From Candidatus Blochmanniella floridana (GTDB taxonomy: Bacteria > Pseudomonadota > Gammaproteobacteria > Enterobacterales > Enterobacteriaceae), in the NCBI GenBank assembly GCA_000043285.1, contig BX248583.1:660001-692000 (forward strand): a DNA stretch of 32,000 nucleotides, written 5' to 3'. Below the pieces are notes generated by a model. That model was not told where the DNA came from, did no database searches, and worked only from the letters and a program-made list of their open reading frames with translations. A program made the position numbers and the translations under genes. Positions 1 to 32,000 of the stretch are shown here, one piece after another (positions within the stretch are counted from its first letter, which is position 1; each line of letters begins with the position of its first letter).

Positions 1-538
1 TATTCGGATTAGCAGACGCAGTTATTGCATCAACTAAACTTAATTTAACATCACTACTATTATTATATCTAGACAACGTCACTGATCCTGATTCCATAGG
101 ACCACCAGATACAAAAACAGTTGGAATATTTAATCTTAACGCAGCCATTAACATTCCCGGAGTAATTTTATCGCAATTAGAGATACACACCATCGCATCA
201 ACACAATGAGCATTTATCACATACTCTACAGAATCAGCAATTAAATCTCTAGATGGTAAAGAATACAACATTCCACTATGTCCCATAGCAATTCCATCAT
301 CAATAGCAATTGTGTTAAATTCTTTTGCAACTCCTCCATTAATATAAATCTCTTCAGAAACCAATTTTCCTACATTTCTTAAATGAACATGCCCCGGTAC
401 AAATTGAGTAAATGAGTTAACCACAGCAACAATAATTTTATTAAAATCTCCAGAATTCATTCCTGTAGCCCTCCACAAAGCTCGGGCCCCAGCCATATTA
501 CGACCTTGAGTAGTAGTAGAAGAACGATACTTAGGCAT
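1..538 (-). CDS. ilvD: dihydroxy-acid dehydratase, N-terminal part (3' end runs off the window start)
   Basis: Reverse-strand translation from the ATG at 536-538 gives [27 protein letters not shown]..., the conserved IlvD N-terminus. It follows ilvE in ilvGMED order. Confidence 0.93.
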
Positions 539-616
539 TTTTATCTCACATAATAATAAAACTGTTTAATATAATTACTTGGACATAACATTACAAATAA
601 ATTTTAATACAAACAA

Positions 617-1540
617 TCAAATCATTGCATCTAACCAACCCCATTTATCTTCAGTTTTTCCCGTAAACAAATTAAAAAATAATTCTTGCAATTTTTTAGT
701 AATAGGACCTCTTGATCCTGACCCAATTTTAATACCATCCACACTACGTATTGGAGTAATTTCAGCGGCAGTTCCACACATAAATATTTCATCTGCTATA
801 TATAAAAATTCACGAGATAATAATTCTTCTTTTATCTCGAATCCAACATCCTTCAATAAATTTATAACAGAATCACGAGTAATACCTGACAAAATAGAAG
901 CGCTAATAGGTGGAGTTAATACAATATTATCTTTAATCACAAATAAATTCTCTCCAGCACCTTCCGAAACATAACCATATATATCTAAAGCAATACCTTC
1001 ATGATAACCATACCTATTGGCTTCATTGCTAATTAACATAGATGATAAATAATTACCACCTGCCTTAGCTAAATTAGGAATAGTATCCGTTGGAACTCTA
1101 CGCCAAGAAGATACTACAACATCAACTCCAGAATTTAAAGAATCTTCCCCTAAATACGCTTTCCAAAAAAAAGCAGCTATAACAACGTCAGCAGTATATT
1201 CAATAATAGGATTAATCTCCATTCCACCAACATTTCCAATAAAAATCAAAGGACGAATATATGCATTAACCAAATTATTTTTTTGAATTAGCATTCTACA
1301 CGCTTGCATTAACTCCAATTTACTTCTAGAAACAGGTATACGATAAATCTTTGCAGAATTCATCAATCTTTGAATATGATCTTGACCTCTAAATATCACT
1401 GGCCCTTTATAAGAATCATAACAACGCATTCCTTCAAAAACTGACGATCCATAATGCAATGCATGAGACATAACATGTACCTTTGCTTTATCCCAAGGTA
1501 CCATATTTCCATTAAACCAAATAAAATCAGATTTTTTCAT
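617..1540 (-). CDS. ilvE: branched-chain amino acid aminotransferase
   Basis: 307 aa ORF collinear with E. coli IlvE along its full length (KKSDFIWFNG...AKAGGNYLSS...TEDKWGWL). Confidence 0.96.
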   Translation of the reverse strand: MKKSDFIWFNGNMVPWDKAKVHVMSHALHYGSSVFEGMRCYDSYKGPVIFRGQDHIQRLMNSAKIYRIPVSRSKLELMQACRMLIQKNNLVNAYIRPLIFIGNVGGMEINPIIEYTADVVIAAFFWKAYLGEDSLNSGVDVVVSSWRRVPTDTIPNLAKAGGNYLSSMLISNEANRYGYHEGIALDIYGYVSEGAGENLFVIKDNIVLTPPISASILSGITRDSVINLLKDVGFEIKEELLSREFLYIADEIFMCGTAAEITPIRSVDGIKIGSGSRGPITKKLQELFFNLFTGKTEDKWGWLDAMI

Positions 1541-1610
1541 TATATATACCTATTACTAAAAATTTAAATATCCGTATACTTTCTCTACAAACAAAATCAA
1601 AATTACTAAA

Positions 1611-1847
1611 CTATCGAATTTCAACATAACTTATATCAGGTAATTTATTTATTTGAGCATACAACAAATGTACTGCTCTATCACTTACAACAGTTAAAAA
1701 TAATACCACTTGCTTATTATTTAATTGATTACAAGACAACATATTTAACGCATATAATTCAAATCCACGATGTCGTGTAACCCGAAGAATACGTTCTACC
1801 ACTTCTGGATAAAATCTAGCTTTTATATATAAAGAATAATATGTCAT
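1611..1847 (-). CDS. ilvM: acetolactate synthase II small (regulatory) subunit
   Basis: 78 aa ORF between ilvG and ilvE. Size and position match IlvM. Confidence 0.85.
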   Translation of the reverse strand: MTYYSLYIKARFYPEVVERILRVTRHRGFELYALNMLSCNQLNNKQVVLFLTVVSDRAVHLLYAQINKLPDISYVEIR

Positions 1848-1891
1848 TTATAATTTTATATCCTTATTACTTATATTATTATATACCGTAT

Positions 1892-3556
1892 TTATTGTGT
1901 TAACATCACTTCATTCGAAGAACCAGGAGGAACTAATGGCCAAACATTTGCATCCACATCAATCAAAACATGTAATAAAAAAGGACCTTGATAATTAAGT
2001 AATGTATAAATTGCATCCAACATTTGCGATGTATGAGAAATATACATTCCATCTATATCAAAAGCTTTAGCTAAAATTAAAAAATCAGGATTATCATTTA
2101 AAATAGTTTCGCTATAACGCTTATTAAAAAATAACTCTTGCCACTGACGAACCATCCCTAAACGTTTATTATCCAATAACACAATTTTTACAGGCAACTT
2201 TCTACGCTTAATAGTAGCTAATTCTTGTACATTCATCAAAAATGAACCATCACCAGAAATACATATCACCATATTATTAGGACAACCTAATTGCGCTCCA
2301 ATCGCCGCTGGAATTCCAAAACCCATAGTTCCCAGTCCTCCAGAAGTAATAAAATTCTCAGGTTTACTAAATTGCATATGTTGCGCAACCCACATTTGAT
2401 GTTGACCAACATCAGTAGTAATAATAGTATTAATAGGTACATTATCACTAATTGTTTTTAATAAAACTGGAACGGAAATTTTTTCATTAGTAGATCGTGA
2501 ATAAGACCAACCATATTGTAATTTTAAAGATTGAACTTGATCTCTCCATTTATTAATAGATAAAGATTGTATTAATTCTAATAATAAACTATTTAAATTT
2601 CCCAATAAAAAAACCTGTACTAAACGTAATTTATTACACTCTGATGAATCAATATCCAAATGAATTACTTTGGCTTGTGGAGCAAAAGAAGACAACTGCC
2701 CAGTAACTCGATCATCAAATCTCGCTCCTATTGCAACTAATAAATCACATTGTTGCACCGCCAAATTAGCCGCCTGATTACCATGCATACCTAACATACC
2801 TAAATAACACAATTCCGAACAATCTGGAGCTCCTAAACCTTTTAAAGTTACCACAGTCGGCATACCCCCGGTTTCAGCAATAAACCTTCGTAACGACAAT
2901 ACGGCTCGAGCCATTCCTACTCCTCCTCCTACATATGCTACAGGACGAGAAGAGTTAACCATCAAAATACGAGCTTGATTAACATCATTTTGATTACAAT
3001 TATTATTAAGAATATGATATTCTCTTTGTTTTTCTATATTTTTAGAAAAAGAACCCAAATTGTCAGACAACTGAATATCTTTAGGTATATCTACTAAAAC
3101 TGGACCTGGCCTTCCAGATAATGCAATAAAAAAAGCTTCTTCAATAACATCAGACAACATATCTACAGATCGCACTAAAAAACTATGTTTAGTACATGCT
3201 AAAGATAATCCCAAAACATCAACTTCTTGAAAAGAATCAGTGCCTATAAACTCTAATCCAACCTGCCCAGTAATAGCAACTATCGGAATAGAATCCAGTA
3301 ATGCATCAGCTAACCCAGTAACTAAATTCGTTGCTCCAGGTCCAGACGTTGCAAAACATACCCCTACTTTACCTGTAGCTCTAGCATATCCAATAGCAGC
3401 AATTATCGCTCCTTGCTCATGTCTGCATAATAAGTGTTTAACTTCAGAATCAAACAAAGCATCATATATAGGCATAATCGCTCCCCCTGGATATCCAAAA
3501 ATAATATCCACTTTTTGTTTTACCAGCGCCTTAATTACTTCATGAGCTCCATTCAT
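1892..3556 (-). CDS. ilvG: acetolactate synthase II large subunit (intact)
   Basis: 554 aa ThDP enzyme with AHAS motifs ([44 protein letters not shown]). First gene of the ilvGMED order. Confidence 0.95.
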
Positions 3557-3609
3557 AATTTTCCCTTATCATTTAATGATTCACTACTAATAACCATAAC
3601 AATCAACAT
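3553..3609 (-). CDS. 18-codon upstream [21 protein letters not shown], stop overlapping the ilvG start (ATGA); possible ilv leader relic
   Basis: Manual reverse translation. ATG at 3607-3609 and TGA at 3553-3555 overlap the ilvG ATG at 3554-3556. Five of the first 7 codons are Leu/Ile/Val. Such codons are common in AT-rich DNA, so this may be chance. Confidence 0.25.
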
Positions 3610-3974
3610 TTATCTTATTATTTTCATTATTTATAACAACATAATACCTTATAAAATAAATATAAATATAGCGGAAATTACTTACTGTCGATAGTGTAAA
3701 TAAAATTATATTAAATAAGAATAATAAATCATATATTTCGATACCATCTAATAAATATAATATTAATCTCAAGATCTTGTTTTTTTCTTATTTTTTAAAA
3801 ATAACACTAATCATTTATATTAACAGCACAAAACAAACACTACCAAATTAATGTAAACTATTATTAAATTTCAATATCTAAAAACTAAAAATTTATAATT
3901 ATCATAATATTAAAATTATCATAACTTATTCTTAAAAACATTCAAAAATTTATAAAATTATACAATTCAATAAA

Positions 3975-4046
3975 CAGGGGTGAAGAGACTTGAACTCCCA
4001 ACCCTCGGTTTTGGAGACCGATATTCTACCATTGAACTACACCCCT
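3975..4046 (-). tRNA. trpT: tRNA-Trp (anticodon CCA), CCA end not encoded
   Basis: Reverse complement AGGGGTGTAGTTCAATGGTAGAATATCGGTCTCCAAAACCGAGGGTTGGGAGTTCAAGTCTCTTCACCCCTG folds as a cloverleaf with anticodon loop CTCCAAA. Close to E. coli tRNA-Trp. Confidence 0.95.
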
Positions 4047-4100
4047 GAAACACAATTCAACAATGAATAATAAGACACAAACAATACTGATTTTACACAA

Positions 4101-4177
4101 TGGCGGTGCGGACGGGATTCGAACCCGCGACCTCCGGCGTGACAAGCCGATATTCTAACCATCTGAACTACCGCACC
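4101..4177 (-). tRNA. aspT: tRNA-Asp (anticodon GTC), CCA encoded
   Basis: Reverse complement GGTGCGGTAGTTCAGATGGTTAGAATATCGGCTTGTCACGCCGGAGGTCGCGGGTTCGAATCCCGTCCGCACCGCCA, anticodon loop TTGTCAC. Close to E. coli tRNA-Asp. Confidence 0.95.
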
Positions 4178-4241
4178 ACATTTTAATATTATTAAAATAT
4201 AACATTATATAATTCTCAAAACTATTAAAACTTCATAACTA

Positions 4242-4314
4242 TGGAGCTAAGCGGAATCGAACCGCTAACCTTCTGTGTGCAAAACAGATGCTCTCCCAAT
4301 TGAGCTATAGCCCC
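4242..4314 (-). tRNA. alaT: tRNA-Ala (anticodon TGC), CCA end not encoded
   Basis: Reverse complement GGGGCTATAGCTCAATTGGGAGAGCATCTGTTTTGCACACAGAAGGTTAGCGGTTCGATTCCGCTTAGCTCCA. G3:U70 identity pair present, anticodon loop TTTGCAC. Confidence 0.95.
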
Positions 4315-5106
4315 TATATAGATAAATTATCTAACAACGATATCAAAATACATTATAAATCAATAGAATCCATAAAACCCTTATCATATCAAAAATTTAA
4401 TTAAACTCTGATATTCTATCACAACTAACAGTAGTCTCTCGATATATAATCATCAATACTATATTCAATTCACTAGTAAAATCATTTGCAATAAAACAAC
4501 ATTTATCTAATCTTACATATAAACTTATACTATTATTTAAAATAAAATTTTCTCAACCTTCATCAAAATCCAATCAAAAAACAACAATAAAATCACCCTT
4601 ATCAATACTGATAATATGTACACCAAATTCAATTAATATTTACCATATACTCATATATATAATATTGTTCTATTAAACATTTGTAAAATACAATCCTCCA
4701 CAGAATTAATTATATCAAAATAATATAATTTTTATAAGACAAAATACTCTACATTTTGATATAAATCACCTATAATAATATATTATATTAAATGTTAATT
4801 TAATAACCAAATAAATAAAAAATATCTTCGGCTATATAATACATATTATAAATATATAATCTATATTTAATAAATTTAAAATATATAAAACAATAACCTA
4901 TTTATGTTGTTACTGATTTAAATTTAATATATATATACAACAACATTATACATTCAAATTCAGAAATTATACTGATCATCAAAATTTTTAATATTCGAAT
5001 ATAACATTTATTATTGCACTATCATAATATATTATCTCATTCTATATCCCATATACAATCAATTCTCCTATAATTAATTACATACAAAATATATAATGTT
5101 ATTAAA

Positions 5107-6006
<900 letters not shown>

Positions 6007-6152
6007 TCATCCTTATTTATAATAATACAAATAAGTCATATTATAACATATATATGAATATGATCAGTATCATACTATTTCATAAAACCAAGTGCATTAA
6101 ATTCTAAAATATCACATCATCATGATAAATTATACAATAATAAAACAATCAT

Positions 6153-7310
6153 TTAAGATATTGATTGTAATGCTTGATCCAAATCATTAATTAAATCAAC
6201 ACTATCTTCTAAACCTACCGATACACGCAACAACATATTATTGATCCCAGCTGTATCGCGAGATTGCTTTGACATAGCAGCATGAGTCATAGTCTCTGGA
6301 TGTGCAATTAAACTCTCTACCCCCCCAAAAGATTCCGCTAAAGTAAACAACTTTAACGATTTTAAAAACTTTGATACGACACCCTCAGTTCCTTTTAATT
6401 CAAAACTAAATATTGATCCAAATCCAGTTTGCTGTTGACAAGCTATTTTATATCCAACATGACTATATAATCCCGGATAATATATAGACTTAATTTGAGG
6501 TTGTTTTAATAAAAAATCAACAATATTTTTAGTATTACACTGTTGTTGACAAACTCGAATCGATAATGTTCGAATGCCACGTAACAATTGATAACTATCA
6601 AAAGCACCTCCGGTAATTCCCAGTGCATTCGACCACCACATTAACTTTTCATGTAAATATATATCTTTAGAAATAACTGCTCCTAATATTACATCTGAAT
6701 GTCCATTTAAATACTTACTACAAGAATGTACTACTAAATCTGCTCCTAAATTTAAAGGATTCTGAAAAATTGGAGTCATAAAAGTATTATCTACAACATA
6801 AACAATATCATCTCTTTCCTTTAAACTACACATATACCGAATATCTACTACACGAAGCATAGGATTACTTGGAGTTTCAATAAAAACTAATTTAACATCT
6901 TTTTGTTTTAAACATTTCAACATAAGCTCAGTATCATTTTGATTAACGAACTGTACCCGACATACTTTTTTAGAATTTAATGCATTTAATAATCTATATG
7001 TACCTCCATAACAATCATACGGAGCTATTAGACAATCATCTGAATTTAGCAAAGCTATACATATTAAATAAATAGCTGACATACCACTACTTGTAATAAT
7101 TGCATTTTTCCCTTGTTCTAAATCTGCTACAGTTTTCTGAACTATATCGCGAGTAGGATTTTTTCGTCTTGAATAATCATAAAGCCTAGGTTTATTAAAC
7201 TCAAAAAAATTATAAGTTGTTGATAAAGTAATAGGAGATACAACACAACCATGTTGTTTATCATTATTTAAACCGCTTCTAACACTAACAGTTGACTTAT
7301 TATTTTTCAT
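6153..7310 (-). CDS. metB: cystathionine gamma-synthase (PLP-dependent)
   Basis: 385 aa ORF collinear with E. coli MetB (VRSGLN...YDYSRRKNPTRD...HSCSKYLNGHSDV...FTLAESFGGVESL). metL, which lies between metB and metF in E. coli, is absent. Confidence 0.93.
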   Translation of the reverse strand: MKNNKSTVSVRSGLNNDKQHGCVVSPITLSTTYNFFEFNKPRLYDYSRRKNPTRDIVQKTVADLEQGKNAIITSSGMSAIYLICIALLNSDDCLIAPYDCYGGTYRLLNALNSKKVCRVQFVNQNDTELMLKCLKQKDVKLVFIETPSNPMLRVVDIRYMCSLKERDDIVYVVDNTFMTPIFQNPLNLGADLVVHSCSKYLNGHSDVILGAVISKDIYLHEKLMWWSNALGITGGAFDSYQLLRGIRTLSIRVCQQQCNTKNIVDFLLKQPQIKSIYYPGLYSHVGYKIACQQQTGFGSIFSFELKGTEGVVSKFLKSLKLFTLAESFGGVESLIAHPETMTHAAMSKQSRDTAGINNMLLRVSVGLEDSVDLINDLDQALQSIS

Positions 7311-7463
7311 TATTTTAATATTTAATATAAACTATCAATAATCTTGTATAAATACATATAATAAATTTTTAACTAACTCAAATATTATATACTCACAAAT
7401 TCATATAATAATCTTAAAAATTAAATAAAAATACAAACTTTTATTTATTAATTTACATAACAT

Positions 7464-7525
7464 AAAATAACAAAAACCCTTTCATCTGATTTCATTAAAT
7501 CAGATGAAAGGGTTTTTGTTATTTT
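7464..7525. terminator. perfect 29-bp-stem / 4-nt-loop palindrome overlapping the rpmE 3' end; probable rpmE terminator
   Basis: 7464-7492 AAAATAACAAAAACCCTTTCATCTGATTT is the exact reverse complement of 7497-7525. The 3' arm on the rpmE strand is U-rich. Confidence 0.7.
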
Positions 7526-7721
7526 TATTAAAACGTTTATTGAATAAATTCACCCGACCTCTAGTATCAATAATACGTTGTGTTCCGGTATAAAAAGGAT
7601 GACAAGCATCACAAACATCTAAATTAATGTTATGTTTTAATGTAGATCTTACATGAATAACATTCCCACAAGAACAGGATGCAGATATAACATTATACTG
7701 CGGATGAATATTTTTCTTCAT
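7500..7721 (-). CDS. rpmE: 50S ribosomal protein L31
   Basis: [20 protein letters not shown]...CHPFYTG...RFNKRF matches L31. The last ~8 codons (KNNKNPFI) lie inside the palindrome arm. Confidence 0.95.
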
Positions 7722-8320
7722 TTTATTAAACTCTAAAAAAATTAATACACACTAACAATAACATAATTAAATATTCAAATACACCACTTTTAAAATTGAA
7801 CTAAGAACACAATCATCCTATAACACATATCAACTATGATTTCACTCATCAAATTCAATTATACTACTTTTATTTAAACATACGGTATATATTAATCTTT
7901 TAAAATTAAAATCAATTCAACTATCAATTTATCCATAATCACATTACTAAATAATTTTAACTTTATTCAATACATCATAAATCTTTAAATATATCTATGC
8001 AACACCTCATTTCTTAATTTCAAATAAATACACCCTAACAATCCACACTCAACCAAAAAAAAATTAACAAAACTTATTTTAAAATATACTTACTCTTTTA
8101 ATAAACTATTAACACTAATATTACATTATTAAATTATTAATATATTTATTTTTAGTATATACAATAAAGACCCTACAGTTATTGATTTATAATTAATAAC
8201 ACATTAAAATAAAAAACTTCAAAATATAATAATTTTTAATTAAAATAATATAAATATAAGTTCAATCAAACCTATATATAACAATCATTATAACATAATT
8301 TCATACAATCAATTAACAAT

Positions 8321-9070
8321 ATGTCTACATGGATTTTAGGAAAAGTTCTTAACATAAGACACTGGACTAATCAATTATTTAGCATTACTATCAATGCTAA
8401 AATTGATACATTTATTGCTGGCCAGTTCTCCAAAATAGGGATAAAAATCAATAACAAAATCATACAACGAGCATATTCTCATCTTAATGCTCCAAATAAT
8501 CCAAATCTAGAATTTTACATCACCAAAGTAACATCTGGTACTTTAACTAATTTATTACACACCTTACAAATTGGAGATACCATAATGATCTCTAAACAAT
8601 CTTATGGTCAATTTATATTAGATAAAATACCAAATCATTCTAATTATTTATGGATGATCGCTACAGGCACAGGAATAAGTCCATATTTATCTATACTCGA
8701 AAGTTTTGACAAAAGATTATACCTTTTTTTAAAAATTATATTAATTCACGCTACTCGATATTCTAAAAACCTAAATTACTTACCTAAAATGACAGAATTG
8801 CAAAAAGCATATAATGGAAAATTACTTATACAAACTATCTTAAGTCGAGAATACTCTTTTAACTCAATGTATGGATATATCCCAACGTTAATAGAAAACA
8901 ATACCTTAGAAAAAAAAATAGGACTATATTTAAACAATAACAGTTACGTAATGTTATGTGGAAACCCTCAAATGATAACCGATACAAAAAAAATACTAAA
9001 GAAAAAATATAATATGAAAAATCATTCCCATAAAAATACAGGAAATATTATTCAAGAACGATATTGGTAA
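8321..9070 (+). CDS. fpr: ferredoxin/flavodoxin-NADP+ reductase
   Basis: 249 aa ORF collinear with E. coli Fpr (RAYSxxN, LWMIATGTGISPYLSIL, MLCGNPQM, C-terminal ERYW). Confidence 0.93.
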   Translation: MSTWILGKVLNIRHWTNQLFSITINAKIDTFIAGQFSKIGIKINNKIIQRAYSHLNAPNNPNLEFYITKVTSGTLTNLLHTLQIGDTIMISKQSYGQFILDKIPNHSNYLWMIATGTGISPYLSILESFDKRLYLFLKIILIHATRYSKNLNYLPKMTELQKAYNGKLLIQTILSREYSFNSMYGYIPTLIENNTLEKKIGLYLNNNSYVMLCGNPQMITDTKKILKKKYNMKNHSHKNTGNIIQERYW

Positions 9071-9259
9071 CTCATATTTTTAATTCAATGACCACATATA
9101 TAAAATTAATCTAAATATAATATATAAATAATCTTAATAAATATCCATAACTTATTATAAAATATAACTCATACTTCCAATTTAATATAAATTAAACAAA
9201 CAATATGATACACTATTTAACATAAACTTACTTAATCTAATAAATCATAATAATATTAT

Positions 9260-10048
9260 ATGAAAAACCTATCCATAATTGCTAATTGGAAATTAAACGG
9301 AAACAAAAATACAATAACAAATTCATTAATAAATTTAACCACTCAATTAACTAACATACCCCAATATATTAAAATAGCTATAGCACCCCCAATATTATAC
9401 ATTGACATGGTTAAAAACCATTTAACATCATATAATAATAAAACAATCGAATTATGTTCTCAAAACGTTGACATACACTTATCTGGAGCGTTTACAGGAG
9501 ATATCTCAGCATCTATGTTAAAAGACTTATCTGTAAAATACGTATTAATAGGCCATTCTGAAAGAAGAATATATCATAAAGAAAATAACTCATTAATAGC
9601 CCAAAAATTCTCTATAATAAAACAAACAGAACTTATTCCTATTCTATGTATCGGAGAAAATAAAGAAGAACGAGATTCCGGGTCTACACAATCAATTTGT
9701 ATACAACAAATTGATTCAATTATCAAATTAGTCGGTATAAAAGCATTTGAAAATACAATTATTGCCTACGAACCCGTATGGGCTATTGGCAGCGGATCTA
9801 GCGCATCCCCACGTAACGTACAATCAATTCATCAATTTATTCGCAACTACATCGCTCAATATGATAAAACCATAGCTAACCAAATATCAATTCAATATGG
9901 AGGATCTATAACCACCGACAATGTTTTAGAATTCATTACTCAAAAAGATATCGATGGAGTACTAGTTGGCTCTGCATCTTTAGATATAAGAAATCTTATA
10001 AAAATAATAAATCTATCATCAAATTTAATCAAAAAAACATACCAATAA
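9260..10048 (+). CDS. tpiA: triosephosphate isomerase
   Basis: 262 aa ORF with TIM motifs (ANWKLNG, IGHSERR, AYEPVWAIGSG, QYGGS). Confidence 0.95.
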   Translation: MKNLSIIANWKLNGNKNTITNSLINLTTQLTNIPQYIKIAIAPPILYIDMVKNHLTSYNNKTIELCSQNVDIHLSGAFTGDISASMLKDLSVKYVLIGHSERRIYHKENNSLIAQKFSIIKQTELIPILCIGENKEERDSGSTQSICIQQIDSIIKLVGIKAFENTIIAYEPVWAIGSGSSASPRNVQSIHQFIRNYIAQYDKTIANQISIQYGGSITTDNVLEFITQKDIDGVLVGSASLDIRNLIKIINLSSNLIKKTYQ

Positions 10049-10113
10049 TACTTATTAACAACCAAACTCATTCCTAAAAAACAATAACTACAATATTATA
10101 ATAAATAAAACCA

Positions 10114-11076
10114 TTAACACAACTTTTTAGCCGTTGTTAATAGATCTTGCCGAAATGAACGACGCATATACTTTGTAGCATCATTAATATCATGATGAAC
10201 TAACTTTTCATTTTCTATACCAATACAATGTCTACCATAACCTTTTAACAACAACTCAATAGAATACGCCCCCATTCTAGATGCCAAAATCCTATCATAT
10301 GCAACTGGCTTTCCCCCACGTTGAATATGACCTAAAACAGTAGCCCGGGTTTCTTTTCCAGTTTCATTTTCAATATACTGAGCTAAATCAAAAACATTAC
10401 AAATACGCTCAGTTATAGCAACTATAGCATGTTTTTTTCCTTTAGAAATATTTAACTTAATTTTATCTACTAAATCTTGCATTTGAAACTTTAATTCTGG
10501 AATAATAACAAACTCACAACCACCTGCTATAGCGGCAGATATAGTTAAATCACCACAATAACGACCCATTACCTCTACAATAGAAATACGTTGATGAGAT
10601 GAAGAAGTATCTCTTAATCGATCAATTGCCTCAATAATAGTTTCCAATGCTGTAAAATAACCAATAGTATAATCTGTTCCAGCTACATCATTATCAATTG
10701 TACCCGGAATCCCAATACAAGGACAACCCAAATCACTTAACCGTCTTGCTCCTATATAAGATCCATCTCCTCCAATTATCACTAAAGCATCAAGATGACT
10801 CTTACTTATATTATTCATTACTACAGATCTAATCATATCTTTTTTTAATTCAGGAAAACGAGAAGATCCTAAAACTGTTCCACCTTTATTAATTATATCT
10901 GACACACTACAATAACTCAATAACATCATACGATTCTGAAACAACCCTAAATAACCATCATATATTCCATATACTTCTATTCCTTCAGATAAACCAGCCC
11001 GAACTACTCCTCGAATAGCCGCATTCATTCCTGGAGAATCACCACCACTTGTTAACACTCCTATTTTCTTTATCAT
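10114..11076 (-). CDS. pfkA: ATP-dependent 6-phosphofructokinase
   Basis: Collinear with E. coli PfkA from [23 protein letters not shown] onward. I prefer the ATG at 11074-11076 over the TTG-initiated track start at 11094. Confidence 0.94.
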
Positions 11077-11410
11077 ACACAAAAATAATTTCAATATTTA
11101 CATTTTCTAAAAAATTATAATACATAAACATCTTTTAAACATTTATTAACATTACATGACTAATAGGTATACCATTTTCAAAAAATCAAACACAACATAC
11201 ACAAACATATTGCTTATATCATACCATACACATTACTCCCTATTTTTAAAATATCAATAAATTTATTTAATATATTCACATATACTACTATTAACATATT
11301 CAATATTAACTATTTATACTATACATCAAAAAACACATATATCATTATCTTCTACTAATCACAATGTGTATAAAAATCTAATTAAATAACTAATTATTTA
11401 TTAATAATCA

Positions 11411-12145
11411 TTATTGTACTAATCTAGCAGGCCTTCCAACCACCGTTGAATAAGGCGGTACTGAGTGTACCACAATAGATCCAGCACCAATTTTTGATCC
11501 ACAACCTATTTCGATATTACCTAAAATAATAGATCCTGCCCCAATTAAAACCCCTTTTTTTATTTTTGGATGCCGATTACCATCTATTTTTCCAGTACTT
11601 CCTAACGTAACAGACTGCATAATAGATACATTATCATCTATGACAGCAGTTTCTCCAATTACCACTCCAGTCGCATGATCTAACATAATTCCACAACCAA
11701 TTTTAGCAGCAGGATGAATATCTACATTAAAAATAATAGAAATACGATTATATAAATACATAGCCAATCCTGGATAATTATGATTCCACAACCAGTTCGT
11801 AATACGATATGCTTGTAAGGCATGAAATCCTTTTAAATACAAAAAAGGAGTGAGATATTTTTGTACAGACGGATCACGTAAACGTATCGTACAAATATCT
11901 TGAGCTGCCGCATCAATAATATCATTAGTTCTATATATATCTTTCAATATATCAATTAAATCAATCGTCATCATATCTAAATTATTTAACTTTTTAAATA
12001 ACAAATAAACTAAAGCATCTTGAAAATTATCATGATTCAATAAAGTTACATTTAAAAATTTTTTTAATATAGGCTCTGAATCAATCAACAATCTTGCCTC
12101 AATTATCATATTATTCCAAACTATATCAACTTTATTCGAAGACAT
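11411..12145 (-). CDS. cysE: serine O-acetyltransferase, about 29 aa shorter at the C-terminus than E. coli CysE
   Basis: 244 aa ORF collinear with E. coli CysE (IVWNN..., DIHPAAKIGxGIMLDHATGVV, hexapeptide repeats). It ends at PARLVQ just after the left-handed beta-helix. Confidence 0.93.
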   Translation of the reverse strand: MSSNKVDIVWNNMIIEARLLIDSEPILKKFLNVTLLNHDNFQDALVYLLFKKLNNLDMMTIDLIDILKDIYRTNDIIDAAAQDICTIRLRDPSVQKYLTPFLYLKGFHALQAYRITNWLWNHNYPGLAMYLYNRISIIFNVDIHPAAKIGCGIMLDHATGVVIGETAVIDDNVSIMQSVTLGSTGKIDGNRHPKIKKGVLIGAGSIILGNIEIGCGSKIGAGSIVVHSVPPYSTVVGRPARLVQ

Positions 12146-12230
12146 ATAATTCCCTATGTTCTATGATATCAAAATCAAATAAATAACAAATTAACATTCA
12201 AAATAGTATTTATTAATTATTAATAATATT

Positions 12231-13232
12231 TTATAAAATATATGAACGCCTTATTAAAGAATACACTGCTTCATGAACATTTTTATTTTCATATAATATT
12301 TTATATATTTGTTCCGTAATAGGCATAATTACCTTATATTTTACAGATAACATATATACTTCTTTAGTATTACTTATTCCTTCTATTAATTGCCCAATAC
12401 TTTTCTGTGCATAATCTACATGCATTCCTTGCCCCAACAACATACCAAAACGACGATTACGAGATTGATCATCAGTACAAGTTAATACTAAATCTCCTAA
12501 TCCAGCTAAACCAACAAATACATCAACAGAAATCGCGCCAATTGATTTACCTAATCGAATCATCTCCGACAAGCCACGAGTAATTAAAGCAGCTCGTGCA
12601 TTTGCTCCAAATCCCATACCATCAGAAATACCTACTCCAATAGCAATAACATTCTTTACTGCTCCTGCTATTTGCACTCCTATAACATCAGTAGTTTTAT
12701 ATACTCGTAAATTCTTAACAGAATACAATAAATGTTCTATATCATATCGAAATTTTATATCAGCAGATGCTAATTCTATTGCTGCAGGTAACCCTATAGC
12801 AAGCTCATGAGCAAAAGTTGGACCAGATATTACTGCACAAGGCACCTCCTTACCCAAAACATCATACACTACATCCTGCAATAACCAACCAGTTTTCGGC
12901 TCTAATCCCTTAGATGCAATAATAATACGAAAATTATTTTTTAAATTCAATCGTAATTTCAATAACACACAACGAAACACATGACTCGGTACAGCAATCA
13001 AAATATTTTGAGAAAAATCAGCAGCCACCGATAAAGATTCTTCCACATATAATGAATCAGGAAAAAAAACACCTGGTAAATCTACTTGATTAGATCGATC
13101 AATTTTAAGAATTTTTATATGTTGAGAATTATGACCCCATAATAAAACCATATTACCATGCTTCGCTATAGCAACAGCTATAGCTGTACCATATACCCCT
13201 GCTCCAATAACAGTAACACTAAATTTTTCCAT
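12231..13232 (-). CDS. gpsA: NAD(P)H-dependent glycerol-3-phosphate dehydrogenase
   Basis: 333 aa ORF with GAGVYGTA Rossmann motif and GpsA core (GPTFAHE, GAVKNVIAIG, RNRRFG). Adjacent to cysE as in E. coli. Confidence 0.94.
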   Translation of the reverse strand: MEKFSVTVIGAGVYGTAIAVAIAKHGNMVLLWGHNSQHIKILKIDRSNQVDLPGVFFPDSLYVEESLSVAADFSQNILIAVPSHVFRCVLLKLRLNLKNNFRIIIASKGLEPKTGWLLQDVVYDVLGKEVPCAVISGPTFAHELAIGLPAAIELASADIKFRYDIEHLLYSVKNLRVYKTTDVIGVQIAGAVKNVIAIGVGISDGMGFGANARAALITRGLSEMIRLGKSIGAISVDVFVGLAGLGDLVLTCTDDQSRNRRFGMLLGQGMHVDYAQKSIGQLIEGISNTKEVYMLSVKYKVIMPITEQIYKILYENKNVHEAVYSLIRRSYIL

Positions 13233-13674
13233 AACATCATAAATACATACAAAAATTTACTGTAATTTAACAACAATACATACAAACCTAATTAACTCAC
13301 TCTAAACATTTAATAAAACCATCTCATTCATTAAATCTCAAAATACTACTATCTAATTTTTAAACAGACAAAAACACAAAATTAACTCATCTTATTCAAC
13401 CAATACCATTCTTCCTATCACACTCTAACAACAATAAAATACCTAAATATACAACATATACACTTAACAAAACTACTATATTTATTACTTACATCTATAC
13501 CAATAGATACACATAACTAAATTCAATCATAAAAACAAAAATATCCTATACTATAATAATTATATTACCAAATACAAATTTTAAAATATAAATTTAATTT
13601 AAATTTCATATTCAACATTATACTAATATATTACCAAACCAAACATGTCGTAATCATTAAAAATAAAACCAACT

Positions 13675-13941
13675 TTATTTCAATAATTGTTCTAAATCCT
13701 TCCGATTCCTACCTAATTTTAATAAATCATCTGACCCTCCAACATGATTATTATTAATAAAAACCTGAGGAACTGTAACACACCCCTTTGATCTATTATA
13801 CATTTCCAAATATGCAGGATCCGATTTATCATCACTTAAAACAATTTCTTTAAATATTAAAGATTGTTCTACTAAAAAAAACTTAGCCCTATCACAATAA
13901 GGACAATTCTTTTTTGTATAAATAACAATATCATATGACAT
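13675..13941 (-). CDS. grxC: glutaredoxin 3
   Basis: 88 aa ORF with CPYC active site and TVPQVFI motif. Synteny with gpsA and yibN. Confidence 0.9.
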   Translation of the reverse strand: MSYDIVIYTKKNCPYCDRAKFFLVEQSLIFKEIVLSDDKSDPAYLEMYNRSKGCVTVPQVFINNNHVGGSDDLLKLGRNRKDLEQLLK

Positions 13942-13968
13942 AATAAAACCCTCACCTCATTACTAAAC

Positions 13969-14412
13969 CTATTTTTTCAAATTCAATAAAGGAAATCCAC
14001 CATCTACCCAAGAAGAAATACCCCCTTCTAATACATATACTTGCGTAAATCCTAATCTATTTAGATCTTTTTTAACTGAATACAAAAATCTGTCACTCGA
14101 ATTATACACAAGAATCAACGGATTATTCTTCAACCGACTACCCAAAATAAAATCATTCTCCTTTATATCTTTAATAGATATATTAATACTATTAACAATA
14201 TATCCAGAATAATACTCTTCCGAATTACGCATATCAACCACTACAGCACCTTTTTTATTTATTAAAAAAACTGCTTTCTCACACGAAATTTTAAATCCAC
14301 TATACATCCAATTCATATAAAAAATATACAATATTATAACTAACAAAAAACACCATACTAACATTAACACTAAATGGTTTTTACAAAACAACAACATTTC
14401 TTGAAAAAACAT
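13969..14412 (-). CDS. yibN: membrane-anchored rhodanese-domain protein
   Basis: 147 aa ORF with an N-terminal hydrophobic helix plus a rhodanese fold. Position next to grxC as in E. coli. Confidence 0.8.
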   Translation of the reverse strand: MFFQEMLLFCKNHLVLMLVWCFLLVIILYIFYMNWMYSGFKISCEKAVFLINKKGAVVVDMRNSEEYYSGYIVNSINISIKDIKENDFILGSRLKNNPLILVYNSSDRFLYSVKKDLNRLGFTQVYVLEGGISSWVDGGFPLLNLKK

Positions 14413-14679
14413 AATTACACCAAATATATTAACATAATATTATAATTATAATTTCTATAACTAAAACAATCTTCTTTACATTTTATCTAATACTTCACTG
14501 TTACAATATCATTTTAACTAAACAATAATTTTATTTTAACAAATAAAATTATAATATACTTACATATACATAAATTTTATGATAATTAATCAATACCAAA
14601 ACATTTTTAAACCAAAAAGTAACTTTTACATCCAAACAACAAAAAATTTAACAACAAACATAACTAATTAAAATAATAA

Positions 14680-14710
14680 TTGACAAAAACTTTTAATCCA
14701 GTAATACTAT
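14680..14710 (+). promoter_or_regulatory. possible sigma70 promoter for hldD-waaF-waaC (TTGACA at 14680-14685, weak -10 candidates at 14702-14710)
   Basis: A perfect -35 hexamer is rare in this G-poor stretch. The -10 match is weak (TAATAC or TACTAT). If used, the transcript would begin just upstream of the 72-nt palindrome. Confidence 0.25.
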
Positions 14711-14732
14711 ATCTATTATTATAATGGTGTTG

Positions 14733-14804
14733 ATTTATAGTGTAACAATACTCAACACCCGTGACTCCTTAGTCACGGGTGTTGAGTATTGTTACACTAT
14801 AAAT
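14733..14804. repeat. perfect 34-bp-arm palindrome (4-nt centre CCTT) with GC-rich core
   Basis: 14733-14766 ATTTATAGTGTAACAATACTCAACACCCGTGACT is the exact reverse complement of 14771-14804. It lies between divergent genes, 33 nt upstream of the hldD ATG, and has no flanking U-run. Confidence 0.95.
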
Positions 14805-14837
14805 AAATATAGATATATTAAATATATTATTTAGTTT

Positions 14838-15773
14838 ATGATTATAGTTACCGGAGGGGCAGGTTTTATTGGAAGAAATCTTATTAGAAGATTGAACAAA
14901 ATTCAAAGGACAGATATCTTGGTTGTTGATAATTTACGAAATGGAAAAAAATATAAAAATTTAGTAGGATTGCATATTTCTGATTACATAGATAAGCACT
15001 GTTTTATAAAAAGATTATTAAATAATTCTAATTATTTAAAAAATATAGAAGTAATATTTCATGAAGGAGCTTGTTCGAACACTTATGAATGGAATGGAAG
15101 ATATTTAATGAATAACAATTATCAATATTCTAAATCATTACTTAATTATTCTGTTGAAAATTCGATTCCTTTTATATATGCATCTTCTGCTTCTGTTTAC
15201 GGAAAAAATATTTATTCTTCTAATACATTTGATAATAATGAAAACCCTTTGAATATTTACGGTTATTCTAAATTTTTATTTGATCAATATGTTCGAAGTG
15301 TTTTAACAAAAGTTTCTTCTCAAGTTTGTGGATTGCGGTACTTTAATGTTTATGGACCTTATGAAAATCATAAAGGGGCTATGGCAAGTATTATTTTTAA
15401 TATATATCAAAAAATCATACATAGAAAAATCCCTGTTTTATTTATTGGTAGTAGAGATTTTAAACGAGATTTTATATATATAGATGATGTTGTAAATATT
15501 AATATATGGATGTGGGTTAATAAAATATCTGGTATTTTTGATTGTGGAACTGGTGTTTCTGAATCTTTTACATTACTCGCTGATATTGTGTTAAAATTTT
15601 TGAATTATGATTCAATTCAATATGTTCCTATGCCTTATAAAATAAGACAACATTATCAAACATTTACAAAAGCAAATATTTCTTATTTAAGAAATATAGG
15701 ATATGATTTTTCTTTTATTAAATTAAGTGAAGGTATTCATCGATATTTAAATTGGTTAATTCATAATAATTAA
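14838..15773 (+). CDS. hldD: ADP-L-glycero-D-manno-heptose 6-epimerase
   Basis: 311 aa ORF starting MIIVTGGAGFIGRNL (NAD Rossmann), with the YGYSK catalytic motif. Collinear with E. coli HldD/RfaD and followed by waaF-waaC. Confidence 0.94.
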   Translation: MIIVTGGAGFIGRNLIRRLNKIQRTDILVVDNLRNGKKYKNLVGLHISDYIDKHCFIKRLLNNSNYLKNIEVIFHEGACSNTYEWNGRYLMNNNYQYSKSLLNYSVENSIPFIYASSASVYGKNIYSSNTFDNNENPLNIYGYSKFLFDQYVRSVLTKVSSQVCGLRYFNVYGPYENHKGAMASIIFNIYQKIIHRKIPVLFIGSRDFKRDFIYIDDVVNINIWMWVNKISGIFDCGTGVSESFTLLADIVLKFLNYDSIQYVPMPYKIRQHYQTFTKANISYLRNIGYDFSFIKLSEGIHRYLNWLIHNN

Positions 15774-15816
15774 TCATTTAAATTATTATAATAATATAAA
15801 TTTATTAGAATAGTTC

Positions 15817-16872
15817 ATGAAGATTTTAGTAGTTAGTCCATCATGGATTGGAGATACGGTTATTTCACATAGTCTATATCGTTTGTTGTTTAAGAAATAT
15901 CAATCTCAAGTTAAAATAGATGTTATCACATCTATACGATGTGAACCTATAATTAAACGAATGATTGAAATAAACAAAATATTCTATGTTCCATATAAAC
16001 ATAGAGTATTAAATTTAACTCAATGTTATAAATTAGCTAATTTATTGAGAACAGAAAACTATACTCAAGCTATAATACTACCTAACTCATTAAAATCTGC
16101 TTTAGTACCATTTTTAGCTAAAATTCCTGTTCGAACTGGTTGGAGAGGAGAAATGAGATATGGTTTTATTAATGATTTGCGCATCTTAAATAAATCATTT
16201 TTTCCTGCAATAATTCATAGATATTCTGCACTTGCCTATAACAAGCATTCTATTCAAAATTTTTCTGATTTACCTTCTCCATTACCATTACCTCAATTAT
16301 GTATACAAAAAGAAGAAATATTAAACGTATCGATTAAATTTAATTTACATACAAAAAAAAAAATTATAGGTTTATGCCCTGGATCATCAAAGGGACTATT
16401 TAGAAATTGGCCTCATTATCATTTTGTTAATTTAGCTATCCGGTTAATATATTATGGATATCATATAGTAATTTTAGGTTCAAATGAGAATTATTTATTA
16501 ATTAATGATTTTATTGAAAAGAGTAAATTAAAAAAATTAGTTCAATATTATGATAATTTACTTGGATGTACTTCTTTAGATGAAGCTGTTTTAATTATAG
16601 CCCTATGTTCTGCTATAGTTAGCAATGATTCTGGATTAATGCATGTAGCGTGTGCATTACATAAACCAGTGGTAGGTTTATATGGAATCACAGATTCCTG
16701 TTGTACTCCCCCTTTATTTTATAAAAGTAAGATAATTCAAGGTAATGCTTTTAAGAATAAAATAATGTTTTCAAGAATGAAAATTAAAAAAAGTTTATAT
16801 AATTATCATAGTAGTTTAATTAATATTAGTGTTAACCAAGTATTTGAAGTATTGAAAGAGTTATTACGTTAA
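15817..16872 (+). CDS. waaF: LPS heptosyltransferase II
   Basis: 351 aa ORF starting MKILVVSPSWIGDTV..., collinear with E. coli WaaF. Operon position as expected. Confidence 0.92.
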   Translation: MKILVVSPSWIGDTVISHSLYRLLFKKYQSQVKIDVITSIRCEPIIKRMIEINKIFYVPYKHRVLNLTQCYKLANLLRTENYTQAIILPNSLKSALVPFLAKIPVRTGWRGEMRYGFINDLRILNKSFFPAIIHRYSALAYNKHSIQNFSDLPSPLPLPQLCIQKEEILNVSIKFNLHTKKKIIGLCPGSSKGLFRNWPHYHFVNLAIRLIYYGYHIVILGSNENYLLINDFIEKSKLKKLVQYYDNLLGCTSLDEAVLIIALCSAIVSNDSGLMHVACALHKPVVGLYGITDSCCTPPLFYKSKIIQGNAFKNKIMFSRMKIKKSLYNYHSSLINISVNQVFEVLKELLR

Positions 16873-16892
16873 TTTTGGAAAAATAAGATTAT

Positions 16893-17873
16893 ATGAATGT
16901 GTTAATTATAAAAATTTCTTCTATGGGGGATATAATCCATACTTTACCTGCAATAACAGATGCATCTAATTCTATACCTAATATAATGTTTGATTGGGTT
17001 ATTGAAGAGACTTTTTCTGCCATTCCAAGATGGCATCCATCTGTACAACAGATTATTCCGATAAAATTAAGAACTTGGAAAAATAATTGGTATTCATTAG
17101 ATTCTTGGAAAGAATATAGGTCTTTTATAAAAAAAATAGTAAAAAAAGAATATGATGTAATCATTGATGCTCAGGGTTTATTGAAAACAGCTATATTTGT
17201 AACTAGGGTAGCTAAAGGGATTAAACATGGTTTGGATTCTGTTAGTGCTACAGAGCTGATGAGTTGTTGGTTTTATGATCATTGTCATTTTGTAAAAAAA
17301 AATCAACATGCAATTGAACGTATTCGAAATTTATTTGCAATATGTTTACAATATTCAGTACCATTAAGTATAGGAAAATATAATATTAAGAATTTTTTTA
17401 ATTATTATAAAAATCAACATAATATCGTGCCTTATATAATATTTTTTTGTGTTACTACTTGTTCTAAAAAACAGTGGCCTAAATTATATTGGTATAATAT
17501 AATTCAAAAAGCATTGAATTTAGGTTATCATATAAAAATTCCATTTTGGACTGTAAGTGAAGAGCTATTTGTAAAAAAGATTAAAAAACATTTTAATCAA
17601 GTAATAATATTATCACGTTTAACTTTACAAGAGATTGCAATACAGATTTTAAAATCTACAGCAATTATATCTGTTGATACTGGATTAAGTCATTTAGCAG
17701 CAGCTTTTGATTGTCCTAATTTAACATTATATGGTCCAACTGATCCTAAACTTGTAGGAACATATGGTGGTCGTAATCAATTAATTTTAAAATCTAAATC
17801 TAATGATATGAGGCATCTTACTCCGGATTTTGTTTGGAGTACGTTTGAAAAAAATTTCGATATTTTAAAATAA
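16893..17873 (+). CDS. waaC: LPS heptosyltransferase I
   Basis: 326 aa ORF starting MNVLIIKISSMGDIIHTLPAITDA..., which matches the E. coli WaaC N-terminus. Confidence 0.92.
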   Translation: MNVLIIKISSMGDIIHTLPAITDASNSIPNIMFDWVIEETFSAIPRWHPSVQQIIPIKLRTWKNNWYSLDSWKEYRSFIKKIVKKEYDVIIDAQGLLKTAIFVTRVAKGIKHGLDSVSATELMSCWFYDHCHFVKKNQHAIERIRNLFAICLQYSVPLSIGKYNIKNFFNYYKNQHNIVPYIIFFCVTTCSKKQWPKLYWYNIIQKALNLGYHIKIPFWTVSEELFVKKIKKHFNQVIILSRLTLQEIAIQILKSTAIISVDTGLSHLAAAFDCPNLTLYGPTDPKLVGTYGGRNQLILKSKSNDMRHLTPDFVWSTFEKNFDILK

Positions 17874-18163
17874 ATTATTATTTTTTAAAATACTTGGTAA
17901 TTAAAGTAATTAATTTGTTTATAAAAATTCGATATTTATTACATAATGTTTTATACATGATAAAATTCCTGATTTTTTATTGTGTTTTTTAAAATTTGTA
18001 ATGTATTATTGAATAAATAAATAATGAGTATTTATACATGATTGTATTTTATTTAATATAATTGATGCACATGCAAAATTAATTATAAAAATCATTTTAA
18101 CATTAAACGAATATTTTTTATAGATATTTTATAAATATGTTTAAATTCAGTTTATTGATGTCA

Positions 18164-18181
18164 ATATATATATATATATAT
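18164..18181. repeat. (AT)9 dinucleotide microsatellite ending in the waaA start codon
   Basis: ATATATATATATATATAT followed by G. The last AT plus G forms the ATG at 18180-18182. Confidence 0.9.
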
Positions 18182-19472
18182 GTTTATATTATATATGTTT
18201 GTATATAATATTATTATATACAGTATTCAACCTATCATATGGATTAGATTATTGTGGCGTAGTAGATTTGTACCGACGTATCGTCAGAATTTAGGGGAAC
18301 GTTATGGTTTTTACTGTCATAAAAATATTAAACTTAATAGTATAATAATACATGCTGTTTCAGTTGGAGAAACTTTATCAGTAATACCGTTGATCTATAA
18401 ATTGCGAAAAAAGTATCCAGATGTTATCATTACACTCACTTCTATGACTCCTGCTGGTTTAGAAATGGCTTATAAGTTATCAGCATATTATCATCATGTA
18501 CAATGCATGTATCTTCCTTATGATTTATTTTTTTCTGTAAAACGATTTTTAAATTATATACAACCTAAATTAGTTATTATTATGGAAACAGAATTGTGGC
18601 CAAACTTAATCAATGAATTATATAAACGTCGAATTCCTGTAATTATTGCAAATGCTCGTTTATCAAATATCTCTTTTAAAAAATATAAAATATTTAATCG
18701 ATTTTTTTATTATATTATGCAACGTATAAATACCGTAGCTGTTCAAAGTAAAGAAGATGCATTTCGGTTTTTTAGTTTAGGATTTAAAAAAAATCGATTA
18801 AATATTGTGGGTAATTTAAAATTTGATGTTAGTTCTAACAAAATTAATCTAAAAAAAATTTTATCTTTTGAAAAAATTAAAATTGAAGGCCGTTTGGTTT
18901 GGATAGCTAGTAGTACTCATAAGGGAGAAGAAATAATATTATTAACAGTGTATAAACGACTTTTAAAATCTTTTTCTAATTTACTCTTAATTCTTGTACC
19001 TCGTCATTCTGAACGTTTTAGTGATGTGATTAATATTACTAAACATGCAGGATTTTCTTATGTTGTGAGAAGTAGTGGTGTTATACCTACTAAAGATATA
19101 CAGGTGTTTATTGTGGATACTATAGGAGAATTAATGTTTTTATATGAAATTTCAGATGTAGCATTTATTGGAGGAAGTTTAGTTCGACATGGAGGACATA
19201 ATCCATTAGAAGCCGCTGAGTATTCAATTCCTTTAATTATGGGTCCATATATTTTCAATTTTAGGGATATTTGTAATAAGATGTATAGTTTAAATGGTTT
19301 AATTAAAATTACTGATACGAAATCTCTAATTCATATTATGCATATGTTGTTAAAAAGTAAAGATCGTCGTTTGTATTATGGTGGTTGTGCTTTTAATGTA
19401 TTTAAGAAAAATCGAGGAGCTTCATATAAAATATTAAATATTATAAGTCACTATTTGGTAAAAAATTCTTGA
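18180..19472 (+). CDS. waaA: 3-deoxy-D-manno-octulosonic acid (Kdo) transferase
   Basis: 430 aa ORF collinear with E. coli WaaA (IQPIIWIRL...GERYGFY...SVGE...HGGHNPLEAA). An alternative start at the Met 5 codons downstream is possible. Confidence 0.93.
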   Translation: MFILYMFVYNIIIYSIQPIIWIRLLWRSRFVPTYRQNLGERYGFYCHKNIKLNSIIIHAVSVGETLSVIPLIYKLRKKYPDVIITLTSMTPAGLEMAYKLSAYYHHVQCMYLPYDLFFSVKRFLNYIQPKLVIIMETELWPNLINELYKRRIPVIIANARLSNISFKKYKIFNRFFYYIMQRINTVAVQSKEDAFRFFSLGFKKNRLNIVGNLKFDVSSNKINLKKILSFEKIKIEGRLVWIASSTHKGEEIILLTVYKRLLKSFSNLLLILVPRHSERFSDVINITKHAGFSYVVRSSGVIPTKDIQVFIVDTIGELMFLYEISDVAFIGGSLVRHGGHNPLEAAEYSIPLIMGPYIFNFRDICNKMYSLNGLIKITDTKSLIHIMHMLLKSKDRRLYYGGCAFNVFKKNRGASYKILNIISHYLVKNS

Positions 19473-19530
19473 ATATTATTTCATTGATTTAATTTTTAAA
19501 TCAATGAAATAATATTCAAGAATTTTTTAC
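19458..19530. terminator. perfect 35-bp-stem / 3-nt-loop palindrome between convergent waaA and rpmG; probable bidirectional terminator
   Basis: 19458-19492 is the exact reverse complement of 19496-19530. It contains the waaA stop (19470-19472) and the rpmG stop (19527-19529), and is followed by T7 on the + strand. Confidence 0.75.
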
Positions 19531-19688
19531 TTTTTTTCTGTATATGTAATATGTTTTTTAATAATAGGATCAAACTTTTTTAATTTTATTTTCTCTGGAT
19601 GAGATCGTTTATTTTTTGTGGTAGTATAAAAATGTCCATTACCAGTAGAAGAAAATAAATAAATTATTTCTCGAGTTTCTTTAGCCAT
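19527..19688 (-). CDS. rpmG: 50S ribosomal protein L33
   Basis: Not in the ORF track (53 aa). Manual translation gives [53 protein letters not shown], which matches L33. Directly downstream of rpmB. Confidence 0.93.
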
Positions 19689-19696
19689 GATTATTC

Positions 19697-19936
19697 CTAA
19701 TAATTTTTTTTATTTTTGAAAGATACGATTGATAAAAATTGTTCAATACCTAATTTATCAACTAATCGTATACCTTTTGTAGAAATACGTAATTTAATAA
19801 ATTTTTTTTTATTTTCTATCCAAAATCGATGAGAATGTATATTTGGTATAAACCATCGTTTTGTTGCATTCATAGCATGTGATCTTTTATTTCCATTCAT
19901 TGGTTTTTTTCTTGTAATTTGGCATGTGCGAGACAT
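19697..19936 (-). CDS. rpmB: 50S ribosomal protein L28
   Basis: [39 protein letters not shown]... is collinear with E. coli L28. Confidence 0.95.
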
Positions 19937-20446
19937 ATTATGTCCTTTTGTTATTAATGTGATTTAATTAAATTAAATACATAAAATTATAAGTTATTTA
20001 TCATACATAATATATGAAATTTATTATTATAAAATTAAGATTATAATAAATTAAAGTTCGTTTTATTTATATAAATTAAAATTATTTGTATTTAATACTG
20101 TATTTGATTATAATAAAAAACTAAGTAATTATTGTATATAAATTAGTAATAGCATTAGTTAAAAATAGAAATAATAAATTTATAATAATTTAATTTTTCG
20201 GTACAATAGTATTAAATAAAATAATTTTTAAAAAATTAAAATAATAATATTAATATAATTATGTAATTTTTATATTTTAGTAGAAATTAAAGAAACTGGT
20301 TTAAAATATAAATTTTAATAGTTTTTAAAAATTGTGTTATTAGTTATAGTGTTTTTTTGATAAAAATAGATAAATTATAATTTCATTAAATTATTTAAAG
20401 TTTAAAGTTTTATCGAAATTAACAACAATTGAATTTTTCATGTATT

Positions 20447-20902
20447 ATGAAAATAATTAATATTAAAATTATTAGAAATAATATTAATAATTTTTCTTTG
20501 CCTCAACATATTACTCCTGGTTCTGCAGGGTTAGATTTATTAGCATGCATTGAAAAACCAGTATCTATTCTACCTAAAGAAACTCGATTAATTCCTACAG
20601 GTATTGCTATATATATTGAAGATATAGAAGTGGCTGGTATTATTTTACCTCGTTCTGGGTTAGGACATTATTATGGTATTGTATTAGGAAATACAATAGG
20701 ACTTATTGATTCTGATTATCAAGGAGAAATAATGATTTCTTTGTGGAATCGGGGATCAAATAAATTTATTCTTTATCCAGGTAAAAGAATAGCTCAATTA
20801 TTATTTATATCAATTTTACGAGTTAAACTTTCTCTAGTAAAGTCTTTTGACCCATTTATGAAAACAATTCGTGGAGTGAAAGGATTTGGTCATTCTATGT
20901 AA
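20447..20902 (+). CDS. dut: dUTP diphosphatase
   Basis: MKIINIKII...GSAGLDL...PRSGLG...GLIDSDYQGE motifs. I prefer the ATG at 20447 over the TTG-initiated track start at 20429, based on alignment with the E. coli Dut N-terminus. Confidence 0.93.
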   Translation: MKIINIKIIRNNINNFSLPQHITPGSAGLDLLACIEKPVSILPKETRLIPTGIAIYIEDIEVAGIILPRSGLGHYYGIVLGNTIGLIDSDYQGEIMISLWNRGSNKFILYPGKRIAQLLFISILRVKLSLVKSFDPFMKTIRGVKGFGHSM

Positions 20903-21102
20903 TTTGGGTACTTAATATCATGTACTTTGATAGTAGTTTAATTATTCTTTTATATTTACTATTATGGTTATAATTGATAAATTATTTTATGGTAATAATA
21001 AATTTGTATATCCAAAATTAGTTTGAGTATATTTAACACAAATTATTTGGATTTTATAGTTAAATAAAAATGTATAAGAATAAATATAGATAAATTGAAA
21101 TT

Positions 21103-21975
21103 ATGATTAATAGTATGACTGCTTTTTCTAGATATGAAGTTGTTTATTTATGGGGAAGTGCAGTGTGGGAAATTCGTTCTATGAATCAACGATATTTAGA
21201 TATTTGTATTACTATACCTAAGAATGTCAATGATTTGTTTTGGATAATTAGAAAAAAAGTTAAGAGTTCTCTTACAAGAGGTAAAATAGAATGTCATTTA
21301 CAACTTAATATTAATGTAGATAGTATTAATACTGTTGTGTTTGATAATAAATTATTTTCTTTTTTACTTGATAAAATCAAATATATTAAATCACAAATTA
21401 ATGAAGGGGAAATTGATCTTGTAGAAATTTTATCTTTTCCAGGAATAATTTCATATAAGCATAATAATGATGTATATCAAATAAATAATGAATTATTAGC
21501 TGCTTTTGAACTAACATTATATCAATTAATACGTAATAGAGAAAAGGAAGGTAGTTTTTTAAAGGATAATGTAGTTAATCGGTTATTACAAATTACTACA
21601 GTAATCGATGAAATTCAGAAATATATTCCTCAAATATTACAACAAAAGCGTAAAAAACTTTTGGATTATATTCAGGGTTTTTGTATTAATTTTGATACTA
21701 GTCGATTAGAACAAGAATTATTGTTAATGACACAAAAAATTGATGTTTCAGAAGAAATAGATCGTTTGAAAATTCATGTTGAATCTATGCAAAATCTTTT
21801 ATCTCAAAAAATAAATAAACCTGTTGGAAGACAGTTAGATTTTATTACTCAAGAATTACAAAGGGAGGCTAATACTTTGTCGTCGAAATTAATAGATGCT
21901 TATGTGACAGGTTTGGTTATTTCTTTAAAGATATTAATTGAGCAAATTCGTGAACAGGTTCAAAATATTGAGTAA
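21103..21975 (+). CDS. yicC: YicC-family stress-induced protein (endoribonuclease family)
   Basis: 290 aa ORF collinear with E. coli YicC (MINSMTAF..., EEIDRLKIHV, GRQLDFITQELQREANTLSSK, C-terminal IREQVQNIE). Confidence 0.9.
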   Translation: MINSMTAFSRYEVVYLWGSAVWEIRSMNQRYLDICITIPKNVNDLFWIIRKKVKSSLTRGKIECHLQLNINVDSINTVVFDNKLFSFLLDKIKYIKSQINEGEIDLVEILSFPGIISYKHNNDVYQINNELLAAFELTLYQLIRNREKEGSFLKDNVVNRLLQITTVIDEIQKYIPQILQQKRKKLLDYIQGFCINFDTSRLEQELLLMTQKIDVSEEIDRLKIHVESMQNLLSQKINKPVGRQLDFITQELQREANTLSSKLIDAYVTGLVISLKILIEQIREQVQNIE

Positions 21976-22047
21976 TGAATAATAATTATTGTTAATTATG
22001 TTTCTTTGATAATGGTGTAATTGAGTATAAATTATTTTATTAAAGAT

Positions 22048-22109
22048 TATTTTTAAAATTTATTTATATTTATTTTTATAAAAATAAATATAAATAAATT
22101 TTAAAAATA
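22048..22109. repeat. 62-nt perfect, loop-less, pure A/T palindrome
   Basis: 22048-22078 TATTTTTAAAATTTATTTATATTTATTTTTA is the exact reverse complement of 22079-22109. Confidence 0.9.
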
Positions 22110-22159
22110 TAACAAAAATAAGTTTTTTTGTATAAAAAAACTTATTTTTGTTATTTTTT
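22109..22159 (+). terminator. intrinsic terminator downstream of yicC: perfect 21-bp stem, GTAT loop, T5 run
   Basis: 22109-22129 ATAACAAAAATAAGTTTTTTT is the reverse complement of 22134-22154. Followed by TTTTT. An A-run upstream makes it potentially bidirectional. Confidence 0.75.
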
Positions 22160-22522
22160 ACTAAAAATAATCAAAAAAATATTATAAAACATAAAAAAAT
22201 ATCTCAAAATGACTTTATTTGACTGATTTCTTTTTTCAATCTTAGAATATTTCAAATTATTTAAAACTTAGATAGAATAAAATTGTTAATAATCTATATG
22301 TATATATTATTAATTTGTAACATCCTAATTTAGGAGGATAAAATTATAACAATTTTTTTTAAAATAATTTAGTTCTATTTTAGATACAAAGTTGCTTAAG
22401 GCTATTAGTTACATAACATTACATTAATTAAATTATTAGTTTAAATAAATAACACCGTAATTGTATTGTAATAAAAATAGTATTTTATAATTGTTGTTGA
22501 TTTAATGTAGAGATATATAATT

Positions 22523-22957
22523 ATGAACAGATTAACAGATATTGCAAATATGGTAGAATCTTTGTCTCGGATTTATCATCGTCTTCGTAAAGAAATTAAT
22601 GGTCAGTTAATTAATGAAGGCCTATCTATGTCTAAAATGAAAATTTTACATCTTATAACTACTGGTAAAACCAGTGCAACAGATATTAAAAATTATATGG
22701 GATTTTCATCAAGGACAGTAGTTACTGTACTTGATGCGTTGGAAAAAGATGAAATGTTACGTCGACAACAAAGTCTTACAGATCGTCGTGTAAAGTATGT
22801 ACATATCACAAAAAAAGGACAGGAGAAATTGATTATAGCTAAATGTACATATAATATTATTTTAGATCGTATATTTGCTCCTTTATCTGATGTACAATTA
22901 AAGAATTTTTATGAAGTATGTAATTTATTGGAAATCCAACAAAAAATAGCACAATGA
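22523..22957 (+). CDS. MarR-family winged-helix transcriptional regulator
   Basis: 144 aa. Family pattern visible: HTH region (SATDIKNYMGFSSRTVVTVLDALEKDEMLRR) followed by a wing (LTDRRVKYVHITKKGQEKL). Composition matches the neighbouring genes. No E. coli counterpart at this syntenic position. Confidence 0.75.
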   Translation: MNRLTDIANMVESLSRIYHRLRKEINGQLINEGLSMSKMKILHLITTGKTSATDIKNYMGFSSRTVVTVLDALEKDEMLRRQQSLTDRRVKYVHITKKGQEKLIIAKCTYNIILDRIFAPLSDVQLKNFYEVCNLLEIQQKIAQ

Positions 22958-23073
22958 TATTTAGATATATTATAAGTAGATCATATAAAATGAATAAATA
23001 TAACAATACTATATATGATATACTATAAAATATATAATAATTTATTATTCAATAATTGGATTGTAAGTACTAT

Positions 23074-23125
23074 TAAATACAAACTACTAACTATCCATAT
23101 ATGGATAGTTAGTAGTTTGTATTTA
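23074..23125. repeat. 52-nt perfect loop-less palindrome between the MarR-family gene and gmk
   Basis: 23074-23099 TAAATACAAACTACTAACTATCCATA is the exact reverse complement of 23100-23125. No U-run follows. Confidence 0.9.
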
Positions 23126-23157
23126 CGTAATATGTAAACGATAGATAATATTTGATA

Positions 23158-23790
23158 ATGAAAAAGTATTCTGGATTATTAGGTATAATATCTGCTCCTA
23201 GTGGAGCAGGGAAGTCTACTTTAATAAATGCTTTACAAAAAAATGATTCAATTTTACAAATAAAATTATCGATTTCTTATACTACTCGTAAAAAGAGACC
23301 TGGAGAAGTACATGGAAAAGATTATTATTTTATTTCTATAGAAGAATTTCAAAATATGATTAATCAGAATATGTTTTTAGAATATGCAAAGGTTTTTAAT
23401 CATTATTATGGCACTGAAAAAAATAGTATTAAATTAATGCTGAATTCTGGAGTACATGTAATTTTAAATATAGATTGGCAAGGAATGAATCAAATTCGTA
23501 ATAAAAAATTGGATTTTTATACTATCTTTATTTTACCACCATCTCAAAAAGAATTAGAAAAAAGATTAAGATTTAGAGGATTAGATACTGATCAAGTTAT
23601 TTTTGATAGAATGAAACAGGCAATGAATGAAATTAGTCATTGTAAAGAATATGATTATATTATTATAAATGATGATTTTAATATTGCATTAATATATTTA
23701 CAGTCTGTAATTTTATCTAAACAATTAAAAATTGATTATCAGGAATATCATAATAGTAATTTGATTAATAATTTGTTATCATGTCTATAA
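23158..23790 (+). CDS. gmk: guanylate kinase
   Basis: MKKYSGLLGIISAPSGAGKSTLI P-loop, YTTRKKRPGEVHGKDYYF, collinear with E. coli Gmk. I prefer the ATG at 23158 over the TTG at 23152. Confidence 0.93.
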   Translation: MKKYSGLLGIISAPSGAGKSTLINALQKNDSILQIKLSISYTTRKKRPGEVHGKDYYFISIEEFQNMINQNMFLEYAKVFNHYYGTEKNSIKLMLNSGVHVILNIDWQGMNQIRNKKLDFYTIFILPPSQKELEKRLRFRGLDTDQVIFDRMKQAMNEISHCKEYDYIIINDDFNIALIYLQSVILSKQLKIDYQEYHNSNLINNLLSCL

Positions 23791-23826
23791 TGAATAGTTA
23801 TAGTTTTATGTATGTAAAATAATAAA

Positions 23827-24009
23827 ATGATTGAAAAAAAAATAGTAGAAGAAATCAATAGTCGATTTGATTTAATATTGGTTGCATCTAAATACGCTAG
23901 ATCTATACAACAAAAAGAAAATTCGATTCAATTATCATCATGTAAACATAAATGTACTGTAATTGCTTTGCAAGAATTAGAAAAAAGTATGATTAATATA
24001 GATAAATAA
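23827..24009 (+). CDS. rpoZ: RNA polymerase omega subunit, shortened (60 aa)
   Basis: NSRFDLILVASKYARSIQ...CTVIALQELEKSMIN matches the conserved N-terminal core of RpoZ. Position after gmk as in E. coli. Confidence 0.85.
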   Translation: MIEKKIVEEINSRFDLILVASKYARSIQQKENSIQLSSCKHKCTVIALQELEKSMINIDK

Positions 24010-24079
24010 TTAATATGTTTAATAATTATATAGTATTAAATACGATATAATATGTATATAAAGGTAATGTTTGGTATTT

Positions 24080-25501
24080 ATGAATGTTGATTATTTTATT
24101 TCTTTTATAAATAAAAATAAAGTAAAGTTTATTGATTTACGTTTTACTGATATAATGGGTAAAGAACAGCATTTTACTATTCCACAATCACAGATTGATA
24201 ATCATTTTTTTGAGAATGGTAAAGTTTTTGATGGTTCTTCTATGGTAGGTTGGAAAAATGTTCATGAATCGGATATGATACTGATTCCAGATTTAACTAA
24301 TGATCATATAATAGTTGATCCATTTTATCAAGATACTACTGTAATATTACGTTGTGATGTACTTGACCCTCATAGTATGCAAAATTATGATAAAGATCCG
24401 AGATATATATCAAAAAAATCAGAAAAGTTTTTACAAGATTCTGGTATTGCTGATTTCGCTATGTTTGGTCCAGAACTAGAGTTTTTTGTATTTGATGATG
24501 TTAGATTTAAAACATCTATGTCAGGTTGTCATGTAATGATTGATGATCCAGAAGCATCATGGAATAGTGATAAAGTTTATTTTTACGGAAATAAAGGACA
24601 TAGACCAAAAATAAAAGGTGGATATTCTCCAGTTCCACCGATTGATTCTTCTCAAAATTTAAGGTCTATGATGTCTATTATGATGGAAAAAATGGGATTA
24701 ATTGTAGAAACTCATCATCATGAAGTAGCAACTGCTGGTCAAAATGAAATAATAACTAGATTTAATTCTTTAACTAGGAAAGCAGATGAAGTACAAATAT
24801 ATAAATATATAGTACATAATGTTTCGAATAAATTCGGAAAAACTGCTACTTTTATGCCAAAGCCTATTATAAAAGATAATGGTTCAGGTATGCATTGCCA
24901 TATATCTTTGTATAAGAACAAAGTTAATTTATTTTCAGGTGATCAGTATGGAAATCTTTCGGAAATTGCTTTATTTTATATAGGAGGTATTTTAAAACAT
25001 ACTAAAGCATTAAATGCTATAACTAATCCTACTACCAATTCATATAAACGATTAATCCCTGGTTATGAAGCTCCAACATTTTTAACTTATTCTTTATCTA
25101 ATCGTTCTAGTGCTATTCGTATTCCTGCAATAATTAATAATAATCCAAATTTATGTAGAATAGAAGTTCGATTTCCTGATCCATCAGCTAATCCTTATTT
25201 GGCTTTTCCTGCGTTATTGATGGCTGGTATAGATGGTATTATTAATGAAATCCATCCTGGAAATCCTGTAAATAAAAATTTATATACTTTATCTGATTTA
25301 GAAAAAGAACATACATTGTACACGTCTCAATCTTTAAATGAATCATTACAATATTTAAGTGAAGATTATGAATTTTTAATAAGAAATAATGTGTTTAGTA
25401 AAAATTTTATTGATTCGTATATATTAATACATAAAAAAATGGATAGCTTAGTAAGATCAGTTCCACATCCGATGGAATTTGAATTATATTATAGTATATA
25501 A
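24080..25501 (+). CDS. glnA: glutamine synthetase type I
   Basis: Collinear with E. coli GlnA ([57 protein letters not shown]). The ATG at 24080 is preferred; the TTG at 24071 is an alternative. Confidence 0.94.
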
Positions 25502-25636
25502 ATATATATACGTATAAATATATTATATAAGTTATGTATTTTATTAATAATATAATTGTGTACTGTATTATTTTATAGATCTAAATAATAGTATAGGTTG
25601 TATAATATATAAGGTAATATCATGATATTAATCTAT

Positions 25637-28468
25637 TTAATGAGCTTGTTCCCAATTTTTTCCGACTCCGATATCTACTTTTAAGGGTACATCTAAAATA
25701 AAACATTCTTCCATTAATTTTTTAATTTGTTTTATCGCAGTATCTATAAAATTATTTTGTACTTCAAATACTAATTCATCATGTACCTGCATAATCATCT
25801 GTACTGGAATATCATCTTGTTTTAACCAGTAATTAATAGATATCATTGCTTTCTTAATTATATCTGCAGCACTTCCCTGCATAGGAGCATTTATAGCTGC
25901 TCGTTCTGCTCCTTTTTTTTTGGATAGATTTTTAGAATAAATGTTTGGTAAATATAATTTTCGACCTTCTAAAGTTGATACATACCCATATTTATAGACA
26001 TTATCTTTAATGTGTTGTATATATTGCATGACTCCAGGATAACGTTGAAAATAACGATCGACATATTTTTGTGCTTCATAACAAGTTACTGATAATTGTT
26101 TTGATAGTCCAAACGCGCTCATTCCATAAATTAATCCAAAATTTATTGTTTTAGCTTGATGTCTTTGTTCATTTGTAACTAAGTTTAATGAAGTAACGAA
26201 TATTTCAGAAGCAGTTGTGGTGTGAATATCTTTTCCAGATAAAAAATCATTAATTAATTTAAAATCACGAGATAAATGAGCCATAATTCTTAATTCTATT
26301 TGAGAATAATCTGCGGATACTATTACAGAATGGGAGGGAGCAATAAAAGCTTGACGTATTTTTCTACCATCATGATTTCTATTTGGAATATTTTGTAGAT
26401 TTGGGTTAGCGGAAGATAATCGACCGGTAGCAGTTCTAGTTTGGTTATATGATGTATGAATTCGATTTGATTCTGTATTAACCATAGATATTAATTTATT
26501 AGTGTATGTTGATTTTAATTTAGATAAACTTCTATATTTTAAAATAATTTTTGGTATAGGATATTTATGAGATAATTTTTTTAATACTTCTTCATTTGTT
26601 GAAGGAGATCCACTTGGAGTTTTTTTTAAAATAGGTAATTTTTGTTTTTTATATAATATTTCTTGAAGTTGTTTAATAGAATCAAGGTTAAAGGATGTTC
26701 CTGCTAATTGGTATGCTTGGTTTTGTAATGTATTTAAATGAACATTTAGTTCCATTGAATAAGAACACAATAATGTTTTATCAATTAAAACACCATAACT
26801 TTCAATATGAGCAAGAATAGAAATTAATGGTATTTCTATTTCTTGAAATATTTTTTTTAACTTATCATTTGAGTAAAGTTGAGGCCATAAAATTTGATGT
26901 AAATCAAATATGGCTAGTATTAATTGGATTGCATATAATGATTCTTGATATATATTTTTTATTTCTTTAACTATATAATTATTATAATTATCATAAGATT
27001 GTTGAAAATTTAAAATAGAATTAAATGTTTCTTTGTTTAGAAAACGTTTTATATTTTGATAGTTAGTAGTTCCATATAATATGTAAAATTCTAATATTAC
27101 ATCAAATATTTTTCCAGATAAATTAATATTATGTCGTTTCAGTAAAGAATAATTAAATTTCATATTTTGTCCAATTTTAACAACTGCAGGATTTTCTAAA
27201 ATTGGTTGTAGATTTAGTAATACATTTTTGAGTGAGAGATAATTTTTATTATTGTACTGGTTTGGTATTTGAATATTGTTACTAATAGGTATGTATATAT
27301 ATTGATTGATATATATATTATATAAGGATAAACATAAACCAAGGATGTTAGCTGTAAAAATATTAGAATTATCTGAATGTATATTAAGAATGAGATGGTT
27401 TTTATGATAATTTTGTTTTATCCAATGTTTAAGGGTAGCAGTGTTATATATAATGTAATTTGAATTATTATTTAGTTTTAAATTGTTGTATGAGGAATTT
27501 TGTATTATTTTTGTATTTGCATGTTTGGTATATGCAGTAGATATTATTTTTTTTTCATATTTATTTGTATTATTCCATTTTCCTGATTGTAAGTCTGTTA
27601 ACCAAGTATTAAATTCGTATTGTGTAAATAGTAATATTAGATCTTGAGTATTAATTTCTTGTATTAATAGTTTATAATCAGATTCTTGTAAAGGAACATC
27701 TATTTTAATGGTTGCTAATTTGTAACATAAAAATGCTAGTTCTTTATTAATTAGTAGTGCTTGATATATCTTTTTTCGACCACGAATATTTAATTGTAAA
27801 ATATTATTTAAGTTTTGATATAATATATTTAAGTTGCCTATTTGATTAAGTACAATTTGGGCTGTTTTTTTTCCAATACCAGGTACACCAGGGATGTTAT
27901 CAGCTCGATCTCCAACTAATGCTAAATAATCTGCGATTAATGTTGGCGGTACTCCAAACTTTTTTTCTACTTCTGTGGGATTAAGCATAATATTTGACAT
28001 TGTATTAATTAGAATAATGTTAGAAGATACAATTTGTGCCATATCTTTATCTCCAGTACTAATTAATACTGTTTTATTGAGTTGTGCATAAAAAGTAGCT
28101 AAAGTTGCTATTACATCATCTGCTTCTACATTAGGTATATTTAATACAGAAATACCCATTGCTTTTATAATTTTATGAGTAGGAATGATTTGGATAGATA
28201 AATCATCAGGAATTTTAATACGATTAGATTTATATTGTTTGAATAGATCATCGCGAAATGTTTTTCCTGATACATCAAAGATTACTGCCATATGTGAAGG
28301 TTGATATCGAGTTATTAAGCTTTTGATCATACTTATCACTCCATATATTACCCAAACAGGTTGACCATTTTGTGTAGTTAAAGGTGGATATGCATGATAT
28401 GCTCTGTACATATAGAAAGATCCGTCTACTAAAATTATTGGATTATGTATTGTAGATTGTGAGTTCAT
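25637..28468 (-). CDS. polA: DNA polymerase I (5' nuclease and polymerase domains intact; 3'-5' exonuclease motifs degenerate)
   Basis: 943 aa. N-terminal LVDGSFYMYRAYHA, polymerase motifs A (DYSQIELR), B (AKTINFGLIYG) and C (QVHDELVFE) are present. The central domain is Asn/Ile/Tyr-rich and divergent. Confidence 0.95.
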   Translation of the reverse strand: MNSQSTIHNPIILVDGSFYMYRAYHAYPPLTTQNGQPVWVIYGVISMIKSLITRYQPSHMAVIFDVSGKTFRDDLFKQYKSNRIKIPDDLSIQIIPTHKIIKAMGISVLNIPNVEADDVIATLATFYAQLNKTVLISTGDKDMAQIVSSNIILINTMSNIMLNPTEVEKKFGVPPTLIADYLALVGDRADNIPGVPGIGKKTAQIVLNQIGNLNILYQNLNNILQLNIRGRKKIYQALLINKELAFLCYKLATIKIDVPLQESDYKLLIQEINTQDLILLFTQYEFNTWLTDLQSGKWNNTNKYEKKIISTAYTKHANTKIIQNSSYNNLKLNNNSNYIIYNTATLKHWIKQNYHKNHLILNIHSDNSNIFTANILGLCLSLYNIYINQYIYIPISNNIQIPNQYNNKNYLSLKNVLLNLQPILENPAVVKIGQNMKFNYSLLKRHNINLSGKIFDVILEFYILYGTTNYQNIKRFLNKETFNSILNFQQSYDNYNNYIVKEIKNIYQESLYAIQLILAIFDLHQILWPQLYSNDKLKKIFQEIEIPLISILAHIESYGVLIDKTLLCSYSMELNVHLNTLQNQAYQLAGTSFNLDSIKQLQEILYKKQKLPILKKTPSGSPSTNEEVLKKLSHKYPIPKIILKYRSLSKLKSTYTNKLISMVNTESNRIHTSYNQTRTATGRLSSANPNLQNIPNRNHDGRKIRQAFIAPSHSVIVSADYSQIELRIMAHLSRDFKLINDFLSGKDIHTTTASEIFVTSLNLVTNEQRHQAKTINFGLIYGMSAFGLSKQLSVTCYEAQKYVDRYFQRYPGVMQYIQHIKDNVYKYGYVSTLEGRKLYLPNIYSKNLSKKKGAERAAINAPMQGSAADIIKKAMISINYWLKQDDIPVQMIMQVHDELVFEVQNNFIDTAIKQIKKLMEECFILDVPLKVDIGVGKNWEQAH

Positions 28469-29120
28469 AATATAAAACTAAATAATATATTGTTTAATGT
28501 AGATTAAATAGGAGGATGTATTCATATAAATAGCTAACAACACTAAATTCTATGTTATCACTAAAATTAGTAGAATAAAATATTGAGTAATAATTTTTTT
28601 TGTAAGTAGTGTTAATAAATCAAAGAATTATGTAATATATGTATGTATGGAAGATAAATTTGATTTATATTTTGCATTATGTATTAACCGTGAACAAAAA
28701 GAAAGGAATTGTTTTAATAAAATTAATAGCTTTTTTTTGATTTATAAATTAAAAATTGATTAGTATACTATTCTAATAATGTTGTATGTTTTATATTCAT
28801 TATTAATTGCATGAGTTTACTTCGGGTATATTTTTAGTATAAAGAGAATATTATCTGAGCATAGTTATAAATAAAAATAGAAACTTATTCAATCTGATAT
28901 CCATAAAATTATTATTATAATATCGCAAGTATATAGTAATTATTATATTTATGTAGCTTTAAGTAATTAATATGATTTTTTATAAATAGAGCATAGATTG
29001 GATAATTTTTATTGCATTGTATTAAAAATTTATAAAATGTTTGAATTAATAACCATGAGTTTAATAAAAAAGAGAAAATTTTAGTAAATTACAAACATAT
29101 ATAGTGGATTGAGGTTAATA

Positions 29121-29172
29121 TATTGATTTTTCTATGATTCATATACTTATATGAATCATAGAAAAATCAATA
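29121..29172. repeat. perfect 25-bp-arm palindrome (2-nt centre) downstream of ubiD
   Basis: 29121-29145 TATTGATTTTTCTATGATTCATATA is the exact reverse complement of 29148-29172. About 127 nt past the ubiD stop. Confidence 0.9.
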
Positions 29173-29298
29173 AGATAGATGTGTATATACATAATTTTGT
29201 TGTTTTTAGTTAATATATTATTAATCTTATGATTCATAATAATTTTTATTATAAATATATATTGTATGTAATTGTATATATTATAACGGTTTGTAATA

Positions 29299-30798
29299 TT
29301 AATTTTTATGTTTGAATGGTTTTTCATTACATGGTATGTGTAATTGATCCCATATATCATTAATTCGAGATTGTATAGAATTATTCATTTGAATTGGTTT
29401 TCCCCATGTTCTTTGTGTTTCTCCAGGCCATTTATTTGTTGCATCTATACCCATTTTCGATCCTAATCCAGAAATAGGACTAGAAAAATCAAGATAATCT
29501 ATAGGAGTATTTTCTGCAATAATTATGTCTCGAGCTGGATCCATACGTGTAGATATCGCCCATATTACATCTTTCCAGTCTCTTGCATTAATATCATCAT
29601 CGCATACAAGTATAAATTTAGTATACATAAATTGATTTAAGCAAGACCATACTCCAAAAATTATTTTTTTTGCATGTCCTAGAAATTGTTTTTTTATAGT
29701 TACTATAGCTAATCTATATGAGCAGCCTTCTGGAGGTAAATAAAAATCTATAATTTCTGGAAATTGTTTTTGTATAATTGGAATGAATAATTCATTCATT
29801 GCCATACCTAAAATGGAAGGTTCATCTGGGGGTCGTCCGGTGTATGTAGAATGATATATTGGATTATTTCTATGAGTAATATGTGTAATAGTACAAACTG
29901 GAAATTTTTCAGTAGAATTATAATATCCTGTATGATCTCCGAATGGACCTTCTACCGCTATATCATCCCTATTTATATATCCTTCTAATATTATTTCAGA
30001 ATATGCAGGAACATATAAATTAGATGAGATACATTTGGTTACTGCTGTTTTACTTCCTCGTAATAATCCAGAGAAAGCATATTCTGATAAAGTATTAGGA
30101 ATAGGAATGGCTGCTCCTATTAAAGTAGCTGGATCAGCTCCTAAAGCTATAGCAATAGGGAATTTTTTTTCTGAAGAGTGTGTATACCATTCTTGAAAGT
30201 CTAATGCTCCACCTCTATGAGCAAGCCATCTAATAATTATTTTATTTTTAGATAATACTTGATGACGATAAATTCCAAGATTTTGTCTTTTATTGGTAAA
30301 TCCTTGAGTAATAGTAATACCCCAAGTAATAGCTATTGATATATCTCCAGGCCAACTTTTCATGATTGGCATTTGTGTAATATCGATATCTTGTGCATTA
30401 TTCCATATATTTTCTTGACATACAGCATTGCTTACATGTTTTATTGGCATATTTAAAATTTGTCGAAAATTAGGTATTTTAGATAGGAAATCTCGAAATC
30501 CAGTTGGTATTTGAGGTTCTTTTAAAAACGCAAGTAATTTTCCAATATCTCGTAAGGATAGGATATTTTTAATGCCTATTCCTAATTCTATTCTACTGAT
30601 TGTGCCAAATAAATTACATAAAATGGGAATAGAATGACCTATGGGATTTGTAAATAATAATGCTGGTCCTTGAGATTTTAGAGTGCGATGAGCAATTTCA
30701 GTGATTTCTAAATTTGGATCAACAGGAAAGTCAATTTTCTTTAATTCCCCTTGATATTCTAAAGTTTTAATAAAATTACGTAAATCTTTATAGGTCAT
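29299..30798 (-). CDS. ubiD: 4-hydroxy-3-polyprenylbenzoate decarboxylase
   Basis: 499 aa ORF collinear with E. coli UbiD ([10 protein letters not shown]..., [10 protein letters not shown], size 497 aa). Confidence 0.93.
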
Positions 30799-30905
30799 GA
30801 TGTTATAAATATGTATAATTTTATTATATAATATTAAAATAATTGGTTATATTTATGTATAATATCATGATAATTTGATTCTTTGTATTTATTTAATAAT
30901 GATTG

Positions 30906-32000
30906 TTAGCTTATTCGTTTCCATCCTATTATCCATATAAAAATTCCAAATATACATAAATATATAGGAAGAGTTTCAATTTTTTTGAATTGCATAAAAC
31001 AGAAAATACTACTAATAATTAATATTAATCCAATTCCAAATAAGAATAAAGCTTGAGCATTGCGTGTGCGTTGTATGCGTAATTCTTGTGTGAGAATATT
31101 GATATTTTTTTTTATTTCGAATGAATATTTTAATTCATTGGATAATAATAATGGTAATTCTGGAAATTTATTTATCCAGCAAGGTATTTTATCTTTTAAA
31201 ATATGTATTATTTTTGAGAATTGTAGTTGTTCTTGCATCCAGTTTTCTAAAAATGGTTTTGCAGATTGCCATAAATTTAAATGAGGGTATAATTGCCTTA
31301 CTATTCCTTCAATGTATAATAAAGTTTTTTGTAGTAAAATTAGTTGAGGTTGTATTTCCATTTGAAAGTATCGAGCAATATTAAATAAATGTAATAATAC
31401 GCTACTGAATGGAATATCTATTAGTGGTTTTTCGAAAATTGGTTCAAATACTGTTCTTATTTCATATTCAAAATCTTCGATATTGGTATCAATAGGAATC
31501 CAACCAGAATCTAAATGTAATTCTGCTATTTTTCGATAATCACGATTAAAAAATGCAATAAAATTAGATGCTAGATAATATTTGTCTTTTTTATTTAAAG
31601 ATCCCATAATTCCACAATCAATACTAATATATTGTGGGTTTTGTGGATTTTTATAATTAATAAAAATGTTACCAGGATGCATATCTCCATGAAAGAAACT
31701 ATCTCGAAAGACTTGAGTAAAAAATATTTCTACTCCTCTTTCTGCTAATAATTTCATATCGATACCTTGTTTTTTTAATTTTTCTGTTTCATATATAGGA
31801 ATACCATAAATACGCTCCATAACCATTATATTTTCCCGACAAAAATCTACATATACTTCTGGAATATATAATATATTGCTGGATTTAAAATTTCTTTTTA
31901 GTTTTATAGTATTAGCTGTTTCTTTAAGTAGGTTAAGTTCATTAAAAAGAATTTTTTTATATTCCAATACTATTTTTGAGAATTTAAATTGTTGTCTTTT
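30906..32000 (-). CDS. ubiB: ubiquinone biosynthesis protein kinase-like UbiB, C-terminal ~365 aa (5' end beyond the window)
   Basis: The frame stays open to the window edge upstream of the track's TTG. ABC1/UbiB motifs are present (MERIYGIPI, FFHGDMHPGNIF, IDCGIMGSL) along with two C-terminal TM helices. Confidence 0.9.
   Translation of the reverse strand, partial: KRQQFKFSKIVLEYKKILFNELNLLKETANTIKLKRNFKSSNILYIPEVYVDFCRENIMVMERIYGIPIYETEKLKKQGIDMKLLAERGVEIFFTQVFRDSFFHGDMHPGNIFINYKNPQNPQYISIDCGIMGSLNKKDKYYLASNFIAFFNRDYRKIAELHLDSGWIPIDTNIEDFEYEIRTVFEPIFEKPLIDIPFSSVLLHLFNIARYFQMEIQPQLILLQKTLLYIEGIVRQLYPHLNLWQSAKPFLENWMQEQLQFSKIIHILKDKIPCWINKFPELPLLLSNELKYSFEIKKNINILTQELRIQRTRNAQALFLFGIGLILIISSIFCFMQFKKIETLPIYLCIFGIFIWIIGWKRIS

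Follow-up and report, generated by a model that had tools for sequence, protein, structure and literature searches.

A window of 32 kb (the whole stretch of DNA analysed here) from the genome of Candidatus Blochmannia floridanus contains seven long palindromes, P1–P7 (Table 1), all of which lie inside, or straddle the edge of, intergenic spacers with a GC content of 18%. These palindromes are real and perfect: each of the seven was recovered without mismatches at the coordinates given in Table 1 and, combined, they include 201 paired positions with neither a mismatch nor a G:T pair. The lengths of perfect arms with small loops are bimodal in the window, with 21–35 bp in P1–P7 and 12 bp in the next-longest case. 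In 40 dinucleotide shuffles of the whole window, the longest arm was 10–13 bp, and in 200 spacer-by-spacer shuffles of the 18%-GC intergenic DNA, it did not exceed 15 bp, so that a chance origin of the palindromes is excluded.

Table 1. Palindromes in the window and the two ribosomal protein genes that reach into them
Feature	Coordinates	Strand	Arm (bp)	Loop (nt)	Description
P1	7464-7525	-	29	4	perfect
P2	14733-14804	.	34	4	perfect
P3	19458-19530	.	35	3	perfect
P4	22048-22109	+	31	0	perfect; A/T only
P5	22109-22154	+	21	4	perfect
P6	23074-23125	+	26	0	perfect
P7	29121-29172	-	25	2	perfect
rpmE	7500..7721	-			ribosomal protein L31; 3' end is one arm of P1
rpmG	19527..19688	-			ribosomal protein L33; stop codon in outermost bases of P3 right arm

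The G+C content of the stems ranges from 0 to 35%. Folded as RNA, the palindromes reach −29 to −59 kcal/mol, compared with a mean of −9.2 (sd 5.3) for 90-nt segments of the window and −23 to −25 kcal/mol for its three tRNAs; the respective range for DNA folding is −18 to −38 kcal/mol. The arms show no similarity to one another or to any other sequence in the window, apart from a single 13-mer, AAAATAACAAAAA, an A/T-tract at the stem base of P1 and P5.

The existence of long palindromes in B. floridanus is already known. Williams and Wernegreen (BMC Genomics 2010, 11:687; PMC3017870) counted 20 of these in this genome, and the observation as such is therefore not new. With arms of at least 30, a gap of at most 20 and at most 3 mismatches, the B. 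floridanus palindromes in that report are 62–104 bp long overall, and 36 palindromes were found in three genomes, all but two being at least partly intergenic; the long palindromes of B. vafer were verified by read inspection. These are the same objects in the same genome as P1–P7: five of the seven (P1, P2, P3, P4 and P7) fit the published definition in an EMBOSS-like re-implementation, and P5 and P6 are too short for it but otherwise alike. The authors argued that selection must maintain the palindromes, via transcription control or mRNA stability. Their paper gives counts and lengths only; arm-to-arm co-evolution, positional turnover and a templated origin are not in it.

Two of the palindromes extend into coding sequences. 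The right arm of P1 (7497–7525) consists of the last eight codons of rpmE and its TGA stop codon (minus strand), whereas the left arm, the reverse complement of the coding arm, is located in the rpmE–metB spacer, upstream of metB. The RpmE tail KNNKNPFI* is homologous to the B. vafer tail KNNDNAFLSKFNKSK*, and the coding arm of P1 therefore looks ancestral. With its CCC/GGG core and the A-tract/T-tract at the stem base (−41 kcal/mol as RNA), P1 has the look of a bidirectional terminator. P3 fills everything from the waaA stop codon (plus strand, 19470–19472) to the convergent stop codon of rpmG (minus strand, 19527–19529), and the A-tract/T-tract in its stem base is terminator-like on both strands (−42/−41 kcal/mol as RNA). 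RpmG, at 53 amino acids, is the shortest of 11 orthologues, compared with 55–57 amino acids (2–4 codons more) in the 10 relatives; the C-terminus of WaaA is similar to those of the relatives. In both P1 and P3, the coding arm is similar to the end of the orthologous gene in the relatives, and the spacer arm thus looks like the copy.

The other palindromes are confined to spacers. P2 lies between the divergent yibN (minus strand) and hldD (plus strand), ending 33 nt ahead of the hldD ATG; it includes 12 G–C pairs (−59/−56 kcal/mol as RNA) and extends imperfectly to 14716–14821, with 51-nt arms that are 86% complementary. P2 also marks a change in the strand on which the neighbouring genes are encoded. 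P4, which has no G–C pair, starts 72 nt past the yicC stop codon (−21.6 kcal/mol as DNA, z −8.6), and P5 adjoins it, base 22109 being common to both; P5, also 3' of yicC, is followed by TTTTT and can be extended to 26 bp with one mismatch. P6 (−33 kcal/mol as RNA) is found 116 nt past the stop codon of a MarR-family gene and 26 nt ahead of the gmk start codon, and P7 (−29 kcal/mol as RNA) about 126–127 nt downstream of the stop codon of ubiD (minus strand), in the 830-nt ubiD–polA spacer, upstream of polA. All the palindromes but P2 follow closely on the 3' end of a gene, in sense orientation to it. A T-run in or after the 3' side of the stem is present in P1, P3 and P5; there is no T-tract in P2, P6 and P7, and P4 is all A/T. 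A terminator scan flags P1 and P3 on both strands, and P1, P3 and P5 look like putative bidirectional terminators. A preliminary description of this DNA had reported the seven mismatch-free palindromes, the unrelated sequences of their arms and the exclusion of chance, all of which is borne out, the 13-mer in P1 and P5 aside; it had also sited them at gene junctions, which is correct for all seven, but the gene contexts that it named needed correcting, and it did not take the 2010 publication into account.

Long perfect palindromes are far more common in Blochmannia than in other gammaproteobacteria. Perfect arms of at least 20 bp occur 25 times in 244 kb from 11 orthologous Blochmannia loci and once in 1,508 kb from 80 other gammaproteobacterial waaA loci, an enrichment of about a hundredfold that is measured against a set with two AT-rich symbiont loci as its only composition-matched outgroup. 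A mismatch-tolerant scan of the 11 Blochmannia loci (~244 kb) detects about 40 small-loop palindromes, only three of which have a single mismatch; among close relatives, a palindrome is either in perfect form or in an advanced state of decay. A further 10 genome records, each deposited separately, have comparable palindromes at orthologous positions, the relative nearest to B. floridanus sharing ~70% nucleotide identity in waaA. An unrelated palindrome with 24-bp arms lies 82 nt past yicC in CP010049, and palindromes of unrelated sequence precede gmk by 40 nt in B. vafer (arms of 25 bp) and by 32 nt in CP010049 (arms of 23 bp); this pre-gmk position recurs in three distant lineages. The longest palindromes of the relatives precede dfp by 10–19 nt, the spacer there being divergent, and the stems of some relatives are rich in G+C against a genomic GC content of 25% (14 G–C pairs in B. 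vafer).

The arms of these palindromes change together. In five orthologous sets from the relatives, at least eight substitution pairs and at least four indel columns were found, all of them mirrored. Upstream of dfp, the related loci L082, L087 and L089 are one substitution pair apart, with 1-nt indels on both arms; one pair differs between L084 and L090 in the yicC–marR spacer and three pairs between L084 and L088 in the dut–yicC spacer. At coaD–rpmG, CTCCTAC/GTAGGAG in L089 corresponds to CACAC/GTGTG in L087 and L082; the flanks of L087 and L089 differ by only 3–5% at three other loci where flanks were measured. The arms are less diverged than the flanks in four of the seven comparisons that show differences (3–5% vs 3–22%), the alignments of AT-rich, low-complexity spacers being soft and firm only in exact-match segments. 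Decay provides counter-examples to mirroring in L088 (an unmirrored homopolymer indel) and in L087 at coaD–rpmG.

Palindromes also arise, grow and disappear among these loci. The perfect 37-bp arms in L083 are derived from a 30/42 quasi-palindrome that is retained in three sister genomes: an exact 20-mer in the new left arm is reverse-complementary to the right arm of the sisters, as is an exact 16-mer in the new right arm to their left arm. In L082, one palindrome has grown from 37 to 45 bp, its left flank having given way to a reverse-complement copy of the right flank, which is conserved, and 21-bp arms in the same locus also represent a derived, more complementary state reached through clustered changes that equal the partner's reverse complement. 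The palindrome of the vicinus group comes from the same ancestral sequence as that of L083, with the symmetry centre ~25 nt away, and one whole palindrome has been cleanly deleted in L083. Judging from these sequence comparisons, the palindromes are enriched in the genus and this evolutionary pattern holds in the close relatives.

The most likely mechanism, and probably the actual one, is replication template switching (quasi-palindrome correction). Within an AT-rich spacer that readily forms hairpins, the nascent strand would fold back on itself and copy the partner arm, which would create or lengthen an exact reverse-complement copy. Later rounds would transfer each mutation newly arisen in one arm to its partner, so that the arms evolve in concert and remain perfect until an indel goes uncorrected or the whole palindrome is lost. 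The seeds might often be hairpins at gene 3' ends, which would explain why P1, P3, P5 and probably P4 sit where transcripts could be stopped or stabilised in both directions, some of the copies presumably being terminators; P1 and P3 would have taken in the last codons of rpmE, waaA and rpmG. For B. floridanus, the same process is extrapolated from the templating signature in other Blochmannia lineages. Selection is likely to act as well: the less-diverged arms, the G+C-rich stems and the recurrent pre-gmk position point to it.

The published gene table does not list recA, mutS, sbcC, recJ and xseA. From what is established in E. coli about the cleavage of hairpins and about exonucleases by which template switching is aborted, their absence is a plausible permissive background for the process; retention in Blochmannia of sbcB (ExoI), one exonuclease said to limit template switching, counts against the mechanism. 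Chloroplast inverted repeats and human Y-chromosome palindromes have kilobase arms that are homogenised by recombination and show concerted evolution. The Blochmannia arms likewise change in concert but measure tens of bp, and this, together with recA not being listed, makes a replication-based route the more likely one. Quasi-palindrome template-switch mutations have been described under the Ripley model with E. coli lacZ reporters (PMC7202029), and template switching has been found to create and maintain RNA hairpins (Monttinen & Loytynoja 2022, PMC8794818). The relatives match these systems, in which clustered, templated changes turn imperfect inverted repeats into perfect ones, compensatory changes of several bases arise and a single event can produce a perfect stem. 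The stems in those studies are short (2–10 bp, RNA genes) or belong to engineered reporters, whereas the Blochmannia palindromes, known here from sequence comparison, have perfect arms of 21–45 bp in natural spacers.

The reading proposed in PMC3017870 is that of selected RNA hairpins (terminators, attenuators or stem-loops protecting mRNA ends), kept by purifying selection and two-step compensatory mutation without any templated DNA process. Several observations agree with it, namely the location of P1, P3 and P5 at gene 3' ends with T-tracts, the recurrence of the pre-gmk and post-yicC positions in distant lineages despite unrelated sequences, the G+C-rich stems of some relatives, the arms that are often less diverged than the flanks, and the retention of rho, pnp and rne in the gene table. 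P3 and, similarly, P1 and P5 are akin to bidirectional Rho-independent terminators, with a stem, an upstream A-tract and a downstream T-tract at gene 3' ends on both strands. Typical Rho-independent terminator stems, however, are 5–14 bp long, G+C-rich and often imperfect, unlike the long, perfect and G+C-poor stems of P1–P7, and −29 to −59 kcal/mol exceeds the typical stability of intrinsic terminators. Consequently, a single mismatch or G:U pair would be expected to have next to no effect on fitness, but the 201 pairs here include none and the relatives almost none. Furthermore, P2 and the palindromes upstream of dfp are flanked by genes that start divergently, T-tracts are missing in P2, P6 and P7, P4 is devoid of G–C pairs, and independent point mutations would not easily produce mirrored indels, clusters of several changed bases or a displaced centre of symmetry. 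Selected hairpins without templating are, on balance, a rather unlikely explanation. Less likely still is an origin as scars that fold-back or template-switch repair left once, at gene deletions, with no later maintenance. Such scars are suggested by P3, which occupies the exact stop-to-stop gap where coaD was lost next to a truncated rpmG, by P7, in the 830-nt spacer where B. vafer has dsbA, and by the presence of five of the 20 published palindromes of the genome in the 32-kb window, adjoining a published deletion hotspot. Against them, the genes flanking the spacers of P2, P4, P5 and P6 are the same in 10 of 10 related loci, relatives that still have coaD and dfp carry palindromes at those junctions, and the spacers of B. 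floridanus that lost secB and dfp contain no palindrome; mirrored change continues in sister genomes, which implies maintenance rather than a single event. The association of the palindromes with gene-loss junctions is weak. The interpretation in the preliminary description is therefore partly supported. Its over-built terminators or insulators are plausible for P1, P3 and P5 but do not explain P2, and they sit less well with P6 and P7, which have no T-tract, and with P4, which has no G–C pair; deletion scars, and the placement of every palindrome where genes were lost or rearranged, fit P3 (coaD) and possibly P7 but not P2, P4, P5 and P6 with their unchanged neighbours; and intrastrand templated correction is the best supported of its three readings, on evidence from close relatives and not from this genome, the comparison of orthologous junctions that it had proposed having brought out the mirrored changes on both arms.

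That the palindromes act as DNA, in the form of cruciforms or of symmetric sites for protein binding, is improbable, and the unrelated sequences at orthologous sites argue against a conserved binding protein. The case concerns mostly P2, which might be part of a dnaA-independent origin or an outward promoter pair. The cumulative GC-skew minimum of the window falls at 14776, inside P2, the putative origin has been placed between yibN and hldD, that is, in the same spacer (PMC3017870), and dnaA and priA are not listed in the published gene table. However, the C-rich left arm puts a local skew minimum at the centre of P2 by construction, and the yibN–hldD spacer of B. vafer has a skew minimum but no significant palindrome. 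As for promoters, an outward-facing GTTACA hexamer is present in each arm, followed 17 nt further on by a −10-like hexamer, but promoter-like matches occur in this DNA about as often as chance predicts (196 found vs 183 expected). The least probable explanation of all, to the point of being negligible, is that the palindromes belong to a mobile or repeated family (REP, BIME, RPE or MITE type) or are artefacts of assembly. REP/BIME and Rickettsia palindromic elements are likewise intergenic and hairpin-forming and can sit at gene ends, but they make up multi-copy families with a consensus, whereas P1–P7 have no common sequence; nothing beyond the palindromic shape speaks for such elements or for artefacts. 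Apart from the one 13-mer, there is no arm similarity and there are no further copies in the window, where the Rfam matches are three tRNAs only, and many copies with a consensus, as in REP, BIME, RPE or MITE families, were not found there. Artefacts are contradicted by the palindromes at orthologous positions in 10 separately deposited records and by the read-verified ones of B. vafer (PMC3017870).

A broader proposal, which may well be correct but is put forward tentatively, is that Blochmannia is a natural system with an unusually high template-switch rate, continually making, lengthening, homogenising and deleting spacer palindromes of 20–45 bp and rewriting the 3' ends of rpmE and rpmG, with the activity concentrated around a relocated, dnaA-independent origin and the upkeep being mainly mutational conversion and not selection. 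If so, this would be the opposite of what the 2010 report argued, and palindrome birth, growth and deletion would add to spacer turnover and gene-end trimming in reduced symbiont genomes. Under templated copying, compensatory changes and a perfect stem would not, alone, be evidence of a selected structure in such genomes, and the palindromes provide a clean natural test of how long stems remain perfectly paired. Though not conserved in B. vafer, P2, at the skew minimum of a genome without listed dnaA and priA, is a concrete site for origin mapping.

The seven long palindromes reported in the preliminary description lie exactly where it placed them, are mismatch-free and far exceed chance (see the table). 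Over their 201 paired positions there is neither a mismatch nor a G:T pair, and the loops are 0-4 nt long. For comparison, the longest other perfect arm with a small loop in the whole window is 12 bp, dinucleotide shuffles of the whole window give maximum arms of 10-13 bp, and shuffling the 18%-GC intergenic DNA one spacer at a time (200 trials) gives 15 bp at most. All seven are housed in 6 of the 27 spacers of at least 40 nt. As RNA, the hairpins are predicted to fold at -29 to -59 kcal/mol, compared with a mean of -9.2 (sd 5.3) for 90-nt windows and -23 to -25 kcal/mol for the three tRNAs, which are the only Rfam matches in the window at gathering thresholds; as DNA, they fold at -18 to -38 kcal/mol.

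Palindromes and other features of the window (arms in bp; a blank marks features without a stem)
Feature	Position	Arm	Context
tRNA cluster	3974-4314		minus strand; Trp, Asp, Ala
Spacer after tRNA cluster	4315-5106		792 nt
P1	7464-7525	29	right arm, last 8 codons and stop of rpmE (minus strand); left arm, reverse complement of the right, in the rpmE-metB spacer
13-mer at stem base	7464-7476; 22145-22157		P1; P5
rpmE	7500-7721		stop codon inside P1 arm
yibN-hldD spacer	14629-14871		contains P2
P2	14733-14804	34	between divergent yibN and hldD; ends 33 nt before the hldD ATG
Cumulative GC-skew minimum	14776		inside P2
P3	19458-19530	35	spans exactly from the waaA stop to the stop of convergent rpmG
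rpmG	19527-19688		stop codon within the outermost bases of a P3 arm
P4	22048-22109	31	abuts P5; the pair starts 72 nt past the yicC stop
P5	22109-22154	21	abuts P4
MarR-family gene	22523-22957		
Hairpin in MarR-family gene	22708-22737	14	one mismatch
P6	23074-23125	26	116 nt past the MarR-family gene; 26 nt before gmk
RpoZ-like frame	23845-23994		between gmk and glnA
P7	29121-29172	25	126 nt past the ubiD stop; 830-nt spacer before polA
11-mer direct repeat	29133-29143; 29228-29238		P7 left arm; 95 nt downstream

Long palindromes have already been described for the B. floridanus genome, with the mechanism left open. Williams & Wernegreen (2010) applied EMBOSS palindrome (arms of at least 30, gap of at most 20, at most 3 mismatches) to B. 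floridanus, B. vafer and B. pennsylvanicus and found 20, 10 and 6 long palindromes, respectively, all but two at least partly intergenic; they proposed that the palindromes control transcription or stabilise mRNA, and ascribed their maintenance to selection (PMC3017870). A repeated mobile element was rejected as the source because the arms have no common sequence beyond an A/T-tract 13-mer at the stem base of P1 and P5 (AAAATAACAAAAA / TTTTTGTTATTTT), the sole sequence shared between any two of the palindromes. The 11-mer TATGATTCATA of the P7 left arm is directly repeated downstream, and this second copy can form an alternative, weaker hairpin with the P7 right arm (-20.6 kcal/mol). The rpmB-dut spacer contains many 70-83% inverted repeats that are within chance expectation (DNA fold z = -0.16) and are not demonstrable as decayed palindromes.

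The waaA product encoded in the window shows 100% identity to the protein of Candidatus Blochmannia (Blochmanniella) floridanus. The nearest relatives available for comparison are other Blochmannia, with waaA identity of about 60% at the amino-acid and 62-70% at the nucleotide level; metagenomes scanned with HldD yielded none that is close to B. floridanus. In the orthologous 20-21-kb regions of ten other Blochmannia genomes (labelled with L numbers, e.g. L081 for B. vafer), the spacers of each genome contain at least one perfect palindrome of at least 18 bp. Together, the 11 Blochmannia loci (244 kb) contain 25 perfect arms of at least 20 bp, compared with one in 1,508 kb of 80 waaA loci of other gammaproteobacteria taken from an alignment scan; two AT-rich symbionts (26% and 22% GC) among these 80, a small outgroup, have none. 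The positions of the palindromes recur across lineages and the sequences do not. B. floridanus shares the site 26-40 nt before gmk with B. vafer and CP010049, the site 72-82 nt past yicC with CP010049, the one adjoining the rpmG stop with CP097752 and B. chromaiodes, and the yibN-hldD spacer with CP097761. Two further sites lie about 455 nt upstream of the MarR-family gene, in CP097752 and the B. vicinus group, and 10-19 nt upstream of dfp, in the B. pennsylvanicus group.

Three subgroups of these genomes are close enough for alignment of the spacers (waaA identity of 84-89%), and here changes in one arm of a perfect palindrome are matched in the other. Upstream of dfp, the perfect arms of L082, B. 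pennsylvanicus (L087) and B. chromaiodes (L089) measure 45, 37 and 39 bp and differ by one substitution pair and by 1-nt indels found on both arms, e.g. GATTTAA/TTAAATC versus GATTTTAA/TTAAAATC; L082 gained its additional 8 bp when its left flank turned into the reverse complement of the right flank, which is conserved in all of them. The B. vicinus group has an imperfect quasi-palindrome at this site, with the left arm conserved. The yicC-marR palindrome of L083 is perfect, with 37-bp arms, compared with a 30/42 quasi-palindrome in its three sister genomes. Each L083 arm includes a stretch exactly reverse-complementary to the opposite arm of the sisters: a 20-mer in the left arm corresponds to their right arm, and a 16-mer in the right arm to their left. 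The B. vicinus group made a different perfect palindrome (24-31-bp arms) out of this ancestral sequence, centred about 25 nt to the right, within which L084 and L090 differ by one mirrored substitution pair. Three mirrored pairs separate L084 from L088 in the dut-yicC spacer, and at coaD-rpmG, B. chromaiodes has CTCCTAC/GTAGGAG as opposed to CACAC/GTGTG in B. pennsylvanicus and L082, with the flanks of B. chromaiodes and B. pennsylvanicus only 3-5% different at the three other loci that have flank measurements. To judge from these alignments, the palindrome arms, in effect, evolve in concert. Quasi-palindrome correction by template switching, in which the nascent strand copies the partner arm, is a documented process (PMC7202029, PMC8794818) and is expected to leave mirrored and copied changes of this kind. 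Palindromes can also be lost whole: the entire perfect 93-bp dfp palindrome of L082 (12377-12469) is missing from L083 (~13160-13250), where the alignment shows one clean gap (about 86 nt), and it is kept, intact or degenerate, in sister and outgroup lineages.

In B. floridanus itself, the spacer arms of P1 and P3 look as if they were copied from the coding arms. The P1 coding arm specifies the protein end KNNKNPFI*, a homologue of B. vafer KNNDNAFLSKFNKSK*, and the waaA end in P3 encodes VKNS*, similar to the waaA ends of relatives, details that would fit templated copying. The rpmE product ends 7 residues short of its B. vafer orthologue, and rpmG encodes 53 amino acids, compared with 55-57 in all ten relatives, i.e. 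it is 2-4 codons shorter at the C-terminus. With both stop codons inside palindrome arms, it is as if palindrome formation had trimmed these gene ends.

The palindromes tend to be either perfect or badly decayed. A mismatch-tolerant scan of the 11 loci (match +1, mismatch -3) detected about 40 small-loop palindromes, only three of which have a single mismatch; decayed versions differ by indels or many mismatches (the inner stem in L088, coaD-rpmG in B. pennsylvanicus, and the site upstream of dfp in the B. vicinus group). A G:U pair or one mismatch should be tolerable in RNA stems as stable as these (-30 to -60 kcal/mol), so that the scarcity of near-perfect intermediates argues for a DNA-level process or very young age.

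Of the three readings put forward in the preliminary description, intrastrand templated correction is the best supported, and terminators would apply to some copies only and deletion-junction scars to one or two. Since the mechanism is supported by comparisons among other Blochmannia lineages, our confidence that templated correction keeps the arms perfect is moderate. In E. coli, SbcCD attacks hairpins, and ExoI and ExoVII limit template switching. The ortholog table for three Blochmannia genomes has no entries for recA, mutS, recJ, xseA, sbcC, dnaA and priA; sbcB, rho, pnp and rne are present (PMC3017870). Loss of most of the genes that limit hairpins and template switching could increase the switching and let palindromes persist. 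As to terminators, P1, P3 and P5 have a bidirectional-terminator layout, and P4 lies past yicC, where CP010049 has an unrelated palindrome. P2 and the dfp palindromes of the relatives have divergent gene starts on either side, a T-tract is missing from P2, P6 and P7, and no consistent T-tract follows the stems of the 26 palindromes checked. Given this divergent placement and the inconsistent T-tracts, the predicted terminator function accounts for a subset of the palindromes at best. Recurrence before gmk in three distant lineages, together with the G+C-rich B. vafer stem at this site, points to a probable retained role, as a terminator of the upstream gene or a leader stem. That stem (L081 15445-15499, CCTTCCCCCGGGG...) has 14 G-C pairs in 25, unusually G+C-rich for a 25%-GC genome, which hints at selection for stability. 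A MarR-type operator was dropped as a candidate: the arms far exceed typical half-sites, and the sequences are wholly different between species despite the conserved MarR-family gene. The promoter scan of the window is uninformative in such AT-rich DNA (196 matches versus 183 expected).

The reading as scars holds that the palindromes mark junctions of gene loss. This fits P3 and perhaps P7, and not P2, P4, P5 and P6, whose spacers have the same neighbours genus-wide. The spacers from which secB and dfp were lost in B. floridanus contain no palindrome, and no traces of dsbA, coaD, dfp or secB can be detected in the window; palindromes are weakly linked to deletion junctions. In the published work, the GC-skew shift between yibN and hldD is taken as the putative origin in both B. 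floridanus and B. vafer; dnaA boxes are lacking, and a deletion hotspot lies next to it (PMC3017870). Five of the seven palindromes satisfy the published search settings, compared with 0.9 expected from 20 per 705.6 kb (Poisson ~0.002, in a post hoc test with re-implemented criteria), which suggests clustering around the putative origin and hotspot. The coincidence of P2 with the skew minimum is weakened because its C-rich left arm sets a local minimum at the palindrome's own centre, because the flanking genes change strand at this point too, and because the B. vafer skew minimum falls in the same spacer (L081 position 5719) without a palindrome. With no B. vafer counterpart, P2 was rejected as a conserved origin element.

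The spacer after the tRNA cluster contains neither an ORF of at least 80 amino acids nor a palindrome. The hairpin within the MarR-family gene, CATCAAGGACAGTA/TACTGTACTTGATG, is perfect in the B. pennsylvanicus group and is kept in all 11 genomes with a few mirrored synonymous changes; it may reflect merely the symmetric peptide T-V-V-T-V. The short reading frame between gmk and glnA, overlooked with the 80-amino-acid ORF cut-off, matches B. pennsylvanicus RpoZ (39% identity over 51 residues, E = 2e-5).

Follow-up and report, generated by a model that had tools for sequence, protein, structure and literature searches.

How a bacterium without dnaA starts to replicate its chromosome, and where, is a question that the yibN-hldD intergenic region of Blochmannia floridanus raises. 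dnaA is reported to be absent from the Camponotus-associated Blochmannia, and their mode of initiation has been posed as a question in the literature. In most Blochmannia, the skew shift is reported to lie at mnmG. In B. floridanus and B. vafer, a genome-wide GC-skew shift has been located in the intergenic sequence between yibN and hldD (Williams & Wernegreen, BMC Genomics 2010, PMC3017870; Genome Biol Evol 2012, PMC3268670). Its distance is given as approximately 31.5 kb upstream of mnmG (PMC3268670), or as approximately 32 kb upstream of gidA, which is where B. pennsylvanicus has its origin (PMC3017870). A relocation of the origin before the split of B. floridanus and B. vafer was proposed in the later of the two papers (PMC3268670). 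The original prediction that we followed up had been made from the letters of the DNA, and it named the same spacer as a candidate non-canonical replication origin. Our own analysis covered a window of 32 kb (the whole stretch of B. floridanus DNA analyzed, positions 1 to 32000), and what is said here of skew along the whole chromosome, including that there is no second switch at mnmG, is taken from the published plots.

The features of the window to which the text refers are as follows, with positions counted from the first base of the window.

1 to 14412, no strand assigned: left flank, in which the + strand is C-rich and A-rich and the - strand is the putative leading strand
13969 to 14412, - strand: yibN, which borders the spacer on the left, is transcribed away from it and encodes a rhodanese-domain protein
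14413 to 14837, no strand assigned: yibN-hldD intergenic spacer, 425 bp, 19% G+C, which holds the skew switch
14690 to 14781, no strand assigned: G/C change point, given as the 2-lnL support interval of 92 bp, with a best estimate of 14776
14733 to 14804, no strand assigned: perfect palindrome, with arms of 34 nt and a loop of 4 nt (CCTT), centered at 14768/14769, with an imperfect extension over 14716 to 14821
14838 to 15773, + strand: hldD, which borders the spacer on the right, is transcribed away from it and encodes ADP-glyceromanno-heptose 6-epimerase
14838 to 32000, no strand assigned: right flank, in which the + strand is G-rich and is the putative leading strand

Read from the left end of the window to the spacer, the genes are ilvE(-), ilvG(-), the tRNA-Trp/Asp/Ala genes(-), metF(-), metB(-), rpmE(-), fpr(+), tpiA(+), pfkA(-), cysE(-), gpsA(-), grxC(-) and yibN(-). 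Beyond the spacer, the order is hldD(+), waaF(+), waaC(+), waaA(+), rpmG(-), rpmB(-), dut(+), yicC(+), a MarR-family gene(+), gmk(+), glnA(+), polA(-), ubiD(-) and ubiB(-), the last of which is cut by the end of the window. The gene names used in the original prediction were confirmed, and the orthologues of yibN in related lineages gave rhodanese matches in Pfam. HldD matches its B. floridanus counterpart over the full length with 100% identity, and 100% identity to B. floridanus proteins was also found for IlvE and for the UbiB fragment.

The GC skew of the + strand, calculated in 1-kb bins, lay between -0.23 and -0.61 over positions 1 to 14500. Over positions 14501 to 32000, it was mostly between +0.02 and +0.36, and the single exception was a value of -0.08 at 25001 to 26000. 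The minimum of the cumulative G-C count was found at 14776, and the same base was returned as the maximum-likelihood two-segment change point. The support interval around this base occupies the 3' quarter of the spacer, 57 to 148 bp upstream of the hldD ATG. The ratio of G to C was 1313:2828 to the left of the switch and 2406:1760 to the right (chi-square 569, p = 1e-125), and the A:T polarity also reverses at the switch (chi-square 122, p = 2.5e-28). The flip in strand polarity that had been claimed for this spacer was thus borne out. The hand counts on which the claim was based proved to be exact, both on the left (C 25 and G 2 at 9071 to 9259; C 44 and G 5 at 14413 to 14720) and on the right (G 26 and C 15 at 17874 to 18179; G 41 and C 18 at 28469 to 28800).

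It had also been claimed that the bias tracks position and not the direction of transcription, and this held for genes of both strands and for noncoding DNA. On the left flank, the + strand GC3 skew was -0.80 for the - strand genes and -0.56 for the two + strand genes (fpr and tpiA). On the right flank, it was +0.56 for the + strand genes and +0.21 for the - strand genes (rpmG, rpmB, polA, ubiD and ubiB). The intergenic segments had, without exception, negative skew on the left and positive skew on the right, where they were followed over 17 kb. The direction of the change, from C-rich to G-rich along the + strand, has the polarity of an origin, as had been proposed, and the majority of genes diverge from the switch: 14 of the 16 left-side genes are on the - strand and 9 of the 14 right-side genes are on the + strand.

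The replication-linked bias, expressed as the share of G/C third positions that conform to the bias of their side, was significantly weaker on the right than on the left, both for leading-strand genes (0.78 versus 0.90, p = 3e-6) and for lagging-strand genes (0.61 versus 0.78, p = 0.002). The right flank is part of the approximately 31.5-kb segment, from the new switch to mnmG, that changed polarity, and the relocation has been tied to accelerated gene loss and indels in this segment (PMC3268670). Incomplete re-equilibration of the segment is a possible explanation of its weak bias, but it seems unlikely at silent sites because B. floridanus and B. vafer are so diverged. Alternatively, some initiation further to the right may be the cause. 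A milder form of the same weakening of the right flank was seen in B. vafer.

We next describe the spacer itself. No DnaA box was found in 14413 to 14837, whether sought as TTWTNCACA or as TTATCCACA with up to one mismatch, in line with the absence noted in the original prediction. Over the whole window, the 6 matches to TTWTNCACA and the 16 matches to TTATCCACA correspond to the shuffle expectation (6.5 and 14.1, respectively). Likewise, the literature reports no match to TTATCCACA, even with one mismatch, near either origin position, and no cluster of DnaA boxes (PMC3268670). GATC does not occur between 14067 and 15282, and hence there is none in the spacer. The switch is flanked by yibN and hldD, and mnmG does not lie within the 32-kb window.

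The original prediction stated further that gene order and orientation across the switch match those of Escherichia coli. The orientations do: yibN and hldD have the same orientations in E. coli K-12. The adjacency does not, as the two genes are separated there by 8,971 bp and seven genes (gpmM, envC, yibQ, waaH, tdh, kbl and htrL). Since these seven intervening genes are gone, the Blochmannia spacer is a deletion scar and not the E. coli junction.

The spacer is 81% A+T, and its best 100-bp window reaches 89% A+T, which places it in the top 2.3% of all windows. The A+T maximum of the 32-kb window (97%) is near 22026, outside the spacer, so ease of melting alone does not single the spacer out. 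Pairs of promoter-like hexamers were present on each strand of the spacer, in modest excess, with 11 found compared with 6.8 (standard deviation, 2.8) in shuffles. The small open reading frames in the spacer are at most 45 amino acids long and of low complexity, and none was supported. Searching Rfam at the gathering score returned only the three tRNAs in the whole window and no family in the spacer. A relaxed Rfam search of the spacer gave only long-hairpin models far below threshold, mostly microRNA precursors together with a few small-RNA families.

In order to place the switch in an evolutionary setting, orthologous loci were collected from homologues of HldD. These came from B. vafer (L002), B. 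chromaiodes (L003), B. ocreatus (L004) and Blochmannia sp. SNP (L010), and four further loci (L005 to L008) are from Logan lineages assembled from public sequencing runs; with B. floridanus, nine lineages are represented. The gene order in all loci is ...fpr-tpiA-pfkA-cysE-gpsA-(secB)-grxC-yibN / hldD-waaF/waaC-waaA.... The only other lineage with the flip is B. vafer, in which the skew was -0.33 over the 9 kb to the left and +0.24 over the 9 kb to the right, with the change point at 9277 to 9367 of L002, inside a spacer of 1,072 bp. The step in skew at the spacer was +0.56 in B. floridanus and +0.575 in B. vafer, versus +0.06 to +0.2 in the seven other loci, where it is attributable to the change in gene orientation.

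A neighbor-joining tree built from a concatenation of seven proteins (1,852 ungapped columns) placed B. floridanus and B. vafer as sisters with 97% bootstrap support. The nearest relatives of the pair in this tree, SRR32934490 and SRR32934591, are both without the flip. Because the sisters share the flip while their nearest relatives lack it, the flip is a derived state that arose in the floridanus-vafer ancestor. The divergence between the two species is saturated, and their spacers differ 2.5-fold in length. The nine spacers fail to align (32% mean column identity), and the k-mers common to the floridanus and vafer spacers were at or below the shuffle expectation, with no shared motif.

These data allow the possible causes of the switch to be weighed. 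The flip might be nothing but a transcriptional or coding-strand bias at the point where - strand and + strand operons meet, given that most genes switch strand at the spacer and that the collinear relatives all have a small positive step there. However, the genes on the minority strand follow the bias of their side, fpr and tpiA being negative and polA, ubiD, ubiB, rpmB and rpmG positive, and the step in B. floridanus and B. vafer is 3 to 9 times larger than in the seven relatives with the same gene orientations, which rules out a purely transcriptional cause. Bias from transcription only is refuted by GC3, by the intergenic analysis and by the comparators, and it is almost certainly not the explanation. 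A replication terminus also gives a change in the sign of the skew, but the change seen here runs from C-rich to G-rich along the + strand between diverging genes, and both of these are signatures of an origin. Moreover, on a chromosome of 706 kb, the site is approximately 31.5 kb away from mnmG and not opposite it, so that a terminus at this position is extremely improbable. The true origin could instead still lie beside mnmG, the flip having come about through rearrangement or through recent strand switching of the block from hldD to mnmG. In favor of this, mnmG is the canonical neighbor of the gammaproteobacterial origin, most Blochmannia have their reported shift there, and the skew of the right flank is weaker than that of the left. 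Yet gene order and orientation are identical in nine Blochmannia lineages of differing skew, the orientation being that of E. coli; GC3 and all intergenic segments give a positive skew along 17 kb of the right flank, even under - strand genes; and the flip is common to two species of saturated divergence. A local rearrangement breakpoint is ruled out because the gene order is the same with and without the flip, and the comparison of orthologous spacers that had been suggested with the original prediction, made here with seven flip-less lineages, thereby contradicts such a breakpoint. The published genome-wide plots also place the shift at the spacer and not at mnmG (PMC3017870, PMC3268670). 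An origin retained at mnmG is largely refuted, and we consider it very unlikely.

Within the spacer, the long palindrome invites an explanation of its own, namely that it is itself the origin, and that its cruciform or hairpin nucleates unwinding or directs priming in the manner of hairpin-type single-strand initiation signals. Its center falls within the support interval (92 bp) around the change point, and as single-stranded DNA it is predicted to fold very stably (-42.6 kcal/mol, z = -13.3 versus shuffles). Most of the other palindromes in the window are found at gene 3' ends (examples are the one where waaA and rpmG converge and those closely downstream of rpmE, yicC and ubiD), whereas this one follows no gene end: it is flanked by the starts of two genes and separated by 33 nt from the hldD ATG. 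Against this, long palindromes that are perfect or nearly so, and unrelated in sequence, occur seven times in the 32-kb window, matching the 20 large palindromes reported for the B. floridanus genome, and a rough estimate from the count of seven gives a probability of about 13%, i.e., of the order of 0.1, for a chance overlap with an intergenic interval of 92 bp. By symmetry, any palindrome matches the local polarity 50% of the time. B. vafer has the same switch but has no comparable palindrome anywhere in its spacer, and none was found in the seven other Blochmannia spacers. A conserved origin element was therefore rejected as an interpretation of the palindrome, since B. vafer lacks it and six others occur in the window. 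Its position on the change point is probably coincidental, and that it acts as the origin in B. floridanus is improbable.

Taken together, the composition of the DNA (its polarity, its dependence on position, the divergence of the genes and the lack of DnaA boxes) supports the reading of this locus as a candidate origin, a reading that has already been published. The yibN-hldD spacer very probably marks the site at which replication starts, and the long-term direction of replication changes there within approximately 100 bp. Skew reports the average direction of replication over the long term and not initiation itself. We found no report of a marker-frequency analysis or of a physical mapping of initiation for B. 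floridanus in the literature.

The fuller explanation that we favor combines an effective origin or narrow initiation zone, which we hold to be likely, with an ancestral relocation and, more tentatively, with firing that is set by context. The spacer would be the point from which forks diverge in a bacterium that is reported to have no dnaA. The comparison of lineages suggests that the origin moved here from an ancestral position near mnmG before B. floridanus and B. vafer separated, in agreement with Williams & Wernegreen. The site would be specified by its context, an AT-rich gap between divergently transcribed blocks of genes, and not by a specific binding sequence, because the switch has been kept in the same intergenic region while the spacers are unalignable, have no motif in common and differ 2.5-fold in length. 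How such a context might act can be suggested only tentatively. According to the twin-domain model of supercoiling, divergent transcription without topoisomerase I should lead to strong negative supercoiling in such a gap. In a cell that is reported to lack topA, divergent transcription may accordingly hold the gap under negative supercoiling, so that it opens or forms R-loops readily, and the replicative helicase could then be loaded without DnaA and without PriA-dependent restart, either directly onto the opened DNA or with help from the host. We regard this mechanism, based on transcription and supercoiling, as rather unlikely to be correct. B. floridanus is reported to lack topA, recA, priA, dnaT, fis and mutH (PMC2671203).

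The polarity of the locus also varies among the lineages without the flip. On the hldD-sense strand, two of the Logan lineages are C-rich on both sides of the spacer, as expected with an origin to the right. B. ocreatus, Blochmannia sp. SNP and SRR32934261 are G-rich on both sides over approximately 20 kb. SRR32934492 is G-rich on both sides over at least 35 kb, and its left part extends to 25 kb from hldD and includes 16 genes of both orientations; a search for a switch leftward in this lineage, to -25 kb, revealed none. In B. chromaiodes, the skew is near zero on both sides. SRR32934490 was considered as an intermediate state, and this was dropped, as its step is within the gene-orientation range of all the relatives. 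If the G-rich lineages are collinear with B. floridanus, their switch is neither at the spacer nor at mnmG; the alternative is an inversion of the block. Since at least three states of polarity are represented among the nine lineages at this one collinear locus, it is conceivable, if somewhat doubtful, that the start site in dnaA-less Blochmannia is tied to no conserved sequence and has moved more than once. The weaker bias of the right flank in B. floridanus may, on this view, stem from residual initiation further to the right. Were this true, Blochmannia would offer a series of relocated origins made by nature, and a tractable one for asking what specifies an origin without DnaA. We found no paper on variation in polarity across lineages at the yibN-hldD locus, and we consider this variation to be a lead worth following.

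The closest known system is the relocated origin of Williams & Wernegreen, with which our case shares the organism, the intergenic region, the type of evidence and the interpretation; nothing essential differs. The finding of an origin between yibN and hldD is an independent rediscovery, in the same genome, of the 2010/2012 result; it is already known, and as stated it adds no new fact. What is added to the earlier work is a change point at the nucleotide level, the decomposition of the bias into GC3 and intergenic components, seven collinear control lineages, the finding that no sequence is common to the floridanus and vafer spacers, and a palindrome on the change point that is specific to B. 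floridanus. Handles on initiation after the loss of DnaA are few, and a relocated and sharp skew switch is among them.

With E. coli oriC (mioC-oriC-mnmG), the B. floridanus spacer shares a skew change of origin polarity, an AT-rich intergenic site and flanking genes that diverge. Unlike oriC, it has no cluster of DnaA boxes and no GATC, it is not beside mnmG, and it is found in a genome from which dnaA is reported to be absent, so that opening of an unwinding element driven by DnaA cannot apply. A second point of comparison is stable DNA replication in E. coli (oriK), which is primed by R-loops in rnhA or topA mutants and which likewise initiates free of DnaA and without DnaA boxes. oriK is favored by transcriptional R-loops and negative supercoiling, and the reported lack of topA in B. 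floridanus is a parallel. However, the oriK pathway requires RecA and PriA, and the E. coli route cannot operate in B. floridanus because both are reported to be absent (PMC2671203). In addition, oriK activity is dispersed, with broad peaks, whereas the switch in B. floridanus is sharp, and its width of less than 100 bp implies one dominant site of initiation. Finally, some cyanobacteria, whose chromosome replication is dnaA-independent (Ohbayashi et al. 2020, PMC7198777), resemble B. floridanus in replicating without dependence on DnaA and oriC. Such cyanobacteria reportedly tend to lose a clear GC skew and to start replication at multiple or irregular sites. B. floridanus, in contrast, has a skew that is among the strongest and sharpest known, which points to a fixed start point for its replication.

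The yibN|hldD spacer, in which the strand polarity of the GC skew switches, contains a long palindrome whose center coincides with the skew change point.

14733-14804: perfect palindrome with 34-nt arms and a 4-nt loop
14716-14821: imperfect extension of this palindrome

The start of hldD lies 33 nt downstream of the palindrome at 14733-14804, and divergent gene starts are found on both sides. No counterpart was observed in the orthologous spacers of B. vafer and seven other Blochmannia lineages. As far as we could find, a palindrome sitting on this switch is apparently previously undescribed.

The replication-associated GC3 bias was significantly weaker on the right flank (14838-32000), which is the segment with switched polarity, than on the left flank (1-14412), both for leading-strand genes (0.78 versus 0.90) and for lagging-strand genes (0.61 versus 0.78). 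The weakest GC3 skews were those of the two genes closest to the switch, hldD (+0.24) and waaF (+0.22). On the same flank, the ribosomal protein genes rpmG and rpmB (19527-19936), together with polA, ubiD, and ubiB (25637-32000), are oriented head-on to forks from the yibN|hldD spacer, and forks from mnmG would run codirectionally with all five. Their orientation is consistent with a relic and fits the proposed relocation of the origin.

At the B. chromaiodes locus (CP003903.1, 741624-762586), GC skew was approximately zero to the left and right of the spacer, with values of -0.03 and +0.01 in intergenic DNA and 0.00 to +0.16 at GC3, even though mnmG is only about 30 to 50 kb away. The origin of B. 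pennsylvanicus, a close relative of B. chromaiodes, has been placed at mnmG in the literature. A different state was found at the collinear loci of B. ocreatus, B. sp. SNP, and the sequencing-run lineages SRR32934261 and SRR32934492, where the hldD-sense strand is G-rich on both sides of the spacer. This was seen at GC3 and intergenic sites and in both gene orientations, and in SRR32934492 it extends to 25 kb left of hldD. With an origin at mnmG, to the right, the reverse polarity would be expected. The G-rich state suggests that these four lineages have either an origin at a third position or an inverted block.

Six further long palindromes, perfect or near perfect and with 25- to 35-nt arms, were found in the window.

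7464-7525: long palindrome
19458-19530: long palindrome
22048-22109: long palindrome
22104-22159: long palindrome
23074-23125: long palindrome
29121-29172: long palindrome

Their sequences are unrelated, and all six are intergenic. Because the majority are placed at gene 3' ends (for example, in the convergent waaA/rpmG gap, across the rpmE stop, and directly after yicC and ubiD), they may act as terminators. An 8-kb stretch in or beside the polarity-changed segment holds three palindromes whose arms measure 30 nt or more. Scaled from the 20 palindromes published for the B. floridanus genome, the expectation is about 0.9 per 32 kb.

The 442-bp gap between gpsA and grxC (13233-13674) lies at the position of secB in relatives. 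secB is present between these genes in B. chromaiodes, B. ocreatus, B. sp. SNP, and three lineages from public sequencing runs (Logan), and at this locus, the position checked, it is also absent from B. vafer and SRR32934490. The surrounding cysE-to-gmk block corresponds to E. coli 3.78 to 3.82 Mb and has the following borders.

11095-11410: pfkA|cysE border
Approximately 23791-24070: gmk|glnA border

On the E. coli map, the blocks that flank it in Blochmannia (pfkA-tpiA-fpr...metF and glnA-polA-ubiD-ubiB, both inverted) are located across oriC from it. If these map positions are right, local synteny with E. coli is confined to the cysE-to-gmk block.

Follow-up and report, generated by a model that had tools for sequence, protein, structure and literature searches.

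A perfect palindrome of 72 nt (14733-14804) lies between the divergent genes yibN and hldD of the ant endosymbiont B. floridanus, within the 32,000-nt stretch of DNA analysed here (hereafter the window; coordinates are positions in it unless another genome is named, and palindromes, their parts and the skew change point are given without a strand). The explanation that we favour, with a probability of roughly 0.6, is that this palindrome is specific to its lineage, is maintained by replication template switching, is situated in the leader of hldD and has at most an effect at the mRNA level. Long perfect intergenic palindromes would, under this explanation, both arise and stay perfect by template switching: on a hairpin, the polymerase would for a short time use one arm as the template for the other, changes would thereby be mirrored between the arms, and a quasi-palindrome could be perfected in one step. 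The 72-nt palindrome adjoins the skew change point on the right and is most likely within the leader of hldD-waaFC that would be transcribed from a TTGACA-17-AATACT promoter at 14680-14708. Any effect would then fall on the hldD-waaFC mRNA, where the palindrome would form a 34-bp stem in the 5′ UTR with a bearing on stability or processing, and not on replication initiation.

The two arms, each 34 nt long, are exact reverse complements around CCTT, as the original prediction had described. The left arm (14733-14766) consists of 12 A, 10 T, 8 C and 4 G, the loop or spacer CCTT takes up the 4 nt at 14767-14770, and the right arm is at 14771-14804; perfect pairing ends at G14732/A14805. Block shuffling of the window, repeated 100 times, gave perfect hairpin arms of 15 nt at most. 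The fold of the palindrome has an energy of -38.7 kcal/mol as DNA (z -16) and of -62.2 kcal/mol as RNA (z -11). The inner part is G+C-rich, again as predicted: the core CACCCGTGACTCCTTAGTCACGGGTG (14756-14781) has 16 G+C in 26 nt, compared with 18% G+C in the non-genic DNA of the window, and it is the only non-genic, non-tRNA stretch in the window that is as rich in G+C. The core sequence is single-copy in the window. Two further candidate features were rejected. An imperfect extension to 51-nt arms (86%) adds 10 matches in 17 outer positions, which by our estimate is about what chance gives in A+T-rich DNA. The 8-nt direct repeat GGTGTTGA (14726 and 14778), considered as a template-switch footprint, is expected about once by chance, also by our estimate.

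The palindrome is wholly contained in the yibN-hldD spacer (14413-14837). Its left neighbour is a yibN-like rhodanese gene on the minus strand (13969-14412), and on its right hldD, which encodes ADP-glyceromanno-heptose 6-epimerase and is the first gene of hldD-waaF-waaC, runs on the plus strand (14838-15773). The distance from the end of the palindrome to the hldD ATG (14838) is 33 nt, and the predicted location between divergent genes, 33 nt upstream of hldD, is thus confirmed. No T-run follows the palindrome on either strand, and a terminator scan found no terminator-like site; together with the divergent orientation of the neighbouring genes, this agrees with the earlier view that it is not a conventional terminator. 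The gene order of the window is ilvE, ilvG, tRNAs, metF, metB, rpmE, fpr, tpiA, pfkA, cysE, gpsA, grxC and yibN in the left part, and hldD, waaF, waaC, waaA, rpmG, rpmB, dut, yicC, a marR-like gene, gmk, glnA, polA, ubiD and ubiB from hldD on. A gap of 440 nt between gpsA and grxC (13233-13674) is the place of secB in most relatives, and the supplementary gene table of PMC3017870 lists secB as lost from both B. floridanus and B. vafer. The MarR-like gene (22523-22957, 144 aa) is the only regulator-like gene in the window and has long palindromes on both sides; the label MarR-like rests on Pfam tags of orthologues, with no NCBIfam match.

The 72-nt palindrome is one of seven perfect hairpins in the window, whose arms are 21, 25, 26, 29, 31, 34 and 35 nt long. 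Background hairpins in the window have arms of up to 12 nt, none has perfect arms of 13-20 nt, and the histogram of arm lengths is bimodal; the seven long palindromes are a discrete class. All seven are perfect at the DNA level, contain no G:T pairs and are unrelated to one another in sequence, and the 72-nt palindrome, with 12 G:C pairs, is the most G+C-rich of them. The other members are a palindrome with 29-nt arms that overlaps the rpmE stop codon (7464-7525), one with 35-nt arms that spans the convergent stop codons of waaA and rpmG (19458-19530), a 62-nt perfect palindrome of A+T only downstream of yicC (22048-22109), one with 21-nt arms adjoining the latter (22109-22154), one with 26-nt arms and no loop located 26 nt upstream of gmk (23074-23125), and one with 25-nt arms downstream of ubiD (29121-29172). 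These six are found within about 130 nt downstream of a gene 3′ end, two of them (at rpmE and at the convergent waaA/rpmG pair) spanning stop codons, and the 72-nt palindrome is the sole exception. The short spacer between the marR-like gene and gmk holds a perfect palindrome not only in B. floridanus (23074-23125, 26-nt arms) but also in B. vafer (19082-19136 of its contig, 25-nt arms); the position is kept, the two sequences are unrelated, and the B. vafer palindrome is G+C-rich.

Previous counts of large palindromes in Blochmannia genomes gave 20 for B. floridanus (62-104 bp, median 76), 10 for B. vafer and 6 for B. pennsylvanicus, almost all of them lying between genes (PMC3017870). The criteria of that study, as re-implemented here, call for arms no shorter than 30 nt with up to 3 mismatches, a gap of no more than 20 nt and a location that is intergenic at least in part. 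The 72-nt palindrome falls within them, having arms of 34 perfect nt (39 nt with 3 mismatches), a gap of 4 nt and a wholly intergenic location, and it is almost certainly one of the 20 palindromes counted in B. floridanus. Its class and the putative origin spacer in which it lies were already known, and the individual description of this palindrome is new. By similar criteria there are 5 palindromes in the 32-kb window against about 0.9 expected from 20 in the 705-kb genome, a comparison that mixes two methods; as no more than a lead, it suggests that palindromes may cluster near the putative origin and the relocated-origin region. Copies of the sequence were sought elsewhere. A 20-nt word from the arm, searched in a collection of genome contigs that does not include the B. 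floridanus genome, gave only a chance match in a Saccharibacteria MAG, a scan of metagenomes found no copies of the arm, and BLASTN against E. coli gave no match.

To compare the region among relatives, we used the orthologous region from 11 other Blochmannia. These are B. vafer (L001), B. chromaiodes (L002), B. ocreatus (L010), the NCBI genomes L012 and L013, and the Logan assemblies L004, L006, L007, L008, L009 and L011. No counterpart of the 72-nt palindrome was found in the yibN-hldD spacer of any of the 11 relatives. The nearest hldD to that of B. floridanus among them is 76% identical in DNA. An alignment of the yibN-hldD spacers of four species, the comparison proposed with the original prediction, is saturated and uninformative, and pairwise local alignments of the B. 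floridanus spacer with those of nine relatives are no better than shuffles. Long perfect palindromes are also found in divergent spacers elsewhere, namely in rpmB-coaBC of L002 and L012 and in yibN-hldD of L012.

Changes in other Blochmannia palindromes point to the way in which such arms stay perfect. Between L002 and L003, a near-identical pair, 20 alignment columns differ in 15.3 kb, and 5 of the 20 are located in the 1.75% that is palindromic, where about 0.35 columns are expected (P ~ 3×10−5 by columns and ~ 0.004 by events, our Poisson estimate); L003 is a metagenome contig, and some of the differences at palindromes could be assembly errors. In these palindromes, T>C in one arm is matched by A>G at the mirror position of the other, a loop of a single base is flipped from A to T, and GA is replaced by AG in one arm. 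In L002 these five columns are at 5791, 17584, 17605-17606 and 17615. In the finished genomes L002, L012 and L013, the coaD-rpmG palindrome is kept at the same site, its substitutions and an indel being mirrored between the arms. For the rpmB-coaBC palindrome, arm length is 39 nt in one genome and 45 nt in another, a 2-nt indel being mirrored, and L013 lacks this palindrome. It occupies 18464-18542 in L002 and 18406-18498 in L012, 19 and 10 nt before the coaBC start, and L013 has an 84-nt gap there. Moreover, where L012 and L013 have a quasi-palindrome, L002 has a perfect one with 21-nt arms, and the two states are separated by clustered changes, a 4-nt deletion among them.

Template switching makes quasi-palindromes perfect and gives seemingly compensatory changes in a single event (PMC7202029, PMC8794818), and the Blochmannia of Camponotus are without mutS and recA (PMC4389277). 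The mirrored changes, the flipped loop and the perfected quasi-palindrome are footprints known from replication template switching. The lack of G:T pairs, together with the lack of partly decayed long palindromes in the window, agrees with maintenance at the DNA level. It had been argued that 34 perfect pairs, many of them G:C, imply either selection or very recent formation. This pair of options left out a third route, arm-to-arm templated correction, and because other Blochmannia palindromes bear its direct footprints, 34 perfect pairs alone imply neither selection nor a very recent origin. We infer the same birth and upkeep for the 72-nt palindrome; its own template-switch history is taken from these other palindromes, with the nearest hldD at the distance given above and the spacers unalignable.

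The likely site of the palindrome in an hldD leader is indicated by the promoter-like sequence to its left. A sigma-70-like promoter, TTGACA-17 nt-AATACT (14680-14708, plus strand), points at hldD, and the block to which it belongs, AATTGACA...[AG]ATACTA, is common to B. floridanus, B. vafer and L006. The B. vafer block has the same 17-nt spacer as that of B. floridanus, and in both it is followed by TATAATGG (14720-14727, plus strand, in the window). A 9-mer of the composition of the AATTGACA block is expected in about 1% of such spacers by our estimate. The block has 17-19 nt between its two parts; taken with the TATAATGG that follows it in the first two species, it is located at 14678-14727 in the window, 9243-9287 in L001 and 9823-9855 in L006. 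The suggestion that a TTGACA promoter at 14680 could put the palindrome into the hldD 5′ UTR is thus supported by the shared block. If this promoter is used, the palindrome would correspond to about +17 to +88 of the hldD-waaFC leader. Promoter-like hexamers as such are not enriched in our scan (11 observed vs 6.8 ± 2.8 in shuffles), and the literature searched yielded no usable paper on where transcription starts in B. floridanus. Across loci, about 16 independent long palindromes were counted, and 5 of them have their end 10-40 nt ahead of a start codon; these small numbers hint at a role in leaders or in processing.

The same evidence bears on the possibility that the stem is a selected RNA element, for which template switching would be only the builder: a stem-loop in the hldD-waaFC 5′ UTR serving as an mRNA stabiliser, a site for a double-strand-specific RNase or an attenuator. 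We consider this unlikely, although several observations speak for it. The shared promoter would place the stem near the start of the transcript and 33 nt before the ATG, the predicted RNA fold is very stable, the G+C-rich core suggests constraint, 5 of the roughly 16 long palindromes stop shortly ahead of a start codon, and some members of the class are kept at orthologous sites with mirrored changes. On the other hand, none of the 11 relatives has a stem before hldD, and the complete absence of the comparable rpmB-coaBC palindrome from L013 indicates that such stems are dispensable. The stem also has no G:U pairs and no strand-specific features. In Rfam, searched with a permissive threshold, no family reaches its gathering score; the matches are generic hairpin (miRNA-precursor) models only, which score far below the gathering score and alike on both strands.

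It has been published that B. floridanus and B. vafer are without dnaA and that their GC-skew shift, which is taken as the origin, is inside the yibN-hldD spacer, and the shift of B. pennsylvanicus is at mnmG, about 32 kb from that spacer (PMC3017870, PMC3268670). The original prediction had centred the palindrome on this switch and placed the transition from A/C-rich to G/T-rich sequence within it. The centring is not borne out. Maximum likelihood locates the change point of G/C and keto/amino skew at 14690-14726 (2-lnL support 14664-14727), the published putative origin position, and gives the same result with or without masking of the palindrome. The change point therefore precedes the palindrome by 6-40 nt and the palindrome's centre by 42-78 nt, and the palindrome adjoins it on the hldD side. 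The cumulative G-C minimum is at 14776, which is owed in part to the C-rich left arm and G-rich right arm of the palindrome itself. In the 300 spacer nucleotides that precede 14713, there are 5 G vs 43 C, and this asymmetry is therefore due to mutation rather than to coding. B. chromaiodes has the same divergent spacer without skew, which shows that the switch is not made by gene orientation alone.

B. vafer is alone among the 11 relatives in having the switch in the yibN-hldD spacer. There the change point (L001:9353-9357) is very sharp and follows the -10 hexamer of the homologous promoter by about 85 nt. No palindrome is present at the B. vafer switch, where dyad symmetry has a z of -0.92 under a composition-matched null. 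A value of -2.25, obtained with ordinary shuffles, was discarded, as it falls to -0.92 once the A/C-rich and G/T-rich halves are shuffled separately. A hairpin of the kind associated with origins (pas/ssi or cruciform) would be expected to be conserved with the switch, and nothing of this kind was found at L001:9353-9357. B. vafer thus keeps the switch without the palindrome, the very outcome named in advance as speaking against a special link between palindrome and origin, and that link is not borne out. L012 has a lineage-specific perfect palindrome with 21-nt arms (ATATACTGATGTTATGTCGCA AA ..., 9631-9674) in its yibN-hldD spacer and no skew switch there, which means that the birth of a palindrome in this spacer needs no origin. 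Across the conserved gene block, the G-C skew on both sides of hldD is negative in L004, L006 and L008 and positive in L007, L009, L010 and L011. Blochmannia lineages thus seem to have their origin at three or more distinct positions, and the difference in skew sign between lineages over this gene block suggests that it moved more than once.

These data also bear on whether the palindrome has a part in initiation. As a hairpin on the displaced plus strand, it could be a PriA-type primosome or single-strand initiation site, or a cruciform, at a DnaA-independent origin of the ColE1 or oriK kind that uses the hldD promoter. We regard this as improbable. In its favour, the change point overlies the shared promoter block, and the hairpin begins 6-40 nt further on, in the strand to be displaced by such a transcript; in B. 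vafer, the change point follows the homologous promoter at the distance noted above. Seventy-two nucleotides is a size typical of plasmid and phage ssi hairpins. The Blochmannia of Camponotus are reported in the literature to have lost dnaA, topA and topB, and DnaA boxes (TTWTNCACA) are lacking in the yibN-hldD spacer (0, with 6 in the window vs 6.5 expected by chance), which accordingly contains no DnaA-box cluster and does not resemble a DnaA-dependent oriC. Against it stand B. vafer, with the same switch but neither a hairpin nor significant dyad symmetry; L012, where a palindrome arose in the spacer without an origin; and L006, which has the promoter block and no switch. Six unrelated palindromes are found within 16 kb of the one considered here, and we estimate the chance of finding a palindrome no more than about 40 nt away from a given point in intergenic DNA at about 0.13 (7 palindromes in about 8 kb of non-genic DNA). 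Furthermore, recA is absent from the Blochmannia of Camponotus, although cSDR in E. coli involves RecA. In the literature searched, no paper tying a palindrome to the origin spacer was found. The comparative data thus argue against the 72-nt palindrome as a candidate cis element defining the DnaA-less origin. A more specific version, in which B. floridanus would initiate from a transcript of the hldD promoter (a ColE1- or oriK-like R-loop), the 72-nt hairpin would load the helicase via the PriA primosome and the B. vafer origin would do without the hairpin, appears a little more doubtful still.

An operator for a dimeric DNA-binding protein at divergent yibN/hldD promoters, with the MarR-like protein encoded at 22523-22957 among the candidates, is very improbable. 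The core can be read as 11-bp half-sites 4 bp apart, a typical operator size, each arm carries an outward -35-like hexamer GTTACA with a -10-like hexamer 17 nt away, and a MarR-like gene is present in the window; but 34 bp of perfect symmetry is far beyond what an operator needs, the core has no second copy in the window and no counterpart in the relatives, and the number of promoter-like hexamers is within the range of shuffles. That the palindrome is an artefact, made in the sequencing or assembly of the 2003 Sanger genome, is extremely improbable: palindromes do disturb Sanger sequencing and assembly in Blochmannia according to the literature, but equivalent palindromes are found in independent Blochmannia assemblies from other technologies, and a fold-back chimera, which would duplicate the flanks rather than make a 72-nt insert, is unlikely because the 72 nt sit between unique, correctly syntenic flanks.

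Three observations weigh against maintenance by template switching as the full explanation of the 72-nt palindrome. Its high G+C content (12 G:C pairs) is not accounted for by template switching alone; its position is atypical, not being downstream of a gene 3′ end as in six of the seven; and its nearness to the skew change point may be no coincidence. Arm-to-arm templated mutation, of which Blochmannia palindromes bear clear footprints, offers a mechanistic answer to the presence of perfect palindromes in the fast-decaying, A+T-biased genome of Blochmannia. As for the origin, the skew change point can now be placed to about 40 nt in B. floridanus and to about 25 nt in B. vafer, and in both species it adjoins the promoter-like block that they have in common, being no more than about 90 nt downstream of it. 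For several insect endosymbionts that replicate their chromosomes without DnaA, the mode of replication would become testable if a cis element were defined at the origin.

Several known systems resemble the palindrome in part. ColE1-type transcript-primed origins with pas/ssi sites and R-loop origins (oriK, cSDR) share its geometry of a promoter, a change point and a hairpin of about 70 nt on the displaced strand, here in a genome without dnaA, topA and topB; they differ in that the element is absent from B. vafer and recA is missing. Intrinsic (bidirectional) terminators have a similarly stable stem-loop, and several other palindromes of the window span convergent or tandem stops with A/T runs at the arm ends; unlike them, the 72-nt palindrome is without a U-run and is between two 5′ ends, not after a gene. 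REP/BIME elements and the RPE of Rickettsia are also intergenic palindromic DNA in bacterial genomes, but they are multi-copy families with a shared sequence, whereas each palindrome of the Blochmannia window has its own. The closest parallel is the set of long intergenic palindromes of Blochmannia (Williams & Wernegreen 2010, PMC3017870), which come from the same organism and likewise combine arms of 30 nt or more with a short gap and a location between genes, 72 nt being inside their range of 62-104. That study gives counts and lengths, without listing this element or tying a palindrome to the yibN-hldD origin spacer, and it proposes selection for transcription control or mRNA stability, where we propose templated maintenance instead. 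The 34-nt arms exceed those of typical reported cases of quasipalindrome template-switch mutation and of switch-created hairpins (PMC7202029, PMC8794818), and the event at 14733-14804 is deduced from other palindromes; nevertheless, perfect arms, mirrored multi-base changes and perfection in one step are found in Blochmannia palindromes as well.

Follow-up and report, generated by a model that had tools for sequence, protein, structure and literature searches.

Locus and transcription unit of the MarR-family gene

The window, which is the whole 32-kb stretch of DNA that was analyzed, carries on its forward strand a gene for a 144-aa protein (22523–22957). The protein is 100% identical to an annotated B. 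floridanus protein, and the annotation of Candidatus Blochmannia floridanus already names the gene "MarR family". It lies between yicC (21103–21975; TIGR00255, 260 bits) and two conserved downstream neighbors, gmk (23152–23790) and rpoZ (23827–24009), all on the forward strand, with glnA (24071–25501) located beyond rpoZ. The gene order in E. coli K-12, which is yicC-dinD-yicG-ligB-gmk-rpoZ-spoT-trmH-recG, confirmed the statement of the original prediction that K-12 has dinD, yicG, and ligB, and no MarR gene, between the same flanks. It was also correct that metJ and spoT are missing from their syntenic slots in the window, where spoT was not found after rpoZ, and metJ was not found between rpmE (7500–7721) and metB (6153–7310). 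The GC content of the 22001–23000 segment is 0.20 and its GC skew is +0.16, while the corresponding values in the adjoining kilobases are 0.19–0.24 and +0.22 to +0.29. This native composition, the same location of the gene in seven of seven Blochmannia genomes, and the synteny with Sodalis agree with the proposal that the gene is not a recent import. On the other hand, the comparison with E. coli does not prove a novel position, because the gmk-adjacent position is ancestral for the Sodalis-allied clade.

Two hairpins follow yicC. Palindrome search and folding revealed a 62-nt perfect palindrome consisting only of A and T (22048–22109), and a second hairpin on the forward strand (22104–22165; −21.1 kcal/mol, z −6.9), whose 26-nt arms are 96% complementary, span positions 22104–22159, and are followed by TTTTTT. 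The second hairpin contains only two G-C pairs and is the most terminator-like element after yicC; both hairpins together (22040–22165) folded with −41.6 kcal/mol and a z score of −11.4. A consensus intrinsic-terminator scan of positions 21900–23250 gave no match, and the second hairpin did not pass its G+C rule, although this rule may not suit spacers of 20% G+C.

The spacer between the last yicC hairpin and the marR ATG is 363 nt long. It contains the only block that is conserved from free-living Sodalis, Acerihabitans, and Biostraticola to Blochmannia, which is the promoter block ATATTTCAAATTATTTAAAACTTAGATAGAAT (22247–22278, forward strand). The block consists of a −35 element TTTCAA (22250–22255), a 17-nt spacer, and a −10 element TAGAAT (22273–22278), which is a sigma-70-like arrangement about 245 nt 5′ of the ATG. 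A promoter scan picked the 22250–22278 site, and the same site was matched by a consensus built only from non-Blochmannia sequences, for which 0.14 matches were expected by chance in the window. A search of the window for more copies of the block returned, apart from the marR site, only an A/T-only low-complexity match at 20224–20253. When the spacers were compared with relatives by sensitive blastn, A+T-rich chance matches dominated the output, and only the Bfl–Bvaf pair (68% over 326 nt) and a 28-nt promoter match to Sodalis were informative. The terminator-like hairpins after yicC and the gene's own conserved sigma-70-type promoter block show that, as judged from sequence, the marR-family gene is organized as a separate transcription unit, which is in accord with its earlier description as a stand-alone unit.

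The long distance between promoter and ATG is found in all relatives (~310 nt in Sodalis), and it points to a 5′ leader of ~240 nt in the window gene (22279–22522, forward strand). A GGAGG box at 22323–22327 recurs in the leaders of Blochmannia, Sodalis, Steffania, and Biostraticola. A leader peptide behind this box was considered and rejected, because inspection by eye found no ORF with consistent start, length, and sequence across species. The ribosome-binding site TAGAGAT (22508–22514, forward strand) is located 8 nt before the ATG, and nearly all orthologous loci keep AGAGA at this distance, the exceptions being the two weevil symbionts. The upstream regions of the weevil symbiont genes (~108 nt, pure A/T) contained no footprint. 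No motif of the marR upstream region was found to recur at another promoter of the 32-kb window, and the search for an operator yielded only the conserved promoter block.

The spacer between marR and gmk contains a 52-nt perfect palindrome without a T-run (23074–23125; −33.5 kcal/mol, z −8.5). The original prediction had placed this element immediately downstream from the gene; the palindrome is real, but its location is different, since it begins 116 nt past the marR stop codon and ends 27–33 nt before the gmk start. Of the three longest perfect palindromes of the window, two flank marR. Such elements are not peculiar to this gene: the 32 kb contain at least six, which are located 3′ of unrelated genes, among them those at 7464–7525, 14716–14821, and 29121–29172. 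An Rfam scan of positions 19400–24200 at a permissive threshold returned only sub-threshold matches to miRNA precursors, which were caused by the perfect hairpins, so that no known RNA family is indicated in this region. At a similar place in the marR–gmk spacer two other Blochmannia loci (L035 and L039) have hairpins of unrelated sequence, the one in L035 being G+C-rich, while no hairpin was detected in this spacer in Blochmannia locus L038 or in free-living Sodalis. The alignment of the spacer from seven Blochmannia contained no conserved sequence, and in that from 16 free-living relatives the gmk promoter alone was conserved. Hence, the sequence comparison shows that the flanking palindromes behave as generic, species-specific intergenic hairpins.

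Fold, constraint, and distribution of the protein

The presence of a MarR winged-helix-turn-helix (HTH) pattern in this ORF was supported by the match of residues 34–90 to Pfam PF01047, with 38 bits against a gathering cut-off of 24.6. The AlphaFold2 model (pLDDT 90.6) consists of six helices and a wing. The predicted elements are helix 1 (residues 3–30), helix 2 (36–46), helix 3 (52–59), the recognition helix (63–75), a β-wing (79–95, with strands 79–83 and 91–95), and two C-terminal helices (97–118 and 123–143). This is the canonical MarR topology, in which N- and C-terminal dimerization helices surround the HTH and the two-stranded wing. Foldseek aligned the model to MarR-family crystal structures, DNA complexes among them, with TM values between 0.78 and 0.86 (0.86 for ST1710, 0.81 for MexR, and 0.78 for the SlyA–DNA complex). 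In an 18-sequence alignment of proteins from Blochmannia, Sodalis, Baumannia, Wigglesworthia, and one weevil symbiont, 58 columns were invariant, including the run from S51 to T65 and wing residues D87, R88, and R89, which are presumably the DNA-contact elements (the recognition helix and the wing Asp-x-Arg/Arg). The window protein has no reactive cysteine of the OhrR/MgrA type in the N-terminal helix 1; among the cysteines in the alignment only C133, which belongs to the last helix, is widely conserved, and one Blochmannia has another residue at this position. Together, the sequence and the model show that the gene has the predicted features of a functional MarR-type winged-helix protein.

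The comparison of substitution rates showed that this protein is much better conserved than its neighbors. At the same loci, the identity to Sodalis is 79%–82% for the MarR protein, 50%–53% for gmk, and 43%–48% for rpoZ, while the mean identity within Blochmannia is 78% for marR versus 50%–62% for the neighbors. The dN values of marR within Blochmannia (0.07–0.20) are two to four times lower than those of four neighbors (0.20–0.54). The dN/dS ratio is ~0.09 for marR (0.07/0.81 for Bfl versus Bvaf) and 0.28–0.56 for the neighbors, and these values should be read only as relative because dS is near saturation. The HTH and the wing are almost invariant across orthologs. These data show that, as far as sequence comparison indicates, the gene is under unusually strong purifying selection. 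The retention of this gene in a reduced genome had been noted before, and it proved stronger than was then guessed, as all symbionts examined have an intact copy, including seven of seven Blochmannia genomes, and the gene is kept even in two weevil symbiont genomes of 0.22 Mb.

An exhaustive profile search of 1.84 billion representatives returned at E < 1e-30 only the protein's own cluster, and the next full-length match had an E-value of 1e-23 and 33% identity. The free-living carriers of the ortholog are Sodalis, Biostraticola, and Acerihabitans, while the insect-symbiont carriers are Blochmannia, Baumannia, Wigglesworthia, Doolittlea, Gullanella, Steffania, and the two 0.22-Mb weevil symbionts. 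By these sequence searches the orthologs are restricted to Sodalis-allied bacteria and the insect symbionts derived from them, with the reservation that absences in the genome-collection scan are not reliable because it missed existing Blochmannia and Baumannia loci. The earlier designation of the gene as an orphan is thus not tenable, since orthologs occur throughout this clade and the gene was already annotated. Among 28 non-Blochmannia loci, 23 have the gene directly upstream of gmk, as do all seven Blochmannia genomes, while its 5′ neighbor varies among loci and can be yicC, a fabB/F-like gene, an SDF transporter gene, or glyoxalase/ABC transporter genes. In Doolittlea, the Heteropsylla symbiont, Sodalis sp. 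Tder, and both weevil symbionts gmk is not adjacent and marR is kept. The sequence data show a pattern of vertical inheritance from a common ancestor of the Sodalis-allied Enterobacterales.

The Wigglesworthia ortholog WIGMOR_0357 was differentially expressed in trypanosome-stimulated flies (PMC4233935), and expression of a Baumannia 'marR-like' gene, described as of 'role unknown', differed between bacteriome types (PMC5592932). Our literature search found no functional study of this MarR protein, only expression tables and the 'slyA' label.

Proposed role and alternative explanations

The best explanation of these data as a whole, to which we assign a probability of about 60%, is that the gene encodes a constrained, vertically inherited MarR regulator with a constant operator and core-gene targets, and that the hairpins are not its operators. 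A MarR homodimer would bind a palindromic or pseudopalindromic operator via the invariant helix 3, helix 4, and wing, and this operator would have stayed constant across the Sodalis-allied clade. The protein has outlasted repeated genome reduction, whether or not gmk adjoins its gene, and its targets are therefore probably a few core genes that every carrier genome has; the sole basis of this proposed core-gene regulon is the pattern of retention. They would probably also include the gene's own long-leader promoter region, while a classical drug-efflux or aromatic-catabolism operon is an unlikely target. The hairpins would act at the level of RNA or DNA structure, as terminators, insulators, or stabilizers of mRNA 3′ or 5′ ends.

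A local role is still conceivable in view of the adjacency to gmk across the clade; the protein would then regulate the gmk-rpoZ(-spoT) operon and couple guanylate, RNA polymerase omega, and stringent-response gene expression to a signal, with involvement of the hairpin before gmk. This possibility agrees with the same-strand position of marR directly 5′ of gmk in most loci despite the varying upstream neighbor, and with the long hairpin that precedes the gmk start by 33–41 nt in three Blochmannia species. We consider it improbable, because the gene persists in the lineages in which gmk is not beside it, the marR–gmk spacer is unconserved among Blochmannia, and in free-living relatives gmk is preceded by a conserved extended −10 promoter of its own (GCTGCA...TGTGTATAAT) and has no motif in common with the marR upstream region. 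The adjacency itself is explicable by ancestral synteny in static genomes.

A similarly low likelihood is given to a SlyA/RovA-like or nucleoid-associated protein, which would bind A+T-rich DNA with low specificity and shape global transcription. Membership in the MarR family, the extremely A+T-rich carrier genomes, and the 'slyA' labels in some symbiont annotations and papers would fit this explanation, as would the ~880 nt of ORF-free DNA 5′ of the Sodalis praecaptivus gene, which has 30%–41% GC in a 58% GC neighborhood and is typical of H-NS-type control. In the supplement of PMC5437351 a constrained symbiont gene labeled 'slyA', which may be the window gene, has a relative constraint R of 0.948, and PMC6401476 cites that paper for slyA constraint in Wigglesworthia. 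On the other hand, the window protein scored 27.5 bits against a cut-off of 120 with the NCBIfam SlyA equivalog NF002926, the 18 family members reached only E ~1e-10 with the SlyA model (3.3e-10 at best), and the alignment to Salmonella SlyA (PDB) had an E-value of 0.005, no better than archaeal MarRs; on these grounds identity as a SlyA ortholog was rejected. Additionally, with a recognition helix that hardly varies, a specific binding site seems more likely than loose association with A+T-rich DNA.

The original prediction suggested that the long palindromes might be the MarR targets, on the grounds that inverted repeats are bound by MarR dimers, and the position of two of the longest palindromes on either side of the gene would fit. 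This idea now appears very doubtful. The palindromes are 52–62 nt long, while typical MarR sites have 16–20 bp; they recur at unrelated genes; free-living Sodalis lacks a palindrome in the marR–gmk spacer; and their Blochmannia equivalents are unrelated or absent, while the DNA-binding residues are invariant. That the gene is a decaying relic, like some genes on their way out of reduced genomes, is hardly credible given that no examined symbiont has a disrupted copy, that dN is far lower than in the housekeeping neighbors, and that the start codon, ribosome-binding site, and promoter are conserved; the one frameshifted copy, in Acerihabitans assembly L034, suggests an assembly error because gmk is frameshifted there too.

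The constrained, vertically inherited regulator could have a broader meaning. Almost all transcription factors have disappeared from obligate insect symbionts; here a regulator of one clade only, which the symbionts of ants, tsetse flies, sharpshooters, mealybugs, and weevils have kept, surpasses the adjoining enzymes in conservation. Tentatively, this MarR may be a lineage-defining, near-essential global regulator or nucleoid organizer, which arose once in the Sodalis-allied ancestor and is now core machinery. If so, this status would explain why each lineage that independently became an obligate symbiont has kept it, even with a genome of only 0.2 Mb, and its presence at the gmk locus would be a rare-genomic-change marker tying Blochmannia, Baumannia, Wigglesworthia, and the weevil symbionts to the Sodalis clade. 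The placement of long-branch symbionts is hard for sequence phylogenies because of long-branch artifacts, and the gene with its gmk-adjacent position may serve as a clade marker for them. Sodalis praecaptivus is culturable and genetically tractable, and its copy is 81% identical, so the regulon and effector could be determined there and projected onto the unculturable symbionts.

Relationship to named MarR subfamilies

The protein fits no named MarR subfamily according to sequence models, which applies also to the 'slyA' and 'MhqR' labels in circulation, both of which are misleading and are corrected here. The NCBIfam models of FabT, MprA/EmrR, HpaR, OhrR, AdcR, TcaR, Hpr, and others gave at most ~34 bits against cut-offs of 120–220. 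It belongs to an uncharacterized, clade-restricted MarR subfamily.

The SlyA/RovA lineage likewise belongs to the MarR family and to Enterobacterales, and a protein of this lineage is said to persist in insect endosymbionts (PMC6401476). The SlyA locus is ydhIJK while that of the window MarR is gmk, and SlyA structures took only ranks 28–29 in the fold search, with 21% identity to the window protein. MhqR is a quinone/aldehyde-responsive MarR of Bacillus subtilis and belongs to the same superfamily. Its name was given to the Sodalis orthologs P0022, P0027, P0028, and P0059 by automatic annotation without support of an equivalog-level model, and no mhq-type dioxygenase or reductase genes were found adjacent to the orthologous loci; MhqR is thus set apart by models and neighborhood. 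The nearest full-length relative outside the clade is an uncharacterized MarR of Serratia marcescens/Enterobacter, WP_046899117 (P0079), with 33% identity over 134 residues (pairwise E 1e-25), which is rare (six members), separated by a very long branch, and not syntenic with the window MarR.

ST1710/BldR of Sulfolobus and MexR of Pseudomonas have in common with the window protein the length, the six helices, and the β-hairpin wing, with a sequence identity of ~20% (best PDB sequence match E 1.7e-5), and the D-R-R motif of the wing is also found in the generic MarR family. In contrast to generic MarRs, the window gene has no adjacent efflux or catabolic operon, it resides in symbiont genomes of 0.2–0.8 Mb, and its conservation is far above the level usual for MarR paralogs.

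Identity and distribution of the MarR protein

The ORF at 22523-22957 (+), here called marR, had been predicted to encode a 144-aa protein with the MarR winged-HTH pattern. This assignment was borne out by the Pfam MarR profile (PF01047), which scored 38 bits (gathering score 24.6), and by structure prediction. The AlphaFold2 model, computed from an 18-sequence alignment, had a mean pLDDT of 90.6 and the canonical six helices with a two-stranded wing, while a Foldseek search of the PDB with this model returned only MarR-family structures (ST1710, MexR, BldR, HsmR, MftR, SlyA, MarR and FabT; TM at most 0.86, ~20% identity). The model shows an intact MarR fold in the B. floridanus product. The protein has no helix-1 cysteine of OhrR/MgrA type. 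The gene and its family are already known: a protein search found a 100% identical entry from the carpenter-ant symbiont B. floridanus annotated 'transcription regulator protein, MarR family'.

The indexed protein search returned 78 relatives, all of them from Blochmannia, Sodalis (S. praecaptivus, S. glossinidius, S. pierantonius and many symbiotic strains), Baumannia, Wigglesworthia, Doolittlea, Gullanella, Steffania, the secondary symbiont of Heteropsylla, Biostraticola, Acerihabitans and a weevil symbiont. Scanning one genome per GTDB species gave 27 loci, again from this range of taxa. Two of these are on complete weevil-symbiont chromosomes of 219,841 and 226,299 bp, classified by NCBI as unclassified Gammaproteobacteria, which we take from the isolate names NAREPO1 and NARPIN1 to be Nardonella. 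When 1.84 billion cluster representatives were searched exhaustively with a profile, only one cluster was found at E<1e-30, and the next full-length match (1e-23) was a rare Serratia/Enterobacter MarR with 33% identity. This nearest outsider was separated from the tight marR family by a very long branch in a neighbour-joining tree. Hence, the gene is not the orphan of the original prediction, but has orthologues, confined to one clade, across Sodalis, Biostraticola, Acerihabitans and derived symbionts, and it was shown to be vertically inherited within this clade.

When 18 family members were compared with NCBIfam equivalog models, the best scores were ~34 bits versus cut-offs of 120-220, which leaves the labels 'MhqR' and 'slyA' unsupported. 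The SlyA model gave the B. floridanus product 27.5 bits against a cut-off of 120, and no equivalog model was approached by any of the 18 members; 'MhqR' is the label found in Sodalis annotations. The constrained symbiont genes in the PMC5437351 supplement include a 'slyA' entry, and PMC6401476 cites that work as evidence of SlyA constraint in Wigglesworthia; should this entry refer to marR, SlyA would be the wrong name for it, given the score of the protein on the SlyA model. The marR group is an uncharacterised, clade-restricted MarR subfamily, described as such here, to which the names SlyA and MhqR appear to have been wrongly given in some sources.

Gene neighbourhood and sequence constraint

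As originally predicted, marR lies between yicC and gmk (followed by rpoZ and glnA), where the E. coli K-12 order is yicC-dinD-yicG-ligB-gmk-rpoZ-spoT. The window annotation also confirmed that the syntenic slots of spoT and metJ lack these genes, and the computed GC and skew of marR match those of its neighbours, as had been claimed. It is the sole regulator among the ~24 window genes annotated here. All seven Blochmannia have the order dut-yicC-marR-gmk, with 547-949 nt before and 194-326 nt after marR. In S. praecaptivus, Wigglesworthia and Baumannia gmk-rpoZ follows marR directly and the upstream neighbour differs, while in Gullanella yicC is still upstream, as in Blochmannia and E. coli. 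The marR-gmk adjacency is kept in 23 of the 28 non-Blochmannia loci examined, and the simplest reading would be an ancestral order yicC ... marR-gmk. The five cases without adjoining gmk are Doolittlea, the Heteropsylla symbiont, Sodalis sp. Tder and the two weevil symbionts, both with the order dnaB-(xni)-marR-tilS.

In the gmk-glnA interval of the Blochmannia of Polyrhachis (L037, 4380-4914) rpoZ was undetected by tblastn at E<=1e-3, while it was detected in the other five Blochmannia loci; this copy may be lost or extremely diverged. The B. vafer and Colobopsis symbiont loci (L035, L038) lack glnA, with polA coming directly after rpoZ, and in L039 only a 34-residue remnant of glnA (5947-6048) is left, which suggests that glutamine synthetase was lost in particular lineages.

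The 18-sequence alignment contains 58 invariant columns, including all of S51-T65, which covers helix 3 and the beginning of the recognition helix, as well as most of helix 4 and the wing residues D87-R88-R89, while the C-terminal helices are variable. The alignment shows that the predicted DNA-contact elements are invariant. Between B. floridanus and Sodalis the amino-acid identity of marR is 79-82%, versus 50-53% for gmk and 43-48% for rpoZ, and the mean identities among the seven Blochmannia are 78% for marR, 62% for dut, 58% for gmk, 55% for rpoZ and 50% for yicC. The dN/dS comparison proposed in the original prediction gave values that are relative only, as dS is near saturation: dN between B. 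floridanus and each other Blochmannia was 0.07-0.20 for marR and 0.20-0.54 for its neighbours, and dN/dS against B. vafer was 0.07/0.81 for marR, 0.25/0.90 for gmk and 0.53/0.94 for rpoZ. The gene is intact in all symbionts examined; the sole frameshifted copy is that of Acerihabitans sp. KWT182 (L034, 3501-5165), where gmk is also frameshifted and assembly indel errors are likelier than pseudogenes. These comparisons show strong purifying selection on marR and, as a new observation, conservation well beyond that of its housekeeping neighbours, with retention down to 0.22-Mb genomes.

Promoter, leader and spacer palindromes

A long spacer 5′ of marR is a constant feature across loci. An iterated nhmmer search detected a ~110-nt block, ~250-420 nt before the marR ATG, with strong conservation across Sodalis, Acerihabitans, Biostraticola, Doolittlea and Steffania (E 1e-10 to 1e-29). 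Its core is a predicted sigma-70-type promoter (TTTCAA, 17 nt, TAAACT), the only part still present in Blochmannia. In B. floridanus conservation and promoter scanning place it at 22247-22278 (ATATTTCAAATTATTTAAAACTTAGATAGAAT), with the predicted -35 at 22250-22255 and the -10 TAGAAT at 22273-22278. A pattern restricted to positions with at least 90% conservation outside Blochmannia matched this site with two mismatches, against a chance expectation of 0.14 matches in the entire window. These data show a putative promoter of marR's own, conserved from free-living relatives and newly recognised here, which would give a leader of ~240 nt before the ATG. A GGAGG box at 22323-22327, ~200 nt upstream of the start codon, also occurs in the otherwise A+T-rich leaders of Blochmannia, Sodalis, Steffania and Biostraticola (L035, L040, L037, L002, L014, L022), and no consistent uORF was found behind it across the compared leaders. 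The RBS TAGAGAT (22508-22514) is conserved nearly everywhere among marR loci.

In S. praecaptivus ~880 nt upstream of marR (L002, 5100-6000) are without ORFs and have 30-41% G+C, versus ~58% in the neighbourhood and 44-49% in the gene itself; this stretch looks like an H-NS-type regulatory region or a trace of old acquisition. A 16-bp palindrome ~45 nt upstream of the conserved -35 reads TATCACTGCCGTGATA in Acerihabitans (L026, ~3228-3243, and equivalents) and TATATTTGCCATTATA in Sodalis (L002, ~5593-5608), its half-sites changing together. It is not kept in B. floridanus, and may be the site of another regulator.

The palindromes flanking marR, which had been suggested as its targets, do exist and fold far better than shuffled sequences. 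The 52-nt palindrome at 23074-23125 is not immediately downstream, as had been stated, since it lies 116 nt past the stop codon and ends 27-33 nt short of the gmk start. The window contains at least six long near-perfect palindromes, the others being at 14716-14821 (51-nt arms, 86% complementary), 22048-22109, 22104-22159, 7464-7525 (spacer at the 3′ end of rpmE; perfect 29-nt arms) and 29121-29172 (between polA and ubiD; perfect 25-nt arms). The last two mark such hairpins as a genome-wide spacer feature, and long palindromes are typical of B. floridanus spacers in general. The marR-gmk spacer gave no workable alignment among Blochmannia: the hairpin of B. vafer is G+C-rich (-52.9 kcal/mol), that of L039 is a different perfect stem (23-nt arms) and that of L036 a 17-nt core with a large loop, while neither L038 nor free-living Sodalis has one. 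The hairpins on both sides of marR are generic and unconserved, which, beside an invariant DNA-binding domain, argues against the palindromes as operators of the marR product. Structure kept without sequence conservation suggests instead that they act as RNA or DNA structures, in transcript-end formation or insulation, or that they are slippage products. For yicC, the best candidate for a terminator is the hairpin at 22104-22159, which is followed by a TTTTTT tail. The palindrome at 23074-23125 lacks a T-run and a consensus terminator scan around marR gave no match; termination there is inferred.

The palindrome at 14716-14821 is located exactly where GC skew changes from ~-0.35 to +0.15 (14400-15000), between a divergent rhodanese-like ORF (13969-14412, -) and hldD (from 14838, +). 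The skew is still positive over polA (-) at 26-28 kb, so the flip looks replication-related rather than coding-strand-related. The B. floridanus genome presumably lacks dnaA, and 14400-15000 is a candidate origin or terminus-type switch.

Proposed mode of action

A homodimer of the marR product would recognise a conserved operator and probably regulate its own gene. Its regulon would consist of core genes common to all carriers, because marR outlives both the gmk adjacency and nearly all accessory functions, and it would lack a classical efflux or catabolic partner. A purely local regulation of gmk-rpoZ is less likely, since the gmk of free-living relatives is preceded by a conserved extended -10 promoter of its own, with no recognisable similarity to the region upstream of marR, and marR persists in the five cases without adjoining gmk. 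Published expression data for the Wigglesworthia orthologue WIGMOR_0357 (PMC4233935) and a Baumannia 'marR-like' gene (PMC5592932) show that marR orthologues are transcribed at levels that vary with host state. The finding is of value mainly because S. praecaptivus allows a direct test of the question.
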